A DNA stretch of 45,307 bases from the IMG/VR virus record IMGVR_UViG_3300023213_000009, positions 1 through 45,307 of that record, one strand, 5' to 3'. Shown one piece after another: positions 1 through 45,307 of the stretch. The position numbers and the translations under genes were made by a program. Within the stretch, counting starts at the first letter, position 1. The number at the start of each line of letters is the position of its first letter. This stretch comes from a virus. Its lineage: Duplodnaviria; Caudoviricetes. Below the pieces are notes generated by a model that worked only from the letters and a program-made list of their open reading frames with translations, made no database searches and was not told the origin of the DNA.

Positions 1-127
1 TATTATTTCAGTACCACATCATGTTGTGGCTATTGAAGTTAAAGATAAAAATATTTATTTTGTAGATAATCACACCAAAACTCCTATATCTGCTAGTTCA
101 TCCGCTAGATTGATGCAAAAAGTATTA
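1..127 (+). repeat. Terminal direct repeat, left copy (probably assembly overlap)
   Basis: Identical to 45181..45307 except G96 vs A45276. 127 is a common assembler k-mer length. Confidence 0.95.
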
Positions 128-340
128 GGAGTCTGGAGAATCACTAAGAAAGTCACACCTAAATTCGTTAAATCTGAAATAAAAGTTGTATGCAATTCGG
201 CTAGGCATGTGACTCTATTTAGGGATTCTATATTTGAGAATGCAGAGGACAACACCTCAACAAGACTTGGTTCATTTAGTTTCTTGGATTATGAAGAACT
301 TAAACAAATCATTCATGAAATGAAGAGGTTGATCAAATGA
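1..340 (+). CDS. C39-like peptidase, 3' part (ORF track 26..340 is a truncated call)
   Basis: In frame with the ORF starting at 44918 once the circle is closed. Confidence 0.75.
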   Translation, partial: IISVPHHVVAIEVKDKNIYFVDNHTKTPISASSSARLMQKVLGVWRITKKVTPKFVKSEIKVVCNSARHVTLFRDSIFENAEDNTSTRLGSFSFLDYEELKQIIHEMKRLIK

Positions 341-531
341 TTCCACAAGATAAAGAACAAAGAGTTAAAATAATTGCTTACATGATAGAAGGTATCAAAT
401 TACAACATGATGAATTAGGAGATTGGGAGAGAGAATTTACTTATTCTGTAGAAGAACAATTTGAAAGGAAAGGTGATTTGACAGTTAGACAGTGTGAGAA
501 GCTAGAACAAATTTACAATCGATATTGTTAG
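337..531 (+). CDS. Hypothetical phage protein
   Basis: ATGA-coupled to the previous gene; LGDWEREF...LTVRQCEKL pattern of small phage proteins. Confidence 0.75.
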   Translation: MIPQDKEQRVKIIAYMIEGIKLQHDELGDWEREFTYSVEEQFERKGDLTVRQCEKLEQIYNRYC

Positions 532-541
532 GAGATGACAA

Positions 542-736
542 ATGAAAGAAAATAGAGGCTTTGCGTCGATGGATAAAGAGAAACAAAGAAAAATTGCTAG
601 CATGGGAGGTATAGCCGCACACGAGAAAGGTACAGCACATGAATGGGATAGTGAAGAAGCAAAAGCAGCAGGAAAAAAAGGTGGAATGAAGTCAGCAACA
701 ATGCAATTTCGTAAAAAGATTGAAGAGAGTAAGTAG
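542..736 (+). CDS. KGG-repeat general stress protein (YciG/Con-10 type)
   Basis: RGFASMDKEKQRKIASMGG...HEWDSEEAKAAGKKGG; SD AGGAG upstream. Confidence 0.9.
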   Translation: MKENRGFASMDKEKQRKIASMGGIAAHEKGTAHEWDSEEAKAAGKKGGMKSATMQFRKKIEESK

Positions 737-771
737 AAAACCGAGCAACAACTTCCTTTAAAGAGGAAAAA

Positions 772-990
772 ATGCCAAAACATATCGCACCTAGACTAGC
801 AAGTGGAGACTCAAGAGTTGGATTTGGTCATGGTTTACCAGAAGCAATTAAGGAGGGATTAAGACGTATTGCTGAAAGAGAAAATAAGAGTATGTCTTGG
901 GTAATGGAAGAAGTTATTATTGACTATTTTAATTTGCGTAGACCAAGATATGCGTCGAATGGTAAGAAAGAAAAAGGAAGAGATGAATAA
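772..990 (+). CDS. Ribbon-helix-helix (CopG/Arc-like) DNA-binding protein
   Basis: LPEAIKEGLRRIAERENKSMSWVMEEVIIDYF matches the RHH pattern. Confidence 0.75.
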   Translation: MPKHIAPRLASGDSRVGFGHGLPEAIKEGLRRIAERENKSMSWVMEEVIIDYFNLRRPRYASNGKKEKGRDE

Positions 991-1283
991 TGACTGGCGA
1001 AATTCACGAAATCGAATTTGAAATAATAGAGCCGCCAGCCGTAGACCATTTAGGCCAAATTAAATGGAGAATGAAAGGCGGCGAATATATTCTTATTAAA
1101 GATATGGAAGATAAACATCTTAGAAATGCTGCATTATTCTTAATGAATATGGGATATACAAAGTGTCTTGCTCCTGAACAGATAAGAATAATGTGGCTTA
1201 GAATATTTGCTATGGAATGGGAACGTAGACTTCTACGAAAAAAAGTTAAAGAGTTAAGAGAATGGACGGTGAATGATGACTGA
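990..1283 (+). CDS. Hypothetical phage protein
   Basis: TAATG coupling; WRMKGGEYILIKDMEDKHLRNA motif. Confidence 0.75.
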   Translation: MTGEIHEIEFEIIEPPAVDHLGQIKWRMKGGEYILIKDMEDKHLRNAALFLMNMGYTKCLAPEQIRIMWLRIFAMEWERRLLRKKVKELREWTVNDD

Positions 1284-1425
1284 AGAAGAAAGAAATGAAG
1301 TGTTAAAAGCATTAGAATTAGTACAAAATAATCCATATATAGATAGAATAGATATGAAATATTGTTCTATTTATAAAGTTGGCCCAAAACTTGTAAGAAT
1401 TGATGTGAAAGTAAAACATGATTGA
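1276..1425 (+). CDS. Small hypothetical protein (49 aa, not in ORF track)
   Basis: MTEEERNEVLKALELVQNNPYIDRID...; fills the gap and overlaps both neighbours. Confidence 0.65.
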   Translation: MTEEERNEVLKALELVQNNPYIDRIDMKYCSIYKVGPKLVRIDVKVKHD

Positions 1426-2338
1426 GAAAGCAAACATAATTCTAGATGCGAGTAAAATAGATTTATTCGAAACTTGCCCTAGAAGATATTTCTATAGATA
1501 TGTAGCTAAGAGAGGTTTACCAGTAGGACAAAAAAATAAAAGTCTAGATTTAGGTGGCTTAGGCCATGAAGGATTAGCCGTTTACTATCGAATGCTAGCT
1601 AAAGGAGACCACTATAAAGAAAGAATCGAAGCCTGTACGACCAAGATTATGGAAACTGCAGCTAATCCAGAACTATCTAATTCTGACCCAGATGATGTGA
1701 TTCGTTTAGTAAGAGCAATAGAAGAGTCGCAAGACCATTGGCGTGCTGAAGACGAAAATGGATTAGAGGTATTAGCCGTCGAACAGCCGTTTGCATATAT
1801 ACTATATGAAGATGAATATGTGCGTATTATTATATCTGGCAAAATAGACCTACTTGGTAACTACAAACCAATAGGACAAAGAACGGAATACAAGAATCTT
1901 CCATTCGACCACAAGACATATTCAAAAGATTCACAATTTTCTGTCTTGCGGAAAAGCAATCAATTCACAAATTATGCTGATGCAGTCAAATCAAATTATC
2001 TTTGTGTCAACAGGATAGGTCTACAAGACCCAGATGCAAAGAAACCTATGACTGCGGATGAAAAGTTCAAACGCCCAATTCTTTCTTACGACCCAATCTA
2101 TTTTCAGGATTGGAAACATAACATAACTAAAATGATATTGAATGAATTTTTAACTTGTGTAAGCGACAATTACTGGCCTGAAAAATCTACTAGTTGTAAT
2201 AAATTCAATAGATTATGTGAATATTATGATGTCTGTGACTCTTCAGGAGAGAAAAGTAAGATTTGGAAATTAGAATGTAACTATGTAAACGTCGAAGATT
2301 GGGACGTAACCAAAACATTAGCGGAGGAGAAGAAATGA
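1418..2338 (+). CDS. PD-(D/E)xK Cas4/RecB-like exonuclease
   Basis: N-terminal CPRRY, AVEQPF, GKIDLL, DHKT catalytic motifs; C-terminal C-x6-C-x5-C suggests an Fe-S staple. Confidence 0.85.
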   Translation: MIEKANIILDASKIDLFETCPRRYFYRYVAKRGLPVGQKNKSLDLGGLGHEGLAVYYRMLAKGDHYKERIEACTTKIMETAANPELSNSDPDDVIRLVRAIEESQDHWRAEDENGLEVLAVEQPFAYILYEDEYVRIIISGKIDLLGNYKPIGQRTEYKNLPFDHKTYSKDSQFSVLRKSNQFTNYADAVKSNYLCVNRIGLQDPDAKKPMTADEKFKRPILSYDPIYFQDWKHNITKMILNEFLTCVSDNYWPEKSTSCNKFNRLCEYYDVCDSSGEKSKIWKLECNYVNVEDWDVTKTLAEEKK

Positions 2339-2520
2339 TAAACGAAAAAACGTTACAGATGATGGATAAATATGGTGGTTCTTTCGTGAGACATCTAGCC
2401 GTTTTGTATAGATTAGGAGATGAAGAGAATAGACAGATATTAGAAAAAGCGTTTGTACATTACTTTACTGAATATGGTGACTGGGCAGCAAGAAAAGAGT
2501 TTGATACTTCCACTAAATGA
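2335..2520 (+). CDS. Hypothetical phage protein
   Basis: ATG at 2335 after SD GGAGG; YGGSFVRHLA...DEENRQILEKAF motif. Confidence 0.75.
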   Translation: MINEKTLQMMDKYGGSFVRHLAVLYRLGDEENRQILEKAFVHYFTEYGDWAARKEFDTSTK

Positions 2521-2636
2521 GCCGTTGTGAATCTACGAAAGTAGTAGAAGTCAACAGTAGTGCCGTTTAGTGGAATAGGCGGAGTAATTTGCGTGATGTA
2601 TGTGCTGAGAAAAGCCAACTCCGAGATTACTCCGCC
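2508..2636 (+). ncRNA. Candidate two-domain structured RNA
   Basis: TTCCACTAAATG (2508-2519) pairs with CGTTTAGTGGAA (2564-2575), enclosing GTTG/CAAC and CTAC-GAAA-GTAG. Then GGCGGAGTAAT (2578-2588) pairs with ATTACTCCGCC (2626-2636). Confidence 0.55.
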
Positions 2637-2667
2637 GTTCGTTCATTCGGAATAGATAGAAGAAATT

Positions 2668-2997
2668 ATGACCAAGGAAAAACACGTTCATAAGTTTAAG
2701 AAGATTAAGTACAAGTCAGGAACCTCTATCTTTTTCTGTACTCTTCCTGATTGCAACGTCAAAGTCAATCCAGCATTAGCTCTCGGAAAGAGATGCATTT
2801 GCTGGAGATGTGGCGAAGAATTTATTCTAACTGAATATGCCTTGAGATTAGTTAAGCCGCATTGCGAGAATTGCCATAAACCTACTAAACAAGTAGAAAC
2901 TGAGAGAAGAGAAATTTCTAAGGCTGTTAACTCTCCTTTGAATGATACTCTTTTGAAATTTAGACAAGAAAGGGAAGAATCAGAGGGAGATATCTGA
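2668..2997 (+). CDS. Cys-rich Zn-binding hypothetical protein
   Basis: CTLPDC, CICWRC, CENC motifs. Confidence 0.75.
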   Translation: MTKEKHVHKFKKIKYKSGTSIFFCTLPDCNVKVNPALALGKRCICWRCGEEFILTEYALRLVKPHCENCHKPTKQVETERREISKAVNSPLNDTLLKFRQEREESEGDI

Positions 2998-3164
2998 TGG
3001 GTGGAACAATGCCAATATGTCCTTTCTGTAAAAAAGAATGTGCATATAGCGGAGTAAAAGACCATATTCGAGATAAACATCCTGATAAATATAAGGAATG
3101 GATTAATTTTGGCCAATTACCATATTGGAGATATGATGATGAAGGAAATCTTCGGAGAAATTAA
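2997..3164 (+). CDS. Small C2H2 zinc-finger protein (55 aa, not in ORF track)
   Basis: MGGTMPICPFCKKECAYSGVKDHIRDKHP...; stop/start coupled on both sides. Confidence 0.7.
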   Translation: MGGTMPICPFCKKECAYSGVKDHIRDKHPDKYKEWINFGQLPYWRYDDEGNLRRN

Positions 3165-4054
3165 TGGCGAAGATTTCAGATATAGACCTTAACGCAATTA
3201 GTTTCTTGTTTAAATCAAGTCCTGGATTTGGAAAAACTCTAGCTGCTGCCAGTTTTGCAGTAGCAGGTCCAGTTTATTTATCTTATTGGGATAAAAAATC
3301 TCCAGTGGAATTAAGTACATTTTTTACAGATAGAAGATTTGGGAGTAAAGCTAAGAAAATCAAAGATAACATTGAATATGATACTTACGGTAGTCAGTCG
3401 GCCCATCAATTCCTGAATAAGCTAATAAAAACATACAAAGAAGGTTGTCCATACTTTGCTATGATTAATGATTCTTTAACATGGATGACCGCATCAGCCG
3501 TCAATTGGTCACTTAATTTTGGTAAAGTCGATAAAACTAGAGCAGTTAAAAAAGATATTAAACCAGATTTTGATGAATATAAAGTAGAGACTAGCATAGT
3601 AAGTCAATGTATAGATATATGTAGAGAACTTCCCTGCCATGTAATTTGGACTGCCCACCCTCTATCTACAATAAGCCTTTCAGGAAGCGGTTCATCAATG
3701 AGAGTTGACAGAACTAATCCAATTGTTAGTTACGGTAGCAAAGTAGCTAGTATGATTCCGGGTTCCTTTAGTGAAATTTATCATTTTAGCCAAAAGAATG
3801 TTTGGGGTGAAAATAATAAAAAACAATATTTAGTAAATACTGAGGCAGTAGGAGATGAATTCGCTAAATCACCACTTTTAGGAGACTATATTAAGGAATT
3901 CGATATTACAGATAGGTTGTTTTATGAAGTATGGAAAGAATTATTAGATAAAAGTATGGGAATAGAACCGAAACCTCCTAGAGAACCTATCACCCTAGAA
4001 TCCTTCACATCCAAACAACCCACCGAAAAACAACCAACCGACTGGAAGGTGTAG
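3164..4054 (+). CDS. Sak4-like/AAA_24 ATPase (ssDNA-annealing recombinase)
   Basis: Walker A PGFGKT, Walker B INDSLT, HVIWTAH; lies between exonuclease and SSB. Confidence 0.75.
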   Translation: MAKISDIDLNAISFLFKSSPGFGKTLAAASFAVAGPVYLSYWDKKSPVELSTFFTDRRFGSKAKKIKDNIEYDTYGSQSAHQFLNKLIKTYKEGCPYFAMINDSLTWMTASAVNWSLNFGKVDKTRAVKKDIKPDFDEYKVETSIVSQCIDICRELPCHVIWTAHPLSTISLSGSGSSMRVDRTNPIVSYGSKVASMIPGSFSEIYHFSQKNVWGENNKKQYLVNTEAVGDEFAKSPLLGDYIKEFDITDRLFYEVWKELLDKSMGIEPKPPREPITLESFTSKQPTEKQPTDWKV

Positions 4055-4055
4055 A

Positions 4056-4460
4056 ATGGCAGAAAGAAGTTGGGTAGTAACACCAGAAGATCTCGCAAAA
4101 GGAGATTTGGTAAAACCAGGCTGGTACAATGCTGAAATCGTCAAATACGAGGACGGTGAAGCAGGAGAAGATGCCAAGAATCCAGGTAGTGCTACATCTA
4201 AATTTTATTTTAAAGCATTAAATCCTGAAACCGGTAAATACTTTGAGCCATATCGTTATTTCAGTGAAACTGCATGGGGATTTGCTAAGACATTCTTTGC
4301 TGCTATGAATTTTCCAAAAGATGGAGAAAACTACAAGGTTAGTTCTTCTTTGTTTAGACAGACTATCGGACATAAAGTTGATATCTACATCGTGCGTGGT
4401 AAGACGAATAAAGGTAACGAATTCAATGAAGTAAAGGATTTCAGACCATATAGCGGATAG
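4056..4460 (+). CDS. Single-stranded DNA-binding protein (DUF669-like)
   Basis: LVKPGWYNAEIV...FNEVKDF pattern; directly follows the Sak4-like gene. Confidence 0.7.
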   Translation: MAERSWVVTPEDLAKGDLVKPGWYNAEIVKYEDGEAGEDAKNPGSATSKFYFKALNPETGKYFEPYRYFSETAWGFAKTFFAAMNFPKDGENYKVSSSLFRQTIGHKVDIYIVRGKTNKGNEFNEVKDFRPYSG

Positions 4461-4468
4461 CCGTCAGC

Positions 4469-4562
4469 TTGAGCGAAAAGTGTTCTGCTGAATATATTGA
4501 ATAGGCAGAGAATCTAGCATCCTCTGCTAGAGGCTAGGACCACTTTTCGCTCAATTTTTTTG
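4469..4562 (+). terminator. Branched terminator-like RNA (14-bp closing stem, two internal hairpins, U-tract)
   Basis: TTGAGCGAAAAGTG/CACTTTTCGCTCAA closing stem; inner TCTGC/GCAGA and TCTAGCA/TGCTAGA; followed by a run of T. Confidence 0.65.
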
Positions 4563-4570
4563 GAGATGAA

Positions 4571-4837
4571 ATGCAGGACTTTCAGTGGATTGAGAGAGCA
4601 AAAACAACTTTTAATTTTCACAGAAGTAAATTAACATCGCATGACAAGTGGACACTGGCACATACGGCTAAAGCTTTAAGACGTTCTCAAGGTTCTATTT
4701 GTGAAGATTTATTATTAGCTCGTTGGTTAAGAACACACGAAAGACAACTAAAAGGATTTAGATATGCATATGAAGCATTAGAATATGTTAGAAAAGAACA
4801 AAGAAGACTAGAAACAGATAATGGATTTGATGACTGA
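4571..4837 (+). CDS. Putative HTH protein (ParB-HTH-like)
   Basis: WTLAHTAKALRRSQGSICEDLLLA resembles a helix-turn-helix; SD GGAG. Confidence 0.55.
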   Translation: MQDFQWIERAKTTFNFHRSKLTSHDKWTLAHTAKALRRSQGSICEDLLLARWLRTHERQLKGFRYAYEALEYVRKEQRRLETDNGFDD

Positions 4838-5031
4838 TGCCTCCACATCCAGATAGAGTTAGACAAAATTATTGTGAACACGAGTGGAAACGATTATTTA
4901 TGTTATCATTTGTTTGTTCAAAATGTGGGAAGATAGTACAACCGCCTAATAATACAGTTATAATAGATCACATTTGTGAAGTAGACGTAGACATAGATAG
5001 AGAGCGGTGGAATGAAACTAGGAGATTTTAG
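4837..5031 (+). CDS. Small Zn-ribbon protein
   Basis: CEHEW...CSKCG. Confidence 0.65.
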   Translation: MPPHPDRVRQNYCEHEWKRLFMLSFVCSKCGKIVQPPNNTVIIDHICEVDVDIDRERWNETRRF

Positions 5032-5036
5032 AGGAG

Positions 5037-7514
5037 ATGCCTAATTTCGTAGGAGGTGTAGGTAGTATAAATCCAGATTTAATGGTAGTCGGAGAAGCTC
5101 CAGGTCCATTAGAAAATACTAGAGAGTTACCATTTCAAGGACCAACAGGTAAAATAGTTGATGATTGTCTAGAAAAAGCTGGCTTGATAAGAAACAACTG
5201 CTGGTTAACCAATGTTAGCAAATTCCAACCTCCATTCAATAACTTCGATAAACTACATTTAATCGGCATAGATATTGATAAACAAATTGAAGAGTTGTGG
5301 GATAAAGAAATTAACAAGCTAAAGCCGAAATGTATTTTAGCCGTCGGAGATAGAGCTTTACAAGCCGTCTGCGGTGTCTCCGGCATCCTCAATTACAGAG
5401 GATCAATATTAACCGCAAAAGATGGAGTAACTAAGGTTATTCCAACAATTCATCCTGCCGCATTATTCACTCATGGTGATGATGACGACAAACGGGGCGC
5501 ATTGCCCTGGGTATATTTAAAACTAATCGAAGCTGATTTTATTCGAGCGGCTGAAGAATGTCAAACTAGAGAGATAGTCCTTCCTGAAAGAACATTATCA
5601 ACTATTCACAATTCACTCGACCTTCACAGATTTTTCCGTGAATACGAAAAACTCGACAAAGCGGCTGTTGACATTGAGTCTATTAATTGTGTTCCTGTGT
5701 GTGTTGGATTTGCTTTTAATAGATACCACGCTATTTCTATTCCTTTGTATCATCACATTGGTCCTCACAAGCTCACTGATATGGGAGATAATGAGCTAGA
5801 TGAATGTTGGAGGATGATTGATAAACAACTCAGACGACTCAAAATTGTTGGACATAATTTCCTCTATGATGAGTACAAACTTGGACTTATCGGATATGAA
5901 ACTCCGAATGTCTATTCAGACACCCTCATTAAGACTAGAGTTATATGGCCAGAACTTCCAGACAAAAGATTGTGTGTTGTATCTTCATTGTGGACAAGAG
6001 AGCCATTCTATAAAGATGACGGAAAAGAGTTCAAACTTGGTAAAGTCAGTTTCGACAAGTTTCTTGTGTACAATGCTAGAGACTGCGCTGTCGAATTTGA
6101 AGTAGATGAAGAACAAGATAAAGATTTAAAAAACCTTTCTGAAACACATAACGTTCCATTATGGGATTACTATTACAATTATCAAATGAGAAAACATAAG
6201 TTTTATTTGAAATTGCAAACGACTGGTAAAAAAATAGATTATCCCATGAAAGCTGCACTAATGAAAAAATATACAGGATTACAAGCAATAGTACATGAAA
6301 GAATAACAGAAGCCGTCGGTGATGAAATAAACGTTAAATCATATCCACAAATATACAATCTTCTTTACAACATAATGAAATTCAAGAAAAGAATAAGAAA
6401 TCCTACTTCTGAGGAGAGCATTGTAGCATTACTAGGAAAATGCAAAGACAAAGTGAAATCAAAAATATTGGAGGATTTACTTGAAGAACGAAGAGTTAGA
6501 GACCAAAAATCAAGGCAAATCTCTTTTTGCCCTGATTATGATGGGAGATGTAAATCAGCTTACAATATCATTGCAACTGAAACCTGTCGAAGTTCTACAG
6601 GTATTCTTAAAAAACCTTTCAGACCTAGAAAAATTGGACTTGCTGACCATACCATCTCTGCGCATGGAAGATTAGCTAAAGACATTAAAACTATGTTTAT
6701 TGCGGACGAAGGGAAAGTCATTTTACAGGCTGACTCTAGTCAAGCAGAAGCTAGAATAGTAGCCGTTTTAAGTAAAGATTGGGAACTACTCAAAGCATTT
6801 GATGAGATAGATATACATAGGCGGACGGCTGGATTGATATTTGGATACGTAAATAAGCTAGAATTATCTAAAGATTTTAAACATCCAATAATTGATTTCT
6901 TACCTAAAGATGGTCCGGAAAGATTTACAGGCAAGAAAACTAGACATGCTGGCAATTATAATATGAAGAAACATACATTTATGATTGTGTTTAATACGGA
7001 TGCTCAAAAATACGATATTCCAATGTCAATTAGTGAATGGAAAGCCAATCAGATGTTGGAAATATTCCATGCAGCCAGTCCAAAACTTGAACAAGTCTTT
7101 TGGAAAGAAATTAAAGAAGCTCTTGACGCTACTAGAACTCTTATCGATCCTTTTGGTGGTGTTAGGCAATTTTATGGTCGTGCTGATGATTCTCTATATG
7201 GAGAAGGGTATGCTAATATTCCACAGAGGACTGTTGCACATTTGGTACAAGGTGCGGCATTAAAAATAGATGATGAATTAAATGGGGATACACAAGTTCT
7301 TTGGGCGGAGGAAAAACATGATGCATTGTACTTGCAAGCACCAGCAAACAATTGGGAACCATACGCTAAATTAATGAAAAAACATATGGAACGCTCAATT
7401 GATTTCAGAACATATTGCACGTTAAAAAGAGATATTGATTTAATAATTCCATGTGACATTGAGATTAGCCACACTAATTATGCAGCTTTTGAGAAAGTGA
7501 AGTTAGCTGCATGA
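5037..7514 (+). CDS. polA: Family A DNA polymerase with N-terminal uracil-DNA-glycosylase-like domain and 3'-5' exonuclease
   Basis: UDG family-4 motifs VVGEAPG, PFQGPTG, TIHPAA. Exonuclease motifs VDIES, GHNFLYD, YNARD. Polymerase motifs A (QADSSQAEARI), B (RFTGKKTRHAGNY) and C (KHDAL). Confidence 0.93.
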   Translation: MPNFVGGVGSINPDLMVVGEAPGPLENTRELPFQGPTGKIVDDCLEKAGLIRNNCWLTNVSKFQPPFNNFDKLHLIGIDIDKQIEELWDKEINKLKPKCILAVGDRALQAVCGVSGILNYRGSILTAKDGVTKVIPTIHPAALFTHGDDDDKRGALPWVYLKLIEADFIRAAEECQTREIVLPERTLSTIHNSLDLHRFFREYEKLDKAAVDIESINCVPVCVGFAFNRYHAISIPLYHHIGPHKLTDMGDNELDECWRMIDKQLRRLKIVGHNFLYDEYKLGLIGYETPNVYSDTLIKTRVIWPELPDKRLCVVSSLWTREPFYKDDGKEFKLGKVSFDKFLVYNARDCAVEFEVDEEQDKDLKNLSETHNVPLWDYYYNYQMRKHKFYLKLQTTGKKIDYPMKAALMKKYTGLQAIVHERITEAVGDEINVKSYPQIYNLLYNIMKFKKRIRNPTSEESIVALLGKCKDKVKSKILEDLLEERRVRDQKSRQISFCPDYDGRCKSAYNIIATETCRSSTGILKKPFRPRKIGLADHTISAHGRLAKDIKTMFIADEGKVILQADSSQAEARIVAVLSKDWELLKAFDEIDIHRRTAGLIFGYVNKLELSKDFKHPIIDFLPKDGPERFTGKKTRHAGNYNMKKHTFMIVFNTDAQKYDIPMSISEWKANQMLEIFHAASPKLEQVFWKEIKEALDATRTLIDPFGGVRQFYGRADDSLYGEGYANIPQRTVAHLVQGAALKIDDELNGDTQVLWAEEKHDALYLQAPANNWEPYAKLMKKHMERSIDFRTYCTLKRDIDLIIPCDIEISHTNYAAFEKVKLAA

Positions 7515-7741
7515 TTAGGATAACTACAGCTTTAGGATTTGAACATTTATATGAAGATAGTCCATTTGAAATGCAACTCAAGGAATTTGATAAATTTTTT
7601 AATGAAAAAGTATTATTAATAAAAGGCATACACGCTTGTAAAGAAGGTGATTTTCCACTTTCACGTGGTTTTGTATTTGATAAATATTTACAAAATTACA
7701 ACAATCCAGTAGTGAAAATTGAATTTAATGTGAAATTATGA
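7511..7741 (+). CDS. Hypothetical protein
   Basis: ATGA-coupled ORF in operon. Confidence 0.65.
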   Translation: MIRITTALGFEHLYEDSPFEMQLKEFDKFFNEKVLLIKGIHACKEGDFPLSRGFVFDKYLQNYNNPVVKIEFNVKL

Positions 7742-7938
7742 ATATTTCTACTAGAGCAAGCGACTTTTCAGAACCTGAACAAGTAATGGTTCTTACAAAA
7801 GATGATTGTATGTTAATATCAGAATTTATAGAAAGAGATTATAGTTGGACTATATTACAATATGAACATCAAAATATTCTTGAAATACTACAAGGAATCA
7901 GAAAATTTGCACATGCCAGAAGTAATAATAAAATATGA
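7738..7938 (+). CDS. Hypothetical protein
   Basis: ATGA-coupled ORF in operon. Confidence 0.65.
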   Translation: MNISTRASDFSEPEQVMVLTKDDCMLISEFIERDYSWTILQYEHQNILEILQGIRKFAHARSNNKI

Positions 7939-8141
7939 TGAAATTTTATTTTAATAGACATATTTTTGTTTTTTATAGAGAACATTTTTCAATAGTAACT
8001 CCATATGGAGATGTTTTCAAAATAGCATTAACAGAGAATCCAGATAATCCAATTATTGTTATACCAATGAAAAAGAAAAATATTAATGAAGATTATGAAC
8101 AACATATTTTTGAAAAAGAAATAAGAAGAATTCATGAATGA
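7935..8141 (+). CDS. Hypothetical protein
   Basis: ATGA-coupled ORF in operon. Confidence 0.65.
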   Translation: MMKFYFNRHIFVFYREHFSIVTPYGDVFKIALTENPDNPIIVIPMKKKNINEDYEQHIFEKEIRRIHE

Positions 8142-8304
8142 TCAGAAAATCGTACTTGAACTTACAGAAAATGAAACATTAGTCTTATGTAAAGCATTAC
8201 TCGAACATAATCCGATAAAAGAAGATGAATTAATATCTATTACGTTATATGCTAAATTAAAACGTAGATTAGGTGAAGTATTCGGTAATTATGAGACATC
8301 GTGA
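8134..8304 (+). CDS. Small hypothetical protein (56 aa, not in ORF track)
   Basis: MNDQKIVLELTENETLVLCKALLEHN...; fills the gap, GTGA overlap with the next gene. Confidence 0.65.
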   Translation: MNDQKIVLELTENETLVLCKALLEHNPIKEDELISITLYAKLKRRLGEVFGNYETS

Positions 8305-9551
8305 ACTCATCTTGGATCACAGATCTGATAAGTGAGCATCAAGATGTAGAAACCCCAGATTCGTGGATATTTTGGTCATTGGTTTCGGCTGTTAGCGCAG
8401 TAGCCGCAAATGCCTATACTCTCAGAACTCTCAAAGGTAATCTTCTTTATTATCCTAATCTCTATATTATATTAATGGGCGAATCAGGTTTAGGAAAAGG
8501 ATTTCCAATTAACTTATCTAAGAGATTAGTTCAAAAAGCCGAATGTACTAGAGTAATAGCCGGAAGGAGTAGTATTCAAGCGATTATACAGGAATTATCC
8601 AGTTTTCGACAAGTACAAGGTAAACCTATAATTGCTGATAGTAGAGGACATATTATAAATGGAGAATTATCTACAGCTCTTATTAAAGATCCTATGGCGT
8701 TGAATTGTTTGACCGACTTATTTGATAGAAACTTTAACCCGGAGTGGGTAAATCTCCTGAAAGGTGACGGTGCGGAAAAACTCAAAGAGCCGTACGTTAC
8801 GTGTTTATTTGGTACTTCCCCTGCCCATTTCTATGATTCAGTTCCTCAAGCTAATATCGAAGGAGGGTATATTGGACGTAATTTGGTTATCTACGAGGAA
8901 AAAAGAAGTAAGGATCTCGATTTACTCGACTCAGAGGAAGAAAGCATTGACGATGATAAATTTAACAACTATATAATTCCTAAATATATTCCACATTTAC
9001 AAAGAATATCTAAAAATAAAGCTAGAATGGTTCCGGATACTAATGCAAGAATACATTATAATACATGGAGAAGAGAATGGAGAGCAACTCAAGCTAAATA
9101 TAATGATAGAACAGGATTTGTTAATCGAGTCCCAGACCACACACTGAAATTGGCTATGTGTCTTGCGCTTGCTAGATATGAAAATAACACCATAATAAAT
9201 GAAGCAGACGTGACGGAAGCTATAGAGAAAGTCACAGGTCTAATTTATGCTTCTAATAAAGCATCAGAAGGAGGCGGATTAGACCCACAAGCCGCACAGA
9301 CCAAAAAAGTTGTAGATTTTCTCATTAATGCTCCAGAAAATCAACTTACTAGAACTGAATTATTAGTAAGAGGATACGGCAATTATGATTCATTAACTCT
9401 TGATAAAATACTTGATACTTTGATGGATATGAAATGGATAATAAGACAGAAAGTTGGAGTTGGTAAAAATATGGATTGGAATATAATGTTGTCAGGTCAA
9501 CCAAAAGAAAATCTTGATGAATTTAGAAGAAAGGCCAAAAAAAGTGAGTGA
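8301..9551 (+). CDS. DUF3987/YfjI-like P-loop protein (putative replicative helicase)
   Basis: YPNLYIILMGESGLGKG Walker A region, LTDLFD, GYIGRNL, C-terminal winged-helix-like segment; position after polA. Confidence 0.7.
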   Translation: MNSSWITDLISEHQDVETPDSWIFWSLVSAVSAVAANAYTLRTLKGNLLYYPNLYIILMGESGLGKGFPINLSKRLVQKAECTRVIAGRSSIQAIIQELSSFRQVQGKPIIADSRGHIINGELSTALIKDPMALNCLTDLFDRNFNPEWVNLLKGDGAEKLKEPYVTCLFGTSPAHFYDSVPQANIEGGYIGRNLVIYEEKRSKDLDLLDSEEESIDDDKFNNYIIPKYIPHLQRISKNKARMVPDTNARIHYNTWRREWRATQAKYNDRTGFVNRVPDHTLKLAMCLALARYENNTIINEADVTEAIEKVTGLIYASNKASEGGGLDPQAAQTKKVVDFLINAPENQLTRTELLVRGYGNYDSLTLDKILDTLMDMKWIIRQKVGVGKNMDWNIMLSGQPKENLDEFRRKAKKSE

Positions 9552-9750
9552 GATTGTAGTGGAGAAAAACGATCAGAAGAAAGTAGAATTACCTGATGGA
9601 GAAATTGGAGATAAAACTACAGTATTTAATAATAGTAAAATACCTATTAGAGTTGCACTAGTTTTTGGAGATAGAATCATTCTACCACAATGTGAAGCTT
9701 TCTTTGAAATAAACGAAGACGGCTTTTGGAGAGAGAAGACACAAGAATGA
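9544..9750 (+). CDS. Hypothetical protein
   Basis: Likely GTG start at 9544 overlapping the upstream stop. Confidence 0.6.
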   Translation: MSEIVVEKNDQKKVELPDGEIGDKTTVFNNSKIPIRVALVFGDRIILPQCEAFFEINEDGFWREKTQE

Positions 9751-10001
9751 CACAATACGTTGTCGGAATTGAAAATCTCGCTAAACGAATTATTGTTAAA
9801 TCTATTATTACAGTAAATGTAGGTGGACAAGATTGGTTAGTTGTTACTAGAGCTGATGGAATGATTATGGGCGTTAATCCAGATGGAAATATTTATTGGA
9901 CAGCCAATAGTCCAGGTGCATGGGAAACTTGCAGGAGAGAAGATCAACTATTGTATTACAAATATGGTGTTATTTCAGTTGGTGATGGATATCTCGAATG
10001 A
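9747..10001 (+). CDS. Small beta-rich protein with GAWE (fascin/beta-trefoil-like) motif
   Basis: GVNPDGNIYWTANSPGAWETC; ATGA coupling at both ends. Confidence 0.55.
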   Translation: MTQYVVGIENLAKRIIVKSIITVNVGGQDWLVVTRADGMIMGVNPDGNIYWTANSPGAWETCRREDQLLYYKYGVISVGDGYLE

Positions 10002-10987
10002 GTCATTTAGCCGCTCTATCTGTTGGTAGCAATGCGACCAATCCGACTAGAGACCAAATAATTAACGTAAAAGCTAATTTCTGTAACGTATTTGACTCAG
10101 AAGGAATTCCAATATTTGATGGATTTATTGACTATCTTATTATAAATGACTCTGTAAAAGCTAACGATTGGGTTGTTAAGTTGAAAGCGGCTAATACTAC
10201 TCACATCACACTCGACTTATCAGGAAACTATCTTGAAAATCTTGGATGGACACCGCTTTATCCTATTCCTGGTATGGATTGGTCTAATGACCTTAGTGGT
10301 TTTTCTAATATTATTGATTGGGTTCAAAATAGAGGCTTTATACCAATAATTAAATTAGCATTTGATGGACAAGGTGCAGGACCAGGATGGAATGATCCAA
10401 TAGGTTGGACATATGGTTGGCAATGGGGAATGGATAATATGGAAAGAATAGCTAATGGATTATCTAAACATATTAAAAAAGTTTTGTGGAGTACAGGGTG
10501 GGACGGCTGTTTTCCTACTTGGACTAGAAATCAGACTATTTTGATGTTACAACATATGAGAAAAATATTGGGACCAGAGGCTTGTATTGATACGGAATTT
10601 AATGGACCAGGTTCTGTTGGATATACTCATATGGGACTTGGAGCAGGAGACTGGACTCCAGAAACATTAGGTATATTAGATAATTTCTCAATTGAAGCAA
10701 CATTTTCTCCTGATGTGAATGGAATACAACAGGTTGCGGCTAGATTATTAGGGAGTCAAGCTAAGAATATTGAACCACCTAATTATTATGCTGGTAAACC
10801 TCCTTCTGATGATAATTGTTTTTTGACGCAGATGATTAACTTAGGTAAAAAAATTAATATGTGCTGGTTTGAACAAAATGCTTATTTATTCATTCGTAAG
10901 TTAATTAATGAAAATCAAGCTAGAGATGCTTCTACTACAGTAGCTAATTACGGATTTACGTCTTTTGGAAATGGACAGCCGTTTTGA
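9998..10987 (+). CDS. Putative glycoside-hydrolase-like TIM-barrel protein (candidate lysin or glycanase)
   Basis: Trp/Gly-rich, alternating beta/alpha pattern (THITLD, GFIPIIKL, WSTGWD, MCWFEQ); family not assignable by eye. Confidence 0.45.
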   Translation: MSHLAALSVGSNATNPTRDQIINVKANFCNVFDSEGIPIFDGFIDYLIINDSVKANDWVVKLKAANTTHITLDLSGNYLENLGWTPLYPIPGMDWSNDLSGFSNIIDWVQNRGFIPIIKLAFDGQGAGPGWNDPIGWTYGWQWGMDNMERIANGLSKHIKKVLWSTGWDGCFPTWTRNQTILMLQHMRKILGPEACIDTEFNGPGSVGYTHMGLGAGDWTPETLGILDNFSIEATFSPDVNGIQQVAARLLGSQAKNIEPPNYYAGKPPSDDNCFLTQMINLGKKINMCWFEQNAYLFIRKLINENQARDASTTVANYGFTSFGNGQPF

Positions 10988-11005
10988 AAGAGAATTGAGA
11001 GGGCA

Positions 11006-11275
11006 GTGATGGACAAGGAACTACCAGATTCACAGCAAGACCAAGGAGAAAGAGGCTACATAGATAAGCCATTTGCATATCATAAACCTAGTTCTAACGG
11101 ATTAAAGAGAATTACTAATCTTAGAATGATATTTAGTCAAGTTAAGGCAGCTATTGATTTTAATTGCCCAATGTCAAGAGAACGTTCTATTGCTACTACT
11201 GAATTGGAAACTGCCGCTATGTGGGCTATTAAAGCTGTAGTATTTAATGACAAAGATAGTGAAGTTGAGAAATAA
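11006..11275 (+). CDS. Acb2/Tad1-like hairpin protein (candidate anti-defence nucleotide sponge)
   Basis: FAYHKP...CPMSRERSIATTELETAAMWAIKAV matches the SRE-x-(S/A)-x-A-x-T-x-(L/V)E-x-A-x-MW helix of Tad1/Acb2-type proteins. Confidence 0.7.
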   Translation: MMDKELPDSQQDQGERGYIDKPFAYHKPSSNGLKRITNLRMIFSQVKAAIDFNCPMSRERSIATTELETAAMWAIKAVVFNDKDSEVEK

Positions 11276-11547
11276 TGTTAAAATACGAAGATGCGATGCA
11301 TGGAATGCAGACTGGTGTTGCATTTGAAATGGAAAAAGGTAGTTTTGATACTACTCCTAAACACCTAAGAGTTGGAATTAATTCTTGCTTAATTAATGAT
11401 GCTGCTTTAGTAAGACTTTTGATAGCTAAAGGACTATTTACTGAAGAAGAATATGCGTTAGAAATAACAAAGGAAGCTAATAGAGAGCTAGAGAGATATG
11501 AAGATAGAATTAGAGACAGATACGGAGCCAACATCAAATTGAGGTGA
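11275..11547 (+). CDS. Hypothetical phage protein
   Basis: HGMQTGVA...PKHLRVGINS; TAATG coupled. Confidence 0.75.
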   Translation: MLKYEDAMHGMQTGVAFEMEKGSFDTTPKHLRVGINSCLINDAALVRLLIAKGLFTEEEYALEITKEANRELERYEDRIRDRYGANIKLR

Positions 11548-11548
11548 G

Positions 11549-11767
11549 ATGATAGACCTAAACGAAGTCGCAAAAATCCAAGAAGAATTAAGAGCTGGTA
11601 TTCCACTAAACTTAATGCATGTAGGTAAAGTATTTGGACATGATTTTTGGGGTTTGTTGATTCTTTGTATGACTGATGCTAAAGTTCTAACTGCTCAACA
11701 AATAATTGATGTGATGAAAATGACTGATAAAGAATGGGAAGGATTTACTAAAAAGAAACAAAAATGA
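11549..11767 (+). CDS. Hypothetical protein
   Basis: SD GAGGTG; in operon. Confidence 0.7.
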   Translation: MIDLNEVAKIQEELRAGIPLNLMHVGKVFGHDFWGLLILCMTDAKVLTAQQIIDVMKMTDKEWEGFTKKKQK

Positions 11768-12009
11768 AAATAGACAAGTTTGATTTAGGAGCTACAGGTA
11801 AATTCCCTGAGGGAAAACTAAATGAACAAGATAAAGGAGAGATACGATTTGCCGTTATGGGAGATGCTAAAGGAAATGTAGTACTTTACTTTGGTAGAGA
11901 TGTAACATGGATTGCTATGCCACCTGAAACAGCTTATGAATTAGCTAGACTTCTACAGCAAACGGCTGATGGAGCAATAAGAAGTGTTATCAATGAGGCA
12001 ACTCGTTAG
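11764..12009 (+). CDS. Hypothetical phage protein
   Basis: LGATGKFPEGKLNEQDKGEIRFAV; ATGA coupled. Confidence 0.75.
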   Translation: MKIDKFDLGATGKFPEGKLNEQDKGEIRFAVMGDAKGNVVLYFGRDVTWIAMPPETAYELARLLQQTADGAIRSVINEATR

Positions 12010-12079
12010 AAGAATATATAGATGGTTTAAATATTATCGTAAAGATGAATATGTTGAAATAAGAAAAGAGTGGCTTTAA
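11993..12079 (+). CDS. Possible 28-aa basic/aromatic peptide ending the + arm
   Basis: MRQLVRRIYRWFKYYRKDEYVEIRKEWL; its stop overlaps the convergent gene's stop (TTAA). Confidence 0.35.
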   Translation: MRQLVRRIYRWFKYYRKDEYVEIRKEWL

Positions 12080-15000
12080 GGACGAAGATTCTTTCTAAAT
12101 TTCATTCTTCTACCAGTTGTAGGTTCTGGATATTCTTGAGCCATACCTGTTAATGATGCTCCACCCATAACGGCTGTTAAACCAATACTATCTGCCCATT
12201 CTGGGTCATCTTCCATTATGTTATATAAATCTTGTATGAAGATAGGAACGAATTGTTTAGAAGCTTGACCTTGTATAGTTTGCGGCTGACCATATTGACT
12301 AATATAACCACCTCCACCTGTAAACTTTTTAGCGAAAAGTATATCGTGAGCAAATGATGCAGCCGGGGATTCTTTATTCTTAAGGAATTTCCCGGCTACA
12401 CTTCCCATTGTTTCTGGTAAAGTACCTGTTTTTCGTGCTTCAATTGGTCCTATATTTAAATTTACGCCAGCAGCGGCTAGAAAGCGAGCTGCTGCACCGA
12501 TATATTGTTGAAATCCACCCCAAGGATCAATCACTTTCTTACCAAATCTAGCTTTTGCGAAATCTGATGATAAAATATTATTAGTGACTTTAGCTCCACC
12601 CATAGCCGCTAACGTATCAACAGCAACACCAAAAGCGGCTATTCCTAACAAACTTTTCAATCCTTCTAATCTCATTCCTTTAGGCAAGCTAGTATAAATA
12701 GTTGGGTTAGCAAGCATGTTGATTCTAGAAGATATCATTCTGGGAGACCAAAATAATAAATTCATTTCATTCGTTATTTTATTTAACGGACCAAGAGAAC
12801 CTCTTCCAGTAGCATTATTAATGAAATTAGCTATAGCTTCTGTTTCTTTTGTTGGGACAACTTCTCCATCCACAATAGTATAAGGTTCATGTCCTAATTT
12901 CTTAGCTTGTAATACCATCGAATCAAACACGTCAGATCTTAATTTATTTAAAAATCCAGAATATCCTCTTTGTGAGGCTTCTACTAAATTTCTAATTCCT
13001 AATCCTTTAATTCCTCTAGGAATATCGCCAATATAACTATTAAGGAATTCTTCCTCAGAATTCATCAAAGAACCTGGTTTTGCTAAGAAAAGACCAGATT
13101 TTCTTCCAAGCATATAATTAGGACGTTCTGCAATAGCTTTCATAGCCGCATTGTAGGTGTCTTTATCTGCAAAGAATTTGAACATATCCTTAAAAGCAGG
13201 GAAAAATTCTTTACGATATGCTAATCCAATTCCATGTCGGAGGGGTGCGGCTAATGACATGGCATTCTGTAAAGATTTCATAGTATTAGCTAATTTAGAT
13301 ATATTCACTCCTACAGCACCAATACCACCATGCATTTGAATGACTCTATCAGCAAATCCACTTCCAAATACATCATCTAAAACAGATAGTTCACTTCTTA
13401 CCGGTACTTTCTCTCCTCTTAATAATTTGAATAAAGCAGTATATCCTCTCAATTTTTCAGCTTGTGTAATTGTTTTTGAATCCATAACTGCGTTAAACAA
13501 AGAATCAGTCTCTTCTTGACTTAATTTAAAATTTGTTTGTGGAATTACTTTTTCGTACTCTCCACGCATTGCTGCGAGACTTTTTGCAGCTCCTGCCATT
13601 CCTTTTTCTTTAACACCCGCAGAAGCTCCAAAACGACGCGCTCTCTCAGCCGTGTAGATAGCTTGTTGTTCAACATTTTGTCCTTTTGATGTTTGTATTG
13701 CAGAGAACAACTTATCAACAACAGGATCAACTTTAGTTCCTGTACCTTTCCAAGCGGTTTTTAATTTTTTAAATATATTACCAATAAAACCTAATCCACC
13801 ATGCATCTCTACTTCAGAATCAAATGAACCACCAATTACTTGTTCTAATTGATTACCAATATCAGCAGTTTTACTTGGATCACCTTTAATATCTACTCTG
13901 AATCTAGATGGAGAATCAGCAGCAGTATGCATTTCAGTAATATCAGCATCTATTCCTCTTTCAGATAATAATTTTTGCACATCTTTAGCAGCCATAGGAG
14001 CAGACTTATCAAATTCCATATTTAATACGCCATCACCATAATTCTGGAATGATGATAGCTGTGGATGAAAATCTTCTGCCTGTGGAGGCTTAGGAATACC
14101 AGAAGGAATATTTTCAGGAAGTCCTGTTCTTTCTTCGGGCTTTCTAACTAATTCGGCTATTTGTTCTGCTCTTCCTGTTGGTCTTAATTTACCTTCTTTT
14201 TGATCAATCATCAATTTTAAGAATGTAGCAGCTTTTCTTTCCGCAGGATCAATAGAACCTTTAGTTATATCATACACATCTTTTAAATCATCTAACTTGG
14301 CGTCTTTCATATTTTCTACGCCAAGCATTCTTTGAATACGACCCAATTTAGGAGGTTGAGTAGTAGCAGGAGTTTCAGATAATATTCCTGCTAATTCTCT
14401 AGGTTGAGCCTGACGCTCTCTCATTCTATCTAAGAAATTTTGACCTTCTTTAGATATAGTTCCAGCAGGTTCAGTAGCTTTTAATTCATCTAATTTATCT
14501 CCAACAGCAACTATAGCTCTACCAGATAATAATCCTTTATCTTTATCAGTAGCTAAATCCATAACCATATTTTTACCGTTTTGATCTTGTACTATTTTAG
14601 CAGCAGCAACAGGTTCCCCATTCTTATCTCTATAAACTACATGTTGAGCATTTAAATCGGTAACTTTCTCTCCCTCTACAGGTTCAACAGATAATCCTGG
14701 TTCACCTTTTCCTGCTTTATCTAATACTTTCTTTACATATTCTGGTCCTTCTGATGGATGTCCTGCACCTCCAAATCCTTTTAGAATTTCTTCAAATGTT
14801 CTTCCTTTTGGAGTTTCTTCTTCTTTAGCAGCAGAAGCTACAGCATATGCAGGAGGTTTCCATTCTGCTGCGGCAGGAGGTTCTTCACCTTCTATTTCTT
14901 TAACTGCTTTAGCTGGTTCAGGAGTTGTTTTAGCTATTTCAACTGGTTTAATTGGAGGTCTTTGTCTAAGAGATGGACCTTCCATTATCTTTGCTCTAGG

Positions 15001-15675
15001 TCTAAGAGGAGTTTCAGGTATTCCAACTGCTCTAGGATCAAATCCAGATGCTATTATATCACCTAATGCTTTAACACCAGCACCGGCTATTAATCTTCCA
15101 GTTCCACCTTCACCAGTTACTTTTTGAGCTAGATAATCAGTAGCTTGCTTTACACCAGGTATTTCTTGGAAACCTGGTCCTTGAATTTCTGGCCTAAGTC
15201 CTCTAGCTTTTATATCAGTCTCTAATTCAGGACTACTACCAGTTAGAGCAAATTGTGCTGTTGACCGAATCTTCGGATGTCTAGCAAGAAACTCTTTTGC
15301 CTTATCGACGGCTGAACTAATAGCACTTCCGAAAGTTTCAGGTTTTATATCAGCTCTAGTTGCAGGATCGTAATGAGGGTGTGCAGCTTCTTCTTCTAAT
15401 TCTTTATCTGTAGTTAGTTCTTTAGCAGGTTCCTCAGGTTTAGGTGTTTCACCAAATGTAATAGGCCGTCTAGAAATAGGAGGTTTAATAGGTTCTACAG
15501 CTTTACTGAATAAACTTTTCTTTTCTTGTTCTTTATGCGGTTTAGCGTAGTCAGGAGGCGTCCATCCTTCCTCACCTCCATTAGAAGATCCGCTAGGAAC
15601 AGCATAATCAGGTGGTTTCCATTCTTCTTCGTCTGTCGAGGACTCATCTATTGGATTCCTAAATGGAAATGGCAT
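12076..15675 (-). CDS. Large internal virion/DNA ejection protein (P22 gp16/T7 gp16 position)
   Basis: 1199 aa, last gene of the morphogenesis operon; Pro/Glu-rich N-terminus, helical C-terminal half with hydrophobic Gly/Ala segments. Confidence 0.7.
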   Translation of the reverse strand: MPFPFRNPIDESSTDEEEWKPPDYAVPSGSSNGGEEGWTPPDYAKPHKEQEKKSLFSKAVEPIKPPISRRPITFGETPKPEEPAKELTTDKELEEEAAHPHYDPATRADIKPETFGSAISSAVDKAKEFLARHPKIRSTAQFALTGSSPELETDIKARGLRPEIQGPGFQEIPGVKQATDYLAQKVTGEGGTGRLIAGAGVKALGDIIASGFDPRAVGIPETPLRPRAKIMEGPSLRQRPPIKPVEIAKTTPEPAKAVKEIEGEEPPAAAEWKPPAYAVASAAKEEETPKGRTFEEILKGFGGAGHPSEGPEYVKKVLDKAGKGEPGLSVEPVEGEKVTDLNAQHVVYRDKNGEPVAAAKIVQDQNGKNMVMDLATDKDKGLLSGRAIVAVGDKLDELKATEPAGTISKEGQNFLDRMRERQAQPRELAGILSETPATTQPPKLGRIQRMLGVENMKDAKLDDLKDVYDITKGSIDPAERKAATFLKLMIDQKEGKLRPTGRAEQIAELVRKPEERTGLPENIPSGIPKPPQAEDFHPQLSSFQNYGDGVLNMEFDKSAPMAAKDVQKLLSERGIDADITEMHTAADSPSRFRVDIKGDPSKTADIGNQLEQVIGGSFDSEVEMHGGLGFIGNIFKKLKTAWKGTGTKVDPVVDKLFSAIQTSKGQNVEQQAIYTAERARRFGASAGVKEKGMAGAAKSLAAMRGEYEKVIPQTNFKLSQEETDSLFNAVMDSKTITQAEKLRGYTALFKLLRGEKVPVRSELSVLDDVFGSGFADRVIQMHGGIGAVGVNISKLANTMKSLQNAMSLAAPLRHGIGLAYRKEFFPAFKDMFKFFADKDTYNAAMKAIAERPNYMLGRKSGLFLAKPGSLMNSEEEFLNSYIGDIPRGIKGLGIRNLVEASQRGYSGFLNKLRSDVFDSMVLQAKKLGHEPYTIVDGEVVPTKETEAIANFINNATGRGSLGPLNKITNEMNLLFWSPRMISSRINMLANPTIYTSLPKGMRLEGLKSLLGIAAFGVAVDTLAAMGGAKVTNNILSSDFAKARFGKKVIDPWGGFQQYIGAAARFLAAAGVNLNIGPIEARKTGTLPETMGSVAGKFLKNKESPAASFAHDILFAKKFTGGGGYISQYGQPQTIQGQASKQFVPIFIQDLYNIMEDDPEWADSIGLTAVMGGASLTGMAQEYPEPTTGRRMKFRKNLRP

Positions 15676-15676
15676 C

Positions 15677-16669
15677 TTATTGCCCCAAAACTTGAGCGAA
15701 AATTAATGGAGCAACAATAGAAGCATCTGATTTGATATTGAAAGATGGAGTATTCGGACCTATTTTACCCCAAGTTATTTTCTCATTACATTCAGCACCA
15801 GAATAGCCACCGTAAGACACCTCTGCATCAGTAATTTGACAGAAATATGACCACAATTTAGTGTCTTTTTTCTTCAAATCTTGTTGTAATAAAGGTACAA
15901 CACAAATTGAAAAATCACCAGCAATACCACCACCGATTTGAAAGAAACCCATCTCATGTCTTTTTGATTCCTCATCATACCACATAGCTAAATCCATCAT
16001 ATATTCAATTCCAGACTTCATACAATGACAATCTAATTTTTCATCAAGACACATAGCCGCAAAGACATTACCCAATGTAGAATCTTCCCAACCTGGAACA
16101 ACTATTTCTATATCCATCTCAGCAGCGGCTAGTAACCAAGAATTTTCTTTAGGAATTTGATAATATTTCTCTAAAACACCATCTTTTAGAATTTCAGTAA
16201 GAAATTCGTGTGGAAATTTACGTTCACTGGCATTACAAGCATTCTTCCATCTAGCAATAATTACATCTTCTACTACTCTCATAGAACTAGCAGGAATAGC
16301 CGTATCTGTAACACGATTCATTTCTTTATCAAATAAGGCTTTTTCATCTTTAGGAGTTAAATCTTTATACTTAGGCAAAGAAACATAAGAATCATGAGCA
16401 ACAAGATTAAAAACGTCTTCTTCAAGATTGGCACCAGTACATGAAATACCATGAACTTTCTTTTCTCTAATCATCTGAGCGAGTGTAATACCAAGTTCAC
16501 CAGTAGACATGGCACCGGCTAGTGAAAGAAACATATATCCACCTTTACTAATAAGAGCTATATATGCATCAGTAGCATCTCTCAACGTTCTAGCGTTGAA
16601 ATGATGATAATTTTTACGTACGAATTCGGCTATTGGTCCCTTAGCTAAATCTTTCTGTTTAACCTTCAT
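15677..16669 (-). CDS. Deoxyhypusine-synthase-like protein (bacterial homospermidine-synthase type)
   Basis: LAGAMSTGELG, ISCTGANLEED, QIGGGIAGDF, SYGGYSGA, EKITWGKI (catalytic Lys motif). Likely start ATG at 16669, overlapping the upstream gene end (330 aa). Confidence 0.92.
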   Translation of the reverse strand: MKVKQKDLAKGPIAEFVRKNYHHFNARTLRDATDAYIALISKGGYMFLSLAGAMSTGELGITLAQMIREKKVHGISCTGANLEEDVFNLVAHDSYVSLPKYKDLTPKDEKALFDKEMNRVTDTAIPASSMRVVEDVIIARWKNACNASERKFPHEFLTEILKDGVLEKYYQIPKENSWLLAAAEMDIEIVVPGWEDSTLGNVFAAMCLDEKLDCHCMKSGIEYMMDLAMWYDEESKRHEMGFFQIGGGIAGDFSICVVPLLQQDLKKKDTKLWSYFCQITDAEVSYGGYSGAECNEKITWGKIGPNTPSFNIKSDASIVAPLIFAQVLGQ

Positions 16670-17651
16670 CTCCCTCGGCAGCACCTTCATCTCCTCCCTG
16701 ATTTTGATCTTGCTCTTCTTGTTCAGGTTGATGATTAGAATTCCAATCATCTAATTTATCAGCAGGAACATCATATTCTTTACCATCTGGTCCTACAACA
16801 TGATAGGTTCCATCAGAATTTCTTCTAGGAGCTGTTCCAATTCCTGATGTTTGTGGTCCTCTTTCAGTAGTAACAGTCTTTTTAGTTCCTTCTGGACTTA
16901 TTTCAGTAGTAGTTCTACTTCTACCTCGCTGTTGTAATACTCTATTTTGATAATCTATTGTAGATTTCATTTTATCTTGTGCATCTTGATGTCTTTGTTC
17001 ATCTCTTGCTTTAACTGCATTATGATAAGCTTCCATTGATTTTTGAGTATCCTGTAAAATTTTTATTCTATCTTGAGCATTTATATTAGCATCTTGTAAT
17101 CTTTTCACATTCATTTCATGATCTGCTTGAGTTTTATTTATTTTAGCTTCTAATTCAGCTTGTTTTTGATCTCTTATTTGGTCACTCTTCTGTTGATTTA
17201 GCTTTTCTTGAGCAGTTCTAACATCAATAGCTTCTTGACCTAACTTACCTCGTTGAGCTAATGCTGCTTTTTGTTGTTCTAATTGACCTTGTCTAATACC
17301 TAATTCAGCTTTTTGAGCAGCAGTTATTTGATTAGGATCTTGAGCCATTACTACATTTTGAGCACCACCAGGACCACTAGCATCAGGCATTCTTTGTGTA
17401 GGATAACCAGTAAAAGATGTTCCTTCTTCACCAGGAGGAGAATCTAATCCATATACTCTTCTCATTCTATCTTGCTGAATAGATAAATTCGACATATATT
17501 GAGCTTTATTCTGAAAATCCCTCATTTCTCTATCTTTTATAGCATTTACAATACTAAGAGCATCGCCCGGAGTTATACTTTGAGGACCAGGCATACCATA
17601 TATACCAGTACCACTAGGATTAGCAGCCAAATTCTGCATAAATGTTGCCAT
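16659..17651 (-). CDS. Internal virion/ejection protein (coiled coil)
   Basis: Gln-rich heptads; middle gene of the three-gene ejection set. Confidence 0.6.
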   Translation of the reverse strand: MATFMQNLAANPSGTGIYGMPGPQSITPGDALSIVNAIKDREMRDFQNKAQYMSNLSIQQDRMRRVYGLDSPPGEEGTSFTGYPTQRMPDASGPGGAQNVVMAQDPNQITAAQKAELGIRQGQLEQQKAALAQRGKLGQEAIDVRTAQEKLNQQKSDQIRDQKQAELEAKINKTQADHEMNVKRLQDANINAQDRIKILQDTQKSMEAYHNAVKARDEQRHQDAQDKMKSTIDYQNRVLQQRGRSRTTTEISPEGTKKTVTTERGPQTSGIGTAPRRNSDGTYHVVGPDGKEYDVPADKLDDWNSNHQPEQEEQDQNQGGDEGAAEGDEG

Positions 17652-17656
17652 ATTAT

Positions 17657-18565
17657 TTACCCATATCCTCCACGACCTAAAATATATTCAGGTATTCTAT
17701 TATTGATTTGCTGTTGATTTTGAGCAGCTTGATTAGCTTGCATTACTTGATTACCAAATGTAGCAGTTAGAGCAGGAGTAGTTCCATATAAACTAGTTTC
17801 GCCTTGTAAAGCTCCAGTCATAAGCTGTCTATTACCTAATTGAGCTTCTAAACCCATTTGAGCATTAAATTCACCAGCTTGAAGTGCTCTATTAGCATCT
17901 GCTTGCAGAGCAGCATTAATTTGTTGAGCAGCTAATTCAGCAGCTTGATTTTGTCCAGCTACATCAGCAGCGGCTGCACTAGCCCATGCAGGAGCAGCAG
18001 TTAATTTTCCTTTTTGAATAGCTTCAGCAATACCAGCATTAGCTGAAGTGGTAACATCTGCTATTTTATTGGCTTCATCTCTAGCCATTTGAGCTTGAGT
18101 AGCATTAAAACTAGGAGAATAGCCGCCTTGTAATGCTCTACTTCTTTCAACTTCTTGTTGGCCAGTAGCATAAATAGATCGAATTGGAGAAATATCTCTT
18201 GCTCTAATATTTTCTACGTCTGAAGCACTTAATCCACCAGTTGCGGCTAAATCTGATAAACTTCTCAACGAACCTTCTACATTAGGAGATGTTATATATG
18301 GAGTAGTAAATGCAGAAACTCCAGAAGTACCTACACCCATAGCTTTTAATGGATTTTGCTGAAAGTAATTACCTAAATCTTGATAACCTTTCATTATTCT
18401 ATCATAATCACCAGCTTGTGTGGTGGCAGCAGCAGTAAATGATGCAGGATTACCAAATTGATTAAGTGGAGATGGAGGAGGAGTGGGATTACCCCAGAAT
18501 CTTGGATTACCACCTATTCCACCACTACCAACTTGAACGCCACCATTAGCCATTGAAGAACTCAT
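17657..18565 (-). CDS. Internal virion/pilot ejection protein
   Basis: Ala/Gly/Gln/Asn-rich low-complexity helical protein downstream of the tail genes. Confidence 0.6.
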   Translation of the reverse strand: MSSSMANGGVQVGSGGIGGNPRFWGNPTPPPSPLNQFGNPASFTAAATTQAGDYDRIMKGYQDLGNYFQQNPLKAMGVGTSGVSAFTTPYITSPNVEGSLRSLSDLAATGGLSASDVENIRARDISPIRSIYATGQQEVERSRALQGGYSPSFNATQAQMARDEANKIADVTTSANAGIAEAIQKGKLTAAPAWASAAAADVAGQNQAAELAAQQINAALQADANRALQAGEFNAQMGLEAQLGNRQLMTGALQGETSLYGTTPALTATFGNQVMQANQAAQNQQQINNRIPEYILGRGGYG

Positions 18566-18917
18566 CTAAAGTTGTTTGTTCGTCCACATTATATCCAAAC
18601 GATTTCAACTTTGATAATACGTTATTTAACCAAATAGAGTGTTGAGTGTCTGTGTATTCCATCGCAAAATCATCAAATGTCATATCAGTATTATACACAT
18701 GAGATTTATCAGTTCTAATTAATTCTATTTCATCATATAAATGAGTCCAGCCGTCATCATCACTCTCAAATACTGATATTCCTTCTGTACCAGTAGTAGG
18801 ATAACCTTTTAATTTCAAACTACCTGGATTATGTGCTCTATTTGGAGCAGAATTCAAAACTGGAAATCCTTCAGCAACTGAAATAGCAGATGCTAAATCA
18901 ACTGTCTGTTTAGGCAA
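18546..18917 (-). CDS. Lysozyme-like virion peptidoglycan hydrolase
   Basis: AISVAEGF...RAHNPGSL...VFESDDDG...YNTDMT resembles the NNPGN lysozyme-like family; probable TTG start at 18917. Confidence 0.6.
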   Translation of the reverse strand: MPKQTVDLASAISVAEGFPVLNSAPNRAHNPGSLKLKGYPTTGTEGISVFESDDDGWTHLYDEIELIRTDKSHVYNTDMTFDDFAMEYTDTQHSIWLNNVLSKLKSFGYNVDEQTTLDEFFNG

Positions 18918-19281
18918 CGCCAATTTCGCCTTCACCTTCGATTGATAGCGAAGTAGCCGCACTAGCACCACCAACAAGAAAATCAGCAACATCAAGTCTA
19001 AGTAATCCATACCAATCAATAAATGAATTAGCTGCAACAGATAATGCTTGTCCAATTACTTCTGTTCCTGCTGCGTTTGCTCCAGTAGCACCTAACCAAA
19101 GAGAAAACGTAACAGCACCACCTGTTTTATTTACAATTCTAATATGTTTAACAATAATATAAAGATTCCCAGAACCACCACCATTTACGCCACCTGTTGT
19201 AGTGCCAGGGTTTAAAATATTAGTTGTTAGAGTTGAACTCATTGCGACTGGTCCAAATCTAAATGCTTTGTTTGCTGCCAT
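18910..19281 (-). CDS. Small beta-rich virion protein
   Basis: IVKHIRIVNKTGGAVTFSL...LDVADFLVGGAS; SD GGAGAG. Confidence 0.65.
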   Translation of the reverse strand: MAANKAFRFGPVAMSSTLTTNILNPGTTTGGVNGGGSGNLYIIVKHIRIVNKTGGAVTFSLWLGATGANAAGTEVIGQALSVAANSFIDWYGLLRLDVADFLVGGASAATSLSIEGEGEIGVA

Positions 19282-19290
19282 TTTCTCTCC

Positions 19291-20334
19291 CTACGAAATT
19301 GCAAACTCTACTTGCACGCGGTATTGGTCTGTATTTGCCCAAGCAAATGGGTGAGTTGCATCAACGTTTGCTCCAGTCGCATCCACTGAACCAAGAATAC
19401 CAGTATTTGCAGCACCAGACCATGTTGCATTCACAGGCCAATTTGCGCCGCCAACAACATCAATTGCGAGAGCCGCACCATTACTTGATAATCCAGATGG
19501 ATTTGCTATTGTTGAAATTTGCCAAAATCCACTTCCAAATGTAGTAGTACTTCCCATAATAATTGATATAACAGTAAGAAGTTGGGTACTTCTGATAAAA
19601 TACGTACCTGACAATGTACCATTACCAATTGCAGGATTTGAAACTGAACCTGTCCATACTGGTGTATATGATATTGCTGAGCCTTGGTCATGAAATATAA
19701 GTCTCCATCTAGTTGTAATAGCATCGTATTGATACGTTGCTGAACCTAATGTAGCAGCTAAAGGAGTGTTCACTCCAGTAACTTTATTAATTAATCTATT
19801 AGCAGCGGCTGAACCAGCGTTCTGATGTGCGAGAAATACATTTCCAACGCCAATTGAAACAATCGTAACTATTTGTCCGTCGAATCCGGCTAAAAATCCA
19901 TCTATCGTAACATCTGTCGCATTGTTCATTCTAATAAGATTAGCATTTTTAAACGAAAAATCATTTTGTGTTCCAGTTAATGTTGAAGTAAATACAGAAA
20001 TAGGAATTGGAGCAATATATGTGCTTGGTATTAAATCTTCAACATTTGGGTCTTCAGATATCCAAGGACCAATTAAACCTGGTATTCCTTGTATTCCTTG
20101 TACACCAGGAATTATAAGACCATCTTCTCCATCTACTCCATCAAATGCAGGCATTATAGGAGCTGTAATAAAATTATTAACTACACCTCCACCAGAAATA
20201 ATTCCAGAAGTTTGAGTAGTTAAAGTAGACAAAGCACCAATTAATTGACGAAGAACTTGATATAGAGCATTATCTTTCTGTTGTAATTGAGTATTTTGTA
20301 AAGCTGTATATAAACGAGTGGGATCAAATGCCAC
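19291..20334 (-). CDS. Tail fibre / receptor-binding protein with short collagen-like segment
   Basis: GVDGEDG and GVQGIQGIPG triplets; C-terminal YTPVWTG...IGNGTLSGTY fibre-tip pattern. Confidence 0.75.
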   Translation of the reverse strand: MAFDPTRLYTALQNTQLQQKDNALYQVLRQLIGALSTLTTQTSGIISGGGVVNNFITAPIMPAFDGVDGEDGLIIPGVQGIQGIPGLIGPWISEDPNVEDLIPSTYIAPIPISVFTSTLTGTQNDFSFKNANLIRMNNATDVTIDGFLAGFDGQIVTIVSIGVGNVFLAHQNAGSAAANRLINKVTGVNTPLAATLGSATYQYDAITTRWRLIFHDQGSAISYTPVWTGSVSNPAIGNGTLSGTYFIRSTQLLTVISIIMGSTTTFGSGFWQISTIANPSGLSSNGAALAIDVVGGANWPVNATWSGAANTGILGSVDATGANVDATHPFAWANTDQYRVQVEFAIS

Positions 20335-20337
20335 TTG

Positions 20338-20643
20338 TTAATTCCCAGGTAATGAAGAAGCAACAGGTCTAGTAAATATAATAATTTTATTTATATTAAA
20401 CGTTTCATTAATATTCGCTGTAGAAATTTGTAGTTTAGCCCTTTGTTGTGTGAAATTAGCTAACCTATTTAAATCGATATCAGTTGTGGCTGGAAGAGCT
20501 AATGCCACCAAAACTTGTGATCTGACTTCATTTCGACTGAATAAAGTCATTTGAAGATTACCACTACCTGTGGCACGTAGACGAATAGCACCATAATGAA
20601 ATACAGTTCCATCTCCAGTAGACCCAGCACCTTTTTTAGCCAT
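20338..20643 (-). CDS. Tail protein resembling the C-terminal domain of a podovirus nozzle
   Basis: RAKLQISTANINETFNINKIIIF beta pattern; location in the tail block. Confidence 0.5.
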   Translation of the reverse strand: MAKKGAGSTGDGTVFHYGAIRLRATGSGNLQMTLFSRNEVRSQVLVALALPATTDIDLNRLANFTQQRAKLQISTANINETFNINKIIIFTRPVASSLPGN

Positions 20644-21839
20644 TATACAAACGCTGTCTTAATGAACGGGTTTGGAATTGCAACATCAGTTGTTACAGGA
20701 GTGAATGTAGTAAAAGTAATAGGAACTGGTACTGTGTTATCAAATAGCATAATATCATTATCTTCAACATCTTGGTCATCAGGTGGTAAACCTTGTGTTG
20801 TCAAAAGAGTAGGATTTATAATAATATCTTCATATAAATCATCTTCTAAGTCTATAAAATTACTTACAAAAGTAGCAGAACCAAATCTAACTCCTCCAGC
20901 ATTATCTCCATATAAAGTATCAGCAGTTTTGCCAGAAGTTAATACATATAATCCAGAAGCATTAGCATACAATATTTGCAATGTTCCAGCAAGAACAGAA
21001 CCTGAAAATTGAACACCATTTCCAAGTAAATATATTTGTGTAAGAACTTTTCCACCTTTTACACAAAAAAGAGGATAATATTTTGGAAAATGTTTTTTTA
21101 TAAAATCACAGATATTAGGGGCTTTGAAAGTTACAATATTAGGAAGTATAAGAATAAAATCAAATATAGGTATACTTACTAATAAATTTCCAGATACATC
21201 TTGATATACAACATTAATTTGTTTAGTTCCAGCTATTACTGGAGTTGGAGTATTATCTGTGATAGTAACAGTTGTTCCTGGAGCTACTGGTGTATTTGGA
21301 GTTAAAGACCATGAATATGGAAGTCCATAATTTCCAAATATCTCAAGATTTTGATAAACACCACCTTGTAAACCTAAATCGAATGCTTGAATTAATGTTA
21401 AGCTAATTTCTATAGATAATATTGCAAGTAAATCAATGGGAGATGCTGTTGCTGGTATAAATGGTTGAGAAAGAGGATGCACAAGTCCATCATTTGGACA
21501 ATTTGTTACAGTAGGACCATATATTCCAAATGTTATTGTACTTTTAGCAACATCAATAGCCGCATTAGCCATTTCTAAAAATCCTAAACGATTATCACTA
21601 TTAGTTATTCGTAGTGATGGAGAACTAGTAATGGTAAATCCATTAGGTAATCCAGAAAATGCTATTGGAACAAGACTACCATCAAGAAAAAAACAATTTC
21701 CATATAAAATATAATTAGTAATAAAATCACCTGTAGCAAATGCTATAAAATAATCAGGAAAATCAGATGGAGGTGCAGGCTGAAATGTAGGAGAATCAGT
21801 TTGACTAAATACTTTGAATCTTGCAACGTAAGTTCCCAT
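20643..21839 (-). CDS. Tail-associated beta-rich protein (Ig-like segments)
   Basis: Thr/Pro/Gly-rich beta strands; very AT-rich; TAATG coupled at both ends. Confidence 0.55.
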   Translation of the reverse strand: MGTYVARFKVFSQTDSPTFQPAPPSDFPDYFIAFATGDFITNYILYGNCFFLDGSLVPIAFSGLPNGFTITSSPSLRITNSDNRLGFLEMANAAIDVAKSTITFGIYGPTVTNCPNDGLVHPLSQPFIPATASPIDLLAILSIEISLTLIQAFDLGLQGGVYQNLEIFGNYGLPYSWSLTPNTPVAPGTTVTITDNTPTPVIAGTKQINVVYQDVSGNLLVSIPIFDFILILPNIVTFKAPNICDFIKKHFPKYYPLFCVKGGKVLTQIYLLGNGVQFSGSVLAGTLQILYANASGLYVLTSGKTADTLYGDNAGGVRFGSATFVSNFIDLEDDLYEDIIINPTLLTTQGLPPDDQDVEDNDIMLFDNTVPVPITFTTFTPVTTDVAIPNPFIKTAFV

Positions 21840-23362
21840 TATGGTAAATCTGCTCCTATAATAACGTTGCTGATATCCTGAATTGCTACAGTATTAACTC
21901 CCATAGGAAATGACCAAGGTGCCCATTTAATACTTCTTACACCCAATCCATTAGCATAATCTCCTAGAAGCATTAATCTATTTGGTAATACACAATAAAT
22001 TTTTCTAGTAACAGGTGAATTAACCATTTGAATATGTCCAAATTGATTATGGTCTAATTTGTTCCAATAATCATCTATTTTCCAAGCTAAATCTTGTTCA
22101 GGAGGAGGATATCTTCCATTAAATTGACTAATTCCTCGATAAGTAGCAATTAACAAATAATCAACAGATATACCACTTGAATCTAAAACAGCAGCAATTC
22201 CATGAACACTAGTTCCTAAAGCATTATCTACGACAACTTCTGCCCAAGTAGAAGGTTCTCCACCATTATCATTATAGGATACACTTTTAGATCTCTTAAA
22301 CATATACAAAACATCTCTCATTTCTTGAGCATTTGTAATAGGATTACCATCTAGAGGCACTACTATAAGACCTGTAATTTGGTTGAATGCTTCCGGCTGA
22401 CCAACTTGACTTACATAAGCTAATGAAATATCAGTAAAAGTATCTGCGACAACTAATCTATTATGATATAAAGCTACGACTGCTCCAGCCGGAATTGACG
22501 TAAGATTATTTAATAATGCTGAAGCATCTGATAATAAATCTGCATCGAAAAATGAAATATTATTCAAAAATGTATCTGTATTATTAGTAATGATAGCATT
22601 TGGAACAAAGAAAAATTGATATCCTGACGTATTTCCGTTGTAATTTGGAATTACTTTAGTAGCAACAAGTAATCTTTTAACTACGTTAGGATCTCCACTA
22701 GTAGGAATACTTCCAAAACTTACAGATTGAGCTGAATTTGTCACAAATGAAGTTAAAATGGTTGGTGGAGAATTATAACCTGAAACAGTTTGTGACACAA
22801 AACCAAAAACATGAGTACCTGGATCTGTATGACCTGGAGCACCATTAGCAATAGTCATAGTGCCAGACATTCCAGCACCAGCCGCTTTTCTAGCAGGAGT
22901 TCCATCACCCGCATAAACATATAAAAATTGATTTTGTAATCCTTTTTGAAAAGTTAAATCACCGTTAACATAATCACTGAATGGACTAATATATGCTCTA
23001 CCTGCATATGAAGTAAATGCAAAGTCTGTCATTCCAACAATGGTTAATAGAGGACCATAAACGAGACCACCATTAACCATATGATATATGCTACCGGCTC
23101 CTGTACCTGTATCATAAGCTAAAATAATCAAAGTATTAGCATTTTGAGTAGGATAATTATAAATTCTTTTAATATTATCAACTGGAGCAGATGCTGTTTG
23201 GCTAATTCCAATACCTGGTCTAGTTAGAAAACTTGAATCACCTAGATAATCTACATTATTACAATCAGAAAAATGGTCTAGAGGAACAGTATCTGGATCT
23301 CCACGCGACCACAATCCATTGAATCTATCTATTATTACTGGACCATGATCTCTAGTTGGCAT
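21839..23362 (-). CDS. Tail nozzle/stabilisation protein (P22 gp10 / tubular B-like beta-propeller)
   Basis: FNGLWSR...NVDY...LTRPG N-terminus, YHNRLVVA and YVSQVGQPEAF blades; follows the adaptor. Confidence 0.75.
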   Translation of the reverse strand: MPTRDHGPVIIDRFNGLWSRGDPDTVPLDHFSDCNNVDYLGDSSFLTRPGIGISQTASAPVDNIKRIYNYPTQNANTLIILAYDTGTGAGSIYHMVNGGLVYGPLLTIVGMTDFAFTSYAGRAYISPFSDYVNGDLTFQKGLQNQFLYVYAGDGTPARKAAGAGMSGTMTIANGAPGHTDPGTHVFGFVSQTVSGYNSPPTILTSFVTNSAQSVSFGSIPTSGDPNVVKRLLVATKVIPNYNGNTSGYQFFFVPNAIITNNTDTFLNNISFFDADLLSDASALLNNLTSIPAGAVVALYHNRLVVADTFTDISLAYVSQVGQPEAFNQITGLIVVPLDGNPITNAQEMRDVLYMFKRSKSVSYNDNGGEPSTWAEVVVDNALGTSVHGIAAVLDSSGISVDYLLIATYRGISQFNGRYPPPEQDLAWKIDDYWNKLDHNQFGHIQMVNSPVTRKIYCVLPNRLMLLGDYANGLGVRSIKWAPWSFPMGVNTVAIQDISNVIIGADLP

Positions 23363-24084
23363 TAGTAATTAATACCTCTATGTTTGAATGAATGTCTAAA
23401 TGGTCTACGTCTAACAAGAATAGATTGCATACCTTTAAGTGGTATCCCTAATGCACGATAAAGAGCTTGACCTGCTTCAGAATCTAATGCTTGTGCTCTT
23501 GTTGGATTCTCAGCAACAAATAGAGCACACAATGCAGTTGTTTCAAATTCTAAATATGTTTGAATATTAGTGAAGTTTAAATTGACTTCTTGAGTAGCAG
23601 TAGTGATTGGTAAAAATAAACTACTAGTATAATCTATTTTCAAATCTATGTCAGCATCTGCAGCTATTAAAATAATATGGTCATTTTCCCAAGCCCAGAT
23701 TAAAAAAACAGAAGTTTGAGTTAAATTCTCTAAATAATGTGGAATAAAATCTTTTTTATCCATTGGAGTCCACTGGAATAATCCAGCCGTTGACTCCCAA
23801 ATTTGTTGTATCTCTACTAAATCTCCAGGAAGTCTTGGAATAGTGTCAAATCCTAACTTAACAATTCCAGGAGTAGTAGCAGATGCAGCAGGTGCAGATT
23901 TGATAGTAATAGGAGATGCTGTAGTTTTGTTAGTTACCGGAAGCCCGTTTAACTCGTATATTTCCTGTAAAATACGTTGTGCCATATTAAAAAATGGTAA
24001 AATCACAGTATTAGTATATTGAGTTTGAGCAGAATCATTCATCAATATTGCAACATTCGCAAACATATCTATAGGTTTAGGCAT
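23362..24084 (-). CDS. Head-tail adaptor (tubular A-like)
   Basis: ILMND...YTN...FFNMAQR N-terminal helices and LPGDLVEI; position before the nozzle. Confidence 0.65.
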   Translation of the reverse strand: MPKPIDMFANVAILMNDSAQTQYTNTVILPFFNMAQRILQEIYELNGLPVTNKTTASPITIKSAPAASATTPGIVKLGFDTIPRLPGDLVEIQQIWESTAGLFQWTPMDKKDFIPHYLENLTQTSVFLIWAWENDHIILIAADADIDLKIDYTSSLFLPITTATQEVNLNFTNIQTYLEFETTALCALFVAENPTRAQALDSEAGQALYRALGIPLKGMQSILVRRRPFRHSFKHRGINY

Positions 24085-24085
24085 A

Positions 24086-24442
24086 TTAACTCCAAATTAT
24101 TCTTACACCAGCAATAGCAGCAGCCGCATTGAGTACTAAACTCACAAATGTAGAATCTAATGCAATAACGGTTGGATCTGTTTTATGTAAAGGAATGCCA
24201 CTATCAGCATTAACTCCCTTCAAAGTTATAAGAACAGTATTGCCAGCAGGTGGAAATATAGTTAGAGCTGTAGTAACAACTCCAGTAACAGAAGGTGGAG
24301 TTAAAGTATTGTTACCAGAAGCTAATGTAATTAAATCTGACTGCCCTGGTGATACTAAATTATCTAATGCAGACTGTGGAAGATTCTGGTTAATATCCCC
24401 ACTAAATTGGAGTTGTACGCTTCTTATTGCTGTTGTACTCAT
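24086..24442 (-). CDS. Small beta-rich virion protein
   Basis: Thr/Ser/Ala-rich; in structural operon. Confidence 0.6.
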   Translation of the reverse strand: MSTTAIRSVQLQFSGDINQNLPQSALDNLVSPGQSDLITLASGNNTLTPPSVTGVVTTALTIFPPAGNTVLITLKGVNADSGIPLHKTDPTVIALDSTFVSLVLNAAAAIAGVRIIWS

Positions 24443-25167
24443 TATACAGCAAATTTAAGATCTTTCGCTAAAGGATTATCTTGGTCAATAGCTTTGCAAA
24501 CTGGACAAACCGGATAAGAAGGTTGTTTCAATGAACCACAAGCCTTGCATCTAACTTGTTCAATCATTTGAATATCTTTTAGCCACGGTTTATCTTTTAG
24601 ATTCAAACTATTAGCCGCAAGCCTCGCTTCATCACTGATAGTAAGAGGATTTCCATTAGTTCTTGACCACAACACATCGGCAATTAATACGAGAATTTCA
24701 TACCATTTCATCTGTTTTTTATTAGCTTCATCAAGAGCTTTTTTCCATTCAGTTAAAATTTCTTTTTGAGTTCTAGCACCCATCACAAAAAATAAACCTG
24801 GCATTGCATCAGCCATATTACAACCAAGCATACCATTGCAATAATCTTTAACTACCGAATCAGCAACTTGAATTGAAGAAACAGGAACTTCAATCACAGG
24901 TTTCTCTATATCATAATCATTCCACCATGAAGAACTACCTACAATAAGCAAACCTGGATCTTCAAGAGATCCATATGGAATAACAAATTTGCCTGGTTCA
25001 ATAGTTGGTTTAGTTTCGATAATTTCTTTTGGAAAAATAGAAACAATAGTACATTTATCCATAGGATTTTTCTGCATTCTAATAAATCTACGTTTAGTAT
25101 TAGCATTTTGAAGGAATTGTAATCCTGTGTCATTGCCTACAGGATTTGGGTCTGGAAAATCTCTCAT
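24442..25167 (-). CDS. Hypothetical protein with C-terminal Zn ribbon
   Basis: RCKACG...VCPVCK. Confidence 0.75.
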   Translation of the reverse strand: MRDFPDPNPVGNDTGLQFLQNANTKRRFIRMQKNPMDKCTIVSIFPKEIIETKPTIEPGKFVIPYGSLEDPGLLIVGSSSWWNDYDIEKPVIEVPVSSIQVADSVVKDYCNGMLGCNMADAMPGLFFVMGARTQKEILTEWKKALDEANKKQMKWYEILVLIADVLWSRTNGNPLTISDEARLAANSLNLKDKPWLKDIQMIEQVRCKACGSLKQPSYPVCPVCKAIDQDNPLAKDLKFAV

Positions 25168-25709
25168 TAATTCACCTTCTTGAATTCTGGTCCAGTATAT
25201 CCAACTCCACTGTGATAAGCCAGAGCATCCCCTACGTCAGTCTCATTACCAAATAATTCATCTTGTGTTTTTTGAACTTCCGCTAAATACGTCTCTTTAC
25301 TCATCGTATCTTTATATTTAGCATAGTATTTTTTAGCACCTATATTCAAAACAACATTTTCAATAATAAACTCACAACCAGCATACCAAGGAGGAAGATA
25401 ATTACCTTGTTTATCTTGGAAAGTCCAGACAATTTCGTGAACAACTTTTTCAACAAGATCTGTCTCTCCTATAACTGGTTGAAGTCGTTCAAGAACGTAT
25501 CTATGTCTAATATATTGTTTATATTTAGGCATCAATCTTATTTCTGGATACATTAATTCTTCACCTTTATCATTATGTGTTACTTTTCTTTTTTCATATT
25601 GGTCGTCACTCCAAACAACCCTCCAATTAGGTCTACCATCATCTATGCTTCTACCATAATTATTTATCAATTTTTGATTGATGTCCTCAATCGGCTCTCT
25701 CAGTTCCAT
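25167..25709 (-). CDS. Hypothetical protein
   Basis: SD AGAGGA; 180-aa ORF in operon. Confidence 0.75.
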   Translation of the reverse strand: MELREPIEDINQKLINNYGRSIDDGRPNWRVVWSDDQYEKRKVTHNDKGEELMYPEIRLMPKYKQYIRHRYVLERLQPVIGETDLVEKVVHEIVWTFQDKQGNYLPPWYAGCEFIIENVVLNIGAKKYYAKYKDTMSKETYLAEVQKTQDELFGNETDVGDALAYHSGVGYTGPEFKKVN

Positions 25710-25770
25710 GTTTTCCTCTTTTCTTAAAGAAGAGTTTGACGTGTTTTTAGTGGATGCGTCACCCCACCTC

Positions 25771-25833
25771 TTATATCAGAGAACAAACGTGATTACCAGT
25801 GTAGACAGCGCCACAAATACAACACGTTCTTAT
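25771..25833 (-). CDS. Candidate 20-aa Cys-rich micro-protein with ATA start
   Basis: SD GGAGGT 8 nt upstream of ATA; reads (M)RTCCICGAVYTGNHVCSLI. Confidence 0.4.
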   Translation of the reverse strand: MRTCCICGAVYTGNHVCSLI

Positions 25834-25849
25834 GTGACATCACCTCCAA

Positions 25850-26728
25850 TTAAAATCCGTGCAACTCAGTCTCAACTACTGTATTTGTACCTGAGAACGC
25901 AGCACCACCGTTAACAGATACTCCAATAATTGAATTAGCAACAGTAGAGTCAAATCCTGCTGAAACCGCTGTAATTTGGCCAGAACCAGATGCACCAGTA
26001 GAAATTAAACCAGTAGCAGCTAATGCGTGAGCACAATAACAAGTTCCAGCCATTACAGCAGCAGCCGGAGAACCAACTGCTCTAAAGTGAGCAAATACTT
26101 CAAATGTTCCTGTATCTACAGCAGCAGTTCCAGCACCGAATGCAAATGTAAGAATAGCAGCGTCAGCAATACTTCCATTAATTCCAATTCTTAATGTGAC
26201 AGTAAATGCCGCAGTGCCAGCGGCTGTTTTGACCATATCAAATGTACATAGAAAACGAGTACCAAGAATAAATCCACCAGATGGTCCTGTAATATTTGAA
26301 CCAGCCAAATAAGTATCAGCAGCATATGCAGCAGAAACAGTAGCAGTACTAATATTAGATTTTAATGTAGAAATTACAGGAGCATTAATTACTGGATTAG
26401 TAATTGTAACAGAACCACCTAATGTATACGTTCCAGTAACAGTTCCTGAAATAACAGGAGATGCTAATACAGCACCAGATGCGCCACCAATTCTAGTCCA
26501 TGTAGGAGATGCTAATGTATTTGTGTTAACATAAATATTAGCGTTAGTAGTATCAATTAGAATAGCACCAGGTCCAGATTGACCAGCATATGTTCCTGAA
26601 ACACCATTTACAGGAGCACCAGCATTATCAACAACTAAAGCAAAATTATTAGCTAGATGTCTAAGAGTCGCCCAAATATTGAGCGGAGTCCAACTTGCTG
26701 CTGATGGATCTTGAGTAACTACAGCCAT
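25850..26728 (-). CDS. Head fibre/decoration protein
   Basis: NAGAPVNG...GPGAILIDTTNANIYVNT...WT motif; Ala/Gly/Thr-rich; downstream of capsid. Confidence 0.6.
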   Translation of the reverse strand: MAVVTQDPSAASWTPLNIWATLRHLANNFALVVDNAGAPVNGVSGTYAGQSGPGAILIDTTNANIYVNTNTLASPTWTRIGGASGAVLASPVISGTVTGTYTLGGSVTITNPVINAPVISTLKSNISTATVSAAYAADTYLAGSNITGPSGGFILGTRFLCTFDMVKTAAGTAAFTVTLRIGINGSIADAAILTFAFGAGTAAVDTGTFEVFAHFRAVGSPAAAVMAGTCYCAHALAATGLISTGASGSGQITAVSAGFDSTVANSIIGVSVNGGAAFSGTNTVVETELHGF

Positions 26729-26769
26729 TTTTTCTCCAGTGCTTTATGCACCATCCTGCCTTGGACAGA

Positions 26770-26850
26770 GAAAAAGGAGATGGTAGAGATGAACCGCTCC
26801 ACTGAGAGTTATTCTCACAGCTAAGCCCAGTTAGCTGCTCTACCATCTCC
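26770..26850 (-). terminator. Branched terminator-like RNA after capsid/decoration genes
   Basis: On the - strand, a 13-bp stem GGAGATGGTAGAG/CTCTACCATCTCC encloses CAGCTAA/TTAGCTG and TGAGA/TCTCA hairpins, followed by TTTTT. Confidence 0.7.
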
Positions 26851-26857
26851 AACTTAA

Positions 26858-27193
26858 TTAACTTAATTTAATCGTACCACACCAATACAATTGAGTAACA
26901 GGATCATATATACATACTACAGGAACATTTTGTGCAGCAGTTACAGTTGCTTTTGGCTGTCCTACACCAGTTCCACCAGTCAATCCACCAGGAGCACCAT
27001 TCGTAAAAATCAAAACTATCATATGGACACCGGCTACAGGTGGATTAATAGTTGCAACAGCAGTTGTTCCTGTTAAAAAAGTGACAAATCCAGTAGGAGA
27101 AATAGTGGCAGCAGCAGCAATAGTATTAGGTACTGGAGATAATCCACTTTGTACTGTAGAAAGTTGCTCAAACAGTGCGTCGATAATTGACAT
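26858..27193 (-). CDS. Capsid decoration/minor head protein
   Basis: Small Ala/Thr-rich protein directly after the MCP; SD AAGGAG. Confidence 0.6.
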   Translation of the reverse strand: MSIIDALFEQLSTVQSGLSPVPNTIAAAATISPTGFVTFLTGTTAVATINPPVAGVHMIVLIFTNGAPGGLTGGTGVGQPKATVTAAQNVPVVCIYDPVTQLYWCGTIKLS

Positions 27194-27204
27194 TATATAT
27201 CTCC

Positions 27205-28455
27205 TTAATATCCTGCAGGAACTGCAAGGTTATCAATGTATGCAACAGCGGCTGGATTCATCAAGAACGTCTGGAATCCAACTACCATATAAAAAATATC
27301 AGCCGTAGCTACACCGCCGCTTGGTCCACGTAATTCAAAGATTCTACGACCATCAGATGTATAAAATCCAATGGGAAGAATCTCTGCACGTCCCCAAACG
27401 GAACTAACAACAAAATCGATACGTTTCTTAGACCAGTTAAAGTGTGGACGAATAGGAGCACCAGCAAGCTGCATATTATCGCCAAAATAAAGATTAAGAG
27501 CTTCATCTTTAGGTGCTTTATGGATAATAGAAATTAACTGTCCAATTTCTTCATATGCCTGTGCTTGACATGGATGCGTCCAAGCAACAGGATCAAAATT
27601 ATTATCAATACCAACACGATTACCAATTTTATTTATCGCTAATCTAGGTAATGGTAATGAAAGAGCAGATGCGTTGCCATTTACTCTATTAGCACGTACT
27701 TCAGGAGTAGTTGCACGGTCATATCCTAACCATACACCAGTTGAAGCATTAGAGTGATGATATGGAACACCATACAATCCAGGCAAACCAGTTGGATTAG
27801 TAATACCATCAACAATTAATACATCAGTGCCTGTAGCACCAGTAATAGAAGTAACAGAAATTTGTTTATTTTCGACATCCCATAATGTAATAGGTTGCTT
27901 GCCACGGAATGTAGCTAATGTAGTATCATATACTTGAACAACTTGATCGAATCGAACTAAACGGGCACCAAATTCAGTATCTAATGTATATGTATCAACA
28001 CCACCAGAAACAGATACAGAAGAAATAGTTCCAACTTGACCAGTTCCAGTTCCTTGCATCTGGGCATCAAGTTGTCTCTTAATTTCTACTGTAGCTCCAG
28101 CAGTTAGCCGTCTAACAGCATTAATAACCGATTTACGTCTGTCATCAGTAGACCACTGAGTTAATTTAGTATATTCAATATTTTCTGAGACAAAGACTGG
28201 TCTAACAACGGCTTTATCCCAAGTTGGACCGCCGCCACGTCCCAAATCTCCACCATCAGGATTAAAATATTGAAATCTTCCGCCAGGACGTAATTCTTGA
28301 GGTACTCTCATTTCACGATAACTAACTACTTCGACATCACGTTTCTTAATATTAGCAAAGAAAGTGTCGTCTGACTCAAAAACAGTAGTGACCTTCGGCA
28401 GAACTCTTTCAAGCTCTGTTCCAGCGACTACTGATTCAACTACTGTTCCGGCCAT
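27205..28455 (-). CDS. Major capsid protein (HK97 fold, P22-coat-like)
   Basis: 416 aa after the scaffold, strong SD AAGGAG; LDAQMQGTGTG, GLYGV, C-terminal NPAAVAYIDNL. Confidence 0.85.
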   Translation of the reverse strand: MAGTVVESVVAGTELERVLPKVTTVFESDDTFFANIKKRDVEVVSYREMRVPQELRPGGRFQYFNPDGGDLGRGGGPTWDKAVVRPVFVSENIEYTKLTQWSTDDRRKSVINAVRRLTAGATVEIKRQLDAQMQGTGTGQVGTISSVSVSGGVDTYTLDTEFGARLVRFDQVVQVYDTTLATFRGKQPITLWDVENKQISVTSITGATGTDVLIVDGITNPTGLPGLYGVPYHHSNASTGVWLGYDRATTPEVRANRVNGNASALSLPLPRLAINKIGNRVGIDNNFDPVAWTHPCQAQAYEEIGQLISIIHKAPKDEALNLYFGDNMQLAGAPIRPHFNWSKKRIDFVVSSVWGRAEILPIGFYTSDGRRIFELRGPSGGVATADIFYMVVGFQTFLMNPAAVAYIDNLAVPAGY

Positions 28456-28467
28456 TTATTCTCCTTG

Positions 28468-29721
28468 TTAATCTCTCATAAAAAATTCAGATACAGATTC
28501 ACCTTTTTGCCTCTGATTTTTATTTGTTTTATTTGGCCGAGGCGGAGTGCCAGAAATTCTTCGAGGAGGAGTTCGAACATTTTCTTCCTCTTCAGTTTCA
28601 TCCATTTCTTTCTCGTTTCGAGAGGGTCTTGTGTCTTTTAGAGCTTCAGCTCTAGCTTTCAATATGGCCGATTTTAAATTTCTCTTGGCCTTAGAGAGAT
28701 AGTACGACTGAATTTGACTCAATGAATCTTTGGAGAAATTATCGTCGAATGCGACTCTCCAAAGCTTCTCAAGAGTTTTAACAACTGATTCATCAGCAGC
28801 GATAGAGTGACGAAGATGAGTTAGAGCATCATTAATAGCATTTTTCTTAACATAAGAGGACATATTACCACGAGGATCGATATAACTATCGATAGTTACT
28901 TTCAGTGTATTATCGACTCTAGTTTGTAAATCATCACGACTCCGTTCAAAATCTCTTCGAACATAACTCAGTCTTTCGGCTTCTACCTCAGACTTCTTAT
29001 CTTCTTTGGAACGATCAACTCTATTCTTTGGAGCCGTGAAATCAGAATTTCCAAATACATATTGATTAACTAACAAAGCAGCCGTTTTCATATCTTCATT
29101 TTTAGTTTTTTCTCCTTCTTGCCACATTTCCATAATAAGTCTTTTATTAAGATTACCAACTACATGGAAATAAGCTTTTTCATCAACTTTAGCTAAAGTA
29201 GGAAGATAATCATCTACGATAATATCAAAAGCTCTTTCGTCCGTATCTTTAATTTCCTGAAGCATACTTGCAGTATTACCTTCTAATAATTCTCTTTCTA
29301 AACTATCAAAAGATTCAGCTCGTTCGGCTAATTCTTTAGCATCATCGAAAGAACCAAATAATTCGTTGTATTGTCTATCTCGATAAAGCATTTTCTCAAG
29401 AAATGGAAACGTTTTAAATATATCAGGATATTTAGCAAGTATTTCTCTTTTCTTAGGAGGTGCACCAACTTCTATATCTTCATCTTCAGTTAAATTTAAT
29501 TTTTCAACTTCTTCCTCAGGTTCTTTTAATTCAAGTTCATCTTCTTCTGGTTCAGTTATTTCTTCTTCATCTTCATCAGGTTCTTTAGTTTTAGGAAGTT
29601 CTTTATTTTTAGGTTCAGGAACTACTTCATCAGGAGCATTAAAAATATCAAGAACATCATCAGGAGTAGGACTCTTACTAGGAGTTAATTTATCTCCAGC
29701 ATTACTAAGCGTTGGGGGCAT
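28468..29721 (-). CDS. Capsid scaffolding protein
   Basis: Acidic Glu/Pro-rich N-terminus and coiled coils; between portal and MCP. Confidence 0.7.
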   Translation of the reverse strand: MPPTLSNAGDKLTPSKSPTPDDVLDIFNAPDEVVPEPKNKELPKTKEPDEDEEEITEPEEDELELKEPEEEVEKLNLTEDEDIEVGAPPKKREILAKYPDIFKTFPFLEKMLYRDRQYNELFGSFDDAKELAERAESFDSLERELLEGNTASMLQEIKDTDERAFDIIVDDYLPTLAKVDEKAYFHVVGNLNKRLIMEMWQEGEKTKNEDMKTAALLVNQYVFGNSDFTAPKNRVDRSKEDKKSEVEAERLSYVRRDFERSRDDLQTRVDNTLKVTIDSYIDPRGNMSSYVKKNAINDALTHLRHSIAADESVVKTLEKLWRVAFDDNFSKDSLSQIQSYYLSKAKRNLKSAILKARAEALKDTRPSRNEKEMDETEEEENVRTPPRRISGTPPRPNKTNKNQRQKGESVSEFFMRD

Positions 29722-32098
29722 TCATGGCTCCATTTGGTTTTTTAGGTGGTGCTCCTGCTCTTTTAGGAGCTTTAGCCTCACCTAAAGGTGATTTTCTGAC
29801 ATCCTTAGAGGTTGCCAGAGTTAATTGATCATCATGCATTCTTTGTGCAGCAATACCTTTCTGTAATTCAGCTAGGTGAGCTTTCATATGCAATAATACA
29901 TTTTTATATCCTTGTGGATTTTCTCTCTTAGCCATTCTACCAGCAAGACTAATTAACCAAGATTTACAAATAGCAGCTTCTACAGAATGATTATCTACGT
30001 CAACATCAATCTCCACAGAAGAATTCTCTTGTGGAGGTGGAACTTGTTGGCCGCTTTGTGCTGCTGCCTTAAATGCTGCAACGGCATTAGGATCAGGAGG
30101 AGTTGGTTGAGAATTAATAAGTTCAGTGATTTCTTCATATTGTTTCTCTCTATCATCCTGTCCAGGTAACTTGAATTGTGGAATCTTAGTAATCTTACTA
30201 ATATATGGTAAATTATCTGGATCAAGTAGAGCTTGTGTAATTTCTTGTTGATTCAAATTAAATAATTGCATAATCATATCTGCCTGTTGTTCATCCGTAA
30301 CAGGCATTCTGTCATCAGGTTCTAATTCAATATCTCCAATCTTTCCACCCATTTCAGCTTTCCTAATAAACACATTAATGAAATTACCTTGATCGTCTTT
30401 TTTAACAACTCGTTCATCTTCAACCATACATTTCATATACATTGGAATAGCTTTTGCAAAAATCTTTTTCCACCATACAGTCATCATTCTCCAAGGAGTT
30501 TGTAATCTCTGTAAAGCCATACCTTTAGAAGTTGTATATTCAGCAGCCGTTCGACTACTACCAGCAGGTAATTGACCACCAAATATCGAAGGCAAAGCAC
30601 CTGATACGAATTGACCTAATTCTTGTAAAATCTTATAAAATTGTATTACTTCTGGAGCTAATCTTGCTAATTGAATACTATAGAACGAATCGGCTAGACC
30701 TCTTGAACCAGGAACAGGTTTAGTTGGAGTTAAAGTTCCTGGTGTAGCCTCAATTTGTTTTTGTGCAGCAAAATTAACAACTTGAGGATCGGCAAATGTC
30801 TGAGCAATTCCATGCTCAATTGTTTGAACTGTCAAAGAAACAAGATCATTTGTTAAATCTTGAATATTAGTTAGTAATTCTCCAAGAGGGTCACTGGTAG
30901 TAAAATCTGACATTGGATTACAAGTTAATGTCCAATGATCATCTAAAGCTTCATTACAATACTCAGCACAAATAGTATTTGCAAGAACTACCTTAGCTCC
31001 ATCTGGAAATCTCTTTTTTAGTTTTTTACAGTCTTCATCAGGTAATACGTTGAATGCGGCTGGACGTAACCAGTAATTATTAACTGTTACTTGTTCATCA
31101 GGAAATTCTCCACGATATTGAGTATTTAATCTTCCATACTGTTCATATGGATCATTGACACCAATATTAGCCCATCCACCCTGAGGTAATGTTTCTCGTA
31201 GTTTTTTATACATTTCAAGTATGTTAGAATAATGAGTTTCATAGCCGTATCGTAGATAAGGAGTATCACTCTGTTTCTTAGCATAGTTAGCAATTTTAAT
31301 ATATAATCCGCCGTAGACTTCTAGACAAATTCTAGATTTTGGTTTCTTCGTTGTTCCAACAAAACGAGGAATGATGAGTTTAGTTTTTTGGAGTTCAGGA
31401 TCGAGTTGTATCCCGCACTCCAAACAAATTGGGCCTTTCTCTTTTATTTCATTATGAATATCAACATCATCTTCACCTGGATCATATTCATCCATTTCAT
31501 CTGCGCTAAATTCTTCATCAGGAACTCTAGCACCGCAATGAGGACAGGCATATCCTTGTATTTCTTCATCTTGAAATTTAGGTTCTTCATAAGTTCCATA
31601 TTCTTCATTTTCATGTTTATATGTATAACAAGCAATTGGACTTTCTGTACAATAGATATAAAGAGCATGTAACCACAAAAGTATTACATCATTATGTTTA
31701 TAGATTAAATCGGCTATTTCATCACCGGCTGCGGCTGTTTGTTGGTCTAATGGATTATCAGCATCATCAGGAACGCAATCAATAGCTGGAATTTGTATTG
31801 ATAAAGCAGCAATAATAGTTTCAAGAAAAGCTCTAAATACGTTTACTGGCTTATCATAATAATCTTGATCTTGGTCGGTTACGTTAATATCTCTATTCCA
31901 AATTTTATAGTCATGAGCCGATTCTGACCAATAAATTTGTGAGAAATTATTCCAGTAAAGTTTTAGTCTTCTAAAATGTCTAATTTGTCTCTCACGAGTC
32001 ATTCTATCTTCTAGCTCAAAATGGTCAGCTACAGTTTTAAGTAAAATAGCATACTCATCATCTGCGTCAGGATAAACTACTTTATTTTTGTCGTGCAA
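29705..32098 (-). CDS. Portal protein (P22-like) with Zn-ribbon insertion
   Basis: 797 aa between terminase and scaffold; VNVF, QFVSGALPSIFGG, DVDNHSVE patterns; CPHCG...CLECG insertion. Confidence 0.8.
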   Translation of the reverse strand: MHDKNKVVYPDADDEYAILLKTVADHFELEDRMTRERQIRHFRRLKLYWNNFSQIYWSESAHDYKIWNRDINVTDQDQDYYDKPVNVFRAFLETIIAALSIQIPAIDCVPDDADNPLDQQTAAAGDEIADLIYKHNDVILLWLHALYIYCTESPIACYTYKHENEEYGTYEEPKFQDEEIQGYACPHCGARVPDEEFSADEMDEYDPGEDDVDIHNEIKEKGPICLECGIQLDPELQKTKLIIPRFVGTTKKPKSRICLEVYGGLYIKIANYAKKQSDTPYLRYGYETHYSNILEMYKKLRETLPQGGWANIGVNDPYEQYGRLNTQYRGEFPDEQVTVNNYWLRPAAFNVLPDEDCKKLKKRFPDGAKVVLANTICAEYCNEALDDHWTLTCNPMSDFTTSDPLGELLTNIQDLTNDLVSLTVQTIEHGIAQTFADPQVVNFAAQKQIEATPGTLTPTKPVPGSRGLADSFYSIQLARLAPEVIQFYKILQELGQFVSGALPSIFGGQLPAGSSRTAAEYTTSKGMALQRLQTPWRMMTVWWKKIFAKAIPMYMKCMVEDERVVKKDDQGNFINVFIRKAEMGGKIGDIELEPDDRMPVTDEQQADMIMQLFNLNQQEITQALLDPDNLPYISKITKIPQFKLPGQDDREKQYEEITELINSQPTPPDPNAVAAFKAAAQSGQQVPPPQENSSVEIDVDVDNHSVEAAICKSWLISLAGRMAKRENPQGYKNVLLHMKAHLAELQKGIAAQRMHDDQLTLATSKDVRKSPLGEAKAPKRAGAPPKKPNGAMNAPNA

Positions 32099-32341
32099 TT
32101 ACTTCCTCTTTTTCTTTTTAGCATACTCCATCATTTCATCTTCACCTTCTTCACTCATTCCTATTCCACCATCATGATGACTATGATGTGATTGATATTC
32201 TTTTTTACCTCCTTTAGCAGCTCTTTTCTCACTCATCATAATAGCAATAGCTTGTTTACGACTCTTAACTAATTTACCGTGTTTACTTCCAGAATGAAGC
32301 ATACCATGCTTAAATTTATGCATCACTTCTTCAGCAGGCAT
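32099..32341 (-). CDS. DUF6496-like small basic protein
   Basis: VMHKFKHGMLHSGSK...VKSRKQAIAIMMSE. Confidence 0.75.
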   Translation of the reverse strand: MPAEEVMHKFKHGMLHSGSKHGKLVKSRKQAIAIMMSEKRAAKGGKKEYQSHHSHHDGGIGMSEEGEDEMMEYAKKKKRK

Positions 32342-32685
32342 TAGCTAAACAACTTCTTTCTAAATGGAGTTCTCTTCTTGTTCATATCATGAGTTACAGA
32401 AAAATGTTTTGTACTACCACCCATCATTCTATCAAATTCTTCAACACTAGGCCCAATCATATGAGGCATTCTGGGCATACGTGATCCTGATTTACTTCCT
32501 CGAAATTTTCGTCCAATAGAAAAGCTCATACCATGTCTACCAAATTTATTTCCAAATAATCTTTTTTCGGTCATTTCTTGTTTACTATGTTTAACTTTAC
32601 CATTTTTTAAAAACCCAGTTCTTTCATGTCTTGGCAAATCAAACTTATCGCTAGCCGTTAACGACGAAGATGACCAGAAAGACAT
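32341..32685 (-). CDS. Small highly basic protein
   Basis: Lys/Arg/Met-rich; TAATG coupled to the next gene. Confidence 0.65.
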   Translation of the reverse strand: MSFWSSSSLTASDKFDLPRHERTGFLKNGKVKHSKQEMTEKRLFGNKFGRHGMSFSIGRKFRGSKSGSRMPRMPHMIGPSVEEFDRMMGGSTKHFSVTHDMNKKRTPFRKKLFS

Positions 32686-32687
32686 AA

Positions 32688-32930
32688 TTATGAAATAACC
32701 ATACTATGCTGCGGGACGGCTTGTCCTCCAACAGCAGTGTATGTAAAAGTTGCCACAGCATATAAACTAAAATAAAAAGAACCTTGCACGTTATCTACAA
32801 CATTAATCATTCCTTTAGCGTAATCTAAGCCTACAAATAAAACTTGATTGTATACCTTAGCTATACTATTGCCATTAATATCTTTCGTAGTGATATTAAC
32901 GATTCCTGCCATCCGTGGAGAAAGTGCCAT
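32688..32930 (-). CDS. Small beta-rich protein (possible paralogue of 32933..33163)
   Basis: Similar size and pattern to its neighbour (LDYAKGMINVV vs VDFLRNLLKII; ATFTYT vs ATVTWT). Confidence 0.65.
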   Translation of the reverse strand: MALSPRMAGIVNITTKDINGNSIAKVYNQVLFVGLDYAKGMINVVDNVQGSFYFSLYAVATFTYTAVGGQAVPQHSMVIS

Positions 32931-32932
32931 TT

Positions 32933-33163
32933 TTAAGCAAAAGTGATTGTAGTAACACCACTAGCAATAGTCCATGTAACAGTAGCAGCAGCATCGTATG
33001 CACAAATAAGAGTTCCACCTGCACCTGATCTGATAATTTTTAACAAGTTACGAAGAAAATCTACTTGAACTTCATTAACATCAGTAAATTTCAATGAAGA
33101 AAGAGCTTGTCCCGGTCCTGTTGGATAGGACGTAGTCACTGTTGCTGGAGCAGCATTCGCCAT
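32933..33163 (-). CDS. Small beta-rich protein
   Basis: SD GAGGT; in operon. Confidence 0.65.
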   Translation of the reverse strand: MANAAPATVTTSYPTGPGQALSSLKFTDVNEVQVDFLRNLLKIIRSGAGGTLICAYDAAATVTWTIASGVTTITFA

Positions 33164-33531
33164 TAGCTTACCTCTTCTGGTTGTTCTTCGACGCCAAGTT
33201 CTTTTTCTAAAGTTTCTATTTCTTTAGCCGTTTGCTGACTATCTGGTTCTTTAACAAATCTTTTTTCACCTAATATCTTAGCATTTGCTCTTTCTAAAGC
33301 TTCTAATGCAGCTCTTCTACGAGTAAATGTAGTAGCACCCATTGGTATTTGCGTAAGCATTTGTGGAGGTTGTTCTACAATAGGAGGTTTAGGATGAACA
33401 ATTTCTACTAATGTATTTATTAGTTGTTGCTTTTCGGCTCGTTCAAATTCAAGTTGCTGTTTTAGTGTCTCACAGCTTTTGCATTGTTCAAAATCTTTAA
33501 TGCCGAAAAAACGAAGAAAAAGTCGAATCAA
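33163..33531 (-). CDS. Hypothetical coiled-coil protein
   Basis: CKSCETLKQQLEFER; overlaps the terL stop. Confidence 0.7.
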   Translation of the reverse strand: MIRLFLRFFGIKDFEQCKSCETLKQQLEFERAEKQQLINTLVEIVHPKPPIVEQPPQMLTQIPMGATTFTRRRAALEALERANAKILGEKRFVKEPDSQQTAKEIETLEKELGVEEQPEEVS

Positions 33532-35225
33532 TGAATTCTCCTTCGAGCGAATCTAGAATGTCTAGAAAGAGGAATGCATTCCCCAAGCGAAGCTTGATCT
33601 TCACGTTCAATACGTTCCATCTGCCTATAATAAGCAGTCATATCATTATCTGTTCTTAATCTATCTGTAATAGCCTGAATCTTTTCAATTTGAGATAGAT
33701 TACCAATCTCCCCTAATGTAAACTTCCTAGCCGCTTTGCAGAAATATCTGAGACAATCAATCGGATCATCACCTTCAAATTCGGCTATATCTTCAATTTT
33801 CTTGTCATCATAAATGCACATTGGAATGGTATCTGTTAGAATTTTACAAGTATCAAATATTTGAAGTATTGGAATATTCTTTTCTTCAGGTTCGTCGTAG
33901 AATTGCTTTCTATACTCCTCAGCGGCTTCCGATCCCATTCTTCTATATATTTCTTGAGCTTTAACCATGTCATAATATAATTCTTTACTTTGAATAATAG
34001 TTTTCTTTTCCCATCTAAGAAATTCATGTATTAATTGAAGGCCGGCAATTCTAGAACCGGGTGTGTTCTCTGAACTACTTGCTGCAAGATCCGAATATTT
34101 CTGAAACTCACTAACAATAGTTTCACCACCTCTATTCTGCCATGCAGAAGCGCATAATACAACATACGCTGGTAATTCACTGAACTCGCTATGAATGCTT
34201 CTGATTTCGGAAGCCCAATATGGGATATCTCTGCCATGCCAAGCCCGCTCTCTGTAAATATAAACTCTACGATCTGGTGCAACAGCGCCCCACATTGCAT
34301 AACACATTGCTCGCTTGCCCCAGTCAATAGACAATATTCTTGGCCACCAGCTCGGTATGTCAAATCGTGGAATAACATGCAATGCATAATCCGGCTCACC
34401 ATTGAATCGCATTGGTCTAAATGTTGTAAATACGCTTCCTTTGAATGCATGCCAATCTCCATATCTTTTTGCCTTATATTCTGCCTCAGAGACTTCTTTT
34501 AAGATTTCAAGTTTCTTAACATATAATGGATCATACTCCATTCCATATGGATTGTCTTCTGCCTTGGCAGGAATAAAGATTCTAAGCAATCCGGTTGATA
34601 CATCTCGTATAATTTTTCTGCCATCTTCACACGGTCTGACAAATCTATCATATACAAATGTTTGACCAATTCCGCCAGGATTGCTTCCATTGCGAACAAT
34701 GGCGATGTTGAAACTTGACGAAGGACGAATACGAGAACCAACCATATAATGATATGGATAACTTGAGAAATGTGTTAATTCATCGAAAGCGCAGTAATTA
34801 TATTGGGATGAGTCGTACATGGATATATCTGAGTCATGTTGTACGTGTCCAAAATCCTGATAAGAATTAAATTCAGGCCATTCCCATGTATGTTTCTGAT
34901 CATTATATTTCGCTCCGGTTTTAGGGTAATACTCTCTCGACAAGCGTATAATTTCTCTTTCGAGGTCTGGGAATTTTCTCCTGAAAATAATTCCTTTGTA
35001 TCCTCTAAATTTGTAGAATCCTCGAAATAAAGGTAATAGTGTGAGAATCCAGGATTTACCGCCATACGCCGCCCCTCCATACAATGCTTCAAATATCGCA
35101 TCTGGTAATTTAATAAGTTCTTCTTGTACATCATGAGGCTTTATGTTTTTCTCACGGATAAAGTCATCATATAAGCCGTTTCCTGGATCTTCGGAAACAA
35201 TTCCATTAGTTAATGAGATGGGCAT
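33528..35225 (-). CDS. terL: Terminase large subunit
   Basis: Walker A YGGAAYGGKS, Walker B AFDELTHF, SNPGG coupling motif, nuclease SIDWG and DDPIDCLRY. Confidence 0.95.
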   Translation of the reverse strand: MPISLTNGIVSEDPGNGLYDDFIREKNIKPHDVQEELIKLPDAIFEALYGGAAYGGKSWILTLLPLFRGFYKFRGYKGIIFRRKFPDLEREIIRLSREYYPKTGAKYNDQKHTWEWPEFNSYQDFGHVQHDSDISMYDSSQYNYCAFDELTHFSSYPYHYMVGSRIRPSSSFNIAIVRNGSNPGGIGQTFVYDRFVRPCEDGRKIIRDVSTGLLRIFIPAKAEDNPYGMEYDPLYVKKLEILKEVSEAEYKAKRYGDWHAFKGSVFTTFRPMRFNGEPDYALHVIPRFDIPSWWPRILSIDWGKRAMCYAMWGAVAPDRRVYIYRERAWHGRDIPYWASEIRSIHSEFSELPAYVVLCASAWQNRGGETIVSEFQKYSDLAASSSENTPGSRIAGLQLIHEFLRWEKKTIIQSKELYYDMVKAQEIYRRMGSEAAEEYRKQFYDEPEEKNIPILQIFDTCKILTDTIPMCIYDDKKIEDIAEFEGDDPIDCLRYFCKAARKFTLGEIGNLSQIEKIQAITDRLRTDNDMTAYYRQMERIEREDQASLGECIPLSRHSRFARRRIH

Positions 35226-35265
35226 ACTGTTACGTGCAACAAATCTCCGTTAGTAAATAATAATA

Positions 35266-35655
35266 TTACGGCTTGACCTTGAGTGTTGTTGGGGCAAGCG
35301 GTGTTTTTGAAAAAGGGCTTCGAGCACTCTCAGCACTCTCCAGTGTTCCTGCTAAAGATGTTAATGTTCCCTCTAATGCACCATATACTTTAGCAAATAA
35401 AGGACCAGTACCAGGATCTGTCCAAATACATACTTGTCCAACATTATTAATATCATCCCATAGAATCGTATGAACAGCTTGTGTAGCAGGCGGGACTTGA
35501 TTACAAACGGTTGCTGTAGATAGGAAATTATATGGGGGAGTAACGGGAGAAACTGCACCAGCTAAATATTGTCTAAAATTATATGATGTTATTCCTTGTG
35601 CTCTTACCACGTTCGAGCACAAAATAAAAAACGAGACGAAGACGAGTTTTTTCAT
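35266..35655 (-). CDS. Exported protein with Sec signal peptide
   Basis: MKKLVFVSFFILCSNVVRA-Q signal; beta-rich, FN3-like tail AESARS...PLAPTTLKV. Confidence 0.65.
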   Translation of the reverse strand: MKKLVFVSFFILCSNVVRAQGITSYNFRQYLAGAVSPVTPPYNFLSTATVCNQVPPATQAVHTILWDDINNVGQVCIWTDPGTGPLFAKVYGALEGTLTSLAGTLESAESARSPFSKTPLAPTTLKVKP

Positions 35656-35999
35656 TAGAAACTTTTTGCTCCTGTGTACTGAACTGTCACACTTCCGCCA
35701 ACAATATTTGCAGAAATTCTAGCTCTAATAAAATTAATAAGCCCTGTATATTGAACTAACAAATCAGTAGATGCTAAAACAGTAATAGGTGCGGCTAATT
35801 GTGCCCAAGTTCCTCCATCTGTAGGGTCATTAGACGTTTCTACTACAACAGTACCAGATGCTACTCCACCTCCACCTTGTACTTCAATATTATGATTTCT
35901 AAAAGAAGATGGAACAGCTAAAGTAAATCCATTACCAGACGTAGCTTGAAATTGTAAATTAAATGGAACTCCGCTCATTGCAGCTTGTTGCACAGCCAT
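35655..35999 (-). CDS. Small beta-sandwich virion-type protein
   Basis: GTVVVETSND...TWAQL...FIRARIS pattern. Confidence 0.65.
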   Translation of the reverse strand: MAVQQAAMSGVPFNLQFQATSGNGFTLAVPSSFRNHNIEVQGGGGVASGTVVVETSNDPTDGGTWAQLAAPITVLASTDLLVQYTGLINFIRARISANIVGGSVTVQYTGAKSF

Positions 36000-36226
36000 T
36001 ATTTAATTGCTCCAAGAATGACAGGTAGCAAATCTTCTAGAAGTTTAACTAATTCATCAATCAATGTAGGATCAAGCTTAGTTTTAGCAAGTAATTCTTG
36101 TAGCCACTTTCCGGCTAGTTGAGGATTCTTAAGAAGCTCATTCTTGACAAATTCAAGAAGAAGTTGTTCGATTTTGTTCATCTTCTCCTCTTTCTTTTCT
36201 TTTTTCTTCCAGAATTTCCAATTCAA
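35999..36226 (-). CDS. Hypothetical protein
   Basis: Coupled ORF, helical Leu-rich. Confidence 0.6.
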   Translation of the reverse strand: MNWKFWKKKEKKEEKMNKIEQLLLEFVKNELLKNPQLAGKWLQELLAKTKLDPTLIDELVKLLEDLLPVILGAIK

Positions 36227-36570
36227 GGTTTCCTCAGAATCTCAACGGCTATTGATACTATCCATCCTATAACTGCTAAAGTACTAGTAAATATAACAAA
36301 TCTAATTTGTCTTTCATTCTTTTCTATTGCTTCTCTAGAAACGGCATTCATTTCTAAGTTTAAAACTTTCTCTTGAATCTCTGAAACTGATGCAGATACT
36401 TCTATAATTCTAGATGCTTTTCTATCTAATTCATCTACTCTAGTTCTATGCATCTCTAAATTTTTATCTACTCTATCTCGTAACGAATGAACTTCTTGTT
36501 TAATATCTAGAAATAATTCTTTAACAGTGAATACCACACCTTCAAATTCATCCATTTTGTCGTTTTTCAA
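36223..36570 (-). CDS. Coiled-coil protein with C-terminal transmembrane helix (holin/XhlA-like)
   Basis: Heptads followed by FVIFTSTLAVIGWIVSIAVEIL. Confidence 0.5.
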   Translation of the reverse strand: MKNDKMDEFEGVVFTVKELFLDIKQEVHSLRDRVDKNLEMHRTRVDELDRKASRIIEVSASVSEIQEKVLNLEMNAVSREAIEKNERQIRFVIFTSTLAVIGWIVSIAVEILRKP

Positions 36571-37073
36571 GGGGGTGTGGCATCAATTATTTCGTAATCT
36601 TCAATCTTACTTTGTGTGGGTGTATAGAAATGGTAATGAACTTCCCGTCCTTGTCCATTCTTACTCGCCTCAGCTCTCTCTTTGCGAATACCTTCAACAA
36701 CTCTAGATGCAGTGGCTACAACAGCCGAAAGCTTATCAGCTTTAATATCATCTACCTTTGCCGAAAGGATATCAAGAGACTTAGTAAGAAGATCAAGAGA
36801 CTTATTATGAACAGAAGCAAGCTTAATTTGAGACTCATGATTTTCTATGAGATTGTCTAAAGTAGCAACTTTAGATAAATCATCCTTATGTGGCGGTGTT
36901 TCTGTCTTTTGTGTATTCTGCTCATTTTCATTCTTAGATGAATGCGGCTTTCCTATTCCGAATAAACTCATAGCAGCGCTCACTCTGTTCGCACCATTAT
37001 TTTCATTTAATTTATTAATTAGATTGAAAGGAGAATTCAATCTTTTATTTACTTCTAAATCACTCAATAACAT
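36567..37073 (-). CDS. First gene of late operon; putative terminase small subunit
   Basis: Position upstream of terL; helical core with a beta-strand C-terminus; SD GGAGAGGT. No diagnostic motif. Confidence 0.5.
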   Translation of the reverse strand: MLLSDLEVNKRLNSPFNLINKLNENNGANRVSAAMSLFGIGKPHSSKNENEQNTQKTETPPHKDDLSKVATLDNLIENHESQIKLASVHNKSLDLLTKSLDILSAKVDDIKADKLSAVVATASRVVEGIRKERAEASKNGQGREVHYHFYTPTQSKIEDYEIIDATPP

Positions 37074-37093
37074 ACACCTCTCCCTCGCTTGCT

Positions 37094-37122
37094 AGCTTAC
37101 CACGGTCGCTGCCGGCTGTCAA
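37094..37122 (-). promoter_or_regulatory. Sigma70-type promoter of the morphogenesis operon
   Basis: TTGACA-17 nt-TAAGCT on the - strand, TG extended -10, A-rich upstream. Confidence 0.8.
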
Positions 37123-37300
37123 TAGGGTTTTTCTTAACATTTTCGTGAATTTGAGCATTTCGGTTCCTGAAAAATTCAGACAAAATAGGTTTCTGTTATT
37201 TTTTATTTTTTTATTGAAAGTTTTAATAATTTGTGAGAATTTTTATTTTTTGTTTTGAATGAGAATTTTAATAATAAATAATTAATAATAAATAATTAGT
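37123..37300. other. Very AT-rich T-tract region (UP elements, bent DNA or candidate packaging site)
   Basis: Runs of T, with TGAGAATTTT x2 and TAATAATAAATAATT x2, between divergent promoters. Confidence 0.5.
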
Positions 37301-37385
37301 GAGAGTGGATGCTTCCGCACAGTTCCGACGCAAAAACAAATCTACTAATGGTGGGGTGTAGGGTATGGCTCACTAGGTATTGTGG

Positions 37386-37414
37386 TTGACTTAACAAAGG
37401 AAAAATGTTAAGCT
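37386..37414 (+). promoter_or_regulatory. Sigma70-type promoter for 37434..37700
   Basis: TTGACT-17 nt-TAAGCT with TG extension; SD GAGGT follows. Confidence 0.7.
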
Positions 37415-37433
37415 TTTTACGAGGTAAACAAAT

Positions 37434-37700
37434 ATGACTGAGAGAACTTACGAATGTGAAATCTGCCAGTCTATCAATTCCGCTGCCAAGCTGCAATGCT
37501 CTACTTGCGGCACAATTCCTGCGCGCTATTCGGTCATTGGCAGGCCGGCAAAAATTGTGGACAGCCCATTAGACTCGTTTATTCCCGTTGTGAATGCTTA
37601 CGGCTGTCAGCGCGCTACAATGCGTCGCACAATCAAACGAGCACCTGTCTCACTTTCTTTTGCTCGCTACGCTGAAATTTACGGTGCCGACGAAAATTGA
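37434..37700 (+). CDS. Zn-ribbon (RanBP2-like) protein
   Basis: YECEICQSIN...QCSTCG; own promoter and SD. Confidence 0.75.
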   Translation: MTERTYECEICQSINSAAKLQCSTCGTIPARYSVIGRPAKIVDSPLDSFIPVVNAYGCQRATMRRTIKRAPVSLSFARYAEIYGADEN

Positions 37701-37785
37701 TACCTGGAAAAAATTCGTGCCAAACAAAAAAATACAGCCGTCTGAGATATACTCTCACGACGGCTGTATTCTTTACCGCGACGAA

Positions 37786-38316
37786 CTACGCCGACGGCTC
37801 AGCAGGAACAGCAGCAGGAACAGCAGCAGGAACAGCAGCTTTCGCAGCTTCCTGCGCTGCAACAATGCCGGGTCGAATGAGATTGACCGCCATCTCAATC
37901 GACACGTTTCCGAATGTGCTGTAATTTCTAACAGCCAAACGGAACCCTTTCTGAACCTCTTCAGGCCACGATGCATCGACGTATTCAGAAACCGGGTCAG
38001 ATGCAGCTTTGTAAGCTTGCTCATTAAATCCGGTAATGAGCAACGAAACGACTTGCGCTTCATCTTTCAGCGTCAATGCTGTCAGATTCATAAATTCGTC
38101 AATCGTTTCCGGCAGTGTCTCCTTTTTGCTTTCGTCGAATGCCTCGTATTTGATTTCCAATGGATTGCGACCGCGCGTCAGACCAAGAAACCAACGAACG
38201 CCCTTTCCCGTTCTCTTCTCGTTCAGCTTTGCCTCTTTCTTCTCCATTTCCTTCGCCCGCGCTTCGAGCGCCGCCTTGTTCTGTTCCTTCTCCGTCTGTT
38301 CGACTACTTGTGTCAT
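37786..38316 (-). CDS. Hypothetical protein with C-terminal AAVP repeats
   Basis: Own promoter; typical protein composition; ends AAKAAVPAAVPAAVPAEPSA. Confidence 0.8.
   Translation of the reverse strand: MTQVVEQTEKEQNKAALEARAKEMEKKEAKLNEKRTGKGVRWFLGLTRGRNPLEIKYEAFDESKKETLPETIDEFMNLTALTLKDEAQVVSLLITGFNEQAYKAASDPVSEYVDASWPEEVQKGFRLAVRNYSTFGNVSIEMAVNLIRPGIVAAQEAAKAAVPAAVPAAVPAEPSA
37801..37839 (+). repeat. 12-nt tandem repeat x3 (AGCAGGAACAGC)
   Basis: Direct reading; encodes AAVP on the - strand. Confidence 0.9.
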
Positions 38317-38367
38317 AACCCTAACCTCACAATCAGTCGGTTGAGCTGATTCCCTACCGACAACTAC

Positions 38368-38396
38368 ATCTTACCATACCGCTAGAGATTTGTCAA
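38368..38396 (-). promoter_or_regulatory. Sigma70-type promoter for 37786..38316
   Basis: TTGACA-17 nt-TAAGAT with TG extension. Confidence 0.8.
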
Positions 38397-38446
38397 GTTC
38401 ATTCGTCTTAAATTAATTATTACATTTTGGTGTTTCGAGATTTTGA

Positions 38447-38836
38447 CGCTGTCGGTCGTTGTCGAACGTTGTCGCACGATGCGGAAGATTTACCACCCCT
38501 TATTGCAGGCCGCTCGCTTCGCTAAGTCGCTCGCTCGCAACAAGTTAGGTCGGTTTTCGGCCGTTTTGCGTGGCTCAGTGGTCAAGGCAGCCCCCCACCC
38601 TATATCCCCCCCTTTCTCCCCCTATTTATTTTTATATATTTTTTTATATATTATTATATATATTAAAAGAATAGAAAGGGGTGTCCACTTCCGAGGACAC
38701 TTGACATGCCGGGGGCAAACGTGCTATACTCTGCTAGTCAGAATGTCGCAGATGCGAAATGCTCGCAAGTCGTTGGTTCTAAAGGGGTTAGGGGTTCCGG
38801 GCAATCTGCGACAACGGTCTGCACACAACGACAACG
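38447..38836. other. Candidate replication origin / recombination control region
   Basis: Bounded by the inverted repeat CGTTGTCGCA (38467-38476)/TGCGACAACG (38807-38816); two 25-nt imperfect palindromes; central C-tract plus pure A/T stretch. Confidence 0.5.
38701..38730 (+). promoter_or_regulatory. Sigma70-type promoter of the early + strand operon
   Basis: TTGACA-18 nt-TATACT with TG extension. Confidence 0.75.
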
Positions 38837-38863
38837 GGCGCCAACTAACAGCAGGAAACAATC

Positions 38864-39217
38864 ATGCTTGACACTGAATTAACGAAACAAATATTAGACA
38901 ATATCAAGTCTCAAGGTGCGACTACTAATAATATTCGCATCAATATAAACCTCGCAGACGTCGTTTCATATTCTTCAGGTTCACCCCGCATTCAAAAGAC
39001 ATTTAGCCGCAAAGCCGTTTTGATAGTCTCCCGCCCAAAAAACCTAGAAACAATTAATCAATTGGAAATTCGTTGCGCTCTATGCAAAAAGCCAATTAGT
39101 TATCCAGCATGGTATTATCACATCAAATACGCAGTGAATGAATTGCATTACTTTCTTTGCTTCGATAGTGAATCTTCAAACAAACCTTCAGCTAAATGTT
39201 ACCGAAAGGATGTGTAG
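38864..39217 (+). CDS. Early hypothetical protein (Cys/His), ends RKDV
   Basis: SD CAGGA; CALC, HYFLC. Confidence 0.75.
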   Translation: MLDTELTKQILDNIKSQGATTNNIRININLADVVSYSSGSPRIQKTFSRKAVLIVSRPKNLETINQLEIRCALCKKPISYPAWYYHIKYAVNELHYFLCFDSESSNKPSAKCYRKDV

Positions 39218-39218
39218 A

Positions 39219-39359
39219 ATGATGTTTTTATTTTGTGATAATTGTAAATGTCCACAAGACCACATTTGGTCCGTAAGATTTGGAACATGGATTTGTGCTA
39301 TTTGTAAGTATCCACATATTGCAGGAACTAAAGCAAAGGAAATAAGAAAGGATGTGTAG
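39219..39359 (+). CDS. Small Zn-ribbon protein, ends RKDV
   Basis: MMFLFCDNCKC...WICAICK; start within the junction repeat. Confidence 0.7.
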   Translation: MMFLFCDNCKCPQDHIWSVRFGTWICAICKYPHIAGTKAKEIRKDV

Positions 39360-39360
39360 A

Positions 39361-39552
39361 ATGACTAGAAAACATAGAGAGCAATACCAACCGAGATATC
39401 GCGTATTCATTTATCGTCCACACCATAGCGGAATTGGTTCAACATTTGTTAAAGAAGTTTCAGTTACAGAAAAACCTTCATTTGATAATTGTGATTTTTT
39501 CGATGAAACTAACAGAGTTTGGGCAAGATGGGAACATAGAAAGGATGTGTAG
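39361..39552 (+). CDS. Small hypothetical protein, ends RKDV
   Basis: Start within the junction repeat. Confidence 0.7.
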   Translation: MTRKHREQYQPRYRVFIYRPHHSGIGSTFVKEVSVTEKPSFDNCDFFDETNRVWARWEHRKDV

Positions 39553-39553
39553 A

Positions 39554-39709
39554 ATGGGAAAGCTATTTGATTGGAGAATATTCAACTGGGGTAAATATCG
39601 TGAAGAAGATTATGAAGGTTCAAACGAAACTTTCGCTACAACCTATTTCTTCAGGATATTAATAGGTCGTTATTCAACAGGATGGGAGTTTACCATTTAT
39701 GACAAATAA
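39554..39709 (+). CDS. Small aromatic-rich hypothetical protein
   Basis: MGKLFDWRIFNWG...; start within the junction repeat. Confidence 0.7.
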   Translation: MGKLFDWRIFNWGKYREEDYEGSNETFATTYFFRILIGRYSTGWEFTIYDK

Positions 39710-39896
39710 TCATCTATGTTGCTTGTGTCTAAAGTTCATAGATGAAACACCTAAATACGTGTTATCAGCTAAAGATAGAAACGGAGTCGATTACTTCAAA
39801 CGAATTCACAAAGGTTGTCTCACAAGATTTATGGAAGAGTTGACTCCAATTCAATTCGATGAAGTTTGTAAAATGAATAAGTATTTGGAGAATTAA
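39699..39896 (+). CDS. Small Cys/His protein
   Basis: CCLC...HKGC. Confidence 0.7.
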   Translation: MTNNHLCCLCLKFIDETPKYVLSAKDRNGVDYFKRIHKGCLTRFMEELTPIQFDEVCKMNKYLEN

Positions 39897-39901
39897 CAAT
39901 T

Positions 39902-40159
39902 ATGAGTAAATATTGCGTTGAATGTTTAACAGAACATCCCGAGCCGGATTGGCCTTGGGAGAAATTCAATAAACCGGTCTACTGGTCGTTACCGAATGAC
40001 GGCGCCAAGATTAAATGTCGGGACTGCGATGAGAATCTTAATTGCAGCGACGTTTATCTCACACAAATACCTTGCGGACATAGGTTAGTTGTCTGCAAGG
40101 AATGCATAGATAAACATTGGTTATCAATAGCTGAATATAAAGGAGTATTTGACAAATGA
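39902..40159 (+). CDS. Small Cys-rich protein
   Basis: CVEC, CRDC, PCGH...CKEC (RING-like). Confidence 0.7.
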   Translation: MSKYCVECLTEHPEPDWPWEKFNKPVYWSLPNDGAKIKCRDCDENLNCSDVYLTQIPCGHRLVVCKECIDKHWLSIAEYKGVFDK

Positions 40160-40251
40160 ATTTCTATTACAAATATGAGAAAGTAATCCTACTAATAGCG
40201 TATTTGATAGTTACGTTATTAGCCGTATTCCCGTTGTTGCTAATCAAGTAG
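40156..40251 (+). CDS. 31-aa single-pass membrane peptide (not in ORF track)
   Basis: MNFYYKYEKVILLIAYLIVTLLAVFPLLLIK; ATGA coupled, SD AGGAG. Confidence 0.6.
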   Translation: MNFYYKYEKVILLIAYLIVTLLAVFPLLLIK

Positions 40252-40282
40252 TCAGTTAATTCAGTAACAAAGGAGAGATGAA

Positions 40283-40597
40283 ATGGCATTTCAGAATAAT
40301 CCACGTTTGCAGGGAGAACAGGGAGAAGGACAAGTAAAGCGATATGTGCATCAGCCGTTGCATGTAGACCATTTTGGTATCCATGCTGAAATTAAGCCGA
40401 ATGGACACGTCGTTATTACTGGTCCTGCACAACAAGTAAAAGGAAATAAAGACGAAGTTGAATATGATGAAGTGGAAATTCCAGCTTCATTGATATTCAA
40501 GCTTGCTAACTTGTTGAAAGTTACAAGAAGTGTTACATACGCTGATATAGTTCCGGCTGGAACTAAGAGTGAGCCAGAACCCGGTTCAGGTAAGTAA
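40283..40597 (+). CDS. Hypothetical protein
   Basis: Strong SD AAGGAG. Confidence 0.8.
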   Translation: MAFQNNPRLQGEQGEGQVKRYVHQPLHVDHFGIHAEIKPNGHVVITGPAQQVKGNKDEVEYDEVEIPASLIFKLANLLKVTRSVTYADIVPAGTKSEPEPGSGK

Positions 40598-40769
40598 AGT
40601 TTTTTATTCGTCGCATCGAATTTGTCCTAATTGTGCTCTCTACACTTACAGAAGGAAAAAGAGAACACAAAAGGGATGGTTTCGGTGCGACGAATGTTTT
40701 AGATTGTGGAGATACAATGATAAAGAAAGGAAAGGCAACAGTTCAATACACAAATCATGCAATGAATAA
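40569..40769 (+). CDS. Possible Zn-ribbon protein
   Basis: CPNC...GWFRCDEC; start uncertain, overlaps both neighbours. Confidence 0.45.
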   Translation: MSQNPVQVSKVFYSSHRICPNCALYTYRRKKRTQKGWFRCDECFRLWRYNDKERKGNSSIHKSCNE

Positions 40770-40896
40770 GAATGAACGTTGTGAATTGTGTAGGTATTTT
40801 TTACCTGCATTTGAAGATGATTTTAGTAAATGTATGAAGGTACTAGGTTCAATAGCCGCTAACGGCTGGTGCAAGTTGTTTAAAAGGAGTAAGTAA
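40717..40896 (+). CDS. High-potential iron-sulfur protein (HiPIP)-like, no signal peptide
   Basis: KATVQY...RCELCRYF...KCMKVLGSIAANGWCKLF gives Y, CxxC, C and GWC, the HiPIP signature; SD GGAG. Confidence 0.8.
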   Translation: MIKKGKATVQYTNHAMNKNERCELCRYFLPAFEDDFSKCMKVLGSIAANGWCKLFKRSK

Positions 40897-40897
40897 G

Positions 40898-41101
40898 ATG
40901 ACTTGTCAATGTGAATTTTGTAGACAATGTGCTTATTGTGGACATAAAGCAGATGAACATTTAGCCGGTGATGGACATTGTTTTGAATGTGAATGCATTG
41001 GCTTTTGTGAGTCATTAGCTAGTGCATGGAACAATCTTCAGATTCTACATCCACATAAATTCGGTTCACTTCAGGAATTTATTAATAAGTGGACTAGGTG
41101 A
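40898..41101 (+). CDS. Small Cys/His-rich protein
   Basis: CQCEFC, CAYCGH...H...HCFECEC. Confidence 0.7.
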   Translation: MTCQCEFCRQCAYCGHKADEHLAGDGHCFECECIGFCESLASAWNNLQILHPHKFGSLQEFINKWTR

Positions 41102-41802
41102 GTTGGATTTGTCCTAAATGTGGATTGAATAACGTTAATTACAATAAGCTCTGTGCGAATTGGAAATGCAAAGCAGTCGGACAGCCGCAAGGATTCGATG
41201 AATTTGACAAGATTTTACAAAGGCAATTCGACAGAGCAATGGGATGGGATTATATGAGTGATTTACCAACTTACAAAGATTTGTTCAATAGTTTCTGTGA
41301 GAACCCAAAAGTTCTAGGTATGAATAACCTGGAATTAAGGGCGCATAGAGAAAAACTAATGGCGATATCATTTCAGGCGAGAGCTGAAATAGATGGCGCC
41401 AAGCATTTGTTAGATACCACTGAGTTTGATGAAAACACGAAGAAGAGACGAGCGAGAAAGAATGGAGATTTACATAAGAAAGAAATAGGTTTCGAGCGTA
41501 GTGTTAATGAAGATACGACTGGCACGAATGCTATTGCTAAAATAAAAGAGCGCCAAGCAAGAATGAGTAAAACAGAAAAGCTTCAGGAAGGATTAAAGAA
41601 GCTTTTCATGGATTCTGGTATGTCTGAAGCTGATGCTAAAGCTGAAGCTGAGAGAAGAATGACAGCCGGACACATCCTAGAGAGAGTTAAAGGTGCAGCA
41701 GAGAAGATATTAGATAAGCAAGAACCTAATGCACCTATTCAGTCGAGTAACGTTGTTTCGAGAGAAAGCTTACTAGCTCATTTAATGAAAGGTAAAAAAT
41801 GA
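41098..41802 (+). CDS. Hypothetical protein with N-terminal RanBP2-like Zn finger
   Basis: WICPKCG..N...C...KC followed by a helical region. Confidence 0.7.
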   Translation: MSWICPKCGLNNVNYNKLCANWKCKAVGQPQGFDEFDKILQRQFDRAMGWDYMSDLPTYKDLFNSFCENPKVLGMNNLELRAHREKLMAISFQARAEIDGAKHLLDTTEFDENTKKRRARKNGDLHKKEIGFERSVNEDTTGTNAIAKIKERQARMSKTEKLQEGLKKLFMDSGMSEADAKAEAERRMTAGHILERVKGAAEKILDKQEPNAPIQSSNVVSRESLLAHLMKGKK

Positions 41803-41978
41803 TTACTAATAAATGGTATGTTGATGAAAATAATTTAAATGAAGTAGTAATTAGGAGATTAGAAGATGATATTTCAATATTGCAGATGTCAAGTGAAAAG
41901 CTAAATCGAGAAGAGATGATAGACGTAGCAAAGCAGATAGTTGATGACTGGAATTTTGATTGTGAGGAGTTAGAATAA
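41799..41978 (+). CDS. Small acidic protein (59 aa, not in ORF track)
   Basis: MITNKWYVDENNLNEVVIRR...; coupled at both ends. Confidence 0.65.
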   Translation: MITNKWYVDENNLNEVVIRRLEDDISILQMSSEKLNREEMIDVAKQIVDDWNFDCEELE

Positions 41979-43579
41979 TGGCGCTAACACAGATAATTAG
42001 GCAGCAATGTCCAGTCTGTAAGAAAATAGCTATTGAAGAGAGTAGACTACGTGTAGGTAAAACTATTCTTATTCAATTAGCTTGTGGTCATATGATGCGT
42101 CAGGAATCTCTAGCATCATCTGACACTGAATATGCTTCAATAGTCTTTACTGATGGTTGTAAGCCTAGACCATATCAGATTGATGCAATGAAATTCGCTG
42201 AAGAATCAAATATTCGTTGCATTATTGCTGATGAAGCTGGATTAGGAAAAACAATTGAATCAGCAAGTCTTTTACGTTTGCATCCAGACAAGCTTCTACC
42301 TGCAATAATCGTCTGCCCGTCTACCGTCAAATTACAGTGGATGTATGAAATCCACAGAATTTGCTCTGATGGTTCTGGAGCAAAAGACCCAAGATTCCTT
42401 ACACAAGTCATTTCTTCCGGTAAAGAGAAAGCTTTACCCGGATTCCAAATCTACGTTGTTACCTACGATATGCTTAAGAAGGAAGAAATATTTAAATTAC
42501 TTCCAGAAAACTACGTAAAAACAATAATTATTGATGAATGCCAGAAGATTAAGAATCATCTATCAGACCGCGCTAAGGCAGTTCAGAGAATTGGAAAGAG
42601 CACACCACATATCATTGCCATGTCAGGTACTCCGATTAAGAACAATGCAGGAGAGTATTTCACTGTTCTTAATCTAGTCAAGCCGATGATGTTTCCACAT
42701 TATCAGCGTTACATCGACACATATTGTGACGCATACCATAACGGATGGGCATTGAAAGTAGGTGGATTAAAAGACGCTGAAAGATTCCATGAAGACACTA
42801 AAGACATCATTATTCGCCGTACCAAGTCCGAGGTTTTAAAGGACTTGCCTTCTCTCGATAGGAAATTTCATCATGTTGAGTTAGATAGAAAACTCAACAA
42901 GGTATATGATGAAGCAATGAAAGAACTAGATGACATAATGTATGGTGATGACAATGAATTTCAGAAAATGGGGAGTATCATTGCCATATATTCTAGGTTA
43001 AGACATATTACAGGTATCAGCAAAGTAACAGATTGTGTTGATTTCGTTACTACACATCTATTGAGTACTGGTAGAAAGATTGTAGTCTTTGTGCATCATC
43101 AGGATGTAGCCGGAATGCTCGAAGCACAACTTAATGCTGTGATGGGTGCAGAAGAAATAGGCGGTAGATGTCTAACTCTATCAGCCGCATTAGACGGACT
43201 AGGTAGAGCAAACGTAGTTGCTAAGTTTAAAGAAGATGAATCTAGCAGGGTTTTAATTGCTAGTACGTTGGCAGCAGGGGAAGGATTGAATTTACAGTTC
43301 TGTTCTGATGCAGTGATTCTAGAACGTCAGTGGAATCCGGCTAATGAAGAACAAGCTGAAGGAAGATTTCATAGATTCGGCCAGCAAAACAACGTAACTA
43401 TCACATACATGTTAGCTAGTGAAACTATAGATGAATACTTTACTGAATTAGTTGAATCTAAGAGAGCTATTGTTGCTGCGACATTAGACAATAAACAAAT
43501 TCAGTGGGACCAACAATCACTCATGAAAGAACTAGCAGAAATTCTTCTTCAGAAAGGAAAGAAGCCATGGAGATTATAA
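41978..43579 (+). CDS. SNF2-family (SF2) helicase/translocase
   Basis: RPYQ, ADEAGLGKT, IIDECQKIKN, SGTP, GEGLNLQ, WNPANEEQAEGRFHRFGQ. Confidence 0.93.
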   Translation: MALTQIIRQQCPVCKKIAIEESRLRVGKTILIQLACGHMMRQESLASSDTEYASIVFTDGCKPRPYQIDAMKFAEESNIRCIIADEAGLGKTIESASLLRLHPDKLLPAIIVCPSTVKLQWMYEIHRICSDGSGAKDPRFLTQVISSGKEKALPGFQIYVVTYDMLKKEEIFKLLPENYVKTIIIDECQKIKNHLSDRAKAVQRIGKSTPHIIAMSGTPIKNNAGEYFTVLNLVKPMMFPHYQRYIDTYCDAYHNGWALKVGGLKDAERFHEDTKDIIIRRTKSEVLKDLPSLDRKFHHVELDRKLNKVYDEAMKELDDIMYGDDNEFQKMGSIIAIYSRLRHITGISKVTDCVDFVTTHLLSTGRKIVVFVHHQDVAGMLEAQLNAVMGAEEIGGRCLTLSAALDGLGRANVVAKFKEDESSRVLIASTLAAGEGLNLQFCSDAVILERQWNPANEEQAEGRFHRFGQQNNVTITYMLASETIDEYFTELVESKRAIVAATLDNKQIQWDQQSLMKELAEILLQKGKKPWRL

Positions 43580-43791
43580 AAGATGAGTCTTTTGAGAGAG
43601 ATATGGTATTACTAGATGCTTTGAGAAAGATTAGTGATAGTCTTGTAGATTCACTAAAAGATATAAGTGAAATTAACAAAAAGAAAGATGAGAGTATTTT
43701 GATGATGCTAACTATGATAACAGAATCTATTACAGACCTTCGCTCTCGAATAGAATCGATAGAAAACAAATTTAAGATAGATATACATTGA
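43567..43791 (+). CDS. Small coiled-coil protein
   Basis: Likely ATG at 43567. Confidence 0.65.
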   Translation: MEIIKDESFERDMVLLDALRKISDSLVDSLKDISEINKKKDESILMMLTMITESITDLRSRIESIENKFKIDIH

Positions 43792-44003
43792 TGACAGATA
43801 AGAACGATAGTTTAGACAATGTATACCTTATGCCAGAATATATTAAATGTCCTACTTGTGGATTCAAATATACTCTTTACGACGTGTTGACTGGCCTACT
43901 CTTTGATGATAAAATAATATGTGTTAATTGTTCAGGCACAATAACCAAGAATTACGTTGGCAAATTTTTAGGAGTCATCAAAGATGTCAGACCAGAAAGA
44001 TAA
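43788..44003 (+). CDS. Small Zn-ribbon protein
   Basis: KCPTCG...ICVNC. Confidence 0.65.
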   Translation: MMTDKNDSLDNVYLMPEYIKCPTCGFKYTLYDVLTGLLFDDKIICVNCSGTITKNYVGKFLGVIKDVRPER

Positions 44004-44283
44004 AATAGCATACACATACGCACCGAATTTCGATGCTCCATTCCTAGAAGCAAAAGAAGGAGTAGAGCTGGTACAAAAAATTTTGATTTTACTAGAACCA
44101 TATAATCCTAATTCTGCTAGAAATGCACTATGTTTAGCATTATCAGCCGTTCATCATATACTTCGTGGAGATAAAGCATTTGGATATAGTTTAACTCAAT
44201 TAATTGAGATGCATCAGACGTACAAAGAAGGTGTAGACTACGATATTATTCAATTTCCAAAGTTGGGAAGTGAGAATCACTGA
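43984..44283 (+). CDS. Hypothetical protein
   Basis: SD AGGAG; in operon. Confidence 0.7.
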   Translation: MSDQKDKIAYTYAPNFDAPFLEAKEGVELVQKILILLEPYNPNSARNALCLALSAVHHILRGDKAFGYSLTQLIEMHQTYKEGVDYDIIQFPKLGSENH

Positions 44284-44531
44284 TGGATTCAATCAACGTC
44301 CCAGACTTAGAAGGACCAATGTCTCTATTATGTTGGGTCCAAAGTAAAACGATGGTCCGATGTGATAGAGTCGCTGGGCATGTAGGTCTACATTCATGGG
44401 AACATCTTAATTTAGATAAAATTAAAAGAAAATCTGAATGGGCTATTTCTATGGAATGGCAAGTAAATAAAACTGTACCAGGACATAAAACTCAGTATTA
44501 CATCAACATTAGAGATTTGGGGATAGAATGA
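44283..44531 (+). CDS. Small Cys/His protein
   Basis: C...RCDRVAGHVGLH. Confidence 0.65.
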   Translation: MDSINVPDLEGPMSLLCWVQSKTMVRCDRVAGHVGLHSWEHLNLDKIKRKSEWAISMEWQVNKTVPGHKTQYYINIRDLGIE

Positions 44532-44713
44532 GAATTTGTGAAGATTGTCTCGAAGAACTAGATGAATCTGAGTTTGATGAAAATGATACTATTTGTACTT
44601 TTTGTAAAGAATGTATCAAAGAAGAATATTATGAATATGACATACTTGAAGAAGAATATTATGAATCTAAAAAAGTAGAAGATGAAGATGAGGACGATAA
44701 TGGCGACGATTGA
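44528..44713 (+). CDS. Highly acidic small Zn-binding protein
   Basis: ICEDC...ICTFC; Asp/Glu-rich with EEYYE x2. Confidence 0.65.
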   Translation: MRICEDCLEELDESEFDENDTICTFCKECIKEEYYEYDILEEEYYESKKVEDEDEDDNGDD

Positions 44714-44921
44714 TAATAAAAAAATAATTGACAATATTATTAAAAATGATGGATATTATGAAGATGACCCTCGCGTCGCAATGATAGTAGAATATGAAAA
44801 TGTATATGGTAGTATTACATGGGGTGTTACTTGGTCTAATGAACCAAAGCAATATCAGAGAAGATATTTGATTGAAAGCACTTACATTAATAATCCAAAA
44901 ATTATTTGGGAGGCCAAATGA
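44700..44921 (+). CDS. Hypothetical phage protein
   Basis: MATIDNKKIIDNIIKNDGYYEDDP; SD GAGG. Confidence 0.75.
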   Translation: MATIDNKKIIDNIIKNDGYYEDDPRVAMIVEYENVYGSITWGVTWSNEPKQYQRRYLIESTYINNPKIIWEAK

Positions 44922-45307
44922 CTGAACTTAAAGAAATTAACTTTGGATTCAACAAGTACTGTGGTCCAGCCGTCCTGAGTGCATTAACAGGAGAGTCAAC
45001 AGATAGATGTGCAGCCGTCATTAGTGCTATCACAGGACAAAAAGAAATTAAAGCTGTTGATATTCTTTACATAATGAGTGCATTTGGAAAATTAGGATTT
45101 CAATACGAAGCTCTTTCACTATTTAGTGGTGGAACACTATATAAAACATTAACTAACTTAGTAAACATAGATGGTTTCTATATTATTTCAGTACCACATC
45201 ATGTTGTGGCTATTGAAGTTAAAGATAAAAATATTTATTTTGTAGATAATCACACCAAAACTCCTATATCTGCTAATTCATCCGCTAGATTGATGCAAAA
45301 AGTATTA
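44918..45307 (+). CDS. C39-like (papain-fold) cysteine peptidase, 5' part; continues across the junction to 340 (200 aa total)
   Basis: Hand translation gives MTELKEINFGFNKYCGPAVLSALTG...FYIISVPHHVVAIEVKDKNIYFVDNH. This has Cys in CGPA, His in HHVVAI and Asp in YFVD, in C39-like order and spacing. The ATG overlaps the upstream stop (ATGA). Confidence 0.7.
   Translation, partial: MTELKEINFGFNKYCGPAVLSALTGESTDRCAAVISAITGQKEIKAVDILYIMSAFGKLGFQYEALSLFSGGTLYKTLTNLVNIDGFYIISVPHHVVAIEVKDKNIYFVDNHTKTPISANSSARLMQKVL
45181..45307 (+). repeat. Terminal direct repeat, right copy
   Basis: Repeats 1..127 with one mismatch. Confidence 0.95.

Follow-up and report, generated by a model that had tools for sequence, protein, structure and literature searches.

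HIP1 and the DNA uptake sequences are very frequent short words imposed on coding DNA. The word AGCCG (CGGCT on the other strand), which is enriched in the phage genome analyzed here, differs from these in that it is non-palindromic, no methylase was found with it, and it is carried by a phage instead of a chromosome. Chi in lambdoid phages and P1 is likewise a short asymmetric word that has accumulated beyond codon usage, can be strand-biased, and is linked to the recombination module's state (PMC12315714, available part). However, it is host RecBCD that reads Chi, which is abundant in phages without a Rec module (same part of PMC12315714), whereas the AGCCG phage has such a module, its word changes with the replication module, and most of the genomes use both strands. 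RK2 KorB-OB and Pseudomonas aeruginosa ParB are predicted to share their fold with an 88-amino-acid (aa) helix-turn-helix (HTH) protein of the phage. The KorB operator, ATTTTAGCGGCTAAAAG, includes TAGCCGCT, its core containing AGCCG (available part of PMC11790492), and P. aeruginosa ParB is known to bind dispersed heptamer half-sites by the hundreds (PMC5961200, in the portion available). In contrast to ParB and KorB, the HTH protein lacks the CTPase domain and a palindromic operator, and no ParA was found; in contrast to parS, the AGCCG sites lie within coding DNA, are oriented, and form 127 dispersed copies rather than a few palindromes. The 88-aa protein corresponds to the middle domain of phage ParB_N-N6/N4 methylase fusions (PMC12704722) and shares their gene slot, but the AGCCG phages have lost both the CTPase and the methylase. 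Primase sites (GTC with flanks for T7 gp4, CTG/CTA for DnaG, and those of CCPol-MP priming) have a similar trinucleotide-plus-flank size and, like AGCCG, act per strand with a spacing near the Okazaki scale, whereas the AGCCG phage has no primase gene that could be found. Those of the Aquifex primase are CCC, GCC, and CGC (not CCG). The PolA-helicase operon of SCCmec resembles that of the phage, and selected genome-wide enrichment of primase sites was not found in the literature searched.

The window, i.e., the whole stretch of 45,307 nucleotides that was analyzed, holds a circular phage genome of 45,180 bp with a GC content of 36.2%; positions 45181 to 45307 repeat the 127 bases of the start with one mismatch, are the overlap of the circular assembly, and contain no site. 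AGCCG/CGGCT occurs 127 times on the circular genome (positions 1 to 45180; 69 AGCCG and 58 CGGCT), which is 1 copy per 356 bp, and its extended consensus is (Y)AGCCG(Y/G)W; of the 127 sites, 98 have Y at -1, 89 have Y at +1, and 102 have W at +2. The expected number is 31.0 from base composition and 25.6, 28.8, and 72.5 from order-1, order-2, and maximal-order Markov models, respectively (z 10.2 for the last), and the word ranks first among 512 in each of them. The sibling words TGCCG/CGGCA, GGCCG, and CGCCG occur 26, 12, and 11 times. A first-pass annotation had reported ~125 copies where ~25 were expected, with TGCCG/CGGCA much rarer, and the recount (127 versus ~30) agrees with it on both points.

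Protein-preserving codon nulls were built from the open reading frames (ORFs), which cover 41,920 bases, by shuffling codons genome-wide, within each gene, or with the following codon's first base fixed (150 shuffles each; a full dicodon-preserving null would retain many sites by construction). The ORFs contain 116 copies, whereas the shuffles gave means of 33.1, 35.0, and 43.1 (z 15.3, 16.7, and 15.0) and maxima of 47, 49, and 60, and AGCCG/CGGCT was again first of 512. The excess is seen in four frames, namely, xAG CCG (18 observed versus 2.3 expected), xxA GCC G (56 versus 15.9), xCG GCT (34 versus 11.7), and xxC GGC T (6 versus 1.7), and 56 of the 112 GCC codons and 23 of the 63 CCG codons lie within sites. 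At the amino acid level, the effect is small (1.08 to 1.10 versus 1.00 to 1.02 in two contexts and none in a third). The enrichment of AGCCG/CGGCT is thus confirmed as real: the word stays an outlier under the Markov models and, at z 15 to 17, under the codon-shuffled nulls (116 versus 33 to 43), and it is written via synonymous codons, as had been proposed.

The word is enriched on each strand of each arm (early sense, 4.7-fold; early antisense, 3.9-fold; late sense, 3.4-fold; late antisense, 3.0-fold), in line with the first-pass annotation, and the runs that it cited in the portal gene (three sites at 31711 to 31736, minus strand) and in the exonuclease gene (1772 to 1789) are present. Of the copies that it placed in the late promoter spacer, one was seen, at 37113, and no others; this copy overlaps a minus-strand TTGACA by eye, and the putative late promoter is absent from the promoter-scan list. 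In the non-coding region between the arms, an inverted repeat with 12-bp arms (37731 to 37770) contains an AGCCG..CGGCT pair, and similar hairpins exist in two relatives (G009 and G027). Close inverted doublets of the word within 3 bp are absent from the window, which holds just 2 copies of TAGCCGCTA; the 127 sites are dispersed and asymmetric, and their spacing, with the strands pooled, is Poisson.

No cultured relative was found by megablast of bases 1 to 25000 or by tblastn of the capsid protein (50,697 phage records). Among the uncultured relatives, which are not independent of one another in these comparisons, AGCCG is enriched, family-wide, at 29 of the 37 loci that have a close PolA, as opposed to 1 of the 31 other loci; the latter carry other words (CGCGC, CGCGA, AGCCGG, and GCGCCG), and at least six word classes map to replication module lineages and to recognition helix variants. 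GACCC, considered as a signal word in distant relatives, is clumped and probably protein-driven and was dropped. In the capsid and terminase trees, the AGCCG and CGCG phages are interleaved, and monophyly of 13 versus 9 capsid proteins was rejected (p-AU 2.5e-6). The capsid arms nevertheless bear the word that belongs to their replication module; those of G342 and G337, for example, contain 88 and 43 copies of AGCCG (21 and 8 expected, respectively) and only 1 to 2 of CGCGC, and G016, with a PolA 62% and a capsid protein 42% identical to those of the window, has 2.6 AGCCG per kb. The word therefore goes with the replication module and not with the capsid. Because it tracks a phage module, loading or priming by a phage protein is the best-fitting of the options raised by the first-pass annotation, of which host Chi fits poorly and modification is unsupported. 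Host-read Chi of lambdoid phages also tracks the recombination module (PMC12315714, as far as available), so module tracking alone is no proof of a phage reader. Individual sites turn over between relatives [P(site|site) 0.25], and the correlation for positional conservation (0.157; GC-rich controls, 0.05 to 0.12) is uninformative, since it lies below those of AGCCA (0.26) and AGCTG (0.19).

On each strand, the sites are spaced about 700 nt apart, and, with 13 genomes pooled, they are the most evenly spaced of 315 pentamers (Z -3.06, the lowest value). The order AGCCG..CGGCT is favored over CGGCT..AGCCG in 27 of 31 sequences (z 6.6) for pairs 30 to 400 bp apart, also within genes (432:287); among 253 control words, the mean |z| was 0.9, and the top two overlap the motif. 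In the window alone, these signals are weak (spacing z of -1.8 on the plus strand and +0.2 on the minus strand; pairs, 38/35 and 27/35; strand split, 69:58). G016 shows one-strand polarity over both arms (90/28.5 versus 29/25.9), G336 is also strand-polar, and the CGCGC sites of other relatives repel each other in every orientation. Two other explanations of the pair order were rejected: gene position, for which there is no position effect, and RNA hairpins, whose stem forms whichever order is used. The sites look selected and polar, and the codon nulls, the per-strand spacing, and the pair polarity support the view that selection acts on the phage to carry a short DNA signal.

The first-pass annotation had overlooked the ORF at 4571 to 4837 (plus strand), located before PolA and previously unannotated, which is predicted to encode a stand-alone 88-aa HTH DNA-binding domain of the ParB/KorB type. 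Its structure model (pLDDT 92.9) had the KorB DNA-binding domain as the best match among 48,161 chains (Z 6.4, rmsd 3.6, 75 residues aligned), tied with SopB, VirB, and ParB; the scores are modest, Foldseek gave no match under E 0.001, and sequence searches in PDB and Pfam gave nothing significant. The model superimposes on the middle of the phage ParB_N-methylase fusions with a TM of 0.86 to 0.88, and hhalign gave 94% with the fusion that occupies the same gene slot in L273. The ORF consists entirely of the HTH and has no N-terminal CTPase clamp; ParB_N is found only in the relatives L273 and L306, and longer forms were sought but did not turn up, which is weak evidence. ParA had no match among the 79 window ORFs in Pfam and PHROGs, although a divergent ParA is possible. 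Of six genes compared across 28 phages, the HTH gene was the one whose protein distances followed the motif profile most closely (rho 0.40, p 0.002; partial correlation 0.35, p 0.006), a moderate correlation of a short protein in one of six tests among early-module genes that share history. The predicted recognition helix varies between word classes, including in the close-clade exception L262; L262, L267, L276, and L295 represent other helix classes, and the words of these genomes are ACCCGG, GCGCCG, AGCCGG, and CTCGCG. The HTH of the window is the best candidate reader of the word, although HTH domains bind duplex DNA, which counts against a part in priming. The full ParB-methylase relatives, which are GC-rich, have no such enriched word. 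It counts against the HTH that it is absent from eight CGCGC-type genomes (positive controls G343 and G351 were detected), some of which are nevertheless strongly enriched (L269, z 22), so that CGCGC needs another reader. A PAP2 gene common to the GGCCG phages was rejected as a reader.

The HTH gene is followed by those of a UDG-fused family A DNA polymerase (PolA; 5037 to 7514, plus strand), identified from Pfam DNA_pol_A and UDG matches, alignment, and tree, and of a DUF3987 (SF6, MCM-like) replicative helicase (8301 to 9551, plus strand). The PolA clade defines the AGCCG group, which makes PolA an alternative candidate reader. The helicase is 342 to 427 aa long in 20 records and has no primase domain attached; its single-sequence model was unusable (pLDDT 34). 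DUF3987 helicases are usually accompanied by a primase (PMC4889955, available part). No primase was found in the 79 window ORFs or in 150 of the 187 representative accessory proteins of relatives, so PolA or host DnaG would have to supply the priming. On the same strand are a PD-(D/E)XK exonuclease (1418 to 2338) with three sites, two of them at 1774 and 1785, a Sak4-like annealing protein (3164 to 4054; PHROG 124) of the phage's own recombination module, a probable single-strand binding protein (4056 to 4460; weak DUF669 match, E 3.9e-4, the role being suggested by position), and, also in the early module, an SNF2-type helicase/translocase (41978 to 43579; profile match).

We favor, at a probability of about 40%, the reading that the phage is selected to carry AGCCG as an oriented mark that serves its own replication module and is read by the HTH protein. 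The HTH would bind (Y)AGCCG(Y)W and would load or license a replisome made up of PolA, the DUF3987 helicase, and a priming activity, the most likely job of the word being that of oriented replisome loading or priming marks. With CGGCT(R) as the template, new strands would begin with 5'-AGCCG, and the favored AGCCG..CGGCT pair would give two primers converging and crossing. The HTH may be a remnant of a ParB-CTPase/methylase fusion; lacking a sliding clamp, it would depend on numerous sites, of which an AT-rich genome would offer too few by chance. Whether this extends to a private, swappable address code is more doubtful. There, a ParB/KorB-derived domain or another module protein would read a lineage-specific oriented word, the genome would be rewritten synonymously after module swaps, and replication would be loaded or primed without a primase gene. 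In other lineages, the reader may be another small module protein, e.g., a cold-shock domain before PolA; the CGCGC phage L269 has a cold-shock protein.

Somewhat unlikely is direct reading of the word as a priming site by PolA, by the helicase, or by host DnaG under the guidance of the phage helicase, with the HTH riding along and the template 5'-CGG-CTR-3' giving primers that begin with 5'-AGCCG. Every lineage has PolA and the helicase, even the CGCGC phages that lack the HTH, and the missing primase gene, the even per-strand spacing, and the repulsion of CGCGC sites in all orientations, as expected of a palindromic core serving both strands, are consistent with it. Reversed YAGCCG contains CTG/CTA, the DnaG trinucleotides, and Escherichia coli primers begin with pppAG (both from the available part of PMC2978363); PolA with a small partner can prime (PMC7581432), and a helicase is able to shift primase specificity (PMC5204125, available part). 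Measured against the codon null, the -1 pyrimidines in the window have folds of 4.7 and 5.1 versus 2.0 and 1.6, but relatives show this preference only weakly (C, 3.4; G, 3.2; T, 2.3; A, 2.1). PolA (partial correlation 0.12) and the helicase (rho 0.13) also follow the motif less closely than the HTH does, and members of a host class share their DnaG specificity (PMC2978363, same part), whereas the word follows the phage module.

An improbable alternative is a phage-encoded Chi, at which the exonuclease and the SNF2 motor would resect and halt at oriented AGCCG and Sak4 would load for recombination-dependent replication. The exonuclease is the second-best correlate of the motif (rho 0.31, p 0.004; partial correlation 0.22, p 0.07), the AGCCG..CGGCT order would place two inward-facing stops around a break, and the strand polarity of G016 would fit. 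However, by simple reasoning, such stops favor one order only if the costs are strongly convex, and Sak4 does not co-vary with the motif. That the HTH merely coats the DNA, in a nucleoid-like or shielding manner (compaction, nuclease blocking, or transcription control) with no direct role in replication, is very improbable: the half-site binding of ParB (PMC5961200) and the repressor function of KorB (PMC11790492), both as given in the available parts, are precedents, and 16 of the window's sites are AGCSGCT near-palindromes, but coating alone leaves the per-strand spacing, the pair order, and the one-strand polarity unexplained.

Readings that look to the host or to modification, both raised by the first-pass annotation, are less likely. 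That the word mimics a host Chi or self mark is highly unlikely, even though Chi is selected and strand-biased in many phages (PMC12315714, available part), relatives show strand polarity, and the density of the word (2.8/kb) matches the chance density in the sampled GC-rich soil genomes (2.7 to 6.2/kb). The phage carries its own recombination genes, including an exonuclease and Sak4, a kind of module that most Chi-rich lambdoid phages do without (same part of PMC12315714); one capsid gene pool has differing words according to replication module; and the Bacillus subtilis Chi, AGCGG, is barely above the codon null (34 versus 29). AGCCG ranked only 350 to 471 of 512 in three samples (80 to 160 kb each) of Acidobacteriota, a candidate host phylum suggested by a 40% capsid match in an Acidobacteriota metagenome-assembled genome (MAG). 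The other capsid matches, in MAGs labeled Bacteroidetes, Nitrosotalea, Pacearchaeota, and Alphaproteobacteria, probably come from phage contigs that were misbinned, and the deoxyhypusine synthase of the phage is 55% to 62% identical to proteins from several phyla. Protective modification found no support, as no DNA methylase was detected in the window or in 150 of the 187 representative accessory proteins of relatives. A mutational sink, in which methylation or patch repair would protect or restore the word with no selection, is scarcely likely. In its favor, the HTH may descend from a methylase fusion, and pooled four-fold sites at first appeared transition-specific (dLL +51 and +34). However, this gain was an artifact of the avoided palindrome CAGCTG and disappeared once CAGCNG contexts were excluded (dLL -5.5 and +1.5), no methylase was found in the AGCCG phages, and the even spacing, pair order, and one-strand polarity would not be accounted for.

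The linkage of the word to a module suggests a private signal for the phage copying machinery rather than a copied host signal. An odd word count becomes a testable protein-DNA code, the specificity of which could be predicted and swapped, and per-strand spacing, pair order, and module tracking can be used to screen other phages for hidden signals. If the favored reading is true, the replication genes of phages would impose a further layer of information on their genomes, swapping modules would bear a hidden genome-wide cost, and an abundant family of uncultured phages would replicate without a recognizable primase.

A single phage genome, circular and 45,180 bp long, fills the window together with a 127-base overlap; its early genes are encoded on the plus strand, its virion genes on the minus. 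The pentamer AGCCG/CGGCT occurs 127 times (69 plus 58), close to the 125 or so copies counted by hand in the first-pass annotation, whose example sites were also correct. The numbers expected under Markov models of orders 0, 1, 2, and maximal were 31.0, 25.6, 28.8, and 72.5, respectively, and the word was the highest-ranking pentamer under every order used. ORFs carry 116 copies, in four reading frames and both orientations, whereas three shuffles that preserve the proteins gave 33, 35, and 43 (z of 15 to 17); the sites take up half of all GCC codons. The earlier suggestion that the word is written in through synonymous codons was thus borne out, and the enrichment is real and selected. With its flanks, the motif extends to (Y)AGCCG(Y/G)W. 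Some palindromes are avoided in the window: CAGCTG, GGATCC, and GAGCTC are absent and GATC stands at 0.45 of expectation, while GATC and GTAC are wholly absent from many distant relatives.

The arrangement of the sites was compared with a null in which an equal number of sites was distributed according to codon opportunity. In 13 genomes, per-strand gaps were more even than expected (Stouffer Z of -3.06; 314 control pentamers gave a mean of +1.86 and a lowest value of -1.83); with the strands pooled, the evenness was weak (Z of -0.9). Pair order was analyzed in 31 sequences, some being two arms of one genome and three pairs of them overlapping by 0.3 to 2.8 kb. For sites 30 to 400 bp apart, the ratios to expectation were 0.85 for the same orientation, 1.23 for AGCCG..CGGCT, and 0.85 for CGGCT..AGCCG (z of 6.6; seen in 27 of 31 sequences). 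The 253 control words run out of 306 had a mean |z| of 0.9, the two largest overlapping the motif. The order persists within genes (432:287), and gene position has no effect. Over both arms of the relative G016, one physical strand has 90 sites where 28.5 are expected and the opposite strand has 29 where 25.9 are expected; G336 is similarly polar (27:10 and 35:15). G016, which has the strongest one-strand polarity, also has numerous core-gene frameshifts, which are probably assembly errors. In the window alone, spacing, pair-order, and polarity effects are weak and of the same sign. The spacing and pair statistics pool related, nonindependent genomes, although the synonymous sites are near saturation. 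Overall, the sites look like selected, oriented marks.

IMG/VR was searched with the terminase, capsid, and PolA for relatives, which were read as whole records or arms. Of 80 PolA loci found, 12 were dropped and the 68 of at least 9 kb, a few near-duplicates among them, were analyzed. AGCCG reached a z of at least 3 in 29 of 37 loci with a PolA at least 57% identical to that of the window (5037 to 7514, plus strand) versus 1 of 31 other loci, and the close group and the window form a single clade (SH-aLRT of 100). Under the same null, other lineages have words of their own: CGGCCG(Y)W, WGCCGCT, AGCCGG, CGCGCCG, ACCCGG, RCGCGC, and CCTCGCG. No word containing CCG or GCG reached a z of 6 in 20 of the 31 distant loci, many of which are at 46 to 54% GC; the link between word and GC content among distant loci is a trend only (rho = -0.34, P = 0.06). 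The word is a family trait that differs by lineage. In several lineages, close and distant alike, GTTCCA and AGTTCC stand at 1.6 to 1.8 times the codon null, which may be due to a bias in codon pairs or to a second signal that the groups share.

Nine genomes that are complete or nearly so and have a close PolA encode capsid proteins (65 to 69%) as distant as those of phages with CGCG words, and AGCCG and CGCG types are intermixed in both capsid and terminase trees. A single clade for 13 AGCCG phages was rejected (p-AU of 2.5e-6) with 22 of 43 capsid proteins, picked after the tree was seen and grouped by PolA clade. Capsid arms of the relatives G342, G337, and G343 contain 88, 43, and 56 AGCCG copies versus 21, 8, and 12 expected, and 1 to 4 copies of CGCGC. 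G016 (PolA, 62%; helicase, 70%; capsid, 42%) has 2.6 AGCCG per kb. The word follows the replication module, and capsid arms bear the word of their module.

Several other genes were identified in the window. A deoxyhypusine synthase-like gene of the homospermidine synthesis type lies among the virion genes (15677 to 16690, minus strand); it occurs in 6 of the 23 records that were compared and is therefore not linked to the word. An Acb2/Tad1-type signal-sponge domain (11006 to 11275, plus strand) likely marks an anti-defense gene, and a HiPIP-like iron-sulfur domain (40633 to 40896, plus strand) and a KGG stress repeat protein (542 to 736, plus strand) are unusual phage cargo. A conserved 176-aa gene stands alone between the two arms (37786 to 38316, minus strand), with a GC content far above the rest and its own sigma-70-like promoter. 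An ORF spanning the circular join (44918 to 45180 into 1 to 340, plus strand) resembles, by eye, a papain-like peptidase in its Cys..His..Asp pattern; its pieces matched no family. An Acidobacteriota host lead rests on the unpublished genome G031, and no conclusion was drawn from it.

The 79 ORFs of the window yielded neither a primase nor a DNA methylase, nor did 150 of the 187 accessory proteins chosen to represent relatives; DUF3987 helicases are described as usually accompanied by a primase (PMC4889955; PMC11724360). The candidate reader of the word is ORF 4571 to 4837 (plus strand), which gave no match in a family search and is conserved immediately before PolA, often overlapping the PolA start in relatives. 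It has an HTH fold (model pLDDT of 92.9); the top match among 48,161 chains was the KorB DNA-binding domain (Z of 6.4, rmsd of 3.6, 75 residues), modest in score and tied with SopB, VirB, and ParB. The RK2 KorB operator is reported to include TAGCCGCT (PMC11790492). Phage ParB_N-methylase fusions, a family noted in PMC12704722, contain the same HTH as their middle domain (TM of 0.86 to 0.88; hhalign, 94%). The full ParB_N-HTH-N6/N4 methylase fusion occupies its slot in the GC-rich relatives L273 (7990 to 9294), L285, and L306, which have no enriched word, whereas AT-rich relatives retain the HTH alone there. The recognition helix is GS[VI][SC][EQ]D in most GCCG phages, GLVSEN in CGCGA phages, KSW[VI]G or KTWVG in AGCCGG phages, and GPVSEE in L262, a close-clade member without AGCCG. 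In 28 close phages, motif-profile distance correlated best with the HTH (rho = 0.40, P = 0.002; partial 0.35, P = 0.006), followed by the exonuclease (0.31; partial 0.22, P = 0.07) and PolA (0.25; partial 0.12); helicase, Sak4, and SSB showed no correlation. Several observations count against the HTH as reader: it is absent from eight CGCGC-type genomes, most of which, among those inspected, have a cold-shock domain before PolA in its place, and phages with the GGCCG and WGCCGCT variants have a helix of the common type. A cold-shock-domain gene immediately precedes PolA in L269, L283, L287, L294, L271, L303, L304, G022, and G023, CGCGC-rich phages without the HTH, and its product is a possible second reader.

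Our leading explanation for the word is HTH-marked loading or priming, with a probability of roughly 0.4. The HTH would bind the word and, once bound, would load or license PolA and the helicase at oriented points, with priming supplied by PolA or host DnaG; ParB reportedly can occupy hundreds of half-sites (PMC5961200), and a PolA is reportedly able to prime with a small partner (PMC7581432). Read as template, YAGCCG gives CGG-CTR, which includes CTG and CTA, the trinucleotides of DnaG. Nascent strands would then open with AG, like the primers of E. coli (PMC2978363), and the favored AGCCG..CGGCT pair would give converging primers. T7 primase is described as also requiring flanks outside its trinucleotide (PMC8599759). 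Direct priming at the word without the HTH is the strongest rival, if a tentative one. A phage Chi is doubtful. Coating of the DNA by the HTH at the sites is unlikely. Just as unlikely is a host Chi or self mark, since module swaps would need shared host cells, which argues against a host-set word. Least probable of all is a mutational sink. A phage-module reader, common to HTH-marked loading, direct priming, phage Chi, and HTH coating, is very probable, a grade that is perhaps generous because the amount of host-read Chi in lambdoid phages also tracks the recombination module (PMC12315714), whereas here the word itself changes with the replication module.

A literature search turned up work on phages rich in Chi, on primase specificity, and on ParB fusions; among the top-listed papers, few of them from subscription journals, there was no report of the AGCCG word or of a genome-wide word changing with the phage replication module, and a prior mention is possible. 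On balance, the phage replication module most likely uses the word as an oriented signal of its own. It would extend the range of known short oriented signals and has a fair chance of representing a new kind of system.
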